Assembly (NCBI GenBank): GCA_038496445.1
Contig: JALMLS010000474.1
Location: 62,001-126,000, forward strand
Length of the DNA: 64,000 bases
From: Trichosphaerium sp. ATCC 40318
Lineage: Eukaryota > Protista > Tubulinea
Direction of reading: 5' to 3'
A program made the translations under genes and the position numbers. This document shows positions 1 to 64,000 of the stretch, one piece after another (position 1 is the first letter of the stretch; each line of letters opens with the position of its first letter). Under the pieces are notes generated by a model. It did no database searches. It saw nothing but the letters and a program-made list of their open reading frames with translations, and was not told where the DNA came from.

Positions 1-100
1 AAGCTGAAAAAGAAAAGCAGCGAGAAATGTAAAGACTTTAAAAAAATATGTCAAAAAAAACGTCTAGAACAAATCATTAATTGATTCTACGGAGTGAAGC

Positions 101-2063
101 ATGATACCAACACAAGTATTACCGCTCCAGCTTCCAAAGACTAGCGTGTTAAACCATAAGGCCGCTTTTGGTACTGTTGATGAAACAACTGCCAATACAC
201 TCGGTAAAATTGCCGAGGCGAGGCAAAACATCATTATAGCGAGTGATAGAGCATATTCTGACTCAGCAATACGCGTTAGTATTTTAGAAATTGTACAACG
301 AACGCTTAATCTTGTTAATAGGGCGTGGGACAGTATTTACCGAGCTTGTTTGGACTTGTGCGTTTCTTGAATTTACAAGCAACACTAACGTGGCGTAGAT
401 GGATAAAATTAAGGAATTCAAGCCCGAGAACACCAAAAAACTGAGTATGTCGCCCCAACGTCTTTTTTTATGTTAGAAAATCCGTGACAGGTCCAAAAAA
501 CGCCATGAGCGTCAGCAACGTCGAATGGCGACCTAGTGTAAGCTTACAGTTAACTTACTATTATTCAGAGATTATGTGGTCATCCACGTTATCCGAGCGT
601 AATAAAGACAAGCAATTATCTTGTACTGATTGGAACTACGAAGTGACACAGGTGTTAATGGTAAATACACATTTTTTTTTGAGCAATTCAAAATCAGTTC
701 AAAATGATAACACTTTATTAGTTGTATGCCCTGTTACATCGTAAATGTGCGGCAGAAAAATTGAGTGTACTATCAAATGAAACTTTCGCTGAAGGATCAA
801 AAGAGGTAGCCTCAAAATACAACAATTGTTTCTACATTTTTTTTGATTTATTTTTTTCTTTCAGGTTTGTAAGTATCTTCAGACTGCAGCAGGTGTATTT
901 CGATATGTAAGAGATGAAATTATATCTGAGTGGGTACGCGTCATGGATAAATTATTTGAAAGAATTAAGTATTTTGACAACCTTTGACATTCCTGTTTTT
1001 TTCGTGTTTTTGTTTTAAAATTCTCTTTTTCTATTAGTTATCCACACAAGTATCTTATATTTTATTCAGGCAGTAGACCCAAAACAATTGAAGATACCAG
1101 AGGCTTTTGGAGACTCGTTTTTGATACTAGAAAAGTATGAATATTTTTATTTATTCGCTACTCGCGTAGCCCACTTTTTAATGTTTATTGTTGCTACGTC
1201 TTACACCAAATGGTTTGCTAACCACCTTTGTAGTATTTGTACATTTGAAAGCCAACAAGTAATCATTAGAAAAGCGTGCATGAGTAAAGCGAAACCAATC
1301 ATTTTAGCTACATTATCAGCAGAGAACTATAAGTTAATGCGAGAGTCTCTGGATCTTTGGCAAAGTAAGTTCTACAGGATTTTTTTTGAACAACGTTTAC
1401 GCGGAGTGTTACTCACTTATCTGCTTTTTCTAGCTATTGTTAAGAATGATGTTATTAAAGATGAAAAGTTTATGGTTCCGAATATTGAGCTTTACTTGCG
1501 TCTCATGTGTGATTACTGCCACGCATTGACTAATTTCTTCACTGCAGAACATAATAAGGATATAGGGTATGTTTTTGCTAACCGCGCGTAGCTCGTGCAT
1601 GCCGCGAATGAAAAAACTTTTTTTCATTCATGAATATCTAACTTGTTTGAAGGAAACCAGGTGTTGCAGTAGGCTATTTCAAACAAGCAATGGCCATATT
1701 AAATAATAACACTGTTCTACACCCAGCACCATCCGGCTATTTCTCTTCACCGCCACAACTTGACGAATTTATGAAAAGCGTTAAATATGATGTAGAAAGC
1801 CATGTTTTACAAATACAAGCTAAGAGTAAAGAGTGCGTAGTAGATCTTACAGGCTTAACCCTTAAAAATGGTACTCACTTAACCTGATAATCCGTTTTAG
1901 GTGCGAAGTAGATAACAAAGTTATTTACCACGAAGAAGTAATAACAAAGGGCCTTACGCTAACAGAAGGTAAACTAATAGCGAAACCTATACTTTTCGAA
2001 CCTCCTGAAGCAGCTGTTATTGATATAACTCAAACTTCCGATTCTTGGTGTAGCGTCATGTAA
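101..2063 (+). CDS. BROX: BRO1-domain protein with C-terminal CAAX box (BROX-like), multi-exon
   Basis: Spliced ORFs give BRO1 hallmarks: IMWSSTL..DWNYEVTQVLM, YLQTAAGVFRYV, ESQQVIIRKA, GVAVGYFKQA, DNKVIYHEEV. The CDS ends TGT AGC GTC ATG TAA (CSVM*, a CAAX box) at 2049-2063. Confidence 0.8.
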
Positions 2064-2529
2064 AAATAAACAAGAATGAAAAAACAGGAACCAAATCCAT
2101 CCAAAACAAGAACAATAAAATTTGTACGAACAGCTGTATAAAATAAGTACTTAGATGAATAAGTAGTTAAGTTTGTTTGTTGAGAATGTAGTAAAACGAC
2201 GTATATGGTGATTGTCATTTTCTCCGTACAGGATTGACCAAAATTTTCTGTTTAGTAGTTTCTGCCGATTTTGCTTGGAAAATAAAAATATCATAGATAC
2301 TTAGGGGTTCAAGAGTTGTTTTGTATTGAGGATTGTATTTAAAAAGGCGAAAGCAATTTTCTAGTTTCTCCGTGATTAAAGTCCAATTGGTGCAAATAGT
2401 TTTGTGCACCGTTATTTTGTAGTGTTATACAACATGGCATGCTTTTTGTACAGATGTATGTGGTACCAAAAAAAGGTACCACGCCATGCGTATATTGCTA
2501 GTGATTGAGCTCTTAAACTCAAACTTAGG

Positions 2530-4490
2530 TTGTGAAGAGGCGTGGGAATAACGTAGTTGGGAGTTTGGGTTTGAGGACCGCGATATTTCTCCACTAACTA
2601 CGTAGTTTCGGCTAAATAAAAACTACATAAATATCTTGTCTAGCTATCACTACTCAACTCGGGAGTACACTATTGAACGTTGACGATGGTTCTTACGGCT
2701 TTTACGACGTCCAAAAGGATTTCCCTGTCTGACTTTGACTCCGAAAAACTTGCCTGAAACCAACTTAACTGCGAAACGGAGCAAAATTTCTATTTCCAGT
2801 AGGGATCACACAACCATCATGTCCAAGAACGAAGTCATCGCTTTACATCTGAGTTCAACAAAGCCCGTCTCAGGAGGACGCTTGAGCGCCCGAACGAAGA
2901 GTATAGGTCCAAAAAGTCCTAAGTTTATGGTATCAGGTACTGCTAACCCTTTTCAAGCATGATTGCGTCACGATTGTGCTACTCCTGCAACTCCAAATAC
3001 TTACTAAATTTTGTAGACGAGCCGTTGATGTCTTCTCCTCGCGCCTCCCCTCTTGTAGCTATTCAAAACCAAACAAAGAGTACGTAGCGATGGTTTTATT
3101 GTTTTTTGAAAAGTAGGAACAAAATAGTTCTACTCCAAAGCTCCCCTAATAAACTCCCTTTCGGCGCTAACTCTTTCATAGGTAAAGTTCCAGCTAATTA
3201 TAAACCGATAAGAGTTTAAAGCGTACTACGCGAAAACACAAAGTGTTTGTGAACGCTAGTGTTGTACAAAAGTTTTTCCATTGTGTACATTATATCCGGG
3301 CTTGTATTGAAGCGCTCATGCGTTAGTTACAGGAGTTTTGGAAACGTTCCGGAAACCTTAGACTAAAACCGTCTACACGTTAATGCTTCGGTCTTTTTAA
3401 CGCCTTAAGTATACGTATTGTAACGATTAATGTCAAAATAAACCTTGTATTGTAAATACGCGCAGCATGTTTACTACGGCGATCTACAAACTACAAAATA
3501 GCTCTAAAACGGTTATTTGATCTAAAAACACAATCAAATCGAAAACCAATCGGCCTTTCTTAGTTTTTGTACTTCACGCGTTTCTTTTGTGGGTTCACTA
3601 TTCTCAATCACTGTTGACTGGTTCACATTGAGTTTATGACTGTTGTCTGTTTCTTGTGTTGCGAGATTTTCAGTTTTCGAATCGTTATGCAGTTAAAACT
3701 CGCTACACAAACACTTTGTACCAGTATTATTGCGTGTACTACGCATGTTTCATGCAAACCGCAATAAACTTATAAACCCAAAACAGGGGCACCAGCCCAG
3801 TAATGTAGTAAACCTCAACCGCTGTAAATAGGAGCACACAGCTATAGACCTGTTAGCACTCTTTTCCTCGTTTTGTTAATAAAGTTGAACGTAGTTTAGT
3901 ATTAGTTTTTTATCCTTTTTTAGCATGATTCGGACAAAACATAATCCGACTTAAGCGCATTTCGGAACAAGACGTCTCATATTTAATACGCTACCTTCTA
4001 TTTTATCTGCAGATTATTAATAAAAAGCAAAGAAGCTGGTAATCTATTCGACAACTACAAGTAGTGAACTTCGTTATTTTGCAGTTGGAGTTTCAAAACT
4101 CGATTACGTCATCTTTTACGCAGAAGAGGATTTGCGTACCAGACTGTGTATAGATACTGCTTGTCCTACTGAATGGGGCTATCTAGCGCGGTTGTTTAGA
4201 AACAATATTTCGGGACAATTTCCGAATTTCGCCCAACGGTTTTTGTGTTTCGTTTGTAAATAACGCGGAAAGGTAGAAAACATTCTATGTACGCTTACAT
4301 AGCATTTTGGAACCGTTTTTTTTTATCGAAAGCAAAAACAGATTTCGCGTATTTGTAGCGTCATATCGACCCGAACCTATACGCGTAGTATGAAAACACA
4401 CCGTCCACATATACTAAAGCGCATTGAGCAACGCTTGTATAAACTTGGAGTATTTTTGGTCGGACTGACGAAAGATAAGAGGAGTTAAAA
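2530..4490 (+). other. Possible multi-exon hypothetical gene(s) or remnant
   Basis: GT..AG intron-like segments separate short open frames (e.g. 2735-2937 S/P/K-rich; ~4085-4190 GVSKLDYVIFYAEEDLRTRLC). I could not build a consistent gene model. Confidence 0.25.
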
Positions 4491-5417
4491 AGCAACATTT
4501 CAAAAAAATCTAAACATGGGTTTAGCGTGCATTCCTTGAGGTACAGAACGCTTACTAATATAGTCAGCGTCGGAAATATGTGTCATAATCATCATACACT
4601 AATTTATAGCGAAGGTGTAACCAGTACTACCACAAACAGTTGAAGCAAAGCTCTAACGCCCTATGCAAGATACACAATGCTGATACAAACCACCTGCAAA
4701 CATGTCGACGTGTATTGCTCAAACAATGGCTATGTCAAGTTGGGCTTATGTGCAAATGATACGGTACGCCGTGGTAACTACCAGAAACCCCAGGTTTGAA
4801 ACAAAAGCAACTGTGTTGATACTATTTCGCTAACCTATGTAACTGGAGAGAAATACAACAACAGCTAAAGCTAGGGAGAGAAGAGGACCTACACAACTCA
4901 CTAAAAGAACAACTCACTTACAGCACTAGTGCAAACACATATGCACGCGATAGGCTCAGCGAAGTAACTGCAGACTGGGCACAATTCTAATTACAGAACC
5001 TGTTTTATTACCGAAAGACAGTTGACCAATTGGATGGTAGGTGCGCAGTATGAGTTTTTTGCATTATGTCTCGATGATTAATGAATGCTACATCCGTGGT
5101 GCCGTGCCACAACAGAAACTGGTTCACTCAAAGCCTATCATTCGAATAAAACACTCTTTTAAAACCGACTAGACGCTCGTTTTAATTACAATCTATGTTT
5201 TTGTTGAGGTTTACAGTGCGTTCTTTGTCGAAACTACTGCGCAGAACATTCTCTTTTTTCTCGTTTTTCGGGTCATTAGACCTAATTGCCTCTCTGTTTT
5301 TTCCATCTCAACAAGAGATCCTTTTTCAAATTACATCAAGACTGCCGTTTTGGAATAAAGTTGTTAAGTCAAGTGTCACTAATAAGCATTGTCAACAATA
5401 CCCAGAGCACGTGATTT

Positions 5418-7283
5418 ATGGCAGAGCCTAAATCTACAGAGGTTAATTTACAGTATGTTAATCGTTTGGCGGTGAGTAGCGACCATTCGATGGTAATAGC
5501 AGACGACGGCTTTATTTACACGTGGGGAAGTAATTACTATCGCCAATTAGGTAACACCGATGATTACACGAATTCTATCGCTAGACCGATAAAATCACTC
5601 ATAAATATCGTCTGTATTGCTGCTGGATGTAATTATAGCCTCGCAGTTGATGTAAACGGTATTGTTTATTCATGGGGTCGCAACGAAGATGGCGAGTTGG
5701 GTCTTGGTCATTTCAATTCGCCTATTTCAGAACCAACACGTGTTCCAACAGGTGTTCTAATACATAGTATCACTCAAGTAAGTGCGTACTATACGAGTAT
5801 GGCATTATCGGAATCTGGTCAGATGTACACTTGGGGAAACAATGTTCGTCATGGACTTGGTCATTCATTCGACAAGAAGAAAGTACACACGCCTCAATGT
5901 GTTACAATTTGTCGTGATGCAATCGCCAAAGTACATACGAGTGGGTGTATAAGTGGAGCAGTAACGACAAAAGGTCACGTGTATCTTTGGGGAACAACGC
6001 ACAGCAAAGCGTATGACAAGGCGTTATGCTTGAAACCAAAGACAATTTCACGTATTCCAAACATTTCAGATGCCACTGATATCGCCATCGGCGAATATCA
6101 CGTGCTTATTCTTCTCAAGTCAGGTCTTGTATATTCAATTGGATTCAATGGTTATGGCTGTCTTGGGCTAGATGTTGATGGTACATACGGACAAGGTGTT
6201 GTCGATGGACTCAGAGATGTTGTGTCCATACATGCTGGTTTCTGGTCATCTTTTGCCATTGATCGACAAGGCCATTTGTTTGTTTGGGGCAAAGGTGAAT
6301 GGGTTGATGAATTCTCATCTAGCAAACCATTACAATTGACTGGAAAATATCTCGAGTTTGCCAGCAAACGATATCATTCACTGGCGATACTTGATAAATA
6401 TACACTTTGTACAGGTGGATCAAATAAGCATGGAGAATCATCAAAACAAGAATTGACTTTCAAGAACCACAGCAAGGCACGTTTTCTATCAATATTTTCT
6501 GTGTATTGACACGTATTGACAATGTATCTAGATACTCCAAACTCAATCTAGTGGTAATCCATCAACACATCAAGCGAATAAACCAGATAAATTCTCAATC
6601 AAAGTGCATCCATCTGAGGAGCTTTTCAAATCAAGAGATGTTGTTCGAGATGTGCCTAAGAAGTTTGGACATAATCAACTAGATCTTGACATCCTTGAAA
6701 ATGCACGTGAGCTTATTCATGGCAAACAAAGAACACAACTCCAAAGAATTATCGAAAAAGTACACCTCTTCATGTCATTTTTCTTTTTTATTTACCTCAA
6801 TGTTAAGGACGCTTCTATCAATTCAACTGAAGACAAGTCATCCTTTGATGTTGTCAAAGGCGATTCATCCATCAATAGGCCTTTCAAACCCTCCGTTGGT
6901 GTAGATGACCTTGTATCACAACAGTCCTGGAAGGATAAGCGTGAATCGATTAGTGGTGTATCTATGCCAGTTGTACCGCATACAGTAGACGTTGGCAAAG
7001 TACGACTCTTTCTCAGGGTTGATTCATCTGACTTTTATTGTAGCCTTCGCCATCAGCTCCAGTTGTACCTAAAGCAGTAACACAACCATTGAGAGGAAAA
7101 GTGGAATGGGTGAGTATCTTGATATTGGCAGGGATTGATAAATCAAGAGCTCCTAAGCTTGGATCAATGTTGAATGAAACGTGTGTTGAGATCCAAGAGA
7201 TAACAGGAGAACTTATGAAAGTGTTTGAGTTTACAGTAGTAGAACGTGGGAAAGTTATCAAGTATAAAAATGACAATTGTTAA
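5418..7283 (+). CDS. RCC1 beta-propeller + KFG-motif region + C-terminal SAM-like domain (family copy A)
   Basis: Exon 1 has RCC1 repeats (YTWGSNYYRQLG, YSWGRNEDGELGLG, IAIGEYHVL). A phase-0 intron (~6477-6531) follows, then KVHPSEELFKSRDVVRDVPKKFG..LDILENA, and a terminal VEWVSILILAGIDKSRA..ELMKVFEFTVVERGKVIKYK. Confidence 0.85.
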
Positions 7284-8044
7284 ATCAATAATAAATAGTA
7301 CTCCACGTTTTGTTTCTTAGTCTCAGTACTGATTCACTGCATGTTGACTGTAACTCAACAAGATTTCACTATATGCGTCATTTTAAGTACATGGGTAGTG
7401 AATAGGTGTTGGTCTGAAAGCTATTTTCTTCTGTTCTTTGAACTTTCACTGGAGATCACATCCACAAAGTCACGACATTTCTCAAAGCATGTATTGTGTT
7501 GGGCTGGAGAATGCTATTAACTAAAAATCATGGATACATGATGGAGTTTCAGATAAAAGATGGCGTTTCCAACTTGTTTATAAGTCACAGCGATTACCGA
7601 TAAAAAAGGAAAATAACACCTTTTTTGGAGGAAAAGTACGAAGTTTACAAAGCCCTTTTGGGAGTATCAAATTGAAATCAAGGCACGTTTCTTGATGGCA
7701 AACATCATCACATACACATTCCTTATCTAAGGATTAACCCGGATTAGCGACAAATAAAATTATCGAAATCCCAAATTTGAGCAAGGTATTGTTTATCACT
7801 GTGGGCATGTACTTCTTGCTAACAAACCAACATATATTTAAATACTTCTAGCACCCATAGTAACAATTATGAGGGATGAAAAAGGTTTGCTTATGAGTAA
7901 CGAACTCAATTGGAATTATCGATAATTTTTTTGTCAATTCCTTACCTTAAACTGTCTCCTTAACAAACCATCAAGAGTGTGGTCGTGTATCGAATATTCA
8001 CGCTTACGAATAGTCGTTGAATCTACTGGCCTTGTATATACATC

Positions 8045-8425
8045 AGATTTCTCCGGAAGCCCAAATATGTAGAATTTTGTCAAAAAAAAGTCAAAAATTC
8101 GGCACTATTTATCCTATATTATGCCATAGGAACTATTTAACAAGCCCCTTTTATGGTAAGGGGACTAGAGGGTTTTTTAACACCATGGTTTTCAATCACT
8201 TGGCACTCGAGGTGCCGTAATACTTTGATTGCTGACCAATATCCCTTGAGTGTGTCCCTATGATTACACACTGATCACTGAATTTGGTAAGGATCAGGGT
8301 TATTTATTTAGTACAAAGTTAAGGCATTCAGGGGGTTTGGGGGCAGAGCCTAGCGGCGACTGAGCGCCATAACCCAGTTGTCTCCCTTTGTGGCGAACAG
8401 TTCAATATCACTTCGACATTGTTCG
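8045..8425. repeat. Dispersed repeat; inverted homolog lies inside the TIR element at ~25950-26160
   Basis: CCTATATTATGCCATAGGAACTATTTA and GGGGCAGAGCCTAGC..CCCAGTTGTCTCCCTTTGTGGC..CAGTTCAATATCAC match the reverse complement of ~26060-26150 and ~25950-26045. The copy here has an extra internal block of roughly 170 bp. Confidence 0.8.
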
Positions 8426-8594
8426 ACTTTTTTGTCGACATTTTAGTATAACCCATTTCTCCTTACCTTACAAATCGTCTAGAAGTTGTAGCTATACTTC
8501 ACGACAGTGTGCTGTTGATAAGCTCTTGTATGAAATTTGGAATGTTCCAACTAATTGGGAAGTACTTCGGACTTATATAGTCACAATTTGTGCG

Positions 8595-10116
8595 ATGCTA
8601 TCAACACAGCAATACCTCCAAGCTACGCTTGTTATATGTTCAATCATATGTATTGTAAGCGGAGACCTCGCATTTAGTAGATTCTCAGGCCCTAATAACC
8701 AAGACTCACTTGGTACCGTGGATATAAACATTGAAGGAAACACAAGTACGCTATTGTAGGGTTGTTTTCGATTTTACTCAAAACGAGTTGAAACAACATT
8801 GTATCAACGCCATACACGTTAAATAGACAACCAACTGCAAGGTGGCGATGTGTTTATTAACGTGGCGTTCACATTCGAGTTTCAGGCGTCTTGCGCTGGT
8901 TGCAATTCTAGAATTTCGAAAAAAACGTTAAACTTGTTTTTTTCTTATTCTGAAGAGCTTATGCTTGCAATGAACCTTTGAAATCGTTACTCATGTATCT
9001 TAGGTAGCTATAGACCCTTTATGATGACTGAATCTAGTTATGAAACGCATATTAAAGGTGTTTATGCTACACAGCTTAATTCTATTTTCCTTGGCTCTGT
9101 TAATAAACAGGGAGGATACACAAACGTTTCAAAGATAGACGCATCTACCGGTTACTACAATACGATAAAAATTCCAGGAATATATAATGAGTACGACAAA
9201 CACGTGATAAAACAATTGTTTTTTATTAATTTTTTTTCCTTTTGGACAGCTTGCTTTATATGGGCAATAGACGGTTTGGTAAAAGCTTAATGTTACTTGG
9301 TAAACCAGGTTTAGTAGCTATTAATCTCGAAGAGCCTAATGCAACACCTCAAAAATGTGCGTAGCAGCGATAGTATGGAAGCATCAAAAGAAAAAGCAAC
9401 ACAACTTGTTCGCTATTTTTCTTCATTTTTTTAGTTTTGTTTCGAAAGTGATGCTCACTTTGCTCTATTTTTAGTTCATTTTAATGCTTGGGGACCTGAT
9501 GCTATCACGGCCGATCCTGCAAATGACCGATTAGTTATGATGTATCTCGATAACCAAATAATATACCTGGAAGCCAAATCAATTACAACAAATGATACTA
9601 AGTCAATATTTAGCATTCAAGTAAAAGTTGTACGTATATCTATCAATATCAACTCTCATTTTGCATCTTATGAACCTTTTTTTCAGTATATTTATATCCT
9701 AACCACCTGCGTATTAGCACTGCAAAGACTATGATAAGACTTTGTACAAACTCAACACCTTTTTTGGATATGATGCTGATACTGAAACAATTCACCTCAT
9801 ATCTATTGTTAATGGTCATAAAACGTTTCCTCAAACCTTCGGCATAACAATACCTATCGTTAACAACAAGCCTCAAGCATGCACTATGACAGAAATCGCA
9901 TATGACAACTACAGATTTGGACATGCTACATTTGATCCACGTTCAAAGTATTTCTACTCTACTGACCTTGAAAAAAAAACTCGTCGCCCTGAAATTGTAT
10001 GTCGTAATAGTGCTACTGAGGGACAAGTGTGTGTCTATTTACCAAAGGATATGCCATACACAGATGAACTAATGTTCCCAGCTAGTGCGTTTGAAAAGTT
10101 GTTTCAAGCAGAATAA
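8595..10116 (+). CDS. Secreted hypothetical protein, multi-exon (possibly beta-propeller-like)
   Basis: Signal-peptide-like start (MLSTQQYLQATLVICSIICIVSG). Successive ORFs 9021-, 9537- and 9742-10116 are linked by GT-AG introns. Confidence 0.6.
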
Positions 10117-10599
10117 ACGAACTTCTCCTTTGTTATTGTTCAGTTTTAATAAGCGATCATTTGCCACGATAACAAGAGTTTGTATTGCATAGAGACGGCC
10201 GCGACATTAAGCTAATCACTTGATGTGAGATAGTGCTCATAATGTTTTTTAAAGTAGTTGTACAGTCAGAAATAAAGTAACGTACTCGTTGGAACACAGT
10301 GGTTGTTCTATTTTATTGTGATTAAATTGAGAATTCTAGATGGGTCTATGCGTGGGTAGCATTAGTAGTTTTCACAAATTATAGGATCAGATATCCGTGT
10401 TATAAATCAAGAGGGATGTCACATTTCATATTCTTTGGCAGCGGCTCTTGTAAATCAAGAGGGACGTCACAAAAAAGTGACTAGTGTCACGTGAAAACTT
10501 GGCGTTTTAAGTACTCGGATATCATTAATAATAATGTAGTAAAATAATTTCTTTTGTGTGGTTGTGACATTACTGTTTGTAGCAACAGTGATTGATTTA

Positions 10600-11708
10600 T
10601 TAGCATGCATTGCCGTTTGCTTCAATTACAGACACGGCAAGATTGTTGTCTGCATTATCCCAACTGCATCCTATAACAGCTCTTTCGGTGCCTGCTGCCC
10701 ATGTTTGGTAAAATGTAATCTAAAAGTAAACGTAAGTCAACATGGTATAGTTAGAAATTGTTTACAATTTTAGTGCCAGATTCTGTAGTACTTCCATCAA
10801 CTACTGCCCCAGTAGAAGACCAACAATTTGTAGCAGCAGCTCCTATAGGTGACACTTGTCGTAAGCGAACTGAAGTGATAAGAGCTCCAGAAGATGGTGA
10901 AGTAAGTTTAATATGCACATTCATTGTTGATCCGTGGTCTAAGTGTTGTTCTATTAGATTGTGCAACACTGAAAGAAAACAACTTACTAGCTATTGATAC
11001 ATCAGATACAGTAGGGCAAAACGATGATTGAGCCTGTGGTGCGTTGGTTGGAGGAGGAGTGAAAGAAGGCGGTGGTGGAGGTACTGATCCAGTGAATGTC
11101 GCTAGTGCGGGTCCTGTGTAGAAGAAAGGAGCGTTTGGTTCGTATACTTTTCTGTATTGACCTGCATCTAGAGGAAGATGTCCAGGGATTGTAACAACAG
11201 GTGTCCAAGATACAGGGCCACTATTGCCGTTTGTAATGACTATATCGGCACATTGAAGATAGTATTCGACATTAACGACTTGTTGAAGTGAATACCATTC
11301 CCATCGAAGCACAGCTTGACCATTAGGCACCCAAGAAGGAATAGTTAAGTCCCAGCTTCCGATAAGATTGCAATCGCGGATTTGATCTATCTTTGCCCAT
11401 GTTGCTTCGTTATCGAAAGAAAGATAGAAGAAGCAGTCTCCAGGATGTGCGGCTGCGAATGCCCACGTGACTGTATACGTTTGTCCGGCGTTGTAAGTAG
11501 CAGTGGTGGCTACAAAAGGAAGGTTTCGACATTTGTGAGCTGAGGTGTATTGCCCGTTTTGAAGTTGAACTGGTGCGTCTTGTTGGTAAATCGGTCTGTT
11601 TGCTTGTTGATCACGTGTTTGAGGAGAAGTGAGTCTGCCATGACTTGAAACAACTGTGAAAAACGAAAAGAGTATGCAAAGAAGAAATACTGATGTGACA
11701 ACGTTCAT
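10600..11708 (-). CDS. Lytic polysaccharide monooxygenase (His-brace LPMO) with Pro/Thr linker and C-terminal Cys-bracketed CBM-like domain
   Basis: Signal peptide ending VVSS, then His1 (HGRLTSP); second His in AAHPGDC; LRWEWY and EYYLQCADI motifs. Two 3' introns add a domain running SFCP...NCWSS...QTWAAG...GCSW...NGNAC*. Confidence 0.85.
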
Positions 11709-12302
11709 TTTTAGGTTTGGTTCGTTGCTGAGGTGTTGCTTTAGCGGTTGTAAGATTTGTTTTATGAGGTTTGTTTGACGTGCATCAGTACACATTTATC
11801 TACCCATATTTGGGTACCAAGACTATACGCTCTAGACTGCTTTATTGTTTAGAAATTGTAGTTTTGGCATAAGATAACATGGTTCCTTCTTTGTCGCGAA
11901 TGTGTGTTTTTCCAGGGTTCTAGAGTCACCTTATGGCTTTGAAGACGGTATTAATATCCCGCTAGTTACAATGTCACGCTTTATTTAGGAAGGGTCACGT
12001 TTTTTTTGGTATTTTCGAGATAGGACTAAGCCCACCTTGTTTATAATAAAGCCTCGTGTCCTTTTTTCTCGCAGTCTTTTAGTTAAAACTGCGCACACAA
12101 ATGTGTGAACCGGTGTCATGAAACTAAGAATTTGTTTTCATCGGCTGTTATAACCCGAAATAGAGCCCGAAAGGCTTGTTTATTGCCAACAGTAAAGCGT
12201 ATACTTAGAAAGCAAGAAGATCTCAGAAACTTGGTTCCAGCTTAAAACCTGGAAACAACGTCCTCCCAGTACCACTTACAACGCCTCTTTGGTACAAAAA
12301 AA

Positions 12303-12365
12303 ATTTGCACCATGCAAAGTTTAGAGAAGTACAATAACGACGCACATCTATTGCATGGTGCAAAT
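12303..12365. repeat. 15-bp perfect inverted repeat (hairpin or mini-MITE)
   Basis: ATTTGCACCATGCAA ... TTGCATGGTGCAAAT with a 33-nt loop, flanked by A- and T-runs. Confidence 0.7.
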
Positions 12366-13440
12366 ATATTTTTTTTAAACTTGACAGCGGGTATTCACGT
12401 GATTTTTGTGATTGATACTTATTTTAATTTCAGTCCTTTTTTTACAGTCTGATACTTATGATTAACTTGTATCTACTAATGTAATACCAGTATAGAATTG
12501 TTGTAGAAATAAAACTATTTTATTCTGAATTGTACTGCTCCGTTTGTATCCGCTTATTTGAGACAAGAGATTGTTTCACCCCACTTTCGACCTTCTTTAT
12601 CACATAGCCAACAGACATTGTCCTATTTCGCATGGGAATAGCGTTATGTGTACATAAAAACAAAAAACTGTAAAAACTCTACAACTATTTATTTGCACAG
12701 TGGCTTTAACATTGTGGGTTCGCTTGTTTTATAGTGCTTCATTGTGCCCAGCGCAAGGCTCGTTTATAAATTTCATCTGTTTGCTCTGTATCATCCAAGT
12801 ACGTCGTATTGGTGTCACATGATTGTTTATTAGCAAGTTCCAAGTTTCGTACAAAAGTATTTAATGGTGAAACGCCACTGTAATGAATCTTAGGTTCCTG
12901 AAATATCTCTTTTCTTTTAGTTCAAGCCTAGTTGTTCTAGATGGTGTATGAACATAAGTAACCCTTATGCAACTCTACAAGATACTAAAAGAGTATTTAA
13001 CATGGTGGTACGAAGAGAAAGCCACGTGCATGACTCAAAACGTTTATTGTGAGTTTGGTCTGTACACTACTGGTGTAGTGACCTCAAAAGGGAGCTCCTG
13101 CCGTTCACTTTACAAGAGTAATTATAATTTGATTGATGGAATTCCGAAAAAATCAATCAAGTTAGGGTCCAAAATAAATATTGTGTACCAGAAAACAACA
13201 TAAACTGAATCAAGTTAGTCAATGCAATTATCATAATTTGGAATACACAACATCAATGGCAACAAAACGCAAGGTACAACTCAAACTAGAAACAAAAAAT
13301 TTGTATATAATCCGTGTTATCACACTCAACCAGGTCTGCCAAACTTTATCCCCCTTTTTTTTTTTTTCTTCGAATATCAATCACTCACGATTCCGAAGAA
13401 AACTAATTTCTTACTGACAGATAACAACATCCAAAGTAAA

Positions 13441-14246
13441 TATTGGTCATCTTTTTGACCTTCCAGTGGAGCTACATCTCGATATTATCGATCTAGATCA
13501 CGAATTGTCTGAAAAATGGGCGCTATAATCAAAACATACAGCAACGACCACAACGTTTGATAGTGACTTGAATAAACACGGCAAATGGAAAGAATGGTAC
13601 TACAACGGTACTTTAAGAAGACAATGATATTTTGTGAACGGTACCCAAGAGGGCGATTACAAATCGTGGGACTCCAAAGGCACACAGCTCAAGCAGTACC
13701 AGTACGTTGATGGTAAAATCGAAGGAGAATACAAGGAGTGGTATACCGATAATGGTATCTTGACAAAACACTGTCATTACGTCAATGACAAGATTGAAGG
13801 AGAATACAAGGAATGGCGATACTCTGATGGTCTCTTGACAAAACACTGTCACTACGTCAAAGGCAAGATTGAAGGAGAATACAAGGAGTGGCATACCGAT
13901 GCTATCTTGAAGAAATACTGTCTCTATGTCAATGATAAACCAGAGGGTGAGGTTAACACATGGTATGAGTCAGGACAAAAAGAGTCCCAACGTACATACA
14001 TAAATGGTGAAATTGAAGGTATCCAGCTTTTGGTATAAAAATGGTAAAATGTCAGAGACGCTTAGCTACAAAAATGGAAAAGATGAAGGAGAATGCAAGA
14101 ACTGGTACGAAAGCGGACAGATATATTGTATGCTGTATTATGTCAATGGTATAAGTGAAGGAGAGTATAAGAGATGGCATGAAAACGGTCAATTACATCG
14201 ACAAAATTACACTGAAAACAAATATACAACAAAGCACGTGTCTTAA
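13441..14246 (+). pseudogene. F-box-like + MORN-variant repeat gene, disrupted
   Basis: GHLFDLPVELHLDIIDLD (F-box-like), then ..KHGKWKEWYYNG, then tandem KIEGEYKEW..G.L.KHCHYVND units. In-frame stops at ~13526 and ~13626 and a frameshift near 14030. No introns seen in the repeat region. Confidence 0.75.
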
Positions 14247-14286
14247 TTATTACCTTGAGCTTTGAAAACAAAACCGTATTAAGATT

Positions 14287-15332
14287 TTATTCTACTTCGT
14301 GGCAGCAACAACATCTAATACATCCCCAATCTAGGTACATATTGTTACAAGCTTTCTGAAACGCACTCTGGTCACTTTCGTTACACAGCACACACCACAT
14401 AGAAGCATATGTAGCTATTGGAAGTAGATACACAAACAAAATGAGCCATATACCTAAACAACAGCGTCAGTCATTTTAAGATAGAATGGAAAAGAATTAA
14501 CCTGGACCGGTACAATTCACAACTGTTGTATCTTCAGTTACCGACCATCTTCCAGCAACATTTGGAGTAGTGTAGGGAAAAACGACTATCCAGAAGAACC
14601 TTTGTTATATGTTGTTTAAAACGAGATTAGATGTAATAAAGCTGGTACGTACAAGCATACACTATAGCAGATCTGCGCTATTTTAGATAAGAAGACCATG
14701 ATAGCTTAATAGTCATCAGTACAATTAATGGCATTATAGCAGTTTTTTTTCATGGTAATAGCTAGCACGTGCTAGATTGAAGGCTAAAAGAAAACGAACC
14801 TGCGTTCGTCATAAACATAGAAACAACTCCAAATATGAACAAAAGAAGAAAACCCATAAACAAAGATACACTCGCCACTTTCATCCGCTCGGTAAAATTC
14901 CTATCGTCATATCCACGGATATCACGAGGCACAAAGTCGAAGTAACTCGTTCCTTTCTTGCCAACAGTCGATGCAATGTTTGATGGCACGTAAGACAAGC
15001 TCACAAACCTTGATGCAAAGAATCCAACCCAACGCACATCACTGTTATATCTACAAACGAATGAGTGAGTTGGCAAGGTGAGCTTTATTGTAGTTGTACT
15101 TGGAACCTTCCCAGCAATATACTGGATATATCATCACGAGTATGAAACAAATCAAAACGATTAATAGCCAAAGGATAATAAGCAATCGTTGGAAGTTCAG
15201 CACCTCCTTAGAGTCTTCACGTTCAAACCTTGATGCGTGCAGCGGTGATCTCGTTGGGGATATTCGCCTCCTGCTTGGAGTAATTGGCGTGGTTTCTTCA
15301 TACTCAACCTCTATTCGCGTTATCTTTAACAT
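14287..15332 (-). CDS. Four-TM claudin/PMP22-like membrane protein with Cys-rich tail, multi-exon
   Basis: TM1 LLIILWLLIVLICFILVMI, then W..VGFF; TM2 VASVSLFMGFLLLFIFGVV; TM3; GPG|IWLILFVYLLP (TM4); ends GCIRCCCCHEVE*. Confidence 0.55.
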
Positions 15333-15866
15333 ATTTCAGCAGGAACTCGGTTACTTTTCTTTGAACACGTGTTGAACGATAACGTTTTATACGCGTGCTA
15401 AAATGAAAGCAAGTAGATTGGTCACGTGTTTGGGTACCTTTTTGGTAGAAGAAAGTTATTTCTGGAAACAGGTTGACTGGACACAGGCAAAAAAGTAACA
15501 GTACATACAGTCTTTAAAACACAAGGTGCTATTTCGTATTTTATACTGCAACTGGCCTACCACAATCAATCATTAGCTACAATTGAATTGTGATGCTGAT
15601 TGATTAAATGGAGTAAGGGGGAACTAAAGGTTATACATCTGACTTACGCTCACAAGTTGTTCAGGAATGGTTAACTAGAGCCGATTGATGTTTTTTTAGC
15701 AGAAATTGCACAGGAAAAAACAGACAGTCCATCCCAAACACGGACGCCTTGTAATCCTCATTCTTTTTAAAGCAATGGTCAGGTGTAAGTTCACGTACAA
15801 TAAAAAGTTGTACCACAGAGGTCAAGAACAGTCTAAATCAAAAGCTTTCATATTCCAACAGGAAGG

Positions 15867-15965
15867 ATGACTACAATTCTAACATTGCCTCCAGAAGTCT
15901 TGCAAATGGTGCCATTGCCCAACCTCAGAGCCGTTTTGCTGTTAATGCGATTTATAGGTGTTAAA
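15867..15965 (+). pseudogene. F-box N-terminal remnant of the F-box-LRR family
   Basis: MTTILTLPPEVLQ, then (frameshifted) QSRFAVNAIYR, matching LLHLPPEILAH..KSRFAACQTCR of 18614-20089. Confidence 0.5.
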
Positions 15966-16055
15966 GTGCCTTTCACTTGAAGTATTACTTCCAAGCACTC
16001 AAGTACGCTCGTTGATATAACAAAGAAGGACTGTAAGCGTCAAACGGTGTTTTTA

Positions 16056-18205
16056 ATGGAAAATATGGTTTTAGGTTTGTAAACGGTTTAGAGACGTCAT
16101 TAACTCGCCATCAACGTGGAAAAAACCGTTAATTTCAAAATTAGGTATTGAATACAACAAAGGTAAGCATAGAACTGACAACACTAATTTTGTCAACTAT
16201 TTTTTTATTCACTGAATTTTTTTAGTCGATGAAGCCATTCGCCTTGCTGGTGCAACGTGGCCTATTATGGCAAATATCATTACTGAACCAACTCATTTAA
16301 TGCTTTGGAGGTTTACAGTAATAGACCAAGTATGTGAAAGCACCAAAACAGAATGCTGGGCAGAAGGTGGTTGACTTTGATTTTTTAGCTTCTGTATGAA
16401 CCTATACTGGCCGATAAAGATAACTTTGTTTTTGATGGCTCATCTTCTTCTCGTACTTCAAAATGTGATATTTCAAGATTGAAATTATGTACATTGGAGG
16501 GGTTCACAAAGCTAGTTTGTCACAGGTTCAAGTTCTGTAGATTGGAAACTGTCAAAGACTTAGGACTGAAGGCTCTTCCTTATGACTTATCAAGTAAGTT
16601 GTGACTTTTCTTTTGCCATTAACAGCACATGCACACTATCAACCTTTTGATTATAATTAGGTGAGTTCCTCGGATTTGCAGCAGTAGAAATTTTAAAGCA
16701 AACAGAGTATGAGAAACAGTTTTTCGAATGCTTGAAAAATGAATACAAACAACGTTCTGGAATAAGTGGCTTTAGGTACCTTTTCAAACTAGTTCTTTGT
16801 TAATTAACATAGTCACTGTAGGCTTGTTCAGTTCTTGTGCTATATTATTTCTCACTTGCCATTGCCAAGAGTAGTACTATGTGACAAAGTAACTGTTGTA
16901 ACCAAGTTCAAAGCAGGAACATTGTTAGATATTCTTCCTTATGACTTTTCATCTCTTGTTGAAGTACTCACGCCTTATCACCATAATCTCCTTCAAACAG
17001 CTCTGATAGAACGTATTAAATACTGTAATTTAAATAATGTACGTGGTATTGTTACTGGCGTAAGAAGGTATTAATTGTACAGGTTTCGTTAAACCTGTGT
17101 TGCTATCGTGGAACTCGCATGGATTCATGTAGTTCTTATGAACGCCGAGCGAAATTCAAGGATAAGAGCCTTCCGTGGTGGGAGCTAAAACCATTAGAAG
17201 TTGCTAAAGAGTATACATTGATGACGCACAAAGTGTACGGATTCTAAGGACGTGTGAAAAGCCAAAAAGCCAACTTAGAAATTTTAGGATTCGAGAATGT
17301 TCAATTCACTTGTATTTTTCTCATAACCCACACACCTCTGAAATAGAGTCTTGCGTTCAACAATACAACAACGTAATGCCAAAAGTTTTAGTACTGTTTC
17401 ACAGAGACTAATTTTAATGTAGGGTACAATGTATCTTATGTCAACTATTCTCGCAATTGAAGATGTCCAAAAAAGGGCAAACAGAATTAAGTATTTGATT
17501 CAAGTAATGTCTTGTTTTTATGATCTTGGTAACGTATCAGGTGGTGCCATGATTTTAGGAGTACTAAAAAATGGAGCTATATACAGATTAAGACATACTT
17601 GGCACATAGTACGTCCAGTAAAAAATGTGGCTTCTAACAACTTTCTTCTTTTAGGTATTGAAAAAGAAATCAGTCAAGATGCTTTACTCTAAACTCTTGA
17701 AGTTTTATACCACACAAAATTTTTTTGAGGTACCTACGATTTGTGATACAACAGTTCAATTACAAAACATGGCGAACAAGTTCAACAGTTTTGATTTTTT
17801 TTACACCAATAAAAATTTCCTGTTGCAGTGGCTTTTTGGGCTTTGCTTTAGGTGATTAAACCCTTGCCCCTTATCCAATTTAGCTATATGAGGTTGACTT
17901 ACCATTATATCTAGACTAGAGCTATAAAAAGATTGCCACAAGTACCTTCCATAGGTCTTTTTCTTATGGACATGTACTTTATTGGTGAATCTCATGCTGT
18001 TTTTATTAATGATAAGCTCAATTTAAAACGTTGTCATATGCTTTTAAAAGTACAGAGTGAGTTGAGTAAAATGCTTGTACCATGCTATAACTACAAGTCT
18101 ATTGGTTGGATAAGGAAAAAGATTGAAGAATGGCACACAGATTTAACTGAAACTGATTTTCATCATATCTCTCTGAAGCTAGAACGAGGCTCGTTTAAGA
18201 AATGA
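16056..18205 (+). CDS. RasGEF (CDC25-type) domain protein, multi-exon; 5' end uncertain
   Basis: LKPLEVAKEYTLM; STILAIEDVQKRANRIKYLIQV..LGNVSGGAMILGVLKNGAIYRLRHTW; PQVPSIGLFLMDMYFI..KLNLKR; ISLKLE near the C-terminus. Confidence 0.8.
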
Positions 18206-18613
18206 TGTTGTTGTATCAAAACTGTAATTACTTAAGAACATTAACTGGTAGATTCTCATGTAGATGGCTTAAAAATACGATAATTGGAATTATGTACAAC
18301 TCGTTGTGCATTACTGCAAACTTACTTTCGATAAATAGCAAAATTCGCATTTGAAAAAAATTTTCTTGGTTTATTCTATCGCTTTTACGGTGAGACAAAA
18401 AGGCACAAATTACATCCTTATTACTGTCCTAAACCATGTCTTTACATCCTCACAATATTTGAGACTTTTTTGAAATACAGCGACTGAGGTTAGGAGCAGC
18501 AAAAAATTTACGTCCTAAGATATGCCTACAATAGTATAGTCTCATAAATGAACGTAACTTCCTACATACTCTAGCTAAATCACCTTTCTTTATTGTATCT
18601 GTAAAAGTAGTAC

Positions 18614-20089
18614 TTACATACGCGCTTTGGTTTCCATCCCTTCTTTAGTACCATTGAGTGCTTTGATACATTCTTTAGATATTGAAGTGTGATAAAGGTA
18701 AATAGTACGAGCTCCAGCAAGTACTTTAACACCTTCGTCAGTTACTGAAGTGTTACTAAGGTCAATATAATGGATTCCAGCAAGTGCTTTAACGCCTTTA
18801 TCAGTTACTGAAGTGTTACTAAGGCGAATAGTACGGACTCCAGCAAGTGCTTTAACGCCTTCATCAGTTACTGAAGTGCCATTAAGGGTAATAGAATGGA
18901 CTCCAGCAAGTGCTTTAACGCCTTCATCAGTTACTTTAGTGTCACTGAGGTCAATAGTATGGACTCCAGCAAGCGCTATAACACCCTTATCTGTCACATT
19001 CTCACATTGGGATATGTAAATTTTGTGAACACCTTTCAGTGCTCGAATACCTTCGTCAGTTACTGAACTCTTATCGAGGTGAATAGTATGGACTCCAGCA
19101 AGTGCTTTAACGCCTGTATCAGTTACTGAAGTATTGTGACTAAGGTAAACAGTATGAGCTCCAGCAAGCGCTATAACACCCTTATCTGTCACATTCTCAC
19201 ATTGGGATATGTAAATTTTGTGAACACCTTTCAGTGCTCGAATACCTTCATCAGTTACTGAACTCTTATCGAGGTGAATAGTATGGACTCCAGCAAGTGC
19301 TTTAACGCCTTCATCAGTTACTTTAGTGTTACTAAGGTCAATAGTATGGGTGCCAGCAAGTGCTTTAACGCCTTTGTCAGTTACTGAGGTGTTACTAAGG
19401 TCAATATCATGTGCTCCAGCAAGTACTTTAACACCTTCGTCAGTTACTGAAGTATTGTAAAGGTAAATAGTATGGGTGCCAGCAAGTGCTTTAATACCTT
19501 CATCAGTTACTTTAGTGTTACTAAGGTCAATAGTATGGGTGCCAGTAAGTGCTTTAACGCCTTTGTCAGTTACTGAGGTGTGACTAAGGTCAATATCATG
19601 TGCTCCAGCAAGTGCTTTAACACCTTCGTCAGTTACTAAGGTGCCAGCAAGGTGAATAGTATGGACTCCAGCAAGTGCTTTAACGCCTTTATCTGTTACT
19701 TCATTGTTACTTAGGTCAATAGTATGGACTCCAGCAAGTGCTACAACGCCTTCATCAGTTACGTAAGAACGATAAAGCTCAATAGTATGAACTCCTGCAA
19801 ACTGCTTGACAATGCTGTTATCAACACGCCATCCAAGGCAGATTCTTGTGTATTTCAGAATACCAACATGTTTTACAGCTGATTTTGCTTGAGTTAACGT
19901 TTTTATCATAATAGCATGGTATCCAATAATGTCATGAACAATAGAAGCAAGTAAACGACAGGTTTGACAAGCCGCAAAGCGTGATTTTGTTGTTTGACGC
20001 AAGATGTGTGCTAATATCTCTGGCGGTAGGTGTAGCAAACTTGTGCCGGTCGTACTGTTAATTATAGAACCCTTTGAGGTAGAAAGCAT
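18614..20089 (-). CDS. F-box + about 18 tandem 22-23 aa leucine-rich repeats, intronless
   Basis: LLHLPPEILAHIL (F-box). Repeat unit GxHxIxLxxxxVTDxGVKALA. A block HLDKSS...YISQCEN is present twice. Confidence 0.9.
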   Translation of the reverse strand: MLSTSKGSIINSTTGTSLLHLPPEILAHILRQTTKSRFAACQTCRLLASIVHDIIGYHAIMIKTLTQAKSAVKHVGILKYTRICLGWRVDNSIVKQFAGVHTIELYRSYVTDEGVVALAGVHTIDLSNNEVTDKGVKALAGVHTIHLAGTLVTDEGVKALAGAHDIDLSHTSVTDKGVKALTGTHTIDLSNTKVTDEGIKALAGTHTIYLYNTSVTDEGVKVLAGAHDIDLSNTSVTDKGVKALAGTHTIDLSNTKVTDEGVKALAGVHTIHLDKSSVTDEGIRALKGVHKIYISQCENVTDKGVIALAGAHTVYLSHNTSVTDTGVKALAGVHTIHLDKSSVTDEGIRALKGVHKIYISQCENVTDKGVIALAGVHTIDLSDTKVTDEGVKALAGVHSITLNGTSVTDEGVKALAGVRTIRLSNTSVTDKGVKALAGIHYIDLSNTSVTDEGVKVLAGARTIYLYHTSISKECIKALNGTKEGMETKARM

Positions 20090-20362
20090 AATATCAACGT
20101 CTTTGTTTAATGTGGAAGCCTAACAATTTAACACGTGTTTTATCGATGACCTAAAGTAGAGGTCTTACTTTTCGCTTTTGATAACTGGCTAAGTCGCATA
20201 AAACTGTTTAAGGCGATAGTCACTCAAGCTTAAAGGACCTGAAAACGTTTACTATATTAATAACACCATTTAGCACGTGATCCAGCGCCAACAACTTATA
20301 CTACTACTTCCCAAAAAATAAGACAGCAATTTCAAGGCAAGTCTTTTGTTAGCGCACGTGTG

Positions 20363-20620
20363 TCATGACATTAGATGATAAATGCTTTTGGCTGTAATAT
20401 TTCTACAACCATGTAGATAAATGTTATGAACACCACCAAGTGATTCGATAGCCTCACCTGTGATACCATTCCAATGACTTAGATCAATAGTATGGCATTG
20501 TGAAAGCACTTTGACATTCTCATCTGTAACACCAGTAAACTTTGCAAGGTTAATAGAATAGACACTAGCAAGTGATTTGATATCGCTGTAACATTGTCAC
20601 ATGAATAAGATCAATTGTGT
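20363..20620 (-). pseudogene. 3' fragment of another, divergent LRR gene
   Basis: Minus-strand translation DIKSLASVYSINLAKFTGVTDENVKVLSQCHTIDLSHWNGITGEAIESLGGVHNIYLHGCRNITAKSIYHLMS*. No 5' part. Confidence 0.7.
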
Positions 20621-20684
20621 ATCTCTTGAGAATCTGCTAATCTTTGCAACTTTTTGCTGTTTGTGACTTTTGGTTTTCGTGTTT

Positions 20685-20735
20685 AGTCAGATCTGACAGA
20701 TCTTGCAACTTCTGTTAGTTCTTACAAGATCTTGT
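20685..20735. repeat. AGATCT-rich short dispersed repeat (also ~30086-30130 and ~31575-31615)
   Basis: TCAGATCTGACAGATCTTGCAACTTCTG resembles GATCTGTCAGATCTGAC..CTTCTGACAGATCTTGCAA and CAGAAGTGTCAGATCTTGCTAGATCTG. Confidence 0.55.
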
Positions 20736-20751
20736 TAGTTCTTGGTTGGAT

Positions 20752-20820
20752 TGTAAGCGCCAATCGGTGTTTTTAATGGAAAATATGGTTTTAGGTTTGT
20801 AAACGGTTTAGAGCCGTCAA
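20752..20820 (+). repeat. ~70-bp duplicate of 16032-16100 (RasGEF 5' region)
   Basis: TGTAAGCG.CAA.CGGTGTTTTTAATGGAAAATATGGTTTTAGGTTTGTAAACGGTTTAGAG occurs at both sites. Confidence 0.85.
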
Positions 20821-21908
20821 TCAACGTGCTTACATTCCCATCAAATTTATTCTCTGTTCAAACATGAAATGGTTGTTAGTACTGTTATAAATGGTAGCAA
20901 GTACTATCTTTGTAATCGAAAAGAATGTGTTGTTTTTTGTATTTTTGGTTGTTCAGGCTGAGTTCAGCTTGGATTTTGACTCATTTTTCTACAGGTTGTA
21001 GTTAGTTTTCATGGCCAGCGACAACAAACAAAGCCTTAATTTAATAGCCAGCATGTTACCTTTCAAGAAAATCATTTACTTTAACTATAACAGTATGTTT
21101 GATGTACACATACTTAAATTGGTTGTAATGGACAACGATGTTGTTGGGGAAAGTACGTAGCCCTTACCCTTTTCTCATCTTTTTAACTTAACCCTTGTTG
21201 ATATTTGCATCTCATAACTAATCTTTGAAGTGAAATTAACCTTCTACATTGCTTTGTAAACAGAGCAATATTGCAGTTTTTAAAACATGATTTTTCCTTT
21301 TCCTTTTTGCTAATTTCGGGCATTCTTTTTGGATAGTAGTTGCTCTAAAAGGATTGAATACATACTAAATTAAATGATTAGGTTTTATGTTGATTTAAAA
21401 GAGTTTATTGTGGAGTAAACATCCAGACTAGGAACTCGAAAATGTTAAAAGTGGTTGTATCCATTTAATGTTGAGTTTGATCCTCTGGAAGACTCCTTTT
21501 TTACTTTCTCACAGTACAGGCATGATAATTATGTTAATAATAAAGAAAAACAAAGAACCGCTTTACCGACTCATGTTTGTATCTAGCTCGCTAGATAGTG
21601 TTCTTGCATGATTGTAAAGCTACCTGTATCCGATGGTTTACTATTTGGTTACGAATATTCGTCACGTGACACTGTACTTTTTCTAACCTTCCTTTGTGGT
21701 AGAGTTACAGATGTCACAACGCATCTGTAAACATGGGAAGGTTGGAACAGGAAAGATATAAACTAAAACTATTCAAACCAGTCTCGGGAACTGGCTAGAT
21801 TTTTACGTGGTTGAATGGCGCTAACAATATGCGAGCCGAGTCCGTCGAGCAAACTTCGTTGACCATTTTGTAGCTTCTACTTTCAGTATTACAAACATTA
21901 CACGTTTT

Positions 21909-22265
21909 ATGGCGGAGCCACAAACTTCATCGGTTAATTTACAATATGTTAACCGTTTGGCCACTGGTTACAACCATTCAATGGTAATCGCAGACGATGG
22001 CTTTGTTTACACAAGTTGGCATGAGAATGGAAACCTGGAAAGGCAGTGTTACTACATAGGCGGTTGCCTTGAAGGAGAAGATAGGAGATGGCACAGTAAT
22101 GGTAATTTATGGACGCGTGATCATTACGTGAATGATGAAAAAGAAGGCAAGAGCAAGGCTTGGTATAAGAATGGGCAGTTACATTACCTTGAAAACTATG
22201 TTAATGGTAGAAGGATTACAACAGAGTTAGAAAAAGAAAGGCACATTAAGGAAACAATAAAATAG
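21909..22265 (+). CDS. Chimeric ORF: first 35 codons of the RCC1 family fused in frame to MORN-variant repeats
   Basis: MAEPQTSSVNLQYVNRLATGYNHSMVIADDGFVYT is near-identical to the starts at 36651 and 60318. It continues SWHENGNLERQCYYIGGCLEGEDRRWHSNG..WYKNGQLHYLENYVNG. Confidence 0.8.
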   Translation: MAEPQTSSVNLQYVNRLATGYNHSMVIADDGFVYTSWHENGNLERQCYYIGGCLEGEDRRWHSNGNLWTRDHYVNDEKEGKSKAWYKNGQLHYLENYVNGRRITTELEKERHIKETIK

Positions 22266-22842
22266 TATTCACGGTGTTATAAAATGGCAAGTGGCAAGTA
22301 CAGTGGTATGACTGTGAGAACGCAAATAATGGCCCAAATTTTGAACGTAATAGTGAATCATGCACCTAAATAGAAATGTTGTATTCGAGCAAACTTTACC
22401 ATTGTTCTACGTTAATAAAAATGTAAGAACATTACTTTTCATTCATCTGGTTTATAGTACAGTATACTGAATCACTGGCGTATCCTTCCTTGTAACTCAG
22501 ATAATCATCAAAGGATTTTTCACACGTACATAATTGGTTGTATAATTTAAACGCTCAAGGAGGGCTCACCCGAAATCCCAGTCGTGTTCACGTTTTGACA
22601 CGAGAAGGGTATCGACTGATAAGAAAGGCAAAACTGTATTTTGATTTTACGGTAAACATATTGCAGTTTTAGAAGCGAAAACAGTGCAACAGGAAGAACA
22701 CGTGTTTACCAACTGAAACGTCACCAAACAAAATCTAAAGTTACAATGTGTTATTATTGGGATTGTACGTTCTATATTTCGATATGCTGTTCTGGAACGG
22801 TATTTTTGGAATAGTATTTATTGTTGTCTAACAATCTCCTTT

Positions 22843-24706
22843 CTACGCGGTTTCATAAGTGTCTTTACGCTTTATCCTTTTGAGTATACAAGCAAGAACT
22901 GTAATAGCAAATCCTAATGTATCATATTAGCACTAAATATTCGGGAGGAAAGGCGAACAGTGAGTACCAATAATAGGCAAGATACCAAGAACAATATTAA
23001 CAATGAGTTCTGTGTTCTTTTTTTTAGCTGGATTATTACATCCTGTATTACCATAGATGCCATATTCTACTTCTTTTGGGGCTTCACATAGTTTACAAGA
23101 TATACTACCAATATTCTCAGTGTATTTCTTACCACTACAAGCGCTACATCCTTCTATTTTAGTCCTGCAACAGAATTAGTTGTGCTACTGATTTTGTTTA
23201 ACTACCAGATTTGGCCTGAGTGGCAGTTACACACATCCTCGCCTTGTGGATTCTTTACTAGACCTGGATCACACCTCCAACACGTGAAAAGATCGTGTAC
23301 ATGGCTGTATTTGTATTCAGGACAGGACACTTAACAAAAAATATCAGAGAAATCAATGAGAACAGGTAACTTACAAGCACAACCGAATGTGTTGCCTGAA
23401 ATTTCAAGTTGTGTCACCGTATCAATAAGTAGAATATCTCTCCTCTTGATCTAAGAACAAAAAGTTAAAGAAGGCTTTGGGTTTATTGATAGATAACGTA
23501 CACAATCGAAATGGTTGTTTGTGATCGATACACTTCCTTGCTTATAAGTAGAAGAATCCAAATTCACAAATGTGTTGTTTCCATAGAATTTATTGGAATC
23601 AATGGTCAGTAACCGGCTTGATAATGTTATACAGCCTCCGGTATACTGTCGAGAGCACGCGTTTACTTTGTTGTTTATGAATTTTAAAGAAGTTCCATAA
23701 AAGTCATAACTTCCAGTGTCTTCAAACACGTTACCATCCAAAATGACATGGTATGAATCTATATATTGGATTTAGTAGACGTTAGAGAAATGTGTTTTCT
23801 CTGCCTGAAATGTATTGGTCAGATCTTGAAAATGTTGACGCTGTTACACTAAGGGTTGATGAAGGCTTTGCATAGGTTGTAAATAAACTGAGTCGTTGTT
23901 GGATTGTACAATTAAAGAGTTTGAGGTTGAAAAGATTGTTTCTTCCCGATATTATAAATATGTCACCTACACGTGATGAGTATACGTACAGAAAAATAGA
24001 ATAGTATTAGACGTAGCAAACATAGCTAAATAATCGATCTATAAGCGACAGTGATATGTCAAACAACAGAATTGACCCGGATTATCGACAACAAAAAAAC
24101 AAAATAACAAAAAGTAATCACGCACTTTTGAAGAGAGTTACTAACGTGGAATGAGAAACTGTCAAATTAAGACTCGATTCATTGTTTAAAGATTTTGCCC
24201 ATAAATTAATATCTTGGAATCCTTCAACCATCAGAGACGTTTCGTTGTACAAAAACTAAAGAAAAAACATTTAGCAATTTGCTTTCACAGAGTTGTTTAT
24301 GTACATACCTGGATGGTATCGTATACCTTTTCTCCTGATCCAGTCCAATCCATGTACCGAATTACCACTGTACCTTTAAAAGCCAACAAGACATGCTCGC
24401 TCGTGTTCGAGGGAACGTACACTCCGCCTGTTTTCGTTGTTACAAGCTCAGTTTAAACTATCGTATACCTGCAACGCATATAGTACAGACCGTAGAAGAG
24501 CATAGAGATGTCCTATTTAATGCTTGGTGTATAGATCCGAAAGGAGACGACATAGACCCAGTCTTAATCTCTTGTTAGGTTATAAAATACAATGTTTAAT
24601 GGCAGCGTACGTTGCTAGTATTGTAGTTTGGGGCAACATAGATATCACACGAAGCTACGACACGACCGAAAATAAGTATAGATAGTATAACTACGAGCAG
24701 GTGCAT
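22843..24706 (-). CDS. Type I membrane protein: signal peptide, right-handed beta-helix (pectin-lyase-like) region, Cys-rich repeats, TM; multi-exon
   Basis: MHLLVVILSILIFGRVVASC start; Asn-rich FINNKVN/IDSNKFYGN/ITNNHFDC segments; C..C.PG-type Cys repeats at ~23090-23330; hydrophobic ELIVNIVLGILPII|GFAITVLACIL followed by KRIKRK. Confidence 0.65.
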
Positions 24707-25606
24707 TGATAGTGATATGCGTTGGGTAATGTTCAGTGTAACAGTGAACATAAAAATTGAAAAAATAAAAAAAACCCATCAGTCACGTGACGAATTGTAA
24801 TACAATAAAGGTGCGTTTAAAAAATCATCTAATTGGGTAGTTCAAATAATCATTTTAACGCACTTCATAGTCCGGCTACACTTGTATTAGTACAACGTTT
24901 TAAGAGTATGCATAACCTACTGGACACGCAGATAAAAATTGCCAATTTTCGGTGATAATTGCAACTTGCAAGTTACACGAACAATTTATTGAACCCAAAG
25001 GTAAAAACTGAGGTAACCACATAACAAGGTTTGTTAATTAAATCGGTATTACAATATGCTGCTCATGTATGTTTGGCTAAACAGACAGTACTCTTTACAC
25101 CAAATACGTGGACAAATGCTATCCGTATGTGAGCTATCACGTGCTTTTCAGCGTCCTTCAGTTTGGCTTCAATTGAGTCATTTGTCCTTTTTTAAAATGT
25201 ATTCCGTAGGTGCAAATACGGCGTGTACACTCTTTATTACGCGTCTACAGTATCAGTGGGTTTTTGTACAATCCGGGGAAATATTAAAAATACTATAATA
25301 GCAAGCGTTATAAAACGTTTCTTTACACATAAAAATGAGTATTGGGAGGATAGAAAAAATGGTTTACATCGAACATTTCCTTCACTCTGTTTTCATTTTA
25401 CATGCTTTGCCAGTCACATGTCCTTCGTATTTTTTGCTTTTGTAGTTGTTCTTTCGTCTTGGCGGTGGACATAATGACAAAAGTAATAGTCCAATACACT
25501 CTACAAACGAGTATCGTCGTGGTTGCTTCAAAAGATATAATTTCACGAGCTTGCTTTTCGTTTAACGCCTTAAGATCCCTTACAACCAAGTGTTGATTAT
25601 ATTTAA

Positions 25607-26659
25607 GGGTGCACTCTGAGCAAGGTGTGTACTAAAATGTCGAAAAAAAAGTCGTTAGACCAATCCTCAATCCCAACAAAAGCTATTGCAAGACGATCTG
25701 GGAGAAAAGGAACACACTGTCCCTGACCGATAGCTCTGGCACAGAGCGAGCGTGTGTGTGGTTTATTTACCTAACACGCTTGCATGTACATGAAAAAAAT
25801 GAAGAAAACGAAAAAAAAACAAAATTTTACAGGGTAGTGGGTGGGTGATTTCTGCTTGCTATTGAATAAACTGCCTCGGTTGGTTGCTTGTCTTTGTTGG
25901 ATCAGTCCAGCTTGTTCAAACGCCTGAAATGTCTCGCATGTTCAGACAAAAAAATGTCAAAGTGATATTGAACTGTTTGCCACAAAGGGAGACAACTGGG
26001 CTATGGTGCTCAGTTGCTGCTAGGCTCTGCCCCCCCCAAACCCCCCCTGAAAGGGGGGGCTTTCTAAATAGTTCCTATGGCATAATATAGGATAATTAGT
26101 GTGCCGGATTTTTGACGACTTTTTTTTGACAAAGTTCTACATATTTGGGTTTCCCTGAGCAAAAAAACAAAAAATTTAACTTTGATCGTTTGCACCTCAG
26201 AGTGCCGGAATAATTTTTCTTATATTTTTGAAGCATACACATTGCACTTATTGGTTTACTTGCGGATGGGTGTTAGTTCAAATCCGCATGTAAACCAGAA
26301 AAGTGTTGCTGAAATTTTAACAATTTTACTACGGCATCCTACGGTGCCCATACTTTTGTCACATGGCCGCCACATTATATAAATGCGTCAGCAGCAGTGA
26401 TAAGGTGGAGAAAGATGGAGATTCTGAGAAATCACTAAAAAACTGCCTTTTTTGCCAATTTTTATCATAAAATCACTTTGTTTTTGCAACTATACAAACT
26501 CTACACCACTTGAATGTGGAGAATATATACACAATAAAACGTTTTCACTTCCAAAATGTTTTTTGGCAGGCTTAGCTGGCCACTAGAGCTAAATTACAAA
26601 AAAAAAAAAAAATTACGGCGAATTTTAGTGAATTTTCTGATCGAGCACAGAGCGCACCC
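25607..26659. mobile_element. Non-autonomous DNA transposon (MITE) with TTAA target duplication, Kolobok-like termini
   Basis: TTAA|GGGTGCACTCTGAGC ... GCACAGAGCGCACCC|TTAA: imperfect TIR with TTAA on both sides. The interior shares sequence with 8045-8425. Confidence 0.75.
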
Positions 26660-26796
26660 TTAAATACAAAAAACTAAACGGTACTTAAGGATGTGATCTG
26701 ATGCTTTAACCAAATCTTGTCTTGAAAACAGCTTTTCGTAGACAACATAGTCTCTGGGTCACGTGATTAGTTAATTTAGGTATTCTTGTTAAAAGA

Positions 26797-27410
26797 TGAG
26801 CCGCATGGTAGTAATTCTATACGTAGTGTCCCAGCAGCGTTTGGAGTAAGTATAATGCTTTTTCCTTCTAGGAGGACGTTGTAAGGTTCGCTTTTAGCCA
26901 TTTTCGAATTGGGAAAAAAAGAGAGATCTTTTTTTTTTTTTTGACAATAAAACAGCCATAGCTAAAGATGATATAAAAGAAGACAAAGACAAGTACTTAT
27001 CAAAAGCTGTGATTGATACCAATCGTGATTACACCAAGTTTGGAGATGCTTCTGAGCATCTTGATATGATTCAAGATGCCTTTGAAGCCTTTAAAATACA
27101 CCAAAATCAAGAAGAATACATAAATGAAATCATGTTTATTTAGTCAAATTTCCATCCACCTCAAGAGAATCAATCAATTGGTACCGCCATGTTTGATTGG
27201 AAGTCAACATTGATGAGGTTGGGTATTTCATTTGCAAGAGCACAGGAACTTGGATCATTAATGGATGAAGCAGGTATTGAACGTGATGGCACCTCAGATG
27301 TGCTAAAAGAGCTTGATTTCAGTCCAATTGAGCGTATCAAGTCATCAAAGCAAAACGCAAGAATGCTCTATAATATCTGCACCACAAAGGATAAGAACTC
27401 ACCAATGTAA
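26797..27410 (+). pseudogene. KFG-motif + SAM-like tail without RCC1 propeller (family copy F), internally deleted and frameshifted
   Basis: DKYLSKAVIDTNRDYTKFGDASEHLDMIQDAFEAFK and FDWKSTLMRLGISFARAQELGSLMDEAGI..LKELDFSPIERIK closely match 63308-63900. The middle exon is missing and there is a frameshift near 27340. Confidence 0.75.
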
Positions 27411-28371
27411 CAGTTGGTTCACAACACTGTAGATGTCTACAATAAATACTAGCTTTACTAGAAAAACAACAAACGGAGATTGTTTATTATTTATGCTCAG
27501 TGTTTTTACAATATTAGAATGTTACATCTTTACCAGAAGAATAAAGCCTCCGTTTGCGTGATTTGCTGTATTGTTGGGAAAAAAAATAGCTACACTTGTA
27601 CAAGTGATACGAAAGCTTGTTATTTTGAAGGTGATACTGCAAGCGCAACAGTAGGTGCAATGGTTGGTATTGTGCTTCGTGTGGTTGTTGTGGTGCTTAG
27701 ATGGGAGAGGTGACGCCTGGAATTCGTGAGAATTTCTCCAACTACAAAGGCTCAACAAATGGTATTTCCTACTTTACTTTATAGAGCTAACTTTATTTAT
27801 GGAGGCAACTACAATAGTACCTTCAAGTGCTTCATCAACTGTTGAGGTACCCTGTACAGATATATCTACACTGATGCATGGCTTCAACCAAATAACTACA
27901 CCAAAGACGCCTACTGCATCCAACAGAAGCTTCAAGGCTTTTACAAGGCACTATTATAACTACTAAAAAAGCAATTTTGACATGCTAATTAAGATGCTGA
28001 AGATGGGTACCAAATATGGAAAGTGTGTAAGACGTGTAACATTGTCTGAAAATAACCTACGGCGAACACAAAAAAAACACTGCTAATGCTGCTCAAATTT
28101 GTTTAAGATTGTGTACGAAAATAGGAGCTGTGGACCAGTTAACATAGTTCCCTTGGGTGTGTAGAGCAGGTTTAGACAAGTTTTTGACCAATTACTAAGA
28201 CTGGTGACTATTCAGTGCAGAGATATTTATAGAAACAGACATAAAAATGCTGAAGAAAAGACCACTCATGACAGTACTAATGTAAACATACTGCCCTATA
28301 AAAAACAACTATGGTCAAATATAGTACGACATAAAAGTTCATTCAAACAAAAAAACCTATTCACACGTGAC

Positions 28372-28680
28372 ATGACAATTTCTACAGCTTGGATTTTAGT
28401 AGCGGTAGTACTCCCTATCATCGCAGAGCCTCTACAAATGCATTTCTTTTCAGATGAATTGGTGACACCAGGAGGAATGGCTGCTACATCGTACATAACA
28501 TTGTAACCGTCACACTCATTTTCTTAAGGTTTGTATAGATACGCTTGGCCCGCAAATGAAACCGGATATGACAACATCAATTACCTCGTTAACGTACAGC
28601 ACGATCCTGGGAAAGGTTCTGGTACGCAAAGATACCAACATACCGCCTTGTACTAATAACGTTAAACTTAGCTTATTTTT
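28372..28680 (+). pseudogene. 5' fragment of a secreted-protein gene, apparently truncated
   Basis: MTISTAWILVAVVLPIIAEPLQ signal peptide, an intron, then YAWPANETGYDNINYLVNVQHDPGKGS and a second donor (GTACGC). The sequence then runs into the antisense LRR copy. Confidence 0.5.
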
Positions 28681-28684
28681 GGGC

Positions 28685-29322
28685 CAGCCACTAAGGTGAA
28701 TAGTATGGACTCCAGCAAGTGCTTTAACGCCTTCATCAGTTACGGAAGTGTTACTAAGGTCAATAGTATGGACTCCAGCAAGCGCTTTAACACCTTCATC
28801 AGTTACTTTAGTGTCACTAACGTCAATAGTATGGGCGCCAGCAAGTGCTTTAACACCTTCATCAGTTACTAAAGTGTCATTGAGGGTAATAGAATGGACT
28901 CCAGCAAGTGCTTTAACGCCTTCATCAGTTACTTTAGTGTAGCTGAGGTGAATAGTATGGACTCCAGCAAGTGCTTTAACACCTTCATCAGTTACTTCAG
29001 AACGATCAAGCTCAATAGTATGAACTCCTGCAAACTGCTTGACAATGCTGTTATCAACACGCCATCCAAGGCAGATTCTTGTGTATTTCAGAATACCAAC
29101 ATGTTTTACAGCTGATTTTGCTTGAGTTAACGTTTTTATCATAATAGCATGGTATCCAATAATATCATGAACAATAGAAGCAAGTAAACGACAGGTTTGA
29201 CAAGCCGCAAAGCGTGATTTTGTTGTTTGACGCAAGATGTGTGCTAATATCTCTGGCGGTAGGTGTAGCAAACTTGTGCCGGTCGTACTGTTAATTATAG
29301 AACCCTTTGAGGTAGAAAGCAT
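28685..29322 (-). pseudogene. 3'-truncated F-box-LRR paralog (about 5.5 repeats)
   Basis: The first ~105 aa are identical to 18614-20089. Repeats stop abruptly at HTIHLSG and the ORF runs on into unrelated sequence to 28516. Confidence 0.8.
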
Positions 29323-29693
29323 AATATCAACGTCTTTGTTTAATGTGGAAGCCTAACAATTTAACACGTGTTTTATCGATGACCTAAAGTAGAGGTCTTA
29401 CTTTTCGCTTTTGATAACTGGCTAAGTCGCATAAAACTGTTTAAGGCGATAGTCACTCTAGCTTAAAGGACCTGAAAACGTTTATTATATTAATAACACC
29501 ATTTAGCACGTGCTCCAAACACCAAAACTTATACTACTACTTCCCAAAAAATAAGACGGCAATTTCAAGGCAAATCTTTTGTTAACGCACGTGTGTCATG
29601 ACATTAGATGATAAATGCTTTCGGCTGTAATATTTCTACAACCATGTAGATAAATGTTATGAACACCACCAAGTGATTCGACAGCCTCACCTG
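29010..29693. repeat. Near-identical segmental duplicate of ~19770-20460
   Basis: Covers the F-box 5' region, the promoter and the tail of the upstream LRR fragment. Few mismatches by eye; ends at GCCTCACCTG. Confidence 0.9.
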
Positions 29694-29698
29694 CGACC

Positions 29699-30479
29699 AC
29701 AAAGCTACCGCCAAACACGGTATGAATGCCTCAAACACTGTTTGCTGTATCTTTTGCTTTAAAAAAATCAGCGTACGTGTATAACTTACTAGCGCTGCGC
29801 TAGCGCCTACCCCACGCTAACGCTAGCGCTATCGCAGCATCCAAACAGCAATGAAGGTGTAACAACGCCAAAACCTCCCCAAAACGCCACCAGCGTTGCT
29901 ACAGTAAACGCCGCCAGGTGTCAAACATGTAAATAGAATTCACGTGGCTAATGTCAACAAATGCTGGAAACTGTAACGCTCTGTACTTAACATGTTACTT
30001 TATAAATAGCTTAGTTCCATATATTGTCTGTTTCATTCAAGTTTTGAGACAGACTGACTTTTAGCAAAAAAATCCAGTTTCTGCCCGATCTGTCAGATCT
30101 GACGGATTTGACACTTCTGACAGATCTTGCAAATTGTCATTTTTTAAATGTGATCTACCCTCACGCCTGTCCAGTGAATCCAACCGTTTCAAACCCACGT
30201 GATTTAACAAACCCCAGAGCAAACTTTTTTATTTACATATTTGACGCCTAGCGGCGTTTACAAAGCCTACAGCAACGCTGGTGGTGTTTTGGGGCGGTTT
30301 TGACGTTGTTACACCTTCATTGCTGCTTGGATGCTACCATAGCGCTTCTGTTAGCGTGGGGTAGGCGCTAGCGTAGCGCTAGTAAGTTATACACGTACGT
30401 TGATTTTTTGAAGCAAAAGATACAGCAAACAGTGTTTGAGGCATTCATACCGTGTTTGGCGGTAATGCGATAGCTTTGT
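29699..30479. mobile_element. Long inverted-repeat (foldback/MITE-like) element with ~240-bp arms
   Basis: 29699-29938 (ACAAAGCTACCGCCAAACACGGTATGAATGCCTCAAACACTG...) is the reverse complement of 30227-30479 with scattered mismatches; spacer ~290 bp. Confidence 0.85.
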
Positions 30480-30602
30480 AGGACATCATACCTTTTTAAT
30501 TCGCTTTTAGCTCATGAGCTTCTGTGGTTTGATCGTACCGTGTATAGTTTGCGTAGGTAAAATGCTGCGATCATCCCATGGGATGTTGAAACTTACATTG
30601 AA

Positions 30603-31487
30603 AAAGGAAATGTTAAGTTTATCCAATCTATTCTACGAGCTAGTTTTGTACTAGACGGATGTAAACAGTAGTGCTAAGGTGTGCTGTACCATTTAAATGC
30701 TGCAAAATACGGCACTCGTATAAAAAAGGATAAAAGCAATAAAAACTGCTTAAACTACATTACATGGCGATTTCTACGCGTAAATGGAGTATTTGAGCAA
30801 TAAACAATCATTGTCTAAAAATAATACTTTAAAAACCCTTCCGTGTTACTAAACTACTTTATTTAGCTGTAAATAGGCCCTACACATAACCCAAGCAGAT
30901 GCAGCTCACTTGGAATAAAAGTCAAATGTTCCTTCAGCAAATTAACAATTTCCTCTTCTCCGTCTGTATACTTAAGGTTACACTTTGCATTTTACGCTTA
31001 GCTCCTCTTTTGTTAGGTGATACATAACTTATGATTCTTTGAATTTGTAAAAATGTCGTGCATAGAATAAAGCTCTGCTGCCTTTTTTTTGCCCACACAA
31101 TGCAATACTTGGTGTTTTAGGTGTTTAATTGATCCTCCTACTGCTTTACATGAAATACTTTGTCTCATCGTTGCAATAGGTATGTTAAACGCTTGTATGT
31201 GGTTATTTGATGCCATGAGGGGCTATTAGAGTGTGTTTTTGTTTTTTTAAACCCCGCTTAACTGGGAAAGCAATACTTGGTGTAACAATACTCTTACATG
31301 GCTCTCTACTGTACAAAAACGCCAAAAACAGCATTTAAAAGTAATACAGCTACATTTTTATTGTTACACTGCGAGTGCCTTCTTTTTTGGCTTAAAACTG
31401 CTCCAAATCACTACTAACAGTTGTTTAAAAGGCTAATGAAGCAAAATCAGCTCGTAGAATAGATTGCGAAAACTTAACACTTCCTTT
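30603..31487. mobile_element. Degenerate TIR element (~45-bp inverted termini)
   Basis: AAAGGAAATGTTAAGTTTATCCAATCTATTCTACGAGCTAGTTTTG versus CAAAATCAGCTCGTAGAATAGATTGCGAAAACTTAACACTTCCTTT. Confidence 0.7.
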
Positions 31488-31836
31488 GCTATCACTTACC
31501 GTAAGGTACCTAAGTCATACAATGAAGGACAACATTGTAACACAAATAGTTCACATTGTGATAGATCTACACCATTTGACAGAAGTGTCAGATCTTGCTA
31601 GATCTGCTAAAAGTGCTAAAAACTCACTTTCTAGAAAATAAGAGAGAATTTTATTATGTAGTTCCCATTTGGAAAAAAAATCGCCAAGTCCTTAGCAGTA
31701 AACAAAAAAGTGGATTTATTTTTTGTACATTATCTACTATATGTTGGGCATATTAGGTTATAATTAGAGCATTCAAAATTATCGTGCAATATCTCCATGA
31801 GTCAGTTAAGTTTTGACATGTGATTTTTACAAATTA

Positions 31837-32893
31837 TCAGGTCTAAAAATTAAAGTGGTATATACCAGTTTTTTTATGGTATATACCACTTTTTTCAACA
31901 AAATGGTATATGAACTGGTATATACCATTTTGAAATACCACTTTTTTTAGAAATTAAGTGAATAAAAAGTGGTATATGGAAGTGGTATATACCACTTTTC
32001 ATTCACATAATGAGACCTTCTAAAAATGGTATATAAAGTGGTATATACCACTTTTTTATGGTATGTGGTATATACCATCTTTTTATTGGTATATACCACT
32101 TTTATGGTATGCTTCAAGAAGGTCATTAAGGAGCTTTTTGGTAATGGGTTTTCTTGTTGAACGATCATAGCCGTCATATGTTAACCGGTGCGTAGAGACC
32201 TTAGTATATCATAGAATCTAACCAAACTAGGCTCATTCGAACCGCAGGACCTGATTCCAGTACCAACATTAAGGAAACTATATTGCAGGTATTATACAGA
32301 TGTTCGTGGGTACCAGACAAAGTTTTATTTTATTTTCGTTTGATATACATTAACTGACCTCCGTAGGCCTTAGTAATTGATAGATTCAGGTGGGACCACT
32401 TTCATTAGGTGTGCAGCATGTTTTTACAGTAGTTACAGCAAGCTCATGGAGATGGACGAATTTTCCAGACGCCCATAGTAATGTAACTGTAGTGGACATT
32501 GTCCAAAACTTGTAACTCACAAACTGTGTATTAAATAAAGTGTATTTTCTGGAATTGCAGGTGTACCATAAGTAGGCATAAAGTGGTATATAAGAGTGGT
32601 ATATACCATGAAAAACTGGTATAAAAAGTGGTATATAACTGGTATATACCTAAAAAAAGTGGTATAAAAAAGTGGTATATTTTTTTTTTTCTGGTGAAAA
32701 AAAGAGGTATATTTTCTGCTTTTATACCTGTTTTTTTTATATTGTTGGTATATTTGGTCAATATACCACTTTTTTTGGTATATTTCAGTCAAAATATACC
32801 ACTTTTTTTGGTATATACCATAAAAAACTGGTATAAAAAAGTGGTATAAAAGTGGTATATACCAAAAAAACTGGTATATTTTTTTAGACCTGA
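31837..32893. mobile_element. Foldback-type element: TA-flanked TIR with subterminal arrays of palindromic TGGTATATACCA
   Basis: TA|TCAGGTCTAAAAA ... TTTTTAGACCTGA|TA. (G/C)TGGTATATACCA units spaced by A/T runs occupy ~31855-32110 and ~32583-32880. Confidence 0.8.
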
Positions 32894-33401
32894 TAGGCAA
32901 AAAGTCTCATCCCCTGATGTCACCTGTTCCATAATAGTCATCTAAAAAGCTCCAATCAATTGCCTTGTACACTGTAGTATCATTGGAAGGAGTTTGGCTA
33001 GCAATAAAGTCGCTATCCAATTGCCCAAAATTGAAAGTTTTTTGGCTGTTCACTACTTTTTTAACATGTTACTTTAACTCTGTACCCTCTCACATACCAT
33101 TTTTGAATGAAAGCGTGTATATGACGGTATTTTGACATTCTTGACAATGTTTCAGTTTTTTTGTGCTGACCTGTGGCAACTTCTTCAATTGGTTCATTGT
33201 ACTCAAACCCTGAACGCCTGTCCTTGCATGGGCATGATTTTTGAGTGGTTTGATGGACTGTTTTTGGGGTTTTTTAATTTGAGTTTATAAACGGTTCACT
33301 AGGCCTGAATTTGTCCCTGCTTACCTCAGAAAGTGCATTAATAACTTTTTGTAGTACAAAAAAAAAACTGAGATGGGATATTTAGGCGAAATCTCAAAGA
33401 C

Positions 33402-33490
33402 AAACCATAAAACGGCAGCCATACTCTCAGAACAGGTATTCATTAATGTGTTATAATATTTGATGCATTATGGCTGCCGTTTAATGGTTT
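33402..33490. repeat. 22-bp inverted repeat (1 mismatch), hairpin or mini-MITE
   Basis: AAACCATAAAACGGCAGCCATA ... TATGGCTGCCGTTTAATGGTTT. Confidence 0.7.
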
Positions 33491-34885
33491 TGAACATACC
33501 TTTAACACAACTGCATTTTCGTTTACACAATGACTGCACACAAATGCTTTTAACCGTGTGCTATGCATGTCCACCAAGCAAAGAAAGCTTCCAATGTGCT
33601 ATTGGTTATTTTTTAATTGTACTGTGACTCAAAAGCCTTTAGCAGCCCTTAGGTATTCACAACAGACACAACGTTCCAAGTGAGACACACACTAGTAGTA
33701 TCAACATTGAAAAGGCATAACAGGAGGAGAAAATAGTATTTTAAAATCTTCTACGCAAAAATAATTTTTTTTTAGGCAAAATCAGAGTTGATTTTTTTTT
33801 GACGTTCAAAGTCAAAAAAGCACAATTCAAACACTTAAAACATGATCCCCACGCGTGTGTGCGTGTATAAAAGAAGTGGAACTGTTTAATAAAATTCTCT
33901 CTATTAGTAAAACTTGAATGACACAGACAATATACAACCTTCACACCCTTACAGAAACAGCTTGCCATTGCAAGGTGAGTTTTGCTTTCATAAAGTAATG
34001 GGAAATAAATCAGTGCGTTCTCTACTAACTTATCTAAACTCATAAGGTTCTACAGATAACAGGCACGTGCAAACGTAGTAGGTCAGTCATACAGTATCTT
34101 AACCTTATATCTTCCTAATGTCTTGTAGAATACATATCAGCAACGAACTAGCAATGAACACACTACTGGCGGCATTGTTTTATAGCTCTACTTTGTTTTT
34201 CTCAAACACGAAATATCTTTTTACAAAGGAACAGATTGGTACACGTGTACTGTAACAATAAAACTTCTTTTTATTTCAAGTTAGATTCACGCGTTCTTGT
34301 TGATCTACAATACCAGATTGGAGGAGAGAATACGTCTTACTCAGCTTCGATCCCCTGGATCACGTAGCCAGAGACCCTTCCCATTTATTAAATTGGAGTT
34401 ATCTCTTGTACATATACAACAAATTACATAAATCAATTGATCTGCCATTGTATAGAACTGCTACTTGCTGATGTTGTTTTACGATACTACCGTACTTAAA
34501 CAACTACCTCTCACTTATCAAACGCCAGTAAAATACTTATTTATACTGTCAGAAAATAGAATTTTTTCGTCAAACTTTCGTGATAGGTGGGCCGGATTTT
34601 TACGTGCTCAGTACTACATACAAGAATCATATCCATTTTTCAAGATTACGAGCACTTTGTACCCTTGTACACCAATTCAACCCTGGCACGAAAGATAGCG
34701 ACTGTTATGGCGCTGAGGTGTCATGCGCCTCCTTAATATGACAAATTTACAGTTATTGTCAATGAGCCTGAGAAGATGTTGAGTGGTAACCCATAACGTG
34801 ATATGCATTTATTTATATTTATTCTCTACGCTAATGTTGCAAACAAATTCACTATGGTAGCTGATACAAGTCAGAAACTATGCCG

Positions 34886-36651
34886 CTAAAGAAGACCCTT
34901 TCTCTTTGCTTTTGTAACTTTGATACGTTCCACCAAGTTGAATCCAAGTTCTTTCAACACTTCTTGATAGATTTCATTCGCTTGAATGTCAAGTTCATTC
35001 ATCAAGGATCCAAATTCTTGTGCTCGCTCACTTGAGATACCCAACCCTGTCAATACTGACACCCAATCAATTTCATTGTTTTGAAGCGGTATTGGTGCCA
35101 TTGGAGAAACTGAAGTGATGGTTGATTTGGTATCACGCTGAGTGAATGTTGGCTACATTACAGTTAGTGTAAAGTAAATGCAAAAATGAAATAACATACT
35201 GTGTCAACAGATATGTTGGGTTTCTCAATCCATGACTGGTTGGGTAATACTACCTTTATATCGTGTGGTAATAGAATGGGGTTACTAGGTTCACCGCTAG
35301 GCTACAAACTCGTTAGGAAAGAATGTTAATATATTGTTTTTGACTGTACATTAGTGAACTTGTCTTGACCTTGTTTTATTTCAAGGGCGTCTTTAATGAT
35401 ATCAATGTGCTCTTGAGCGTCTCCAAACTTGTTGTAGCCTTGATCAATCTTTGTGTATATTCCAGTACCAACAATTGACAAGTAATTTCGTTTTTGGTCT
35501 TGTTTCAACTCTTTATGTAACTCTTCTAAAGTGTGGACTACCTAAACTAGCAGTTTGCATCGTATTGACAACAAATGATTGATTACCTTTCTGTGGTTAC
35601 TGAATGTCAATTTTTGTGGTGTTGATTTACCATGATCATTCTGTCCACCTGTGACCAACGTAAAGTCATGAGATATTGCCAAGTAATGATATTGTTTAGT
35701 GGCAAACTCAAGATATTTTCCAGGTAATTTTAATGGTTTGTTTGATTTGAACAAATCAATCCATTTCCCTTTACCCCAACCAAACAAACAACCTTCATCA
35801 TCAATCGCAAATGATGTATACATGCCAACATGGACAGATTTGATGTTATTGAGTCCTTTGATGATACCCTGGCCATAATCGTCATCAATACCCAACCCAA
35901 GACACCCACGCCAGTTGTGTCCAAAAGAAAATACTTGTCCTGACTTGAGGAGAACAAGTACATGCCAATCACCAATGGCAATATCAGTGGCATCATCAAT
36001 ACTTGGAACACGTGAAATTGTCTTTGATTTCAAGAATAATGATTTATATATCGCTTCATGGTCTGTTTGAAGCGAATTATATGTTGTTCCCCAAAGAAAG
36101 ACATGACCTGTTGACGTCATTGCTCCACTTACATACGAGTTAGTTTGAATTTTTTGAACATTTTGAAGATTTGGAATAACCGCTGGTGATGAAACTTGCA
36201 AATTGTCGAATGAATGACCCAATCCTTGATTTAAGTTGTCTCCCCAAGAGTAGACATGACCTGAATGTGATAACGCCATACTCACACATAAGGCAGAGAC
36301 TTTCGTGATATTGTTGAGATTTGGAACACGTGTTGGTGACGAAATAGGTGACGCAAAGTGACCCAGACCCAATTCACCATTAAAATTATAACCCCATGCA
36401 TACACAATACCGTTTGAATCAAGTGCAAGGCTATGAAGGCATCCAGCAGCAATACAGACGATATTTATGAGTGATTTTATTGGTCTTGCGATAGAACTCT
36501 TTTTTTCGTCTGTGTTACCCAATTGGCGCTCATTGTTTCGTCCCCACGTGTAAACAAAGCCATCGTCTGCGATTACCATTGAATGGTTTAAACCAGTGGC
36601 CAAACGGTTAACATATTGTAAATTAGTATCTAAAGTCTGAGGTTCTGCCAT
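34886..36651 (-). CDS. RCC1 beta-propeller + KFG-motif + SAM-like domain (family copy B)
   Basis: MAEPQ start at 36651; RCC1 exon to NHRK|GT; then NYLSIV..YNKFGDAQEHIDIIKDALE; terminal IDWVSVLTGLGISSERAQEFG..LKELGFNLVERIKVTKAK. Confidence 0.85.
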
Positions 36652-37113
36652 GATTCGCGTTTTAGGTCTTGACTGGACGAATACTGTTCCATTTTTGTCA
36701 ATGACGAAAAAACACGGTCGTTTTTTTTTGGTCATCATAATTTTTGAATTCAGTAGAGTACTGAATGTTGCAAGTACAGTTTTACAAACTGTGAATTGTG
36801 TTGTTACGGTGGTAGAAGTGTTTACAGCTATGTGGCATGTTCAAGTGTTTTCTTGTCCACATCAAGAATAGATATTTTGCCAAGAATTCTTGCTGTACCT
36901 TTCATTCGTGTTGTAGTAAGCTACGATATTGTCAGACAAATCCAATCGTCAATAGCCAAGCATTGATTCACTTTTCTTACTTTCGTTGTGGGTTCTGATG
37001 CACTAATACCGCCCGTCCAAGCCAACTGAGCAACCATACGTTCCTTATATCTAACATAAATGAGGCTAGATTTTCAACAAGCACTTCATTTGTAACTTTT
37101 TTATTTGTATGAT

Positions 37114-38735
37114 TTACATGTTTTTATATTTGTACTCGAAAAAGTCTACACGTTCGCTTACAGTGAACCCAAGTTTCTTCAAAATCTCACCTGAGATTTC
37201 GTTCATTTCAACACACAACCTATGTAATTTAGATCCAAGCTCATGCGCTCTTGGTTGATCAAACCCAGCTGATATCAATCTCTTAATCCATTTGGAGGTT
37301 TCAACATTTACTGTTTTTGTCTCAGGTAAGAATGGTGTTATCAAAGAGCGCTAGAATAAAATAGGAATGAGCAAACTTAATCTATACTTGTATGTTTGAA
37401 AGGGTTGTACATTGGCGAGGTTGACGGACTTATTATCATTGTTCATCCAAGACAGTGTTGATACAAGTTCACTTGCGTTAATTGAAGCATTTTTTCGACA
37501 AGATTCAGTGTCGTTCGACAAAGACTCATCAACCTTTGTATGATGGTAAGTGAGTTTACCCAAAAACAGAAATTAGTACCTGTGTGTTGTCATTACTGTT
37601 TTCTGTTGATTGTTCTTCTTTTCTGGCTCGTATGTAGTCACAAGCATTTGCTAGTATATCAAGGTCTTGTTTGGTTTCTCCAAACCTCTTAGGCACATCT
37701 CTTGTACCATCTCGTGATGTGAACATCTCTTCAGGTGGACGTACTTTAAGTGACAACTTATCAAATGGAGGCCGACGTTCTAGTGCCTAAACACGTGTTT
37801 AGTTCTAAGATGAGCATAAAATATGACTGCAGTACATTCAACTGTTGAGATGTTCCTTGGTCTTCAGATGTGCCTTCTCTCATTACCAAAGTGTGATCGG
37901 CTTGTATTGCAATAGAACAATGTTGTTTAGTGGCGAACTCAAGATATTTTCCAGATAATTTTAAAGGTTTGTTTGATGAGAACTTCTCCATCCATTCACC
38001 TTCGCCCCAGCCATATAAATGTCCTTGAATATTAATAGCATAAGATGCGTAGGGACTAGCATTGACAGAGACAATGTTATTGAGTCCTTTGATGATACCC
38101 TTTCCAAGCTTTGTATCAACACCTAACCCAAGTCGCCCTCGATTGTTGTCTCCAAAGGAAAACACTTGTCCTGACTTGAGGAGAACAAGCACGTGATAAT
38201 GTCCGATGCCAATATCAGTAGCATCCGAGATGTTTTCTACACGTGATATTGTATTTGTTTTCAAGAATAAGGCATTGTTTATATCATTGTAGCGAGTCTT
38301 TCCCCAAAGAAAGACATGACCTGATTTTGTTATTGCTCCACAAACGAAAGAGTTCGTGCTGATTTTTACAACGTTTTGTAGACTCTGAATACGTTTTGGT
38401 GTATGAACTCTTGTTTCTTTGTAAGAGTGAGCTAATCTCCCGTTAAAGTTGTATCCCCAAGAGTAGACATGACCTGATGTTGATAACGCCATACTCACAT
38501 ATAAGGCTGCGACTTGAGTGATATGATTGAGCTTTAGTACTTGCGTCGGTGTTGAGATAGGTGACTTGAAATGGCCTAGACCTAATTCTCCATCTTCGTT
38601 GCGTCCCCACGAATAAACAATACCACTTGCAGCAGTAGCAAGGCTATGGTTTTGACCAGCTGCAATGCATACGATATTAACAAGTGAATTTATTGGATGA
38701 AGTATGGGCGTTATCCTTTGTTCGATATTTCCTAG
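37114..38735 (-). pseudogene. RCC1 + KFG-motif + SAM-like gene (copy C), 5'-truncated
   Basis: Homology begins at LGNIEQR..NIVCIAAGQNHSL with an upstream stop and no MAEP start. Tail has KVRPPEEMFTSRDGTRDVPKRFG and SKWIKRLISAGFDQPRAHELG..LKKLGFTVSERV. Confidence 0.75.
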
Positions 38736-39420
38736 TGATACTCAACAAGGATAATCTTTTGATAAACTATTTCTAAAAACGCCCACAAAAACTTTTTAGG
38801 AAGGCGCACGTGATTTTTTTTTTTTGGATGAATTTTTATTCGCAAATATAAGTTATTAATAATACTCACTGTTGTTATCTTCGTTGGTTTGGTATCGCCA
38901 CACGTGAACTGAGCTGTTATTTGTGATAGCCATTAAATGCCCTCCAGCAGCTAAATGCCTACCACTAGCCAAAAGGTTACCGTAGTTTACATTAGGGTTC
39001 TTAAAATGCAGTTCAGCCATAAATGCTGCGTTGTGAGGTAAATACTGCGGAAATTGTAAAACTTAAGAATGAACTTAACCTCAGCTAACGGTCATTGAAC
39101 AAGAGTGAGACCCTTGCAAAGCAGGCTCTGTACACTACTTCCTAAGTTAGCGCTAAACAGTTTCCAACTAAATCACTTCGCAACCTCAGTTTACTACCTT
39201 AGAAGAAATTATGTTTTTAGCCGTTAGCCCTCATCAGCAACTGCTTTGATATTGTTAAGAACCTCGCTATGTATGTTGTGATAGCTTTATTAGTTCATTG
39301 ACTTGTACTCAGCGTTGGTCAATTCAAAGATACAACCAAATACTATTCTGACAAGTTATTTGAATTTTTTTTTGTGCACGTGAGCATTATCAAAAAAAAT
39401 ACATACAAACAACACATCAC

Positions 39421-42400
39421 ATGGCCGAACAGAGGTAAGTATTATCGTTAAAAACTTTCAATTACGCGTTTGTAATTCCATACTAACACGATTGTGACCT
39501 CTAGGGTGGAGTTTAGCATTTACCCAAGTCTACGAAAGTGGGAGGATGCTCAATGCTTCCCAAATGAGGTTCGATTAAACCGTAAGACGACTAGATGGAA
39601 CATTGTGCATATAACCGTGCGTTTAGTAAAAAAAAAGTACTATTGACGTAATAATGATAGATATGGGGTTGTGACGCGCAAAGTAAGCTAGTAGAGTTGA
39701 ATTTGATCCCTACAGGTTCAATTGTGAATGATGCCGTTACAAGGCGTTGGCAAGTATATAAACGCGGTAGAAAGGCTGCTTCTAAAGAATTGAGGTACGT
39801 TAGAGACGATACTATCAAGTTTGGCTAGAACGCGGTTAATTTAACTCTCACGGTCGTTAGAAAATGGAAACTAGTACGTGATGGCGATAAAATATCAATT
39901 TCTTGCCTTGTCTCGTTTGGAAGCGCCAGTTATCAAGATATATGGGTAAAAAACAACAAGGGGGGCATTGTCGCTATGGTACGCGTTTGATTTGAAGGCT
40001 GCAGGTGGAATTCTACGCACTTTATGATTTTTTGAATAAAAATTTCGATATTTCTGTCTAACTGATTGCTAGCTTCGTGCGGACTTGAAACTAGCGAATA
40101 GTGATGGACCACATGTGTTATTATCGCAGGAAATCATTGTACAACGGGTATGTTAGATGGCAATCCATTTCTCCACGTTTTTTTTTTTTTTTTTCCTGTA
40201 TTTTTGCTGCTTAGTTTAATACTTTCTTTTTATAGTTCAAGGAAGGAGTTAAAGCGCCAAGTACTGTAAGTATACTTTATAATGCTTATTGAATGATTGT
40301 ATTAACTCGTTTTAGAAAAAAAGAGCACTGGAAGAGAGTAAAGCGACAGATGGATCAGGGCTTATTTTCGTAGACGAGAGACCTGCTAAGCGAGTCCATA
40401 AGGACATAGAACTCGATGTTATGATAGATGCATCAACTAGGGAGTCACTTCTGGCTAATGTGGAACCGTTAGATGGAATAGAACAAGATTTCAGTCCAGA
40501 AGTAACTTATATTGAAGAAAACGCTACTAACCTTGTGGCTTATGGTACGAACTTGCTATTACTTCTATCGCTTGTTTGGCTTCCAAATGGGACCTGACGT
40601 TTTCTAGCAAAGCAAATGGATAAAGGTGGAGTTGAGGATCAGTGGCATATAGGAAACTCTGTACTTGAGAGACTAGCAAATGCTTGGGATGATCTAAAAC
40701 TCAGAAAGCAAATTGAAAAAGAATTGACTTTACCATCCAATGGAGACTATATGGATACCTTTGAGCCTATGGAAAATCGTGTGCCATGGATGGGAGGATC
40801 TACTAATAAAGCTGGCGTGGTACGTTAATGCTTGAAATCTACACGTGGGTCAGAACGTCTCACTAACTCCAACCTTTTTTTTTTCCTTTTTTTTATTTAC
40901 ATTAACTTCAGGCGTTTGGCGCGTTTGCTGTTTTGGTAATCGTCGTACTCATAGGAAGTGTTGCGTATATGTCACTAAAGGCTGTATGTATGAATTTTCA
41001 GAAAAGAAGATGCTTAGTTGGTTGACAATTCCTCTAGGACGAAGGACCGAAACCTCCATCTGCTGACAATCAATTCTCGAATGAAACTAAAGTTATGATA
41101 CGTGTTACATTACAAAGACAGATGTTGGTCTTGGCGGGACCGTTTATAAAGGAAGTGAGTTTTAATGATACTATAATAAGTGTAACTGCTACTGAAATTG
41201 GTACACTGATACTTACTTCTAATGGTGTCTCTCAATCGCTTATATTACAAAAACAAGGTAAAAAAATTTTATGGCTTTTCAAATATCTTCTTCTGCTTGT
41301 ACCTGACTCTGAACTTTAGATAAGACTTCTAAGACAATCCACAAGTTTAACCATACAAGATACCTTGAGATTTATTCGCGTGGTGGTTATATAGCTGTTA
41401 TAAGAAACTACACTCGGTACTATCTCTTGTTTCTTTTTCTTGACCTTTTTTTTTAACTTTCTTTTTCTTTCAGCAAGTTTCTATATTGTTCAGGTGTAGA
41501 ACATTGCGTTCTGCGCGAAGTAAATGATACATGGTCTGATGATGTAGATAATATACAATACAGTTCACAACAAAACGCATTATATGCGTTAGTATCATCA
41601 AAGACTATCAAACACGAGGTACGTTAAAAACTTTGACTTCAAACAAAGCACAGAAAATGTTCTTCTTCTTACTTCCTACTGAACGCTTAAGACCCTGATG
41701 TATGCTTTAACCAACATACTATTGAACCGCAGAATTTTTATAGCGCTTATTTTTTATTGAACCTAACACGTGTTTAGTCAAAATTATATCTATTTTCTGG
41801 TCACAAATGGGTTGAGGAAACAAAAAACCCTTCTACCGAAATTTTTGTCCCATTTTCTCGTACGTATATAAAAAAGCTACATCCGTGTATGGTATCTAAT
41901 TGATAAACCTACAGGCAATATAATCGCTGCACAGAATAATTCAGACAACACGACGAAGCTTGTTTTTAAAGACATTGAGTTGACACTTCCTTTCAAACCG
42001 TCTATGGTTTCTCTACATACATATGACAACTATGTATATGCTATAGCTGAAAAAGATGGAATGAATAGTATATGGAAGATTGAAATTTTGTTGAAACATT
42101 GGGTACGTTCAACCAACAATCCTTTTTTTTTTTTTTCTTGTTTTTTTCGCAATACCCAAAAAAAGTGAAGAATTTGAGGTATTGTCACTTTTGCTAAAGT
42201 ATTTTCTTTAAATTATACGCATTGTTATTTCTTGAAAGTATTAAGCGCTCGTGATGTCCTACAATGAAGTTAGAGTTAAACCTTTACGTTAAACGTTTTT
42301 TTTTTTTGTTTTTTTTGTCCACTCACACTTAGGGCCTTACGCTTATTTCAACAACAAACACTTATATTTTCTACAGAAGACAAAGTTAGAAACACATACC

Positions 42401-42849
42401 AAAGTTGAATCAATACAGGCAAAGAAGAAAACATTTGTTTGTCTTTTTCTCGTTTTATTCTCACAAATTTTCCATTTAGGACGGCCTTCCGCTACCTACA
42501 AATAACAGCTCCTTATATACTAGCTTTCTAAAAGATAGGATATACTATGTTACTAATGGTACGTCTATAATAAACAAATAGTGCACTTGGGAACCTAGTT
42601 ACTAACTGAAAGAAAAAACTAGGAAAACTTTTTACAATATTGATGAAAACAGCAGTACAGAAAAAACAACGTCATACCAAACCATTCGATTTATCATGGT
42701 GTGGTAACGTAAAAGATATGGCTACAATAACTGGGTATACATATAGTGAGATTGTATTGGTATGTGGAGGTCAAGAAGGAACATCAAAAAAAATATCTTC
42801 TGTATTTGATATGCACGGTACTTTAGATTCTATAGCGATGGTACAATAA
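39421..42849 (+). CDS. Large multi-exon hypothetical protein (possibly more than one gene)
   Basis: ATGGCCGAACAGAG|GTAAGT start, then a long chain of short exons with GT-AG introns (ORFs 40616-, 41095-, 41980-, 42640-42849). No domain recognised. Confidence 0.5.
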
Positions 42850-43196
42850 ATGTATAACACTCACAATAAATGTAAATGCAATAAATAATAATAAAACAAA
42901 ACTAACACTATGGTTCGGCGTAAATACTTTCAAAAATCCGAGGAGTAAATGTACAACACGTGACGACAAATTAGAAAGTGACGAGAAAATGGAACGAGTT
43001 TGGCACCACAAAATGGATTAGAATGCGCTTTGATATGTATTCATCTGGAACATTGCATTAGCGATTGAATTGGAAGTTGTAAATGTAGGGTATTTTCAGA
43101 CAAGCAACTATTTGTGCCAACGAAAAATCACGTCAGTTTTTTGACGGTATTTGACCTAAAATACAAAAAAAACCAAAGAGCAAGATTTAGTGTATC

Positions 43197-45853
43197 ATGG
43201 CCAGTTCACAGCTCCCTCTTGTTGCTATATTTGCCTGCTTTATAGTTGCTACAAGCGCTTTTTCAACCTTTTTTTTGAGTGCATGTCCGGCAAGAGGTGA
43301 TTTATGTGCCGGGATGTGTTCGAACGCGTACGTATTAGTTTTTTGAGAGAAAATTTTTTCCATCTTACGTAATGACAGGGCAGACAATACACTACCTGTA
43401 AACGTTGAATCTGATGTATTTACAACCGGTTACGAACCAGGAGAAACGTATGACATTACAATAGATATAGGAAGTGGTGAAAGCTGGAGAGTACGCTAAA
43501 ACTATACACGTGATCATCTTTTTGGGACAAATAGTTTTGGTATTGTTTTTTTTGATTTCGTACATCAAAAAATCACGTGGATAAGATATTTGGATAGTAA
43601 TGTCTTTAGGGATTTGTAATGTCCTTTTTCGACTCCGGAAACGTCGAAAGAGGTACTTTTAGTACCTCTGACACTAAATTTGATGCATCTTCTGCAAACA
43701 TGTTATGTACACAAGGTATAAGGCACGCAGACGCTACCCCTGTTAGCGACACAAGGACTATTCAATGGACAGCCCCTGCTAGTGTTTCAGGCGATCTAAC
43801 TGCCCAAGTACGTCTATAGTATATGATAGTACACGATATATAGCGTTAGCCTATGGTTTAATAGGTTGGCCGAAAGATACGGCCAAACCGGGCTTCTTGT
43901 GATTTTTTTTATGACGCTCTATGCTTATTCTGTTCGCTCTATTAGGCTTGGGTTGTTCTTAATCGTGCAGGAGCAGCAGGGTGCAGGTGGTTGGATCTTA
44001 GTAATACAGTATCGGTATTACAGCAAACAGAAGCGCCAACAGACGCACCAACTGATGCTCCAACTGATGCACCAACAGACGCTCCAACTGACGCTCCAAC
44101 TGATGCACCAACAGATGCTCCAACTGACGCACCAACTGATGCACCAACAGACGCTCCAACTGACGCTCCAACAGACGCTCCAACTGACGCACCAACTGAC
44201 GCACCAACAGACGCACCAACTGATGCTCCAACAGACGCACCAACTGACGCTCCAACTGATGCTCCAACAGACGCTCCAACAGACGCTCCAACAGATGCTC
44301 CAACAGATGCTCCAACAGACGCTCCAACAGACGCTCCAACAGATGCACCAACTGATGCTCCAACAGACGCTCCAACAGACGCTCCAACAGATGCTCCAAC
44401 AGATGCTCCAACTGAGGCTCCAACAGACGCACCAACTGATGCTCCAACAGACTCTCCTACTGAAGCTCCTGTAGCACCAACGACTGAAGCACCAGTACCT
44501 ATTTTGGTTAGTGTTGGTGACTTTGTGTTCAATGATCGCGATATGACTGGTGTTCAAGGAAAGTACAAAAAAAAACCTTCGGAATGAATTTGTTACATTG
44601 TTTTACCATTCTGTTAACATTTTTTACTTAGGCATCAACTTCCCTTTCAATGATGACATGATTCCAGTAATTCTATTAAGTGCAGATGGATCACAAATTA
44701 TTTCACAGACCACTACAAATAACCGTGGTGTCTATGAGTTTAATACACCAGACAATAACCTACAGCCAGAAACTGACTACATAATTTGTGTTGACTTTAT
44801 GACAATGACAGAAACAGTTATTTTATCTCCACCTTTTGCTAGTGGTAACCCAGCAACTGATTCAAACGGTCAATTAGCTACATATCCTGTATACAGCTCT
44901 ACGGTACGAGAACCATCCTGAAAAACGTGCCCTTAAACAGAATTTTTTTCTTCAACTTCTCGCTTAAACACGGAAGTGCTTAAACGTATCTAAGTTACTA
45001 CACCGCAGATATCTACATTATAATTTGATATTTCTTCTTTAAATTCATTTATTAACTGCCTTCCTAGCCATTATCCTGCGCAAACATAACATCTCCGCAA
45101 AATGGAAGAAATGATGTGACGGTTGATTTTGGTTTAATAAGAGTAGCAGAACCTACAACAGACGCACCAACCAATCCTCCTACTGAAGCACCACCAACAG
45201 ATGCTCCAACAGCAGTACCTCCTACAGAAGAACCGGCAACAGATGCTCCTACAGAAGCACCACCAACAGATGCTCCAACAGATACGCCAGCACCTACAGA
45301 TGCTCCAACAGATGCTCCAGCTGCAGCGCCTATTGACATTCCTCCAACTATGATACCAACTGCAGTACCTTCAGCTCCGCCTACGGATGTTCCTACAACT
45401 GCTCCTTCTATGGCTCCTGTTACAAACGCTCCTCCATCGACAGATGCTCCAATAGCACCTACATCAGAACCTACACCACCACTTGATTCTGACGAGTACG
45501 ATTAGACTTTCTTTTTTTCTTCCGCCTGAAATTGAGCTGTTTCTGATCTCCTTGGTTTAGAGTTGGACCTAAAGTACAAGGAACTGGTTCTGCATTACAA
45601 TTTGGCAGTGGTTTCCAAGACGCTATTAACCAAGCGTACAATAGCGCTGTGGAAGATTGCACTGAGTAAGTGAAAAGAAACGAATGTCGCACGTGCGTAA
45701 CTTATTTTTTATTTTAGATGTTGTGAAGCATTAGATTTCTCGAGTGCTGTACCTTCAAGTTGTATTTTAGAAGGAGGTTGTAAATACCGTTTTTGTGTAG
45801 GAAAATTGACACGACGTGTCACAGCAACATGCACGTGTACCTGCGCGTTATAA
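43197..45853 (+). CDS. Secreted Reeler domain + TDAP mucin-like repeat + SdrD B-like domain + PT-rich linker + Cys-rich C-terminus
   Basis: Signal MASSQLPLVAIFACFIVATSA. Reeler motifs YEPGETYDITI..WRGFVM..GTF..C.QGIRH..IQWTAP. SVGDFVFNDRD..GVQ..TTTNNRGVYEF..TDSNG..DVTVDFGL matches an SdrD-B-like domain. Ends TCTCTCAL*. Confidence 0.75.
44027..44469 (+). repeat. 12-bp coding minisatellite encoding (TDAP)n, about 36 units
   Basis: ACW GAY GCW CCA tandem units, with variation mostly at synonymous positions. Confidence 0.95.
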
Positions 45854-46124
45854 AGAACGATTTTTTGAACCAAAACGAACTTTAAGAAAAAACACGCACC
45901 ACAGTCTCACAATTTACTTGGAATAAACGAAGCTTTACCACGGTAAAACTATCCATAATAACAGCCCAAAATGTGTTTATATGTTCTTATTACATCAACA
46001 GAGTACTCTTTACAAATTTATCTTCGAAATCAAAAATTCCTGAAATTTCGCTAATTTTCATGAAGTTTTTTAAAACAAGTTCTTGTCATCACACAGCACT
46101 CAAAACAAATTTAAAAAATACTCA

Positions 46125-48067
46125 ATGGCTTACCTACGCACAATATTATTCGTTTACATGTGCTTGAACCTTTTCGCAGGTATTTGAAACTAGAAGTCCA
46201 CTTTTTCACTCAATACGCGTTTTTAGCGACTCTTGGAGCGTCTCCCAATACTTTCTTCAATCTGGCAACGTTTACCGCTGTTCCTTCCCAATTGCAGTCA
46301 ATGGAGCCCAAAATCGTCAGAGGAACTATAAATGGCCAAGACCTGTATGTTCTATCCTTGGAGACAAGTACGTGCCAGTTTAAATCAAAATTGTAGCAAA
46401 CCTTTCCTTTTTTCTCCCAAAATGCTCATCAGTCCTAGCCGTGCAGCCAGCAGATAGAGGAACTACTATTCTTATTACAGAGCCAACAGGTATGTAAATG
46501 TAATAACCAGTAGTGTTGTATTGTCTTAGTTAATGTGATGTGTAGGCTTGCTTGCAGAGAATAGTACTTACGACAACATTTTTATTAAAGATGCGGAAAA
46601 CGTGGTTATTCCTGAGTTTAATGGAGAGGAATTTCCGGTATTCTACTACTCAACGGTATCCACAAAGTGGCACTACCAGTTCTTGCACTTTTCAGCGGAT
46701 ACAAAGGTACCTACACCTCAGAAACAAAAACTCGGTTTTCGGTTTTCACAACAATTATTTTTCGATTTTGACAACTTTTCACGTATTGCTTAACATGCTG
46801 GCCTAGAACTTTGTTTTAAACACTACAGTGACTGATATCGATTCGTTGGATGGCTCTGTAGATATATTTAATGCGTTCCAAGGCAAGTAATAGCGCAAGG
46901 AGATACAATAACAGTTCTTTGCTCATTTTATTTTGTGAAATAGTTGGTAGCGACTACCTCGTGTATGCTCTCAGTTCTACCAATAGTTCTCTGTACTCTA
47001 TCACAAAAGATCAAGGACCTGTTTTAACGTTTAATGGTACTTCCCAGCTTAAAGACGAAGCAGAACTTTATAAAGCACTGATTCTCTGTTTTAGTATCTG
47101 ATGCCACTTTTGCAAACGACACTGCATCCTCACTTGTACAAGCAGAACCAGGTTGCTTTGTACAAGCAATAGTAGTAAATGATAAACTAAACATGCAATT
47201 TTACAACAACACTTCCAGGGTATGCAGCGAGGCGTTTCATAAGGGATCGTTTTTTGTTTTTTCTTATTTTTTTCAAAAAATGAGTTTTGAGCATCACACT
47301 TTCACGTGGGTACTCGTATCCGCACTCGTCGGAAATCAACTATCTACCTCATTATTTAACTCAAAATTGATTCTTTTTGTTGTAGGCATACAGTGAATTA
47401 GGCTTCACAAGCGGTGATCTTAAATCTACCAGGATTGCTTTCAATCCTGAAGCAGAAAGAGTATTCGCTTATACCACTGTCAATGACGATAGTTCAAACA
47501 AAGAAGAAACGCTCAGTTACACGTGTTTCAGAGACTTCACTATTGCGACTGGTGGACCTATTAGAACTCCATTGAACAACGTAAAGCCAATTAGCGTAGG
47601 TGAATCACAGATATCCCAATTTATTCTTATCGGGACAAGCAATGCTACTGGCAATGTAACTTTCCATATGACTAATCAAAGAGTAAAAGAAGTATCTGTA
47701 GGCCAAAATAACATTAATGTCGTCGATGCTATATTCAGTAAAAGCCAATGTCAAGTAGTCGCTATTGTACAAGACGAATCCTTCAACTTGTATGGAGGTG
47801 TTTTTATTCCATCTTCTGATGTTTTTACATGTACTTGTACGTATAGACATGTCTACTGTGATATCTCTAATTTCTTGCTTAATAGTACCTCCTTCAGCGC
47901 CAACAGCAATGCCACCTACAGAACAACCTACTTCGATAGTGCTGTCACCAACACAACAGCCTAGCTCAGTTCCAATAACTCCTACAGCAAGATCAGGAGC
48001 AATTTCACATAGTTATGTAGTATTCATTGTAACGGTGTGTTTAATATTCAGTTTGCTACACATCTAG
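46125..48067 (+). CDS. Secreted/surface protein with PT-rich stalk and C-terminal hydrophobic (GPI-signal- or TM-like) tail, multi-exon
   Basis: MAYLRTILFVYMCLNLFA start; ends PPSAPTAMPPTEQPTS..SGAISHSYVVFIVTVCLIFSLLHI*. Confidence 0.6.
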
Positions 48068-48189
48068 AACTGATGATGTGAACTTGAAAAAAACTGTTCA
48101 TCAAAAACAAAAAAAATAAATTTGTTGAGAATGAAGCTACAGAGGAGTATTATGATTGTTTTATTAGATATAGTTTTAGCCCTATTGTA

Positions 48190-49849
48190 CTACGTTATAT
48201 TGTTAACAGAGGCAGTCTTGAAGCTGGAGCTATTTCTTTTAAAGGTTTTTGACTTAGGAGGCAGAAAACTCAATGATTGCGTGATAGACAATCCGTTGAA
48301 CATTGTCACAAGTTCAATGAAAAAAATGCTATGTGCTATTGGATTCGATTGCCAGATAGGCCAAAGTATCCAAGATATGGCGAGTCTCGCCATATTAAGC
48401 ATAAAGAATAGACTGAGTGCAACACGAATGAATAATCTTCTGACTGATCCTTTCGATCGGTCCATTGCAGATTCCGATCTTCTTAGTCTTTGCCATAGTT
48501 TATACACTATTATTACAAGATACGCCATCACAATTCCGTTTACACATGTGTGGAAACCAGCGGATATAATGAACGAATAAGATGGAAACGGAAACAAAAA
48601 GATGCGTAATGCATTCATTGTTGTTTCAAAGAGTATGACTACGAGTGATATGACATAGAACGGAACAGCTAATTTCTTGATATATGGTGTTACATCAAGG
48701 CTCATAGATATCATTGACTCGTGCCAATATAAAGCAATCAAAAGCTTTGACAAGGTTCCGCCAATAGTGTGAAACGTTTGTCCCACTTCATCATACCTAA
48801 ACGGATGAAAAATCAGCAACAACTCGCCACTTAAAAACGATTAGTTTTTACCATCCTGGAAGAAGGAAGAGGTATCCATTTGGCTCTGGAATACACCATG
48901 CTAATCTGAAAGCACATGATACTACTTCAATAAGTAGCGCCACCTTTGGTATTGATAAACTGAAGCCTTCCACACTTACGAACTGATAGCTCCTTGAGGG
49001 CGTAGTTAGGCGATAAGTCCCTATTAAAAACATTGTACCTATACAATGCGATAGATAGTGCAATGCCCGATAGCAGCGCAACATAAACATGTCTCACTTA
49101 CAACAATTTAGATTGTAACTACAGTTATTGAGAGAATTTGCTCACCTATAGACCAAGAGCTAGCGTAAACAGTGTACCAACTGTTTTCTGAATGAATAAA
49201 GGTTACTGTAGTATTCTCTTCAATGTGAGATACATGGCGCTGTCCAATCACAACAACTCTTAGGTTACTTAAGTCATCTAAGCATAATAGATAAGTAAAA
49301 AGAAGAATGAAAATCGGAAAATACTAAGTCTAAGTCGATAAATCACGTGGTTCTATATTTAAACAATCCCGAAAAAGTACGCACTTATTTTGATAAAGTT
49401 ACCACGACCAACACGTAAATCATCGCTGGCTTCATAATATTCTACTATACCAACTACTCCTTGCTTCTCCCATTGCAAATAATTCTTACGGTCGTCTGGG
49501 TATTTGGCAAGTACTGCTTTTCCTACACGTGGAGTTTGTAATTGTAATCGAAAGTCCGAAATTGCTTGATACGATATAGAGCGCTGTTATTACCTTCTAA
49601 ATTTACTCCTTCGCCTGGTACAACGAGCGATGCATTAAAAGAGTTAAATTCTGTTTTCGCTCCTCTTCGAAATACATATGTAACGCCAGGGTACTCTATT
49701 GTGGTTCCTAATATCGCTATTAAACAAGTTGTTGTCATATGACGTTTTGAAAAAAAACCAAAAGTTAGAAACAAACCATTTTGAGTTATCACTATGTTTC
49801 CTAGTACAATACTAACTATTGTAACCAAAGTTATCAAGCCGTTACGCAT
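48190..49849 (-). CDS. Signal peptide + PA-like extracellular domain + 7TM (GPCR-like) receptor, tandem copy 1
   Basis: MRNGLITLVTIVSIVLG; FNASLVV..GKAVL..QGVVGIV (PA-like); then multiple TM helices (LLIEVVSCAFRLAWC, LLIALYWHE, VRRLFIRVALSLF). Confidence 0.65.
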
Positions 49850-49994
49850 GTTGATGTGTATTAGAGTAGTAACAACAAAAATAACGTAATGTTAAGTCAT
49901 TTCAATCGTAATATCTTTTTTTCTTGGAGTTCGGTTTCATCTTGATTGATAGTTACTGGTATATTAAACTGTTTTATTAAAGGTTTTTTGTTCT

Positions 49995-51654
49995 TTAGGT
50001 TGTACTATTAACTGTACTATTAACAGATCCAGTTTTGAAACTGTAACTATTTGACTTAGTAGATGTTGGCTTCGGAGGTAGAAAACTCAATGATTGCGTG
50101 ATGGACAATCCATTAAACATCACCATGAATTCAATGTAATAAATACTATGTGCTATAGGGTTCGATTGCCAGATAGGCCAAAATATCCAGAACATAGCAA
50201 GCTTTGCTATGTTCGCCATAAAGAATAGACTGAATGCAACACGAAGGAATAATCTTCTGACTGATCCTTTCGATCCTCCAATAGCTGCTCCTGATCTTCT
50301 TAACCTTTGCCACAGTTTAAGCGCTATTACTGTTAGGTACACCATCACAGTTCCGTTCACTGCTGCATGGAAAGCAGCAGATATGTAGAATGAATAAGGA
50401 GGAATAGGGAACAATACAATGCGTAGAATGTTCAATATTGTTTCAAAGAGTACCAATACTAGCGATGTGACGTAGAACGGAATAGCTAATTTCTTGACAA
50501 AAGGAGTGACGTTGAGGCTCATGGATATCATTGACTCGTGCCAGTATAAAACAATCAAGAGATTAGATATATTCGCTCCGATAGTGTGAAACGTTCTTCC
50601 TACCTCATCGTACCTAAATACAAAGAGAATTTCAGCACCTAAAGTCACAAAATACAAAAACGTTTAGTACCATCCTGGAAGAAGGAAGAGGTATCCGTTT
50701 GGTTCTGGAATACACCACGCCAATCTGAAAGCACATGATACTATTTCAATGAGTAGCGCCACCTTTGGTATTGATAGACTAAAGCCCTCTATACTTACGA
50801 ACTGATAGTACCTTGGACAAGATTAGTTACTATCAAAACACATTGTGACTTAGAACGAACCTGTAGCATGCTATAAATAGCGCAATACCTGTAATAAATG
50901 CTACAAAAATATGTCTTGCTAAGAACGTATTAGAGGATTAGCTAAGAAGCAACCTAGAAGTTGTATACCTATAGACCAGAAGCTCTCGTAAACAGTATAC
51001 CAACGGTTCTCTGAATGAATAAATGTGACTGTAGTATTCTCTTCAATATGGGATACATGGCGCTGTCCAATCACAACAACACGTAAATCACTCAAGTCAT
51101 CTAAGGATATTTGATAAGTAAAAGAAAAGTTTTTGAAAACAATGCGAGAACTCGTGGAATTTCGAGAAAAAGAAGGGGGTGACTTACTTATTTTGATAAA
51201 ATTACCACCACCAACACGTAAGTCATCGCTGGCTTCATAATATTCTACTATACCAACTACTCCTTGCTTCTCCCATTGTAAATATTTCTTACGGTCATCT
51301 GGGTATTTGGCAAGTACTGCTTTTCCTACACGTGGAGTTTGTAATTGTATTTGAAAGTCCGAAATTGATTGATAAATTAAGCTAACCTTCTAAATTTACT
51401 CCTTCGCCTGGTACAACGAGCGATGCATTAAAAGAGTTAAATTCTGTTTTCGCTCCTCTTCGGAATACATATGTAACGCCAGGGTACTCTACTGTGGTCC
51501 CTGATATCGCAATTAAACAATAATGACGTTTTTGACGAAAAAACCAAAACACCGGCCTTGTAAAAAGGGTTAGAAACATACCATTTTGAGTTATCAGTAT
51601 ATTCCCTATTACAACGCTAATTATTATAGCCAAAAATATCAAGCTGGTGCGCAT
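49995..51654 (-). CDS. PA-like + 7TM receptor, tandem copy 2
   Basis: Same exon structure as 48190-49849. The extracellular part is nearly identical and the TM part more diverged. Confidence 0.65.
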
Positions 51655-52245
51655 GTTGCAGTGTATAAAATGAAGGTTAAGTCGCTTTCTCTTTGAGTGG
51701 TTTAAATACACCTCTAAGTGGTATTAATTGACATGAAAGGACATTAATATGAAAATATCCACCTTCCTCTTTGCAGTAAAATCTATCACTCCGGATCTTT
51801 CTTTCTTCAATTACTACTAGTATCTCTTGATAAATTTTATAGGCTCTACAATTGTTTGCTTGTTTTTAGCTCCAGATAAGACGGAATTCTGTGAACGCGA
51901 CTGTAACAAAAAGTGAGCTCCAAACAAATTTTCCCAACATGTACAGTGACAATAAAAAAACCGCACGTGCCTTTCATAGCTACGTCCACCTTTTGTCATG
52001 AATGTAATCTTACCAGCATAGTACATTAAATCTAGACTAAATGCTGTTGGCATCAATATTGTTGACTGCCTTGACACTCTTGTTTGGCATCAAATTCTTA
52101 TGCATTGCATTTTTCTACGGCCGATTTATAAGCGAACTTTATTCGCCACTTGTAAATGACAGAAAAAAAAGTCAAACGAAAAATCAGTTCTGCGTTCTCA
52201 TTAGGACAACATAACTGTGCATACGTTTATCTTTAGCCAAAGAAA

Positions 52246-55200
52246 ATGAGAGCATTATTCATCGTGATGCTAGCAATTTTACTTTGTGCGCTAGTAGCAG
52301 TTGAAGCCAATTTACTATCAAACGGAGGTCAGTATAATACTTTTTCCTGTTTACAACGCTTTCCTAATACTGTTTTCTTATTTTGTGACGTCATTTGTAT
52401 TAAATTAACTTACCATGATGTTAATCACGTGTATAACGTTTGAACTGCCGTGATGTTAATCCATTTACATCGAAAAAAGCTTAAACTGATCTTGAAATCT
52501 TGTAGGCTTCGAAGACGGAAATATAAACGGTTGGATAGCTCAAGGCGCACCTACATCAACACTTACAGCGGTGACAAATAGAAAATACTCTGGAGCGTAC
52601 GGAGGCAAAAGCACAAGACCAAGGTAACATGATTTTTTGTAATCTAGCGAGCTTGTGAACATGACAAGTTTTTCCTAACAAATCACAAGCAATACTGCTG
52701 TATGGCATGGACCTGCTTTTAACCTGATGGCGATAGCTAACAGTCAGAACACATTGACTGGAGAAGTGTTTGAGTTCTCAGTGCGTGTTTATTTGGAAGG
52801 GAGCGCTAGCCATACCGTAAAAGTAACCATTCAGTAAGTCGTAACCTCTGCTATGTTCAAAACCATTGACAAGCTCTTAGTCGCATACTTAATGATGGCA
52901 CAAACCTATGGACGGTTATTGATTCTGGCACGAACCAAGGAAATCAATGGGTGCTGATGAGTGGTGCGTGTTTCTCGTGATTGTTCCTGTTTTTGATACT
53001 TTGTAAGGAACATACACAATGATAAACCGTGCTCAAATATCAGCGTTGAAGTTGTACATATCCGGTCCACCTCCTGGTATACTTGTCTTCAAAGCTTAAT
53101 TTGAACTCACTTTGGTAGGCGTTAACTTTTATGTTGATGATGCTACTCTTGTTATTCAAGGAAGATCTCAGCCTACTCCTACACCTCCTCCGACTATTGC
53201 TGGTGATCAACCAGCGACTACATTAAGATTAAAGGATATGAACTTTCAATCCGCGAGCGGCACAGCATCTGAATCTACTGGCGGTTCAAATGATTTTATT
53301 ACTTTTAGCATCACTAGAAATCGCTATAAAGTGTATTTCTGCCAGAGAGTACGCTGGATTAGACAAACGACAATTTGTTTGTGTTTGGTTTTTTTTTGTT
53401 CAGTTTTTTTCTTTTTTCTGACTGTTTTAGCCCATTGCTTTTAAAGGTTTTGACCTACCACGCTCAGCGTTTGCATTTCGCAAAAATAGACAGTATAAAA
53501 TACATTTTGACTGGCAGCAAGCATCAGGCTCTTCTAGTGGATCAAATATAAATAGAATTGGATTATTTCTTCGGCATGCTAGTGCTAATTATAACATAAA
53601 TAACGTTAACTACATCGACTCTCCAGATATGTGGTTTAAAAGATGTACGTATGCATTACCTCCCATCGATACTTATAAAATATATTTAAGCGCTACCTTC
53701 TATCTCTGGGTCTCACAATCACGGGAACTTTGCGACAAAGTCATTTACGTTTTCTTTGCCTGAAGATACAGGCTTCTTCTCACTTTGCATGTATCTTAAC
53801 TCAGGGTCTGGTTCTACAACTGGATCTATCTTTAGAATGAGAAACCTACGTATTGGAGTACCTCAAGCGCCATTTGTAACGAGCTTATTGCCATCTTATT
53901 CAACGAAAGTCCAGAGAAGAATAGCGTAAGAAACGATTGCTCTCTTTTTGCCAATTTACTTTTTGCTAGGCCAACACCGCCTGCATCGCAGTACACTCAA
54001 AATCACTGTCCACATACTGGAGCTAGCTTAAAACTATGGCAGAGGGCAACCACTTGGGGAGGATCAATACCTAGCCATAATAATCAAATAACTCTTCCAG
54101 CTAACAGCAAGGTAATTTTAAACCAAAATAAAAAAATCACGTGATTTTTTTTTTAGTTCTTACTTTTTTCTTAGGTTCTTGTTGACAGAAATACTTTTAG
54201 TGGAGGACAAGTTTATCAGTCTATAACTATTCCTGAAGGAAGTCAATTGATTTTTAAAGATGAAGACATCACACTCAACATCAAGAAGATAATTGTCCGA
54301 GGTCAATTGAGAATCGGATCTCCAACTTGTCGTCTCAACAGCAACATCCGTATTATCTTCCATGGTTCAAAGCCTTCTTCTTTTAATCCTAATATTATCA
54401 CGTGCGTATTTTGAAGTAAATTTCTTCAGAAACAATGCCATAGCATCTAACAGCAATGTCTAGAAAGGGAATTGGTGTTTATGGAAATGGCGAAATTGAT
54501 ATTCACGGAAAACGTTACTTTCCGACCTGGACTCGCCTTGCTAGAACAGGTACCTTTAGATGCATCTAAACATTTGATTTACAATTTTGGCTCTTAACTA
54601 TAATACTTGTAGTATATCCTGGTGATATTAAGGTGGTTCTTCAACAGAATGTAAACTGGGAAGTTGGTCAAGAAGTTGTTTTTATCACATCTACTTATGT
54701 TGATAATATTCGCTACACTGAAAACGAAATACGAACACTAACGAAAGTGAGTAACAATCGTATACAAGTTAATGAACCTTTAAAATACTACCATTACGCT
54801 GGAAAAGAATATCAGGCCGAGGTCCGTAACCAAAGATTAAAAAACAAACCTTAACTGCTTTGTTAGGTTGGTTTGTTGTCTAGGAAGATTGTCCTGGAAT
54901 CACATGCTTCTTCTGATGGAGATAAATACGGTGGCCACGTGCTTATTTCAAACGAAGGAAGAATATCCGGCGTCAGAACAATAAGGTTTGGTCAACTCAA
55001 TCACATAGCACGCTATCCTTTGCATATGTGCGTATCTCTATACTGTCTTGCAGAAAGATTGACAAGTGTTATTTTACAGGCACATGGCTGGGACGCCATC
55101 TAATAGCTACTTTTCTGACAATTCTATCACATTCTCGTACTTCAGATGCATAACCATTCACGGTAAGGAAGTCATATTTGTTGTCTTGGAAACTAAAAAG

Positions 55201-57615
55201 ATGTAGGAACAAACAATGTTCTTGTAACCGAGAATGTTGCATATGATACTAACGGTCATTGTTTCTATATTGAGGATGGCGTAGAAGAGGATAATACAAT
55301 ATCATACAACCTGGGCGCTTTCATTAGACTCATTTCTCCACCAGTTGCGTTTTTTATCCTGTTTTTTTTTTTTTGAAACAAAAAGCCACTTTATGCCTTA
55401 CCAACTATGTCTATGACTGCGTTATTCATTAATTTTACAACCCATAATAAAGTCGATTGTTAGCACTAAAGTAGTTCAAACAACAAGATATTTTAAGTTT
55501 TTAGAACGAAGTGCTAACATCTTTTTTAAGACAGCTCAAAATGGAAACTGGCTTCTTGGAACAGGTCAAGCTGGTACAACAGTTGATGGTCATTCAAACC
55601 TCATACAACCTGCCGATATTGCCGCGTCTGCTTTTTACTTCTCTAATGCATGGAATACAATCATTGGTAACAGCGCTAGCGGAGGTTTCGCTGGATTCAC
55701 GTTTCCAAACTTCGAAAAACCGATTGGAAATCACAGAAATGTTAACGAAAGACCTATGCGAAGACCACTCAAAGAGTTTGATGGTAATGAATGTCATTCA
55801 TCAGGTACATTCTGGGAGAATGTAGCATGTGTCTATGTCGGAGGGGACTTGAGTTATGTTGGGAATAGCAATACTTTGAGGTATTTTACAGGAAGAAAAG
55901 GAAGAGTTTCACGTGATGGAGTCACAAATAATCAAGTATCTATGATATTCAGAAATACACGCATTTGGGCTTCTAATATGGGTATTAATCATTGGGGAAT
56001 GAGGCCAGAAGTGATCAACTATGAAGCGTATGACATTCGACGAGGTACAACTTTTTTTTTGATTTGCAAGTTTTTTTTTGTTGACGCTTTCTGTTAGCTG
56101 GTATGCTCTTTGGTGAAGGTCTCATTAATCACGCTATCATTCAACAATACACTGATAATATTAATGTTGCCGTGTATTATAAAAACAGCGATACAACTGA
56201 AGGGTTTCGGTACTATGATACATCAAGCCAAGCAATACTATTAGATTGTACAATGGTGAATTACAACAAACACCCAAGGCACCTTAGTATATTTGACATT
56301 TTATCTTACCTTTGATTCCATAGAAACCCTTCTATAACTGGATACGCCATTGACTCTCTAACGCACAGCGACTTTTTCACGCCTCAGGTTCGAACTCTTT
56401 AAGATGACAGTTGGTTTTATTTAACTTTCTTTGTGTTTTAGGGGATTAGTGCGCAGTCTAATATGAAGTTTATCAACTCTCCTGTACGCTTTAGATTTCA
56501 CCCACGTATTACAGTCGAGAAGAACAATAACGCTTGGCGATATTGGAATCTTGTGGATTGGGATGGAACTATCATTGGTAACAACAAAGTACGTATAAAT
56601 TGAAAATTGTTTTCTTGTTGTTATTACTTTACTTCTCTGTCCGTTTCTTATTGTGTATGGTAGAGAACTATATGGGGTTCAGCGTCTGGATACACTAATG
56701 ATTGGTGGAACTTCGGTGCAAACTGTAACTTACACTCAACTTTGAACGTGTGGTATTGTGAAGACCCAAATAATGTTAGAAGAGTTGGATGGCTTAATGT
56801 TGAATCACCTGGTATAATGGACAATGATTTACCTGCTGTAGATCAGAACGGACAAGCTGGTAATAGAAAACAATAGTTCTAATGTAATGAGAATTGGTTA
56901 ACGTCTATTTACAGGTACAACATATCACATCGGAAAAGCGTCTTTGTTTGGCTCTAAAATCAATTCAAAGAGAAGTGTTATCATCACACCAAACACAGGT
57001 ACAATACTTACCATACTATGGATTTTAGTCTGCTCTAACTTTGCAAGGCGTTTGTGGACCTCTTGAGAAAAATATAGGATGGCATTTTTGGTATAAAGAT
57101 GGTACACCAAAAAAGTTGATAATCGATGGTCGTATTTGGTATCGTTCTAATGAAGAAGGTCTTGTTACTGGATTTCATTATCCAAGGTCATCAAGTTTTA
57201 CTGTTTATTGTAAAGAGAATGGTAACACAGCACGATTCAATGGACGTAGGGTAAACTCTGCAAGTCAGGTACCAGTTAAACAACAAAAACTAGCGTTTGT
57301 GAAAACTGAACAATTTTGTGTTTGCAGGTTTGGTCTTCTCCTGATTCTCTTGCTTGGCATTGGGATAGCAATGCTGGTCTTCTGTTATTTAAATTCAGAG
57401 ATAAAACAAGTTACCCTAATGCAAGCTCTGTTTTCAGGAAGGGAACTGTAGAATTGTTGAGGTAAGGTTAATTCAAACCACAAGAAAAAAGAAAAAAAAC
57501 TCATCTAAACAAATTCTTTAGGCAGTCAGGCTTGTGGAAGTGTTACATTGAAGCGACATGTCCAGGATCTTCAAATAGATGTTCACCTGTTACTGAAAGG
57601 GTACCTGGATTTTGA
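52246..57615 (+). CDS. Secreted CBM4_9/CBM22-like + G8 + PbH1 beta-helix protein (TMEM2/CEMIP/fibrocystin-like), multi-exon
   Basis: LLSNGGFEDG..GW..YSG..FSVRV..W..MSG..FYVDD (CBM). G8 segment WQRATTWGGSIP..ITLP..LTIPEGSQLIF..IIVRGQLRIGS..C. Also PTWTRLA, YGGHV, GQ..IARYPLH, RCITIHG, AYDTNGHCFYIEDGVE, GNSASGG. Confidence 0.85.
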
Positions 57616-58275
57616 GTATGTCACGGACAAACTTAGGTAGAAAGCACAATATCACACCAAAAAAAAAAAAGTCACATTTATTAGATGTAGAACCAATTAA
57701 TTTAAAAGTTCTCTTGCTTGGTAGACAACTTTATTATTTCACTTTTTATTGAACCGTAGTGTACTGTTTATGTTTAGATTTACGTGCGAAAATAACTATT
57801 AAAACACGTGGCATAGCGTCTTGGACTTTGTACCTTTTCAAGCCCAAACCTGTCTAATGTTGAGTCACCCTGTCTGACGACCGCGTCGTTTTCAGAAAAA
57901 AAAAAGGCAACAACAAAAAACGTGACATACAGATTAGGCCAATCAACAATATAACGCCAAGAATACATCCAATAGTAATTAAAAAAAAAGTCATCATGTG
58001 CCAAAAAGGACGAAATCGCTTGAGCTGATAAAGAAGTTACATTTTGCATTCCACTTGTGAGCTCAATTGTAGCGACTTGTGAATGTGACTCCCAGTCGAA
58101 AGATAATTAAAAGAAACCTTCAAGAATAGCCATAGTTGCCTCCAACACCCCTTCACTACTTAATAAGCACAAATACGCAGTGTACACAAGTGGAACTTGT
58201 TGAGATGTGATCGACATGAATCAGCAGAAATGAGAATAAACACGTTTTTTTTGTAAACTACTATTTATTATTGAT

Positions 58276-60318
58276 TTAACAATGGTCTTTTTTATACTTG
58301 ATAACTTTTGCACGCTCAATTGCTGTAAAATCAAACACTTTCATTATTTCTCCTTTTAACTCTTGTATCTCAATACATGCTTCATCCAACATTGATCCAA
58401 GTGTTTGAGCTCTTGATCTCTCAATCCCTGCCAATATCAAGATATTCACCCATTCAACTTTCCCTCTCAACGGTTGTTCTGGTACAACTGGAGCTGATGC
58501 TGAAGGCTGCAATAAAAGTTAGGTGATGTATCGCTCCTGAGAGAAAGAGTCGTACTTTGCCAATGTCTACTGTTTCAGGTACAACTGGTATTGATACATC
58601 TCTCTTATCCATATTAATAGATTCAATCCTGTTCTTCCAGGACTGTTGCGAAACAAGGTCATCTACATCAACGGAGGGTTGAGAAGGGTTCTTTATGGAT
58701 GAATCGCCATTGAAGTGCGAAGAGGTAGACTTGGCTCCAATTGAATCGGAAGAAGCATCCTTAACATTGACGTAAATAAATATGTGTTAAATGAAATATC
58801 TTGGTTGTACGTTGCCAAGGTTGATCGTTTCAAACTTATCTTGAAGCCATGATTGTCTTGATACAAGATCATCAGCATCGATTAAAGGTGGATGTTGATT
58901 TGATTCATTGGTGGGTGGATTGTAGTTGATTGAATCAATAGAGGCTTCTTGTCCTTAAAGTATAAAAGAGTTACAAAACATAAGAATAGTGGAATGAGCA
59001 CTTACTTTGCTGTTTGGATTGAATGAGATGACGAGCATTTTCGAGAATCTGAAGATCTTGTTCTGTTTGTCCAAATTTCTGAGGTACATCTCGAATGCCC
59101 TTTTTTGACGTGAACATCTCTTCGGATGGATGTACTTTGATCGATGACTTGTTGATTGGCTGTTCATCCAATTGTTGAGTGTCGATTGTATCTTTGTTTG
59201 TTTGCTAATGACTTGTCAAATAGACAGAAAGATGAATGAGATTACAAAGTACCTTTTGGTGATTGTTGAATGTCAACTTTTGTGGTGTTGATTGACCATA
59301 ATCATTATTTCCACCTGTGACCAACTGAAAGTCATGAGATATTGCCAAGTAATGAAATTGTTTATTGGCAAACTCAAGATATTTTCCAGGTAATTTTAAT
59401 GGTTTGTTTGATTTGAACGAATCAATCCATTTCCCTTGACCCCAACCAAACAAACAACCTTCATCATCAATCGCAAATGATGTATAGTAACCAGCATGTA
59501 CAGATTTGATGTTATTGAGTCCTTTGATGATACCCTGGCCATACTCGTCATCAATACCCAACCCAAGACACCCATTGTAGTTGTATCCAAAAGAAAATAC
59601 TTGTCCTGACTTGAGGAGAACAAGTACATGACAATAACCAATGGCAATATCAGTGGCATCATCAATACTTGGAACACGTGAAATTGTCTTTGGATTCAAG
59701 AATAATGATTTATCTCTTGCTTCATCTTTTGTTGTTTCCCAGAAATTTAGTTGTTCCCCAAAGAAAGACATGACCTGTTGACGTCATTGCTCCACTTACA
59801 TACGAGTTATTTTGAATTTTTTGAACATTTTGAAGATTTGGAATAACCGCTGGTGATGAAACTTTCGAATTGTCGAATGAATGACCCAATCCTTGATATG
59901 AGTTGTCTCCCCAAGAGTAGACATGACCTGATTTTGATAACGCCATACTCACTTCATAGGCAGAGACTTTCGTGATATTGTTGAGATTTGGAACACGTGT
60001 TGGTGACGAAACAGGTGACGCAAAGTGACCCAGACCCAATTCACCATCTGAATTACAGCCCCATGCATACACAATACCGTTTGAATCAACTGCAAGGCTA
60101 TGATTCCATCCAGCAGCAATACAGACGATATTTATGACTGATTTTATTGGTCTTGCGATAGAACTCTTTCTTTCGTCTGTGTTACCCAATTGGTGGTGAT
60201 TGTTTTGTCCCCACGTGTAAACAAAGCCATCGTCTGCGATTACCATTGAATGGTTTAAACCAGTGGCCAAACGGTTAACATATTGTAAATTACCCGACGA
60301 AGATTGCGGCTCTGCCAT
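58276..60318 (-). CDS. RCC1 + KFG-motif + SAM-like domain (copy D); +1 frameshift near 59730 (pseudogene or sequencing error)
   Basis: ORFs 59722-60318 and 59205-59771 join if one base is removed from an A-run. Tail KVHPSEEMFTSKKGIRDVPQKFG and VEWVNILILAGIERSRA match copy A. Confidence 0.8.
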
Positions 60319-60939
60319 TAAAACGTTAGGTTACGTGACGTGCTCAATATTCGTTGGCTTTTGAACTACTAAGCTTGACGCCATTTCTTATGGTAGGTTT
60401 TAAACCTGCCGCAGATGAGTTACTACATTACAATAAGGGGTAGCATTGATACTCTTAGAATTCTAAAACCGAATCGCTTCAACCCTTTTTACGTTATGTA
60501 CTTCATTGTCTAATAGCGTTAGAGGATATCAAAGCGACATAAAAACATAGGTACATAGATGTTGGTTTAAACCACCTCACTAGATACTCGTACCTTCAAC
60601 AGGCTCAACAGCGATAATTTTAGCGTTCGTTGGAACTAAATAAACATCAATTATGGTACGTGGGCGTTTGTAAGGCTAATTACCAAGTAAACACGTGAAA
60701 ACGCCTGTTCCTGCGCCTATTTAAACGATTGTCTTTGTCTTGGCAAGTGCCAAGTACTTTTGAGTGCTACATCCACAAAAAGAACGCGAAACTCAACTGC
60801 TTTGCATCTAACAAAATGAACCTACCCACGTGAAGATTGTAAAGCTAAACACGAGCAATTTTATAATGCACAGATTGAAACTGTTTTTTTTTTTTTGTTT
60901 TTTTTTTATTCGACGAGTATTTTCTTTTCTCACAGCCCT

Positions 60940-61620
60940 TTAGGAGCGTGGTAACTCAATCATGGTTATTTGCCTAGATTCTAGTGATCCAAAAGACTGT
61001 GTTGTTGCTGGTTTGAAGGCAGGTGCTAAGACTGGCGGATTTGAAACTAACTCAAAGGGGTAACAAGGTTGTAAAAAGGGTAAGCATATCTTTTTTTTTT
61101 CTCATTTTGATCTTTACTGACGATTTTGTTTTACTCTGTAGATATAACGTAATTCAAGGTGATGGTATCAACTATGCAATTGTCACAAAAATCTTGAAGG
61201 TTGTTGTTGCTGATGGCCTTCTCTGTCCAATGTGTACGTTACAAAGTTGCTTGGAGTTTAAGTTTCTTTGTATCTTATCTTTTGTTGATAGGTCAGTTTC
61301 AGTATGGGTCGTGGACTCCTAATGAAGGTTAACCATGATACCATGCCATTCGCTACAAAATTGTGCTACATTCACTATGCCAATGGAGATGAGAGAAAGG
61401 TCATGAAATGCCCAAAAACAGATTCTGGAAAAATCAGCTTCACAGGTATTCGTAAGGTTATCTGTAACGATAAGGGCGCTCCAATAATCTACCCTTGCGG
61501 TGCAGATGAAAAAGTAGACCCAGAGAAGAACCTCCTCAAAGTTGTCTATGATTGTGTACGTGCTCTTGTGTGTTGTAGTGGTTTTTTTTTTCTCAGTTAC
61601 TGACTTCTTTTTTAGGGTCG
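60940..61620 (+). CDS. Multi-exon hypothetical protein, apparently 3'-truncated
   Basis: Exon-like frames (MVICLDSSDPKDC.., YNVIQGDG.., ORF 61304-61555) separated by T-rich GT-AG introns. The last acceptor (~61616) leads into the antisense F-box fragment. Confidence 0.4.
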
Positions 61621-61806
61621 AAGCCATTTTCCATGCTTTTTCAACTCTTTATTGTACCTTGTGCTCATTGCAGTACGCTTTGGAAGCAGTGGATAGCATA
61701 GGTACACTGATACTGATGCGTCTAAATCTATAATATCGAGCTGAATCTTGGGTGGGAAGTGTAATAGGTGACAAGTATCTCGTTTTACTGCGATAGTATG
61801 AAGCAT
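61620..61806 (-). pseudogene. 5' fragment of an F-box-MORN gene
   Basis: HLLHFPPKIQLDIIDLD..KRTAMSTRYNKELKKHGKW aligns with HLFDLPVELHLDIIDLD..KHTATTTTFDSDLNKHGKW at 13441-13590. It stops where the MORN repeats should begin. Confidence 0.7.
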
Positions 61807-63307
61807 CCTAAATAAAGTACAATAAATTACTTCGGATAGTAGAAAATGAAAATATCAGCATAAGTCACTTGATATCACGTGACGTATGTATGGGATATCA
61901 AGTGTAAGCGATACTGTAGTGCTGGGGTTTTTGGAGAAATAGCGTAATTAACGGAGCACTACGATGTTGAGAAAACTGTAAACTACTAAAAATGAAAAAA
62001 TGAAAAAAAATTGAAGTCAATAGCAATAGTTGTTTATTGGTGATATTGTATGGCGCAATGTTTACAAATAGAGTTGGTCGTGGTCCAGTACCAACTAAGC
62101 CAGCTATAAAAATCTGTAGCTGGTTAACTGACGGCTAAGAAACTCAGCAACAAAATCTGAAATCAGCTAAACCGTTTAAAAATGTGTGATTTTGTTGATG
62201 TTGTACCATGGCACCACATGCTTTTTTTACGTTTTATATGCTCTCAATGGCTTTGACTTCGTTAGTGTTTGATACATAAGTCCAAAGCCTAGTGTTTTAC
62301 CCAATATTCTCAAAGGTAAATGTGAATGTCACTGTCCCTAGTTAACATTTCTTATCACAAGTCAATTGACTGAGTGTAGAGCTTTTTACTAGGTAGTCGA
62401 TAAGTATATCTTGCATGTAAAATGCGTTTAGAACACACTGGGTAAACGTAGAGTGTACAATAATTGCACCTGATCCGAGAACTTTCTCGGCACATTTTTT
62501 GGCTTGAAAAAACTGTAAAACATACTTTCCGTGAACCACTACCACTTGTTTACTCTTGCAGGTCACTACAGTACTAAATAGGTTGTAATGGATTTAATAA
62601 ACGTATTTGAGCGCTGTGGATACGACTGACTGGAATAAACAAGAAAAGTTCTTCTTATTGTTCTTTTCTACGCGTATAATCGCGTGTACTATACTTTGGT
62701 GAGTATTTGTGTAAAGATAAGGTAGACCAGCAAGCCCTGTTTTGAAACTTTGGTACCACCCTTTCTAGATACAGAGAAATGTATTTCCGTTGCCTTAGAA
62801 ACAGGCGGTCGCGTTCTGCCATATTTTATGTTGAAATCCGTAGTTGAACCCAGGAGCTTTGTAACATAATGTAAGATACTGTATGTATAGTAAGGCACCA
62901 TTGAAAAGTGATTTTGGCTTTCAGAAACTGTTTACCATTCGAATGAAAATTATCAAAAACAAGCACATTCGTTTTTCAGTTTTTTACGAATTTACAGCCA
63001 TGTGATAGTTTTTGGTTACCAGTATGTTTGTAGTATGTTTTACATAACTATGTCTACTTGTAGCCGTAATATAAAGTTTCTAGCGTACATTTGTGAACCA
63101 CACTGACGGGTTTTTTTTAGTTTTCAATCTGCTCAGCAAAAAGTTCTCTATGTGACCCTCAATGTGTTAATATAATGTCATTGTTCTGTTCAAAACAAGC
63201 TAGTATTTATTGTAAGACATCTAAACTATTACAAAACCAATTGTTAATATTCGATTGTTTTTGGTGTATTCATCATTGAGGAGGCTTAAGATATGCGCTT
63301 CATCGAT

Positions 63308-64000
63308 TTATAGAGCATTTTTGCGCTTTGCTTTGATGACCTTGATACGTTCAATTGGATTGAATTCAAGCTCTTCTAATACATCTGAGGTGATGTCTCC
63401 AGGTTTGATACCTGATTCATTCATTAACGATCCAAGCTCTTGTGCTCTTGCACTTGAAATACCCAACCTCGACAATGTTGACTTCCAATCATATTTGGGA
63501 GTAGCGATTGATTGATTCTCTTGAGGTGGACAGAACTCCGACTAAACGAACAAAATTAAATGTGAAGAAAATAAAATTAAAACGAGACACCTTTGTGTGA
63601 GCAACTGAAACATGAGGCTTGTCATTCCATGATTGTTCAGATACAATTGAGGTGTCTACATCAAGTGGCAAGCGAGGATTGTCAACCTAAAATACCATGT
63701 GAGATAGGTATCGCTTATTTTCTGATACTTACATTGTTGATGTATTCATCTCGATTTTGGTGTATTTTAAAGGCTTCAAGGGCATCTTGAATGATATCAA
63801 GGTGTTCAGGATCATCTCCAAACTTGGTGTAATCACGATTGGGCTCAACCACAGCTTTTGACAAGTACTTATCTTTTCGGTCTTCTTTTAACTCTGCATT
63901 CATTGCTTTCACAGCATCATTGTTTTTATCTTTTGCGATTACTTTATTGGCTGGTTTAAAGTGCTTGTAGATTGTGAGATAAAAAGAAAGACAAATAAGA
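63308..64000 (-). CDS. 3' part of KFG-motif + SAM-like family gene (copy E); 5' end outside the window
   Basis: DKYLSKAVVEPNRDYTKFGDDPEHLDIIQDALEAFK; QSWN in the middle exon; terminal YDWKSTLSRLGISSARAQELGSLMNESGI..LEELEFNPIERIKVIKAKRKNAL*. Confidence 0.8.

Follow-up and report, generated by a model that had tools for sequence, protein, structure and literature searches.

Probable exchange of propeller tracts among copies with old promoter and tail classes in an RCC1-like gene family of Trichosphaerium

The question raised by this locus is whether the propellers and C-terminal tails of a gene family can be recombined, at a conserved intron, to generate new combinations. The window that we analysed is a 64,000-nucleotide stretch of DNA from Trichosphaerium sp. 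ATCC 40318, with family members named A to F. A first-pass annotation proposed that such recombination occurs, and presented gene D as the example. Most of the underlying sequence observations stood and the general proposal holds across the family. The chosen example does not.

A propeller family with a C-terminal tail

We conclude that the window genes belong to a lineage-specific family combining an RCC1-like propeller with a SAM-like tail, with about 100 copies, most of them in clusters. The genome contains more than 100 matches to exon 1 and 122 SAM-like exons; at least 32 SAM-like tail exons are on contigs with no RCC1 exon. Note that the assembly consists of 642 contigs and is partly redundant. 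Our comparisons used 52 paralogs: A, B, C, and D of the window plus 48 loci elsewhere in the genome. These were a non-random choice, being the best matches to the propeller of A, from roughly 75–100 copies. Exon 1 is intact in 44 of the 52. Haplotigs, or loci assembled twice, may be among the paralogs, which would reduce the count of independent events; L039 and L040 are identical, and contig C546 mirrors 7.8 kb of the window's contig.

The gene product is a seven-bladed RCC1-like propeller, followed by a linker with KFG and QSW motifs, encoded by two or three short exons, and a C-terminal SAM-like domain. Hypervariable codons in the propeller number 42, in two patches per blade, and blades within one gene are 25–33% identical. 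Exon 1 of A and B scored 185.4 and 231.3 bits, respectively, against Pfam PF25390, so both pass the curated gathering cut-off of 150 bits. Scores for RCC1 repeats (PF00415) were 113–117 bits, where the cut-off is 21.7. The only Pfam matches to exon 1 were RCC1 families, with no NACHT or NB-ARC domain, and the tail exons matched no family. A gene of about 540 codons has no space for a NACHT or NB-ARC domain. In a collection of 5.8 billion proteins, the closest outside relatives are 33–35% identical and have other partner domains; none of the matches has the hypervariable pattern or SAM-like tail.

Tails are of two classes. In a tree of exon 4, 15 alpha and 35 beta sequences are separated with support of 100/100. 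Those of A, C, and D are alpha and those of B, E, and F are beta. In an AlphaFold model (pLDDT 96.7), the 61 amino acids of the last exon form a small bundle of helices, with a predicted SAM-like fold. The best match among solved structures is SAM-like Sla1 SHD2 (PDB 3idw; TM 0.79/0.74, rmsd 2.0), and more than 10 SAM domains, including those of tankyrase, Shank, BICC1, ASK3, and ANKS3, gave TM scores of 0.6–0.69. Given the small size of the domain, Foldseek E-values are weak (best 0.024), so the likeness is one of fold and does not prove homology. The exon-4 peptides of A and B had no match to any Pfam SAM family, even at E-values up to 10, and a profile search of PDB sequences with exon 4 found chance matches only. 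The features of the window are as follows.

5418–7283, plus strand: gene A, a divergent family member with a propeller that is not homogenised; exon 1 (propeller) 5418–6473, intron 1 6474–6531, exon 2 6532–6759, exon 3 6808–6999, exon 4 7044–7283 (alpha-type, SAM-like)
21501–22012, plus strand: 5' part of E, an L042/L018-like promoter and the first 104 nt of the propeller exon, after which family sequence ends
26898–27407, plus strand: 3' part of E, a beta-type exon 2 and a degenerate SAM-like exon 4, frame disturbed
34886–36651, minus strand: gene B; exon 1 36651–35587, exon 2 35541–35350, exon 3 35301–35200, exon 4 35152–34886 (beta-type tail)
35587–35616, minus strand: switch point in B, the final 30 nt or so of exon 1, core-like upstream and like the class III tail group downstream
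37114–39020, minus strand: gene C, expressed and spliced, ending in a divergent alpha-type SAM-like exon; exon 1a 39020–38870, intron 38732–38869, exon 1b 38731–37836, intron 1 37787–37835, tail to about 37114
58276–60318, minus strand: gene D; exon 1 60318–59253, intron 1 59252–59205, tail to about 58276, alpha-type exon-4 core 58279–58458
62494–64000, minus strand: F, a gene tail; beta-type exon-4 core 63311–63493

The propeller exon of F is just beyond the window, at the equivalent of positions 64009–65058 (locus L004). The two parts of E are a broken gene copy missing about 940 nt of the propeller. Its 5' part encodes propeller residues 1–39; the upstream DNA is 82–86% identical to L042/L018, and positions 21909–22012 are 84–94% identical to most paralogs. 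The nearest relative of E exon 2 is that of L018 (95.7%).

Genes A to D were said to share a phase-0 donor at the end of exon 1. This is correct. The sequences are NHRK/GTAATC in B, NHQK/GTACTT in D, and QQLN/GT in C. For A, NHSK is at the homologous place, the donor is GC (GCACGT), the AG acceptor is at 6531, and the frame is open from 6532. Across the family, about 45 of the 52 paralogs have the phase-0 donor AAG/GTA at this position. Public RNA runs, which consist of assembled contigs covering small shares of the stretch, confirm the donor for C and for one paralog class (a spliced class I junction). For C, exon 1 ends at 37836, and contigs of runs X1 and X2 skip 37787–37835. The RNA evidence for this gene comprises X1 record 4 (1106 nt, 15 mismatches), X1 record 5, and X2 record 12. 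The propeller had also been described as a single exon throughout. Exceptions are C, in which an RNA contig reveals an extra 138-nt phase-1 intron (38732–38869) within blade 1, and D, where exon 1 is frameshifted. Intron 1 is 45–58 nt long across the family, and has been lost in frame from L026 and L029 with no change of class. Exon 2 of B is flanked by phase-0 introns on either side. A conserved intron of symmetric phase thus lies between propeller and tail and, since it is in phase 0, any propeller exon is readable with any tail.

Propeller and tail are unlinked

As the first-pass annotation anticipated, trees of exon 1 and of the tail are incongruent. Tail type changes 13 times on the exon-1 tree, and the mean for 2000 label shuffles is 13.2. 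In AU tests, monophyly of alpha on exon 1 was rejected (lnL difference 496, p about 1e-93). Rejection persisted when the hypervariable codons and loop were omitted (lnL difference 429, p 2e-72). Consistent with this, among 27 core paralogs exon 1 is nearly as similar across tail types (90.3% identity) as within one (90.7%).

Individual loci show the same reassortment. Promoters and tails form a four-gamete set: L027 (UP8/DOWN12), L002 (UP8/DOWN13), L003 (UP13/DOWN12), and L024 (UP13/DOWN13). Shared parts are 94–97.5% identical, unshared promoters are unalignable, and the DOWN12 and DOWN13 tail classes align only partially (81–82% over about 500 nt). Three of these four loci adjoin on contig C104. 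Similarly, two intron-1 blocks and two exon-2 ends occur in all four combinations (F/L033, L023/L025, L007, and L021). Comparing L007 with L033, or L021 with L023, a block of roughly 110 nt differs and the rest is 95–99% identical. Furthermore, the same promoter and propeller are found with an alpha or beta tail in L012 and L014, and in F and L025. Mosaic patches or homoplasy occur within the tract, and short patches differ where both flanks are kept.

The mapped junctions are all in coding DNA: 18–30 nt before the donor, about 17–27 nt into exon 2, at the exon-2 end, and about 27 nt downstream of the ATG. None of those mapped falls within an intron. The proposal that recombination or conversion reassorts propellers and tails is therefore upheld family-wide, the two being statistically unlinked, but the mapped exchange points are not intronic.

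The position of the junctions bears on the best surviving alternative, classical exon shuffling, which we consider unlikely. Here, tail cassettes would have moved by recombination within the symmetric phase-0 intron, and likeness between propellers would result from a recent burst of duplication. Family-wide conservation of intron 1 in phase 0 fits, as do the alternative tails of L012 and L014, or F and L025, and the 32 or more tail exons without an RCC1 exon on the same contig. However, intron 1 contains no mapped junction. Instead, the exon-1 end, intron 1, and exon-2 start move as a unit, with coding junctions on both sides. The intron is also merely 45–58 nt, and L026 and L029 retained their class after losing it. 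Finally, a duplication burst does not explain why, in young duplicates, identity is lower for exon 1 than for the flanks.

Genes B and D

The tail of B was said to match those of E and F. This is so at the level of class, since all are beta (B and F are 70.8% identical over 171 nt), but the closest relatives are L017, L019, and L022. For exon 4, protein identity to these is 85–90%, with L017 92% identical at the DNA level; identity to alpha tails is 32–42%. Exon 1 of B is 91–93% identical to at least seven paralogs, and the sole match to its promoter is L044 (96%). In 60-nt windows between +980 and +1040, B is 90–91% identical to D/L014/L007, compared with 71–75% for L017/L019/L022. From +1040, the values are 55–58% and 80–93%, respectively. 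We conclude that B is probably a mosaic, in which a core-type propeller gives way to the L017/L019/L022 tail class about 28 nt ahead of the donor. The junction is a single instance among 52 paralogs, and an AU test placing B with its tail kin on exon 1 gave p 0.07–0.08 (lnL difference 52–55), not rejected at 0.05.

Chimeric joins in a propeller exon that is 90–95% identical between copies, or polishing across paralogs, might mimic both mosaics and homogeneity. Assemblers typically mis-join tandem arrays with a repeated tract of 1 kb, some of the 642 contigs are redundant, and the junction in B has no second copy and is bridged by no reads, the public runs being assembled contigs. Even so, such an artefact is improbable. 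Identical combinations recur on separate contigs (D/L034/L020, L021/L023, and L012/L026), and in 44 of 52 exon 1 sequences the frame is open and the hypervariable codons differ from copy to copy. In independent studies, transcript contigs agree with C at about 99% and include the class I exon end, spliced as predicted. Moreover, junctions cluster at the tract edges, whereas mis-joins would spread along the tract.

Gene D was thought to exemplify recombination between propeller and tail. As claimed, its propeller is close to that of B (92.9% identity over 1045 nt), though this is not special; the nearest exon 1 is that of L034 (95.4%). The tail matches A in class (6787–7300 against 58780–58259, 79.8% over 531 nt), but its true kin are L034 (98%), L020 (96%), and L029 (91%). 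Between the 3' flanks of D and A, also reported to match, likeness past the stop is limited to 17 identical nt and several short matches in colinear order (E 0.007–0.3). From promoter to tail, D is colinear with L034 (UP 98.0%, exon 1 95.4%, DOWN 98.3%) and L020 (96.0%, 92.1%, and 96.3%). Hence, the architecture of D is older than D itself. Contig C546 holds a colinear 7.8-kb copy matching the D region. Exon 1 of D is 1066 nt; compared with L034, 2 nt are missing from the blade-4 loop near 59745, and a stop falls at codon 199. Because of this deletion, D is a pseudogene as assembled. We conclude that D is a frameshifted copy of the entire gene represented by L034 and L020.

It is thus very doubtful that D gained an A-like tail on a B-like propeller exon through one recombination in or beside the phase-0 intron. 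The similarity of B and D does end within 3 nt of the donor, and the intron and tail of D align to A at 70–80%. Against this, L034 and L020 already carry the D architecture, and at least seven paralogs are equally close to B exon 1. The last 18 nt of D exon 1 belong to its intron class, common to seven other loci. Gene A groups with D, L034, L020, and L029 for exon 4 (support 96/91; A–D dS 0.28), but is only 80% identical to the D tail. Furthermore, no core copy is closer than another to the A propeller (dS about 0.7; 0.68–0.73 to D, B, and F). We therefore rejected D as a B/A recombinant: it is colinear with L034 and L020 at 92–98%, and A is a distant, unhomogenised member of the tail class.

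The propeller tract and known systems

Silent sites distinguish the propeller from its surroundings. For exon 1, dS is 0.047 between D and F, 0.035 between D and L014, 0.031 between D and L007, and 0.065 between B and D. For the same pairs, exon-4 dS is 0.95–1.9, and exon-2 dS is 4.0 (D–F) or saturated. Introns and promoters, unlike the propeller tract, do not align. The tract is thus far more alike than its flanks, silent sites included (dS 0.03–0.07, compared with at least 1 in the tail). Exon-1 dN/dS is about 1–2, and diversity (pi) is 0.41 at hypervariable codons versus 0.042 in the framework. The PHI value observed for exon 1 was reached in 0 of 1000 permutations. Of 12 pairs of whole-gene duplicates, 9 have lower identity in exon 1 than in either flank. 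Constraint alone, much stronger on the propeller exon and perhaps reaching its silent sites, so that the exon only appears young, is the least credible reading: the framework is clearly constrained at the protein level (203 of 355 codons are invariant in 27 paralogs), but exon-1 dS is 20–50 times below tail dS in the same gene pairs, A shows that these silent sites can diverge, dN equals or exceeds dS, framework codons reject congruence, PHI is significant, four-gamete sets are present, and the non-coding flanks of recent duplicates are more alike than exon 1.

We consider it likely that the propeller tract is exchanged, and homogenised, among copies with old promoter and tail classes, so reassorting variants. 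The exchanged tract would be roughly 1 kb, starting about 27 nt past the ATG and ending about 18–30 nt before the intron-1 donor. The route may be non-allelic homologous recombination, as short-tract gene conversion and unequal crossover in tandem arrays; most events do not distinguish the two. Because the tract is the sole long homology common to all copies, exchanges would begin or end within it, or at its edges, and 5' flanks, propeller variants, and tail classes would therefore be reassorted. Smaller blocks, one of roughly 110 nt around intron 1 and one at the exon-2 end, are also swapped. Continual exchange would keep the propeller framework, including silent sites, within 3–7% across copies, with diversifying selection keeping hypervariable codons distinct. 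The promoters belong to old classes that are no longer mutually alignable, as do exon 2, the SAM-like exon, and the end of exon 1 together with intron 1. The family may have a receptor or signalling function.

With respect to known proteins, A and B pass cut-offs for RCC1-like families (PF00415, PF13540, and PF25390), but outside matches lack the hypervariable pattern and the tail. The modelled exon-4 fold resembles SAM domains and Sla1 SHD2 (TM 0.6–0.79), with no sequence match to Pfam SAM. According to Patthy's rule, exons shuffle through phase-compatible introns. Likewise, a conserved phase-0 intron parts propeller from tail here, but the intron-flanking block moves with coding sequence on both sides and has no intronic junction. 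In KIR, Ly49, and plant NLR clusters, unequal crossover in tandem arrays creates hybrid immune-receptor genes, and exchange points are often intronic or intergenic. The likeness is in clustered paralogs, pseudogenes, and binding parts and tails reassorted by non-allelic homologous recombination. The differences are that exchange points here are edges of a homogenised coding tract, and that any ligand or signalling role here is putative.

The HNWD (het-d/het-e) NLR-like family of Podospora anserina has a beta-propeller recognition domain across paralogs. Its propeller sequence is exchanged within and between loci, in concerted evolution; diversifying selection acts on a few surface positions of each blade, and effector parts vary (Paoletti, Saupe and Clave 2007, PMC1805685; Chevanne et al. 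2010, PMC2873952). Both families share an exchanged beta-propeller, diversified blade positions, and varied partner parts. Unlike HNWD, there is no NACHT or HET domain here (Pfam matches are to RCC1 families only), and what varies alongside the propeller is a C-terminal SAM-like tail. Blades of one gene are also not homogenised with each other (25–33% identity), which makes the whole propeller tract the unit of exchange. The HNWD propeller is of WD40 type and that here is of RCC1 type, and Trichosphaerium is not a fungus. With ring variants and tail types paired at random, the family shows a mode of evolution usual for recognition genes, on an unusual RCC1 scaffold.

Gene structure and splicing

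The window DNA is eukaryotic, with a G+C content of about 37% and short GT-AG introns. Members of the family studied here encode an RCC1-like propeller, in exon 1, followed by a SAM-like tail.

Family members in the window
Gene A, start 5418, + strand: RCC1-like propeller, exceeding Pfam curated cut-offs
Gene B, start 36651, - strand: RCC1-like propeller, exceeding Pfam curated cut-offs
Gene C, start 39020, - strand: RCC1-like propeller, exceeding Pfam curated cut-offs
Gene D, start 60318, - strand: RCC1-like propeller, exceeding Pfam curated cut-offs
E, 21501-22012 and 26898-27407: broken copy, with the promoter and first 104 nt of the exon in the former interval and a degenerate tail in the latter
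F: tail belonging to a fifth gene; the propeller exon of that gene (locus L004) begins 9 nt beyond the window end

The propeller exon has more than 100 matches in the 70-Mb assembly, many as tandem arrays, and the tail's last exon has 122 genome-wide. Outside this genome, the closest protein matches to the family reach only 33-35% identity. A cytosolic-type HSP70 (L051, G000:C8:25652-27466), intronless and present as four near-identical copies, is only 63-68% identical to the nearest animal, fungal and plant proteins, all alike. Such divergence suggests a poorly sampled lineage.

We analysed 52 copies, picked by similarity: A, B, C, D and F, together with 47 further loci. Note that the sample may include haplotigs or duplicate assemblies (L039 equals L040; contig C546; contig C313 mirrors the B-C pair). 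Loci were compared by partitions and all-against-all BLAST; MAFFT alignments of 3.6-kb loci were too gappy in the flanks. Exons were searched and folded singly. The public RNA runs were available as contigs covering only 5-7% of sampled words.

Gene B has four exons, of 355, 64, 34 and 88 codons, with the motifs KFG in exon 2 and QSW in exon 3. The last 61 residues of exon 4 are predicted to form a small helical bundle (pLDDT 96.7). The best solved matches to this fold are Sla1 SHD2, which is SAM-like (TM 0.79), and many SAM domains (TM 0.6-0.69). Since no tail exon matches any Pfam family, 'SAM-like' is a statement about fold.

The first-pass annotation had described a shared phase-0 donor and this held: about 45 of the 52 aligned copies end exon 1 at AAG/GTA. 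RNA contigs that track B exon 1 to position 35601 run on into a spliced junction of class I, one of the exon-1-end/intron-1 classes. Therefore, class I paralogs are expressed and spliced at the shared donor. In gene A (window 5418-6531), the predicted 58-nt intron 1 has a GC donor (GCACGT) at the homologous place. The frame is open past the acceptor and, if the intron is retained, closes 12 codons on. Intron 1 of gene C (37787-37835) is skipped in transcript contigs from two runs. The first-pass annotation also had the whole propeller as one exon, which does not hold for C. Here, an additional 138-nt phase-1 intron in blade 1 (38732-38869, - strand), confirmed by an RNA contig from run X1 and absent from the other 51 copies, splits exon 1. 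At loci L026 and L029, about 10 nt stand where other copies have the final 7 nt of exon 1, the whole of intron 1 and roughly 15 nt from the start of exon 2. The frame is open into exon 2 (451 and 419 aa, respectively), so the intron has been lost through an in-frame genomic deletion. L031, with the same deletion, is 1 nt shorter and hence out of frame.

Several other features lie in the window. Two F-box and LRR_6 genes (18614-20089 and 28516-29322, - strand) are 94% identical over a 1-kb 5' part (19460-20463 and 28693-29696), while their LRR arrays, of 63-nt units, differ in length. They appear to belong to a further repeat family in which internal exchange occurs. An intronless reading frame (10908-11795, - strand), with a signal-peptide-like start and a proline-rich tail, matches AA9 lytic polysaccharide mono-oxygenases above cut-off (E 6.5e-13). 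A long tandem array of 12-nt units (43866-44590 and 45147-45340) has several open frames, for example a T-D-A-P repeat, and a G+C content and GC skew unlike its surroundings. Finally, a gene encoding a multi-pass hydrophobic protein, for which Pfam gave no match, is duplicated in tandem at 48203-49861 and 50020-51666, with 77% identity over 1.7 kb (reading frames 48190-48822 and 49995-50657).

Propeller and tail histories

Variation in exon 1 is concentrated. Hypervariable codons number 42 of the 355, in two patches per blade, and have a diversity (pi) of 0.41, compared with 0.042 elsewhere in the exon. Across the whole exon, dN/dS is approximately 1-2. Blades in one gene are only 25-33% alike. 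The PHI test was significant for recombination within exon 1, the observed value being reached in none of 1000 permutations. Of 12 pairs of whole-gene duplicates, 9 are less similar in exon 1 than in either non-coding flank; for L033 and L007, the promoter is 96.0% identical, exon 1 91.3% and the downstream region 98.8%. Hence, foreign patches, or selected changes, keep entering exon 1 after duplication.

The exon-4 tree divides the tails into two deep types with support of 100/100: alpha, with 15 copies (A, C and D among them), and beta, with 35 (B and F among them). The tail of B is only 32-42% identical, as protein, to alpha tails. On the exon-1 tree, tail type changes 13 times; shuffled labels average 13.2. 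Note that the state counts omit L044 and L050, where no exon 4 was found, and the framework tree omits C and L044. Incongruence between exon 1 and the tail, anticipated from the first reading, is strongly supported: in the AU test, exon 1 rejects a monophyletic alpha group (lnL difference 496, p 1e-93). This persists when the 42 hypervariable codons are left out together with the variable loop (lnL difference 429, p 2e-72). Among 27 core paralogs, copies that share a tail type are 90.7% identical in exon 1, and copies with different types 90.3%.

Silent sites tell a similar story. For the pairs D-F, D-L014, D-L007 and B-D, dS is 0.03-0.07 in exon 1, compared with 0.95-1.9 in exon 4 and 4, or saturation, in exon 2. 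Since A has an exon-1 dS of about 0.7 to all core copies, silent sites in exon 1 are able to diverge. On these substitution estimates, a rate effect would not account for the contrast. Its exon-4 dS to D is 0.28. A seems to have been passed over by homogenisation.

Exchange junctions and probable mosaic copies

All four pairings of two promoter classes with two tail classes are present (L027, L002, L003 and L024), and three of these four loci are neighbours on contig C104. Their shared parts are 94-97.5% identical. Unshared promoters are unalignable, and the tail classes align partly, at 81-82% over about 500 nt. Two adjacent loci, L012 and L014, have a common promoter, propeller and intron block, followed by an alpha tail in the former and a beta tail in the latter. 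Similarly, F and L025 are alike through the end of exon 2, then have different exon-4 types.

A smaller unit also moves. The intron-1 block consists of intron 1 with 18 nt of exon 1 before it and 17-27 nt of exon 2 after it. Two versions of this block and two exon-2 ends give four combinations (F/L033, L023/L025, L007 and L021). Comparing L007 with L033, or L021 with L023, promoter and tail are common and the block is the sole difference. Such a pattern points to short-tract conversion.

Junctions were placed by explicit alignment; fixed-offset segment clustering was distorted beyond +48, because the classes differ in length by 12 nt. The homogenised tract begins about 27 nt past the ATG and the first nine codons track promoter class. 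In classes I and II it ends 18-30 nt 5' of the donor; in classes III and IV the distance is about 80 nt. No junction mapped inside intron 1 among the 52 copies. The first-pass annotation had placed recombination at or near this intron. Reassortment of modules is borne out, but the junctions lie at the edges of the coding tract and not in the intron.

The same annotation pointed to D as a join of a B-like propeller with an A-like tail. Exon 1 of D is indeed 92.9% identical to that of B, and the likeness stops within 3 nt of the donor. However, at least seven copies show 91-93% identity to B, and the nearest relative of D is L034. Both L034 and L020 are colinear with D, at 98.0% (promoter), 95.4% (exon 1) and 98.3% (downstream) for L034 and at 96.0%, 92.1% and 96.3% for L020. 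In addition, the F-D region has a colinear 7.8-kb copy on contig C546. Exon 1 of D, at 1066 nt, is 2 nt shorter than that of L034 in the length-variable blade-4 loop, with a stop at codon 199. Therefore, D is a whole-gene copy with a frameshift rather than a newly formed hybrid, and a one-off misassembly does not explain its join. D and A do fall in a common exon-4 subclade (96/91), but A is distant (79.8% at the DNA level) and the reported match between their 3' flanks is weak.

The tails of B, E and F, also said to match, are all of beta type, but the close tail kin of B are L017, L019 and L022. About 28 nt before the donor, B switches from core-type sequence to the class of these three loci, and no reads span this point. 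On exon 1 alone, the AU test fails to reject a grouping of B with its tail kin at 0.05 (p 0.07-0.08) and B is, for this reason, only a probable mosaic. The sole match to its promoter is L044, a truncated copy on contig C313. Compared with window 35600-39000, this contig holds a second copy of the B-C gene pair. The B-like copy is 96-100% identical in promoter and early exon, breaks off about 110 nt before the donor, and is followed by a repeated 14-nt motif. There is no tail within 2 kb.

Proposed mechanism, possible role and known systems

The propeller-coding tract is the only long homology common to all copies. Non-allelic recombination probably keeps this tract alike, with conversion and crossover not separable for most events. 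Such exchanges start and finish in the tract, and promoters and tails, which are old classes, are reassorted as a result. The variable face is probably upheld by diversifying selection. The homology tract, not the intron, determines where modules are exchanged. For annotation, single-gene trees of the family are meaningless unless built segment by segment.

At least 32 of the 122 SAM-like tail exons are on contigs with no RCC1 exon (C3, C500, C11, C146 and others), so the tail is used by other genes. We offer, as an unlikely but possible reading, that the family provides an amoeboid protist with a germline-encoded repertoire for recognition, immune-like or for self/non-self. The homogenised RCC1 tract would double as a recombination cassette, pairing many binding faces with one or the other of two SAM-like output types that diverged long ago, and the tail cassette would also serve other sensor domains. 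If true, a scaffold that is not known for such a role would here carry a modular sensor/adaptor system. Were the proteins receptors, the two tail types and 42 variable surface codons would be experimental handles on a protist recognition repertoire.

In this family, concerted evolution restricted to one domain is quantified alongside diversifying selection and the free reassortment of output modules. The domain is an RCC1 propeller, and the eukaryotic lineage is a poorly sampled one. In full-text literature searches, no paper joined RCC1 with family expansion, with diversifying selection or hypervariability, or with gene conversion or concerted evolution. The mode of evolution is the known one for clustered recognition families. 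Among described systems, the nearest is the WD40 propeller encoded by the Podospora HNWD/het-d/het-e genes (PMC1805685; PMC2873952). The two systems differ in several respects. The scaffold is RCC1 here and WD40 in Podospora; the genes here lack a NACHT domain; their partner domain is SAM-like; and the unit of exchange is the whole propeller here, whereas in Podospora it is the single repeat.
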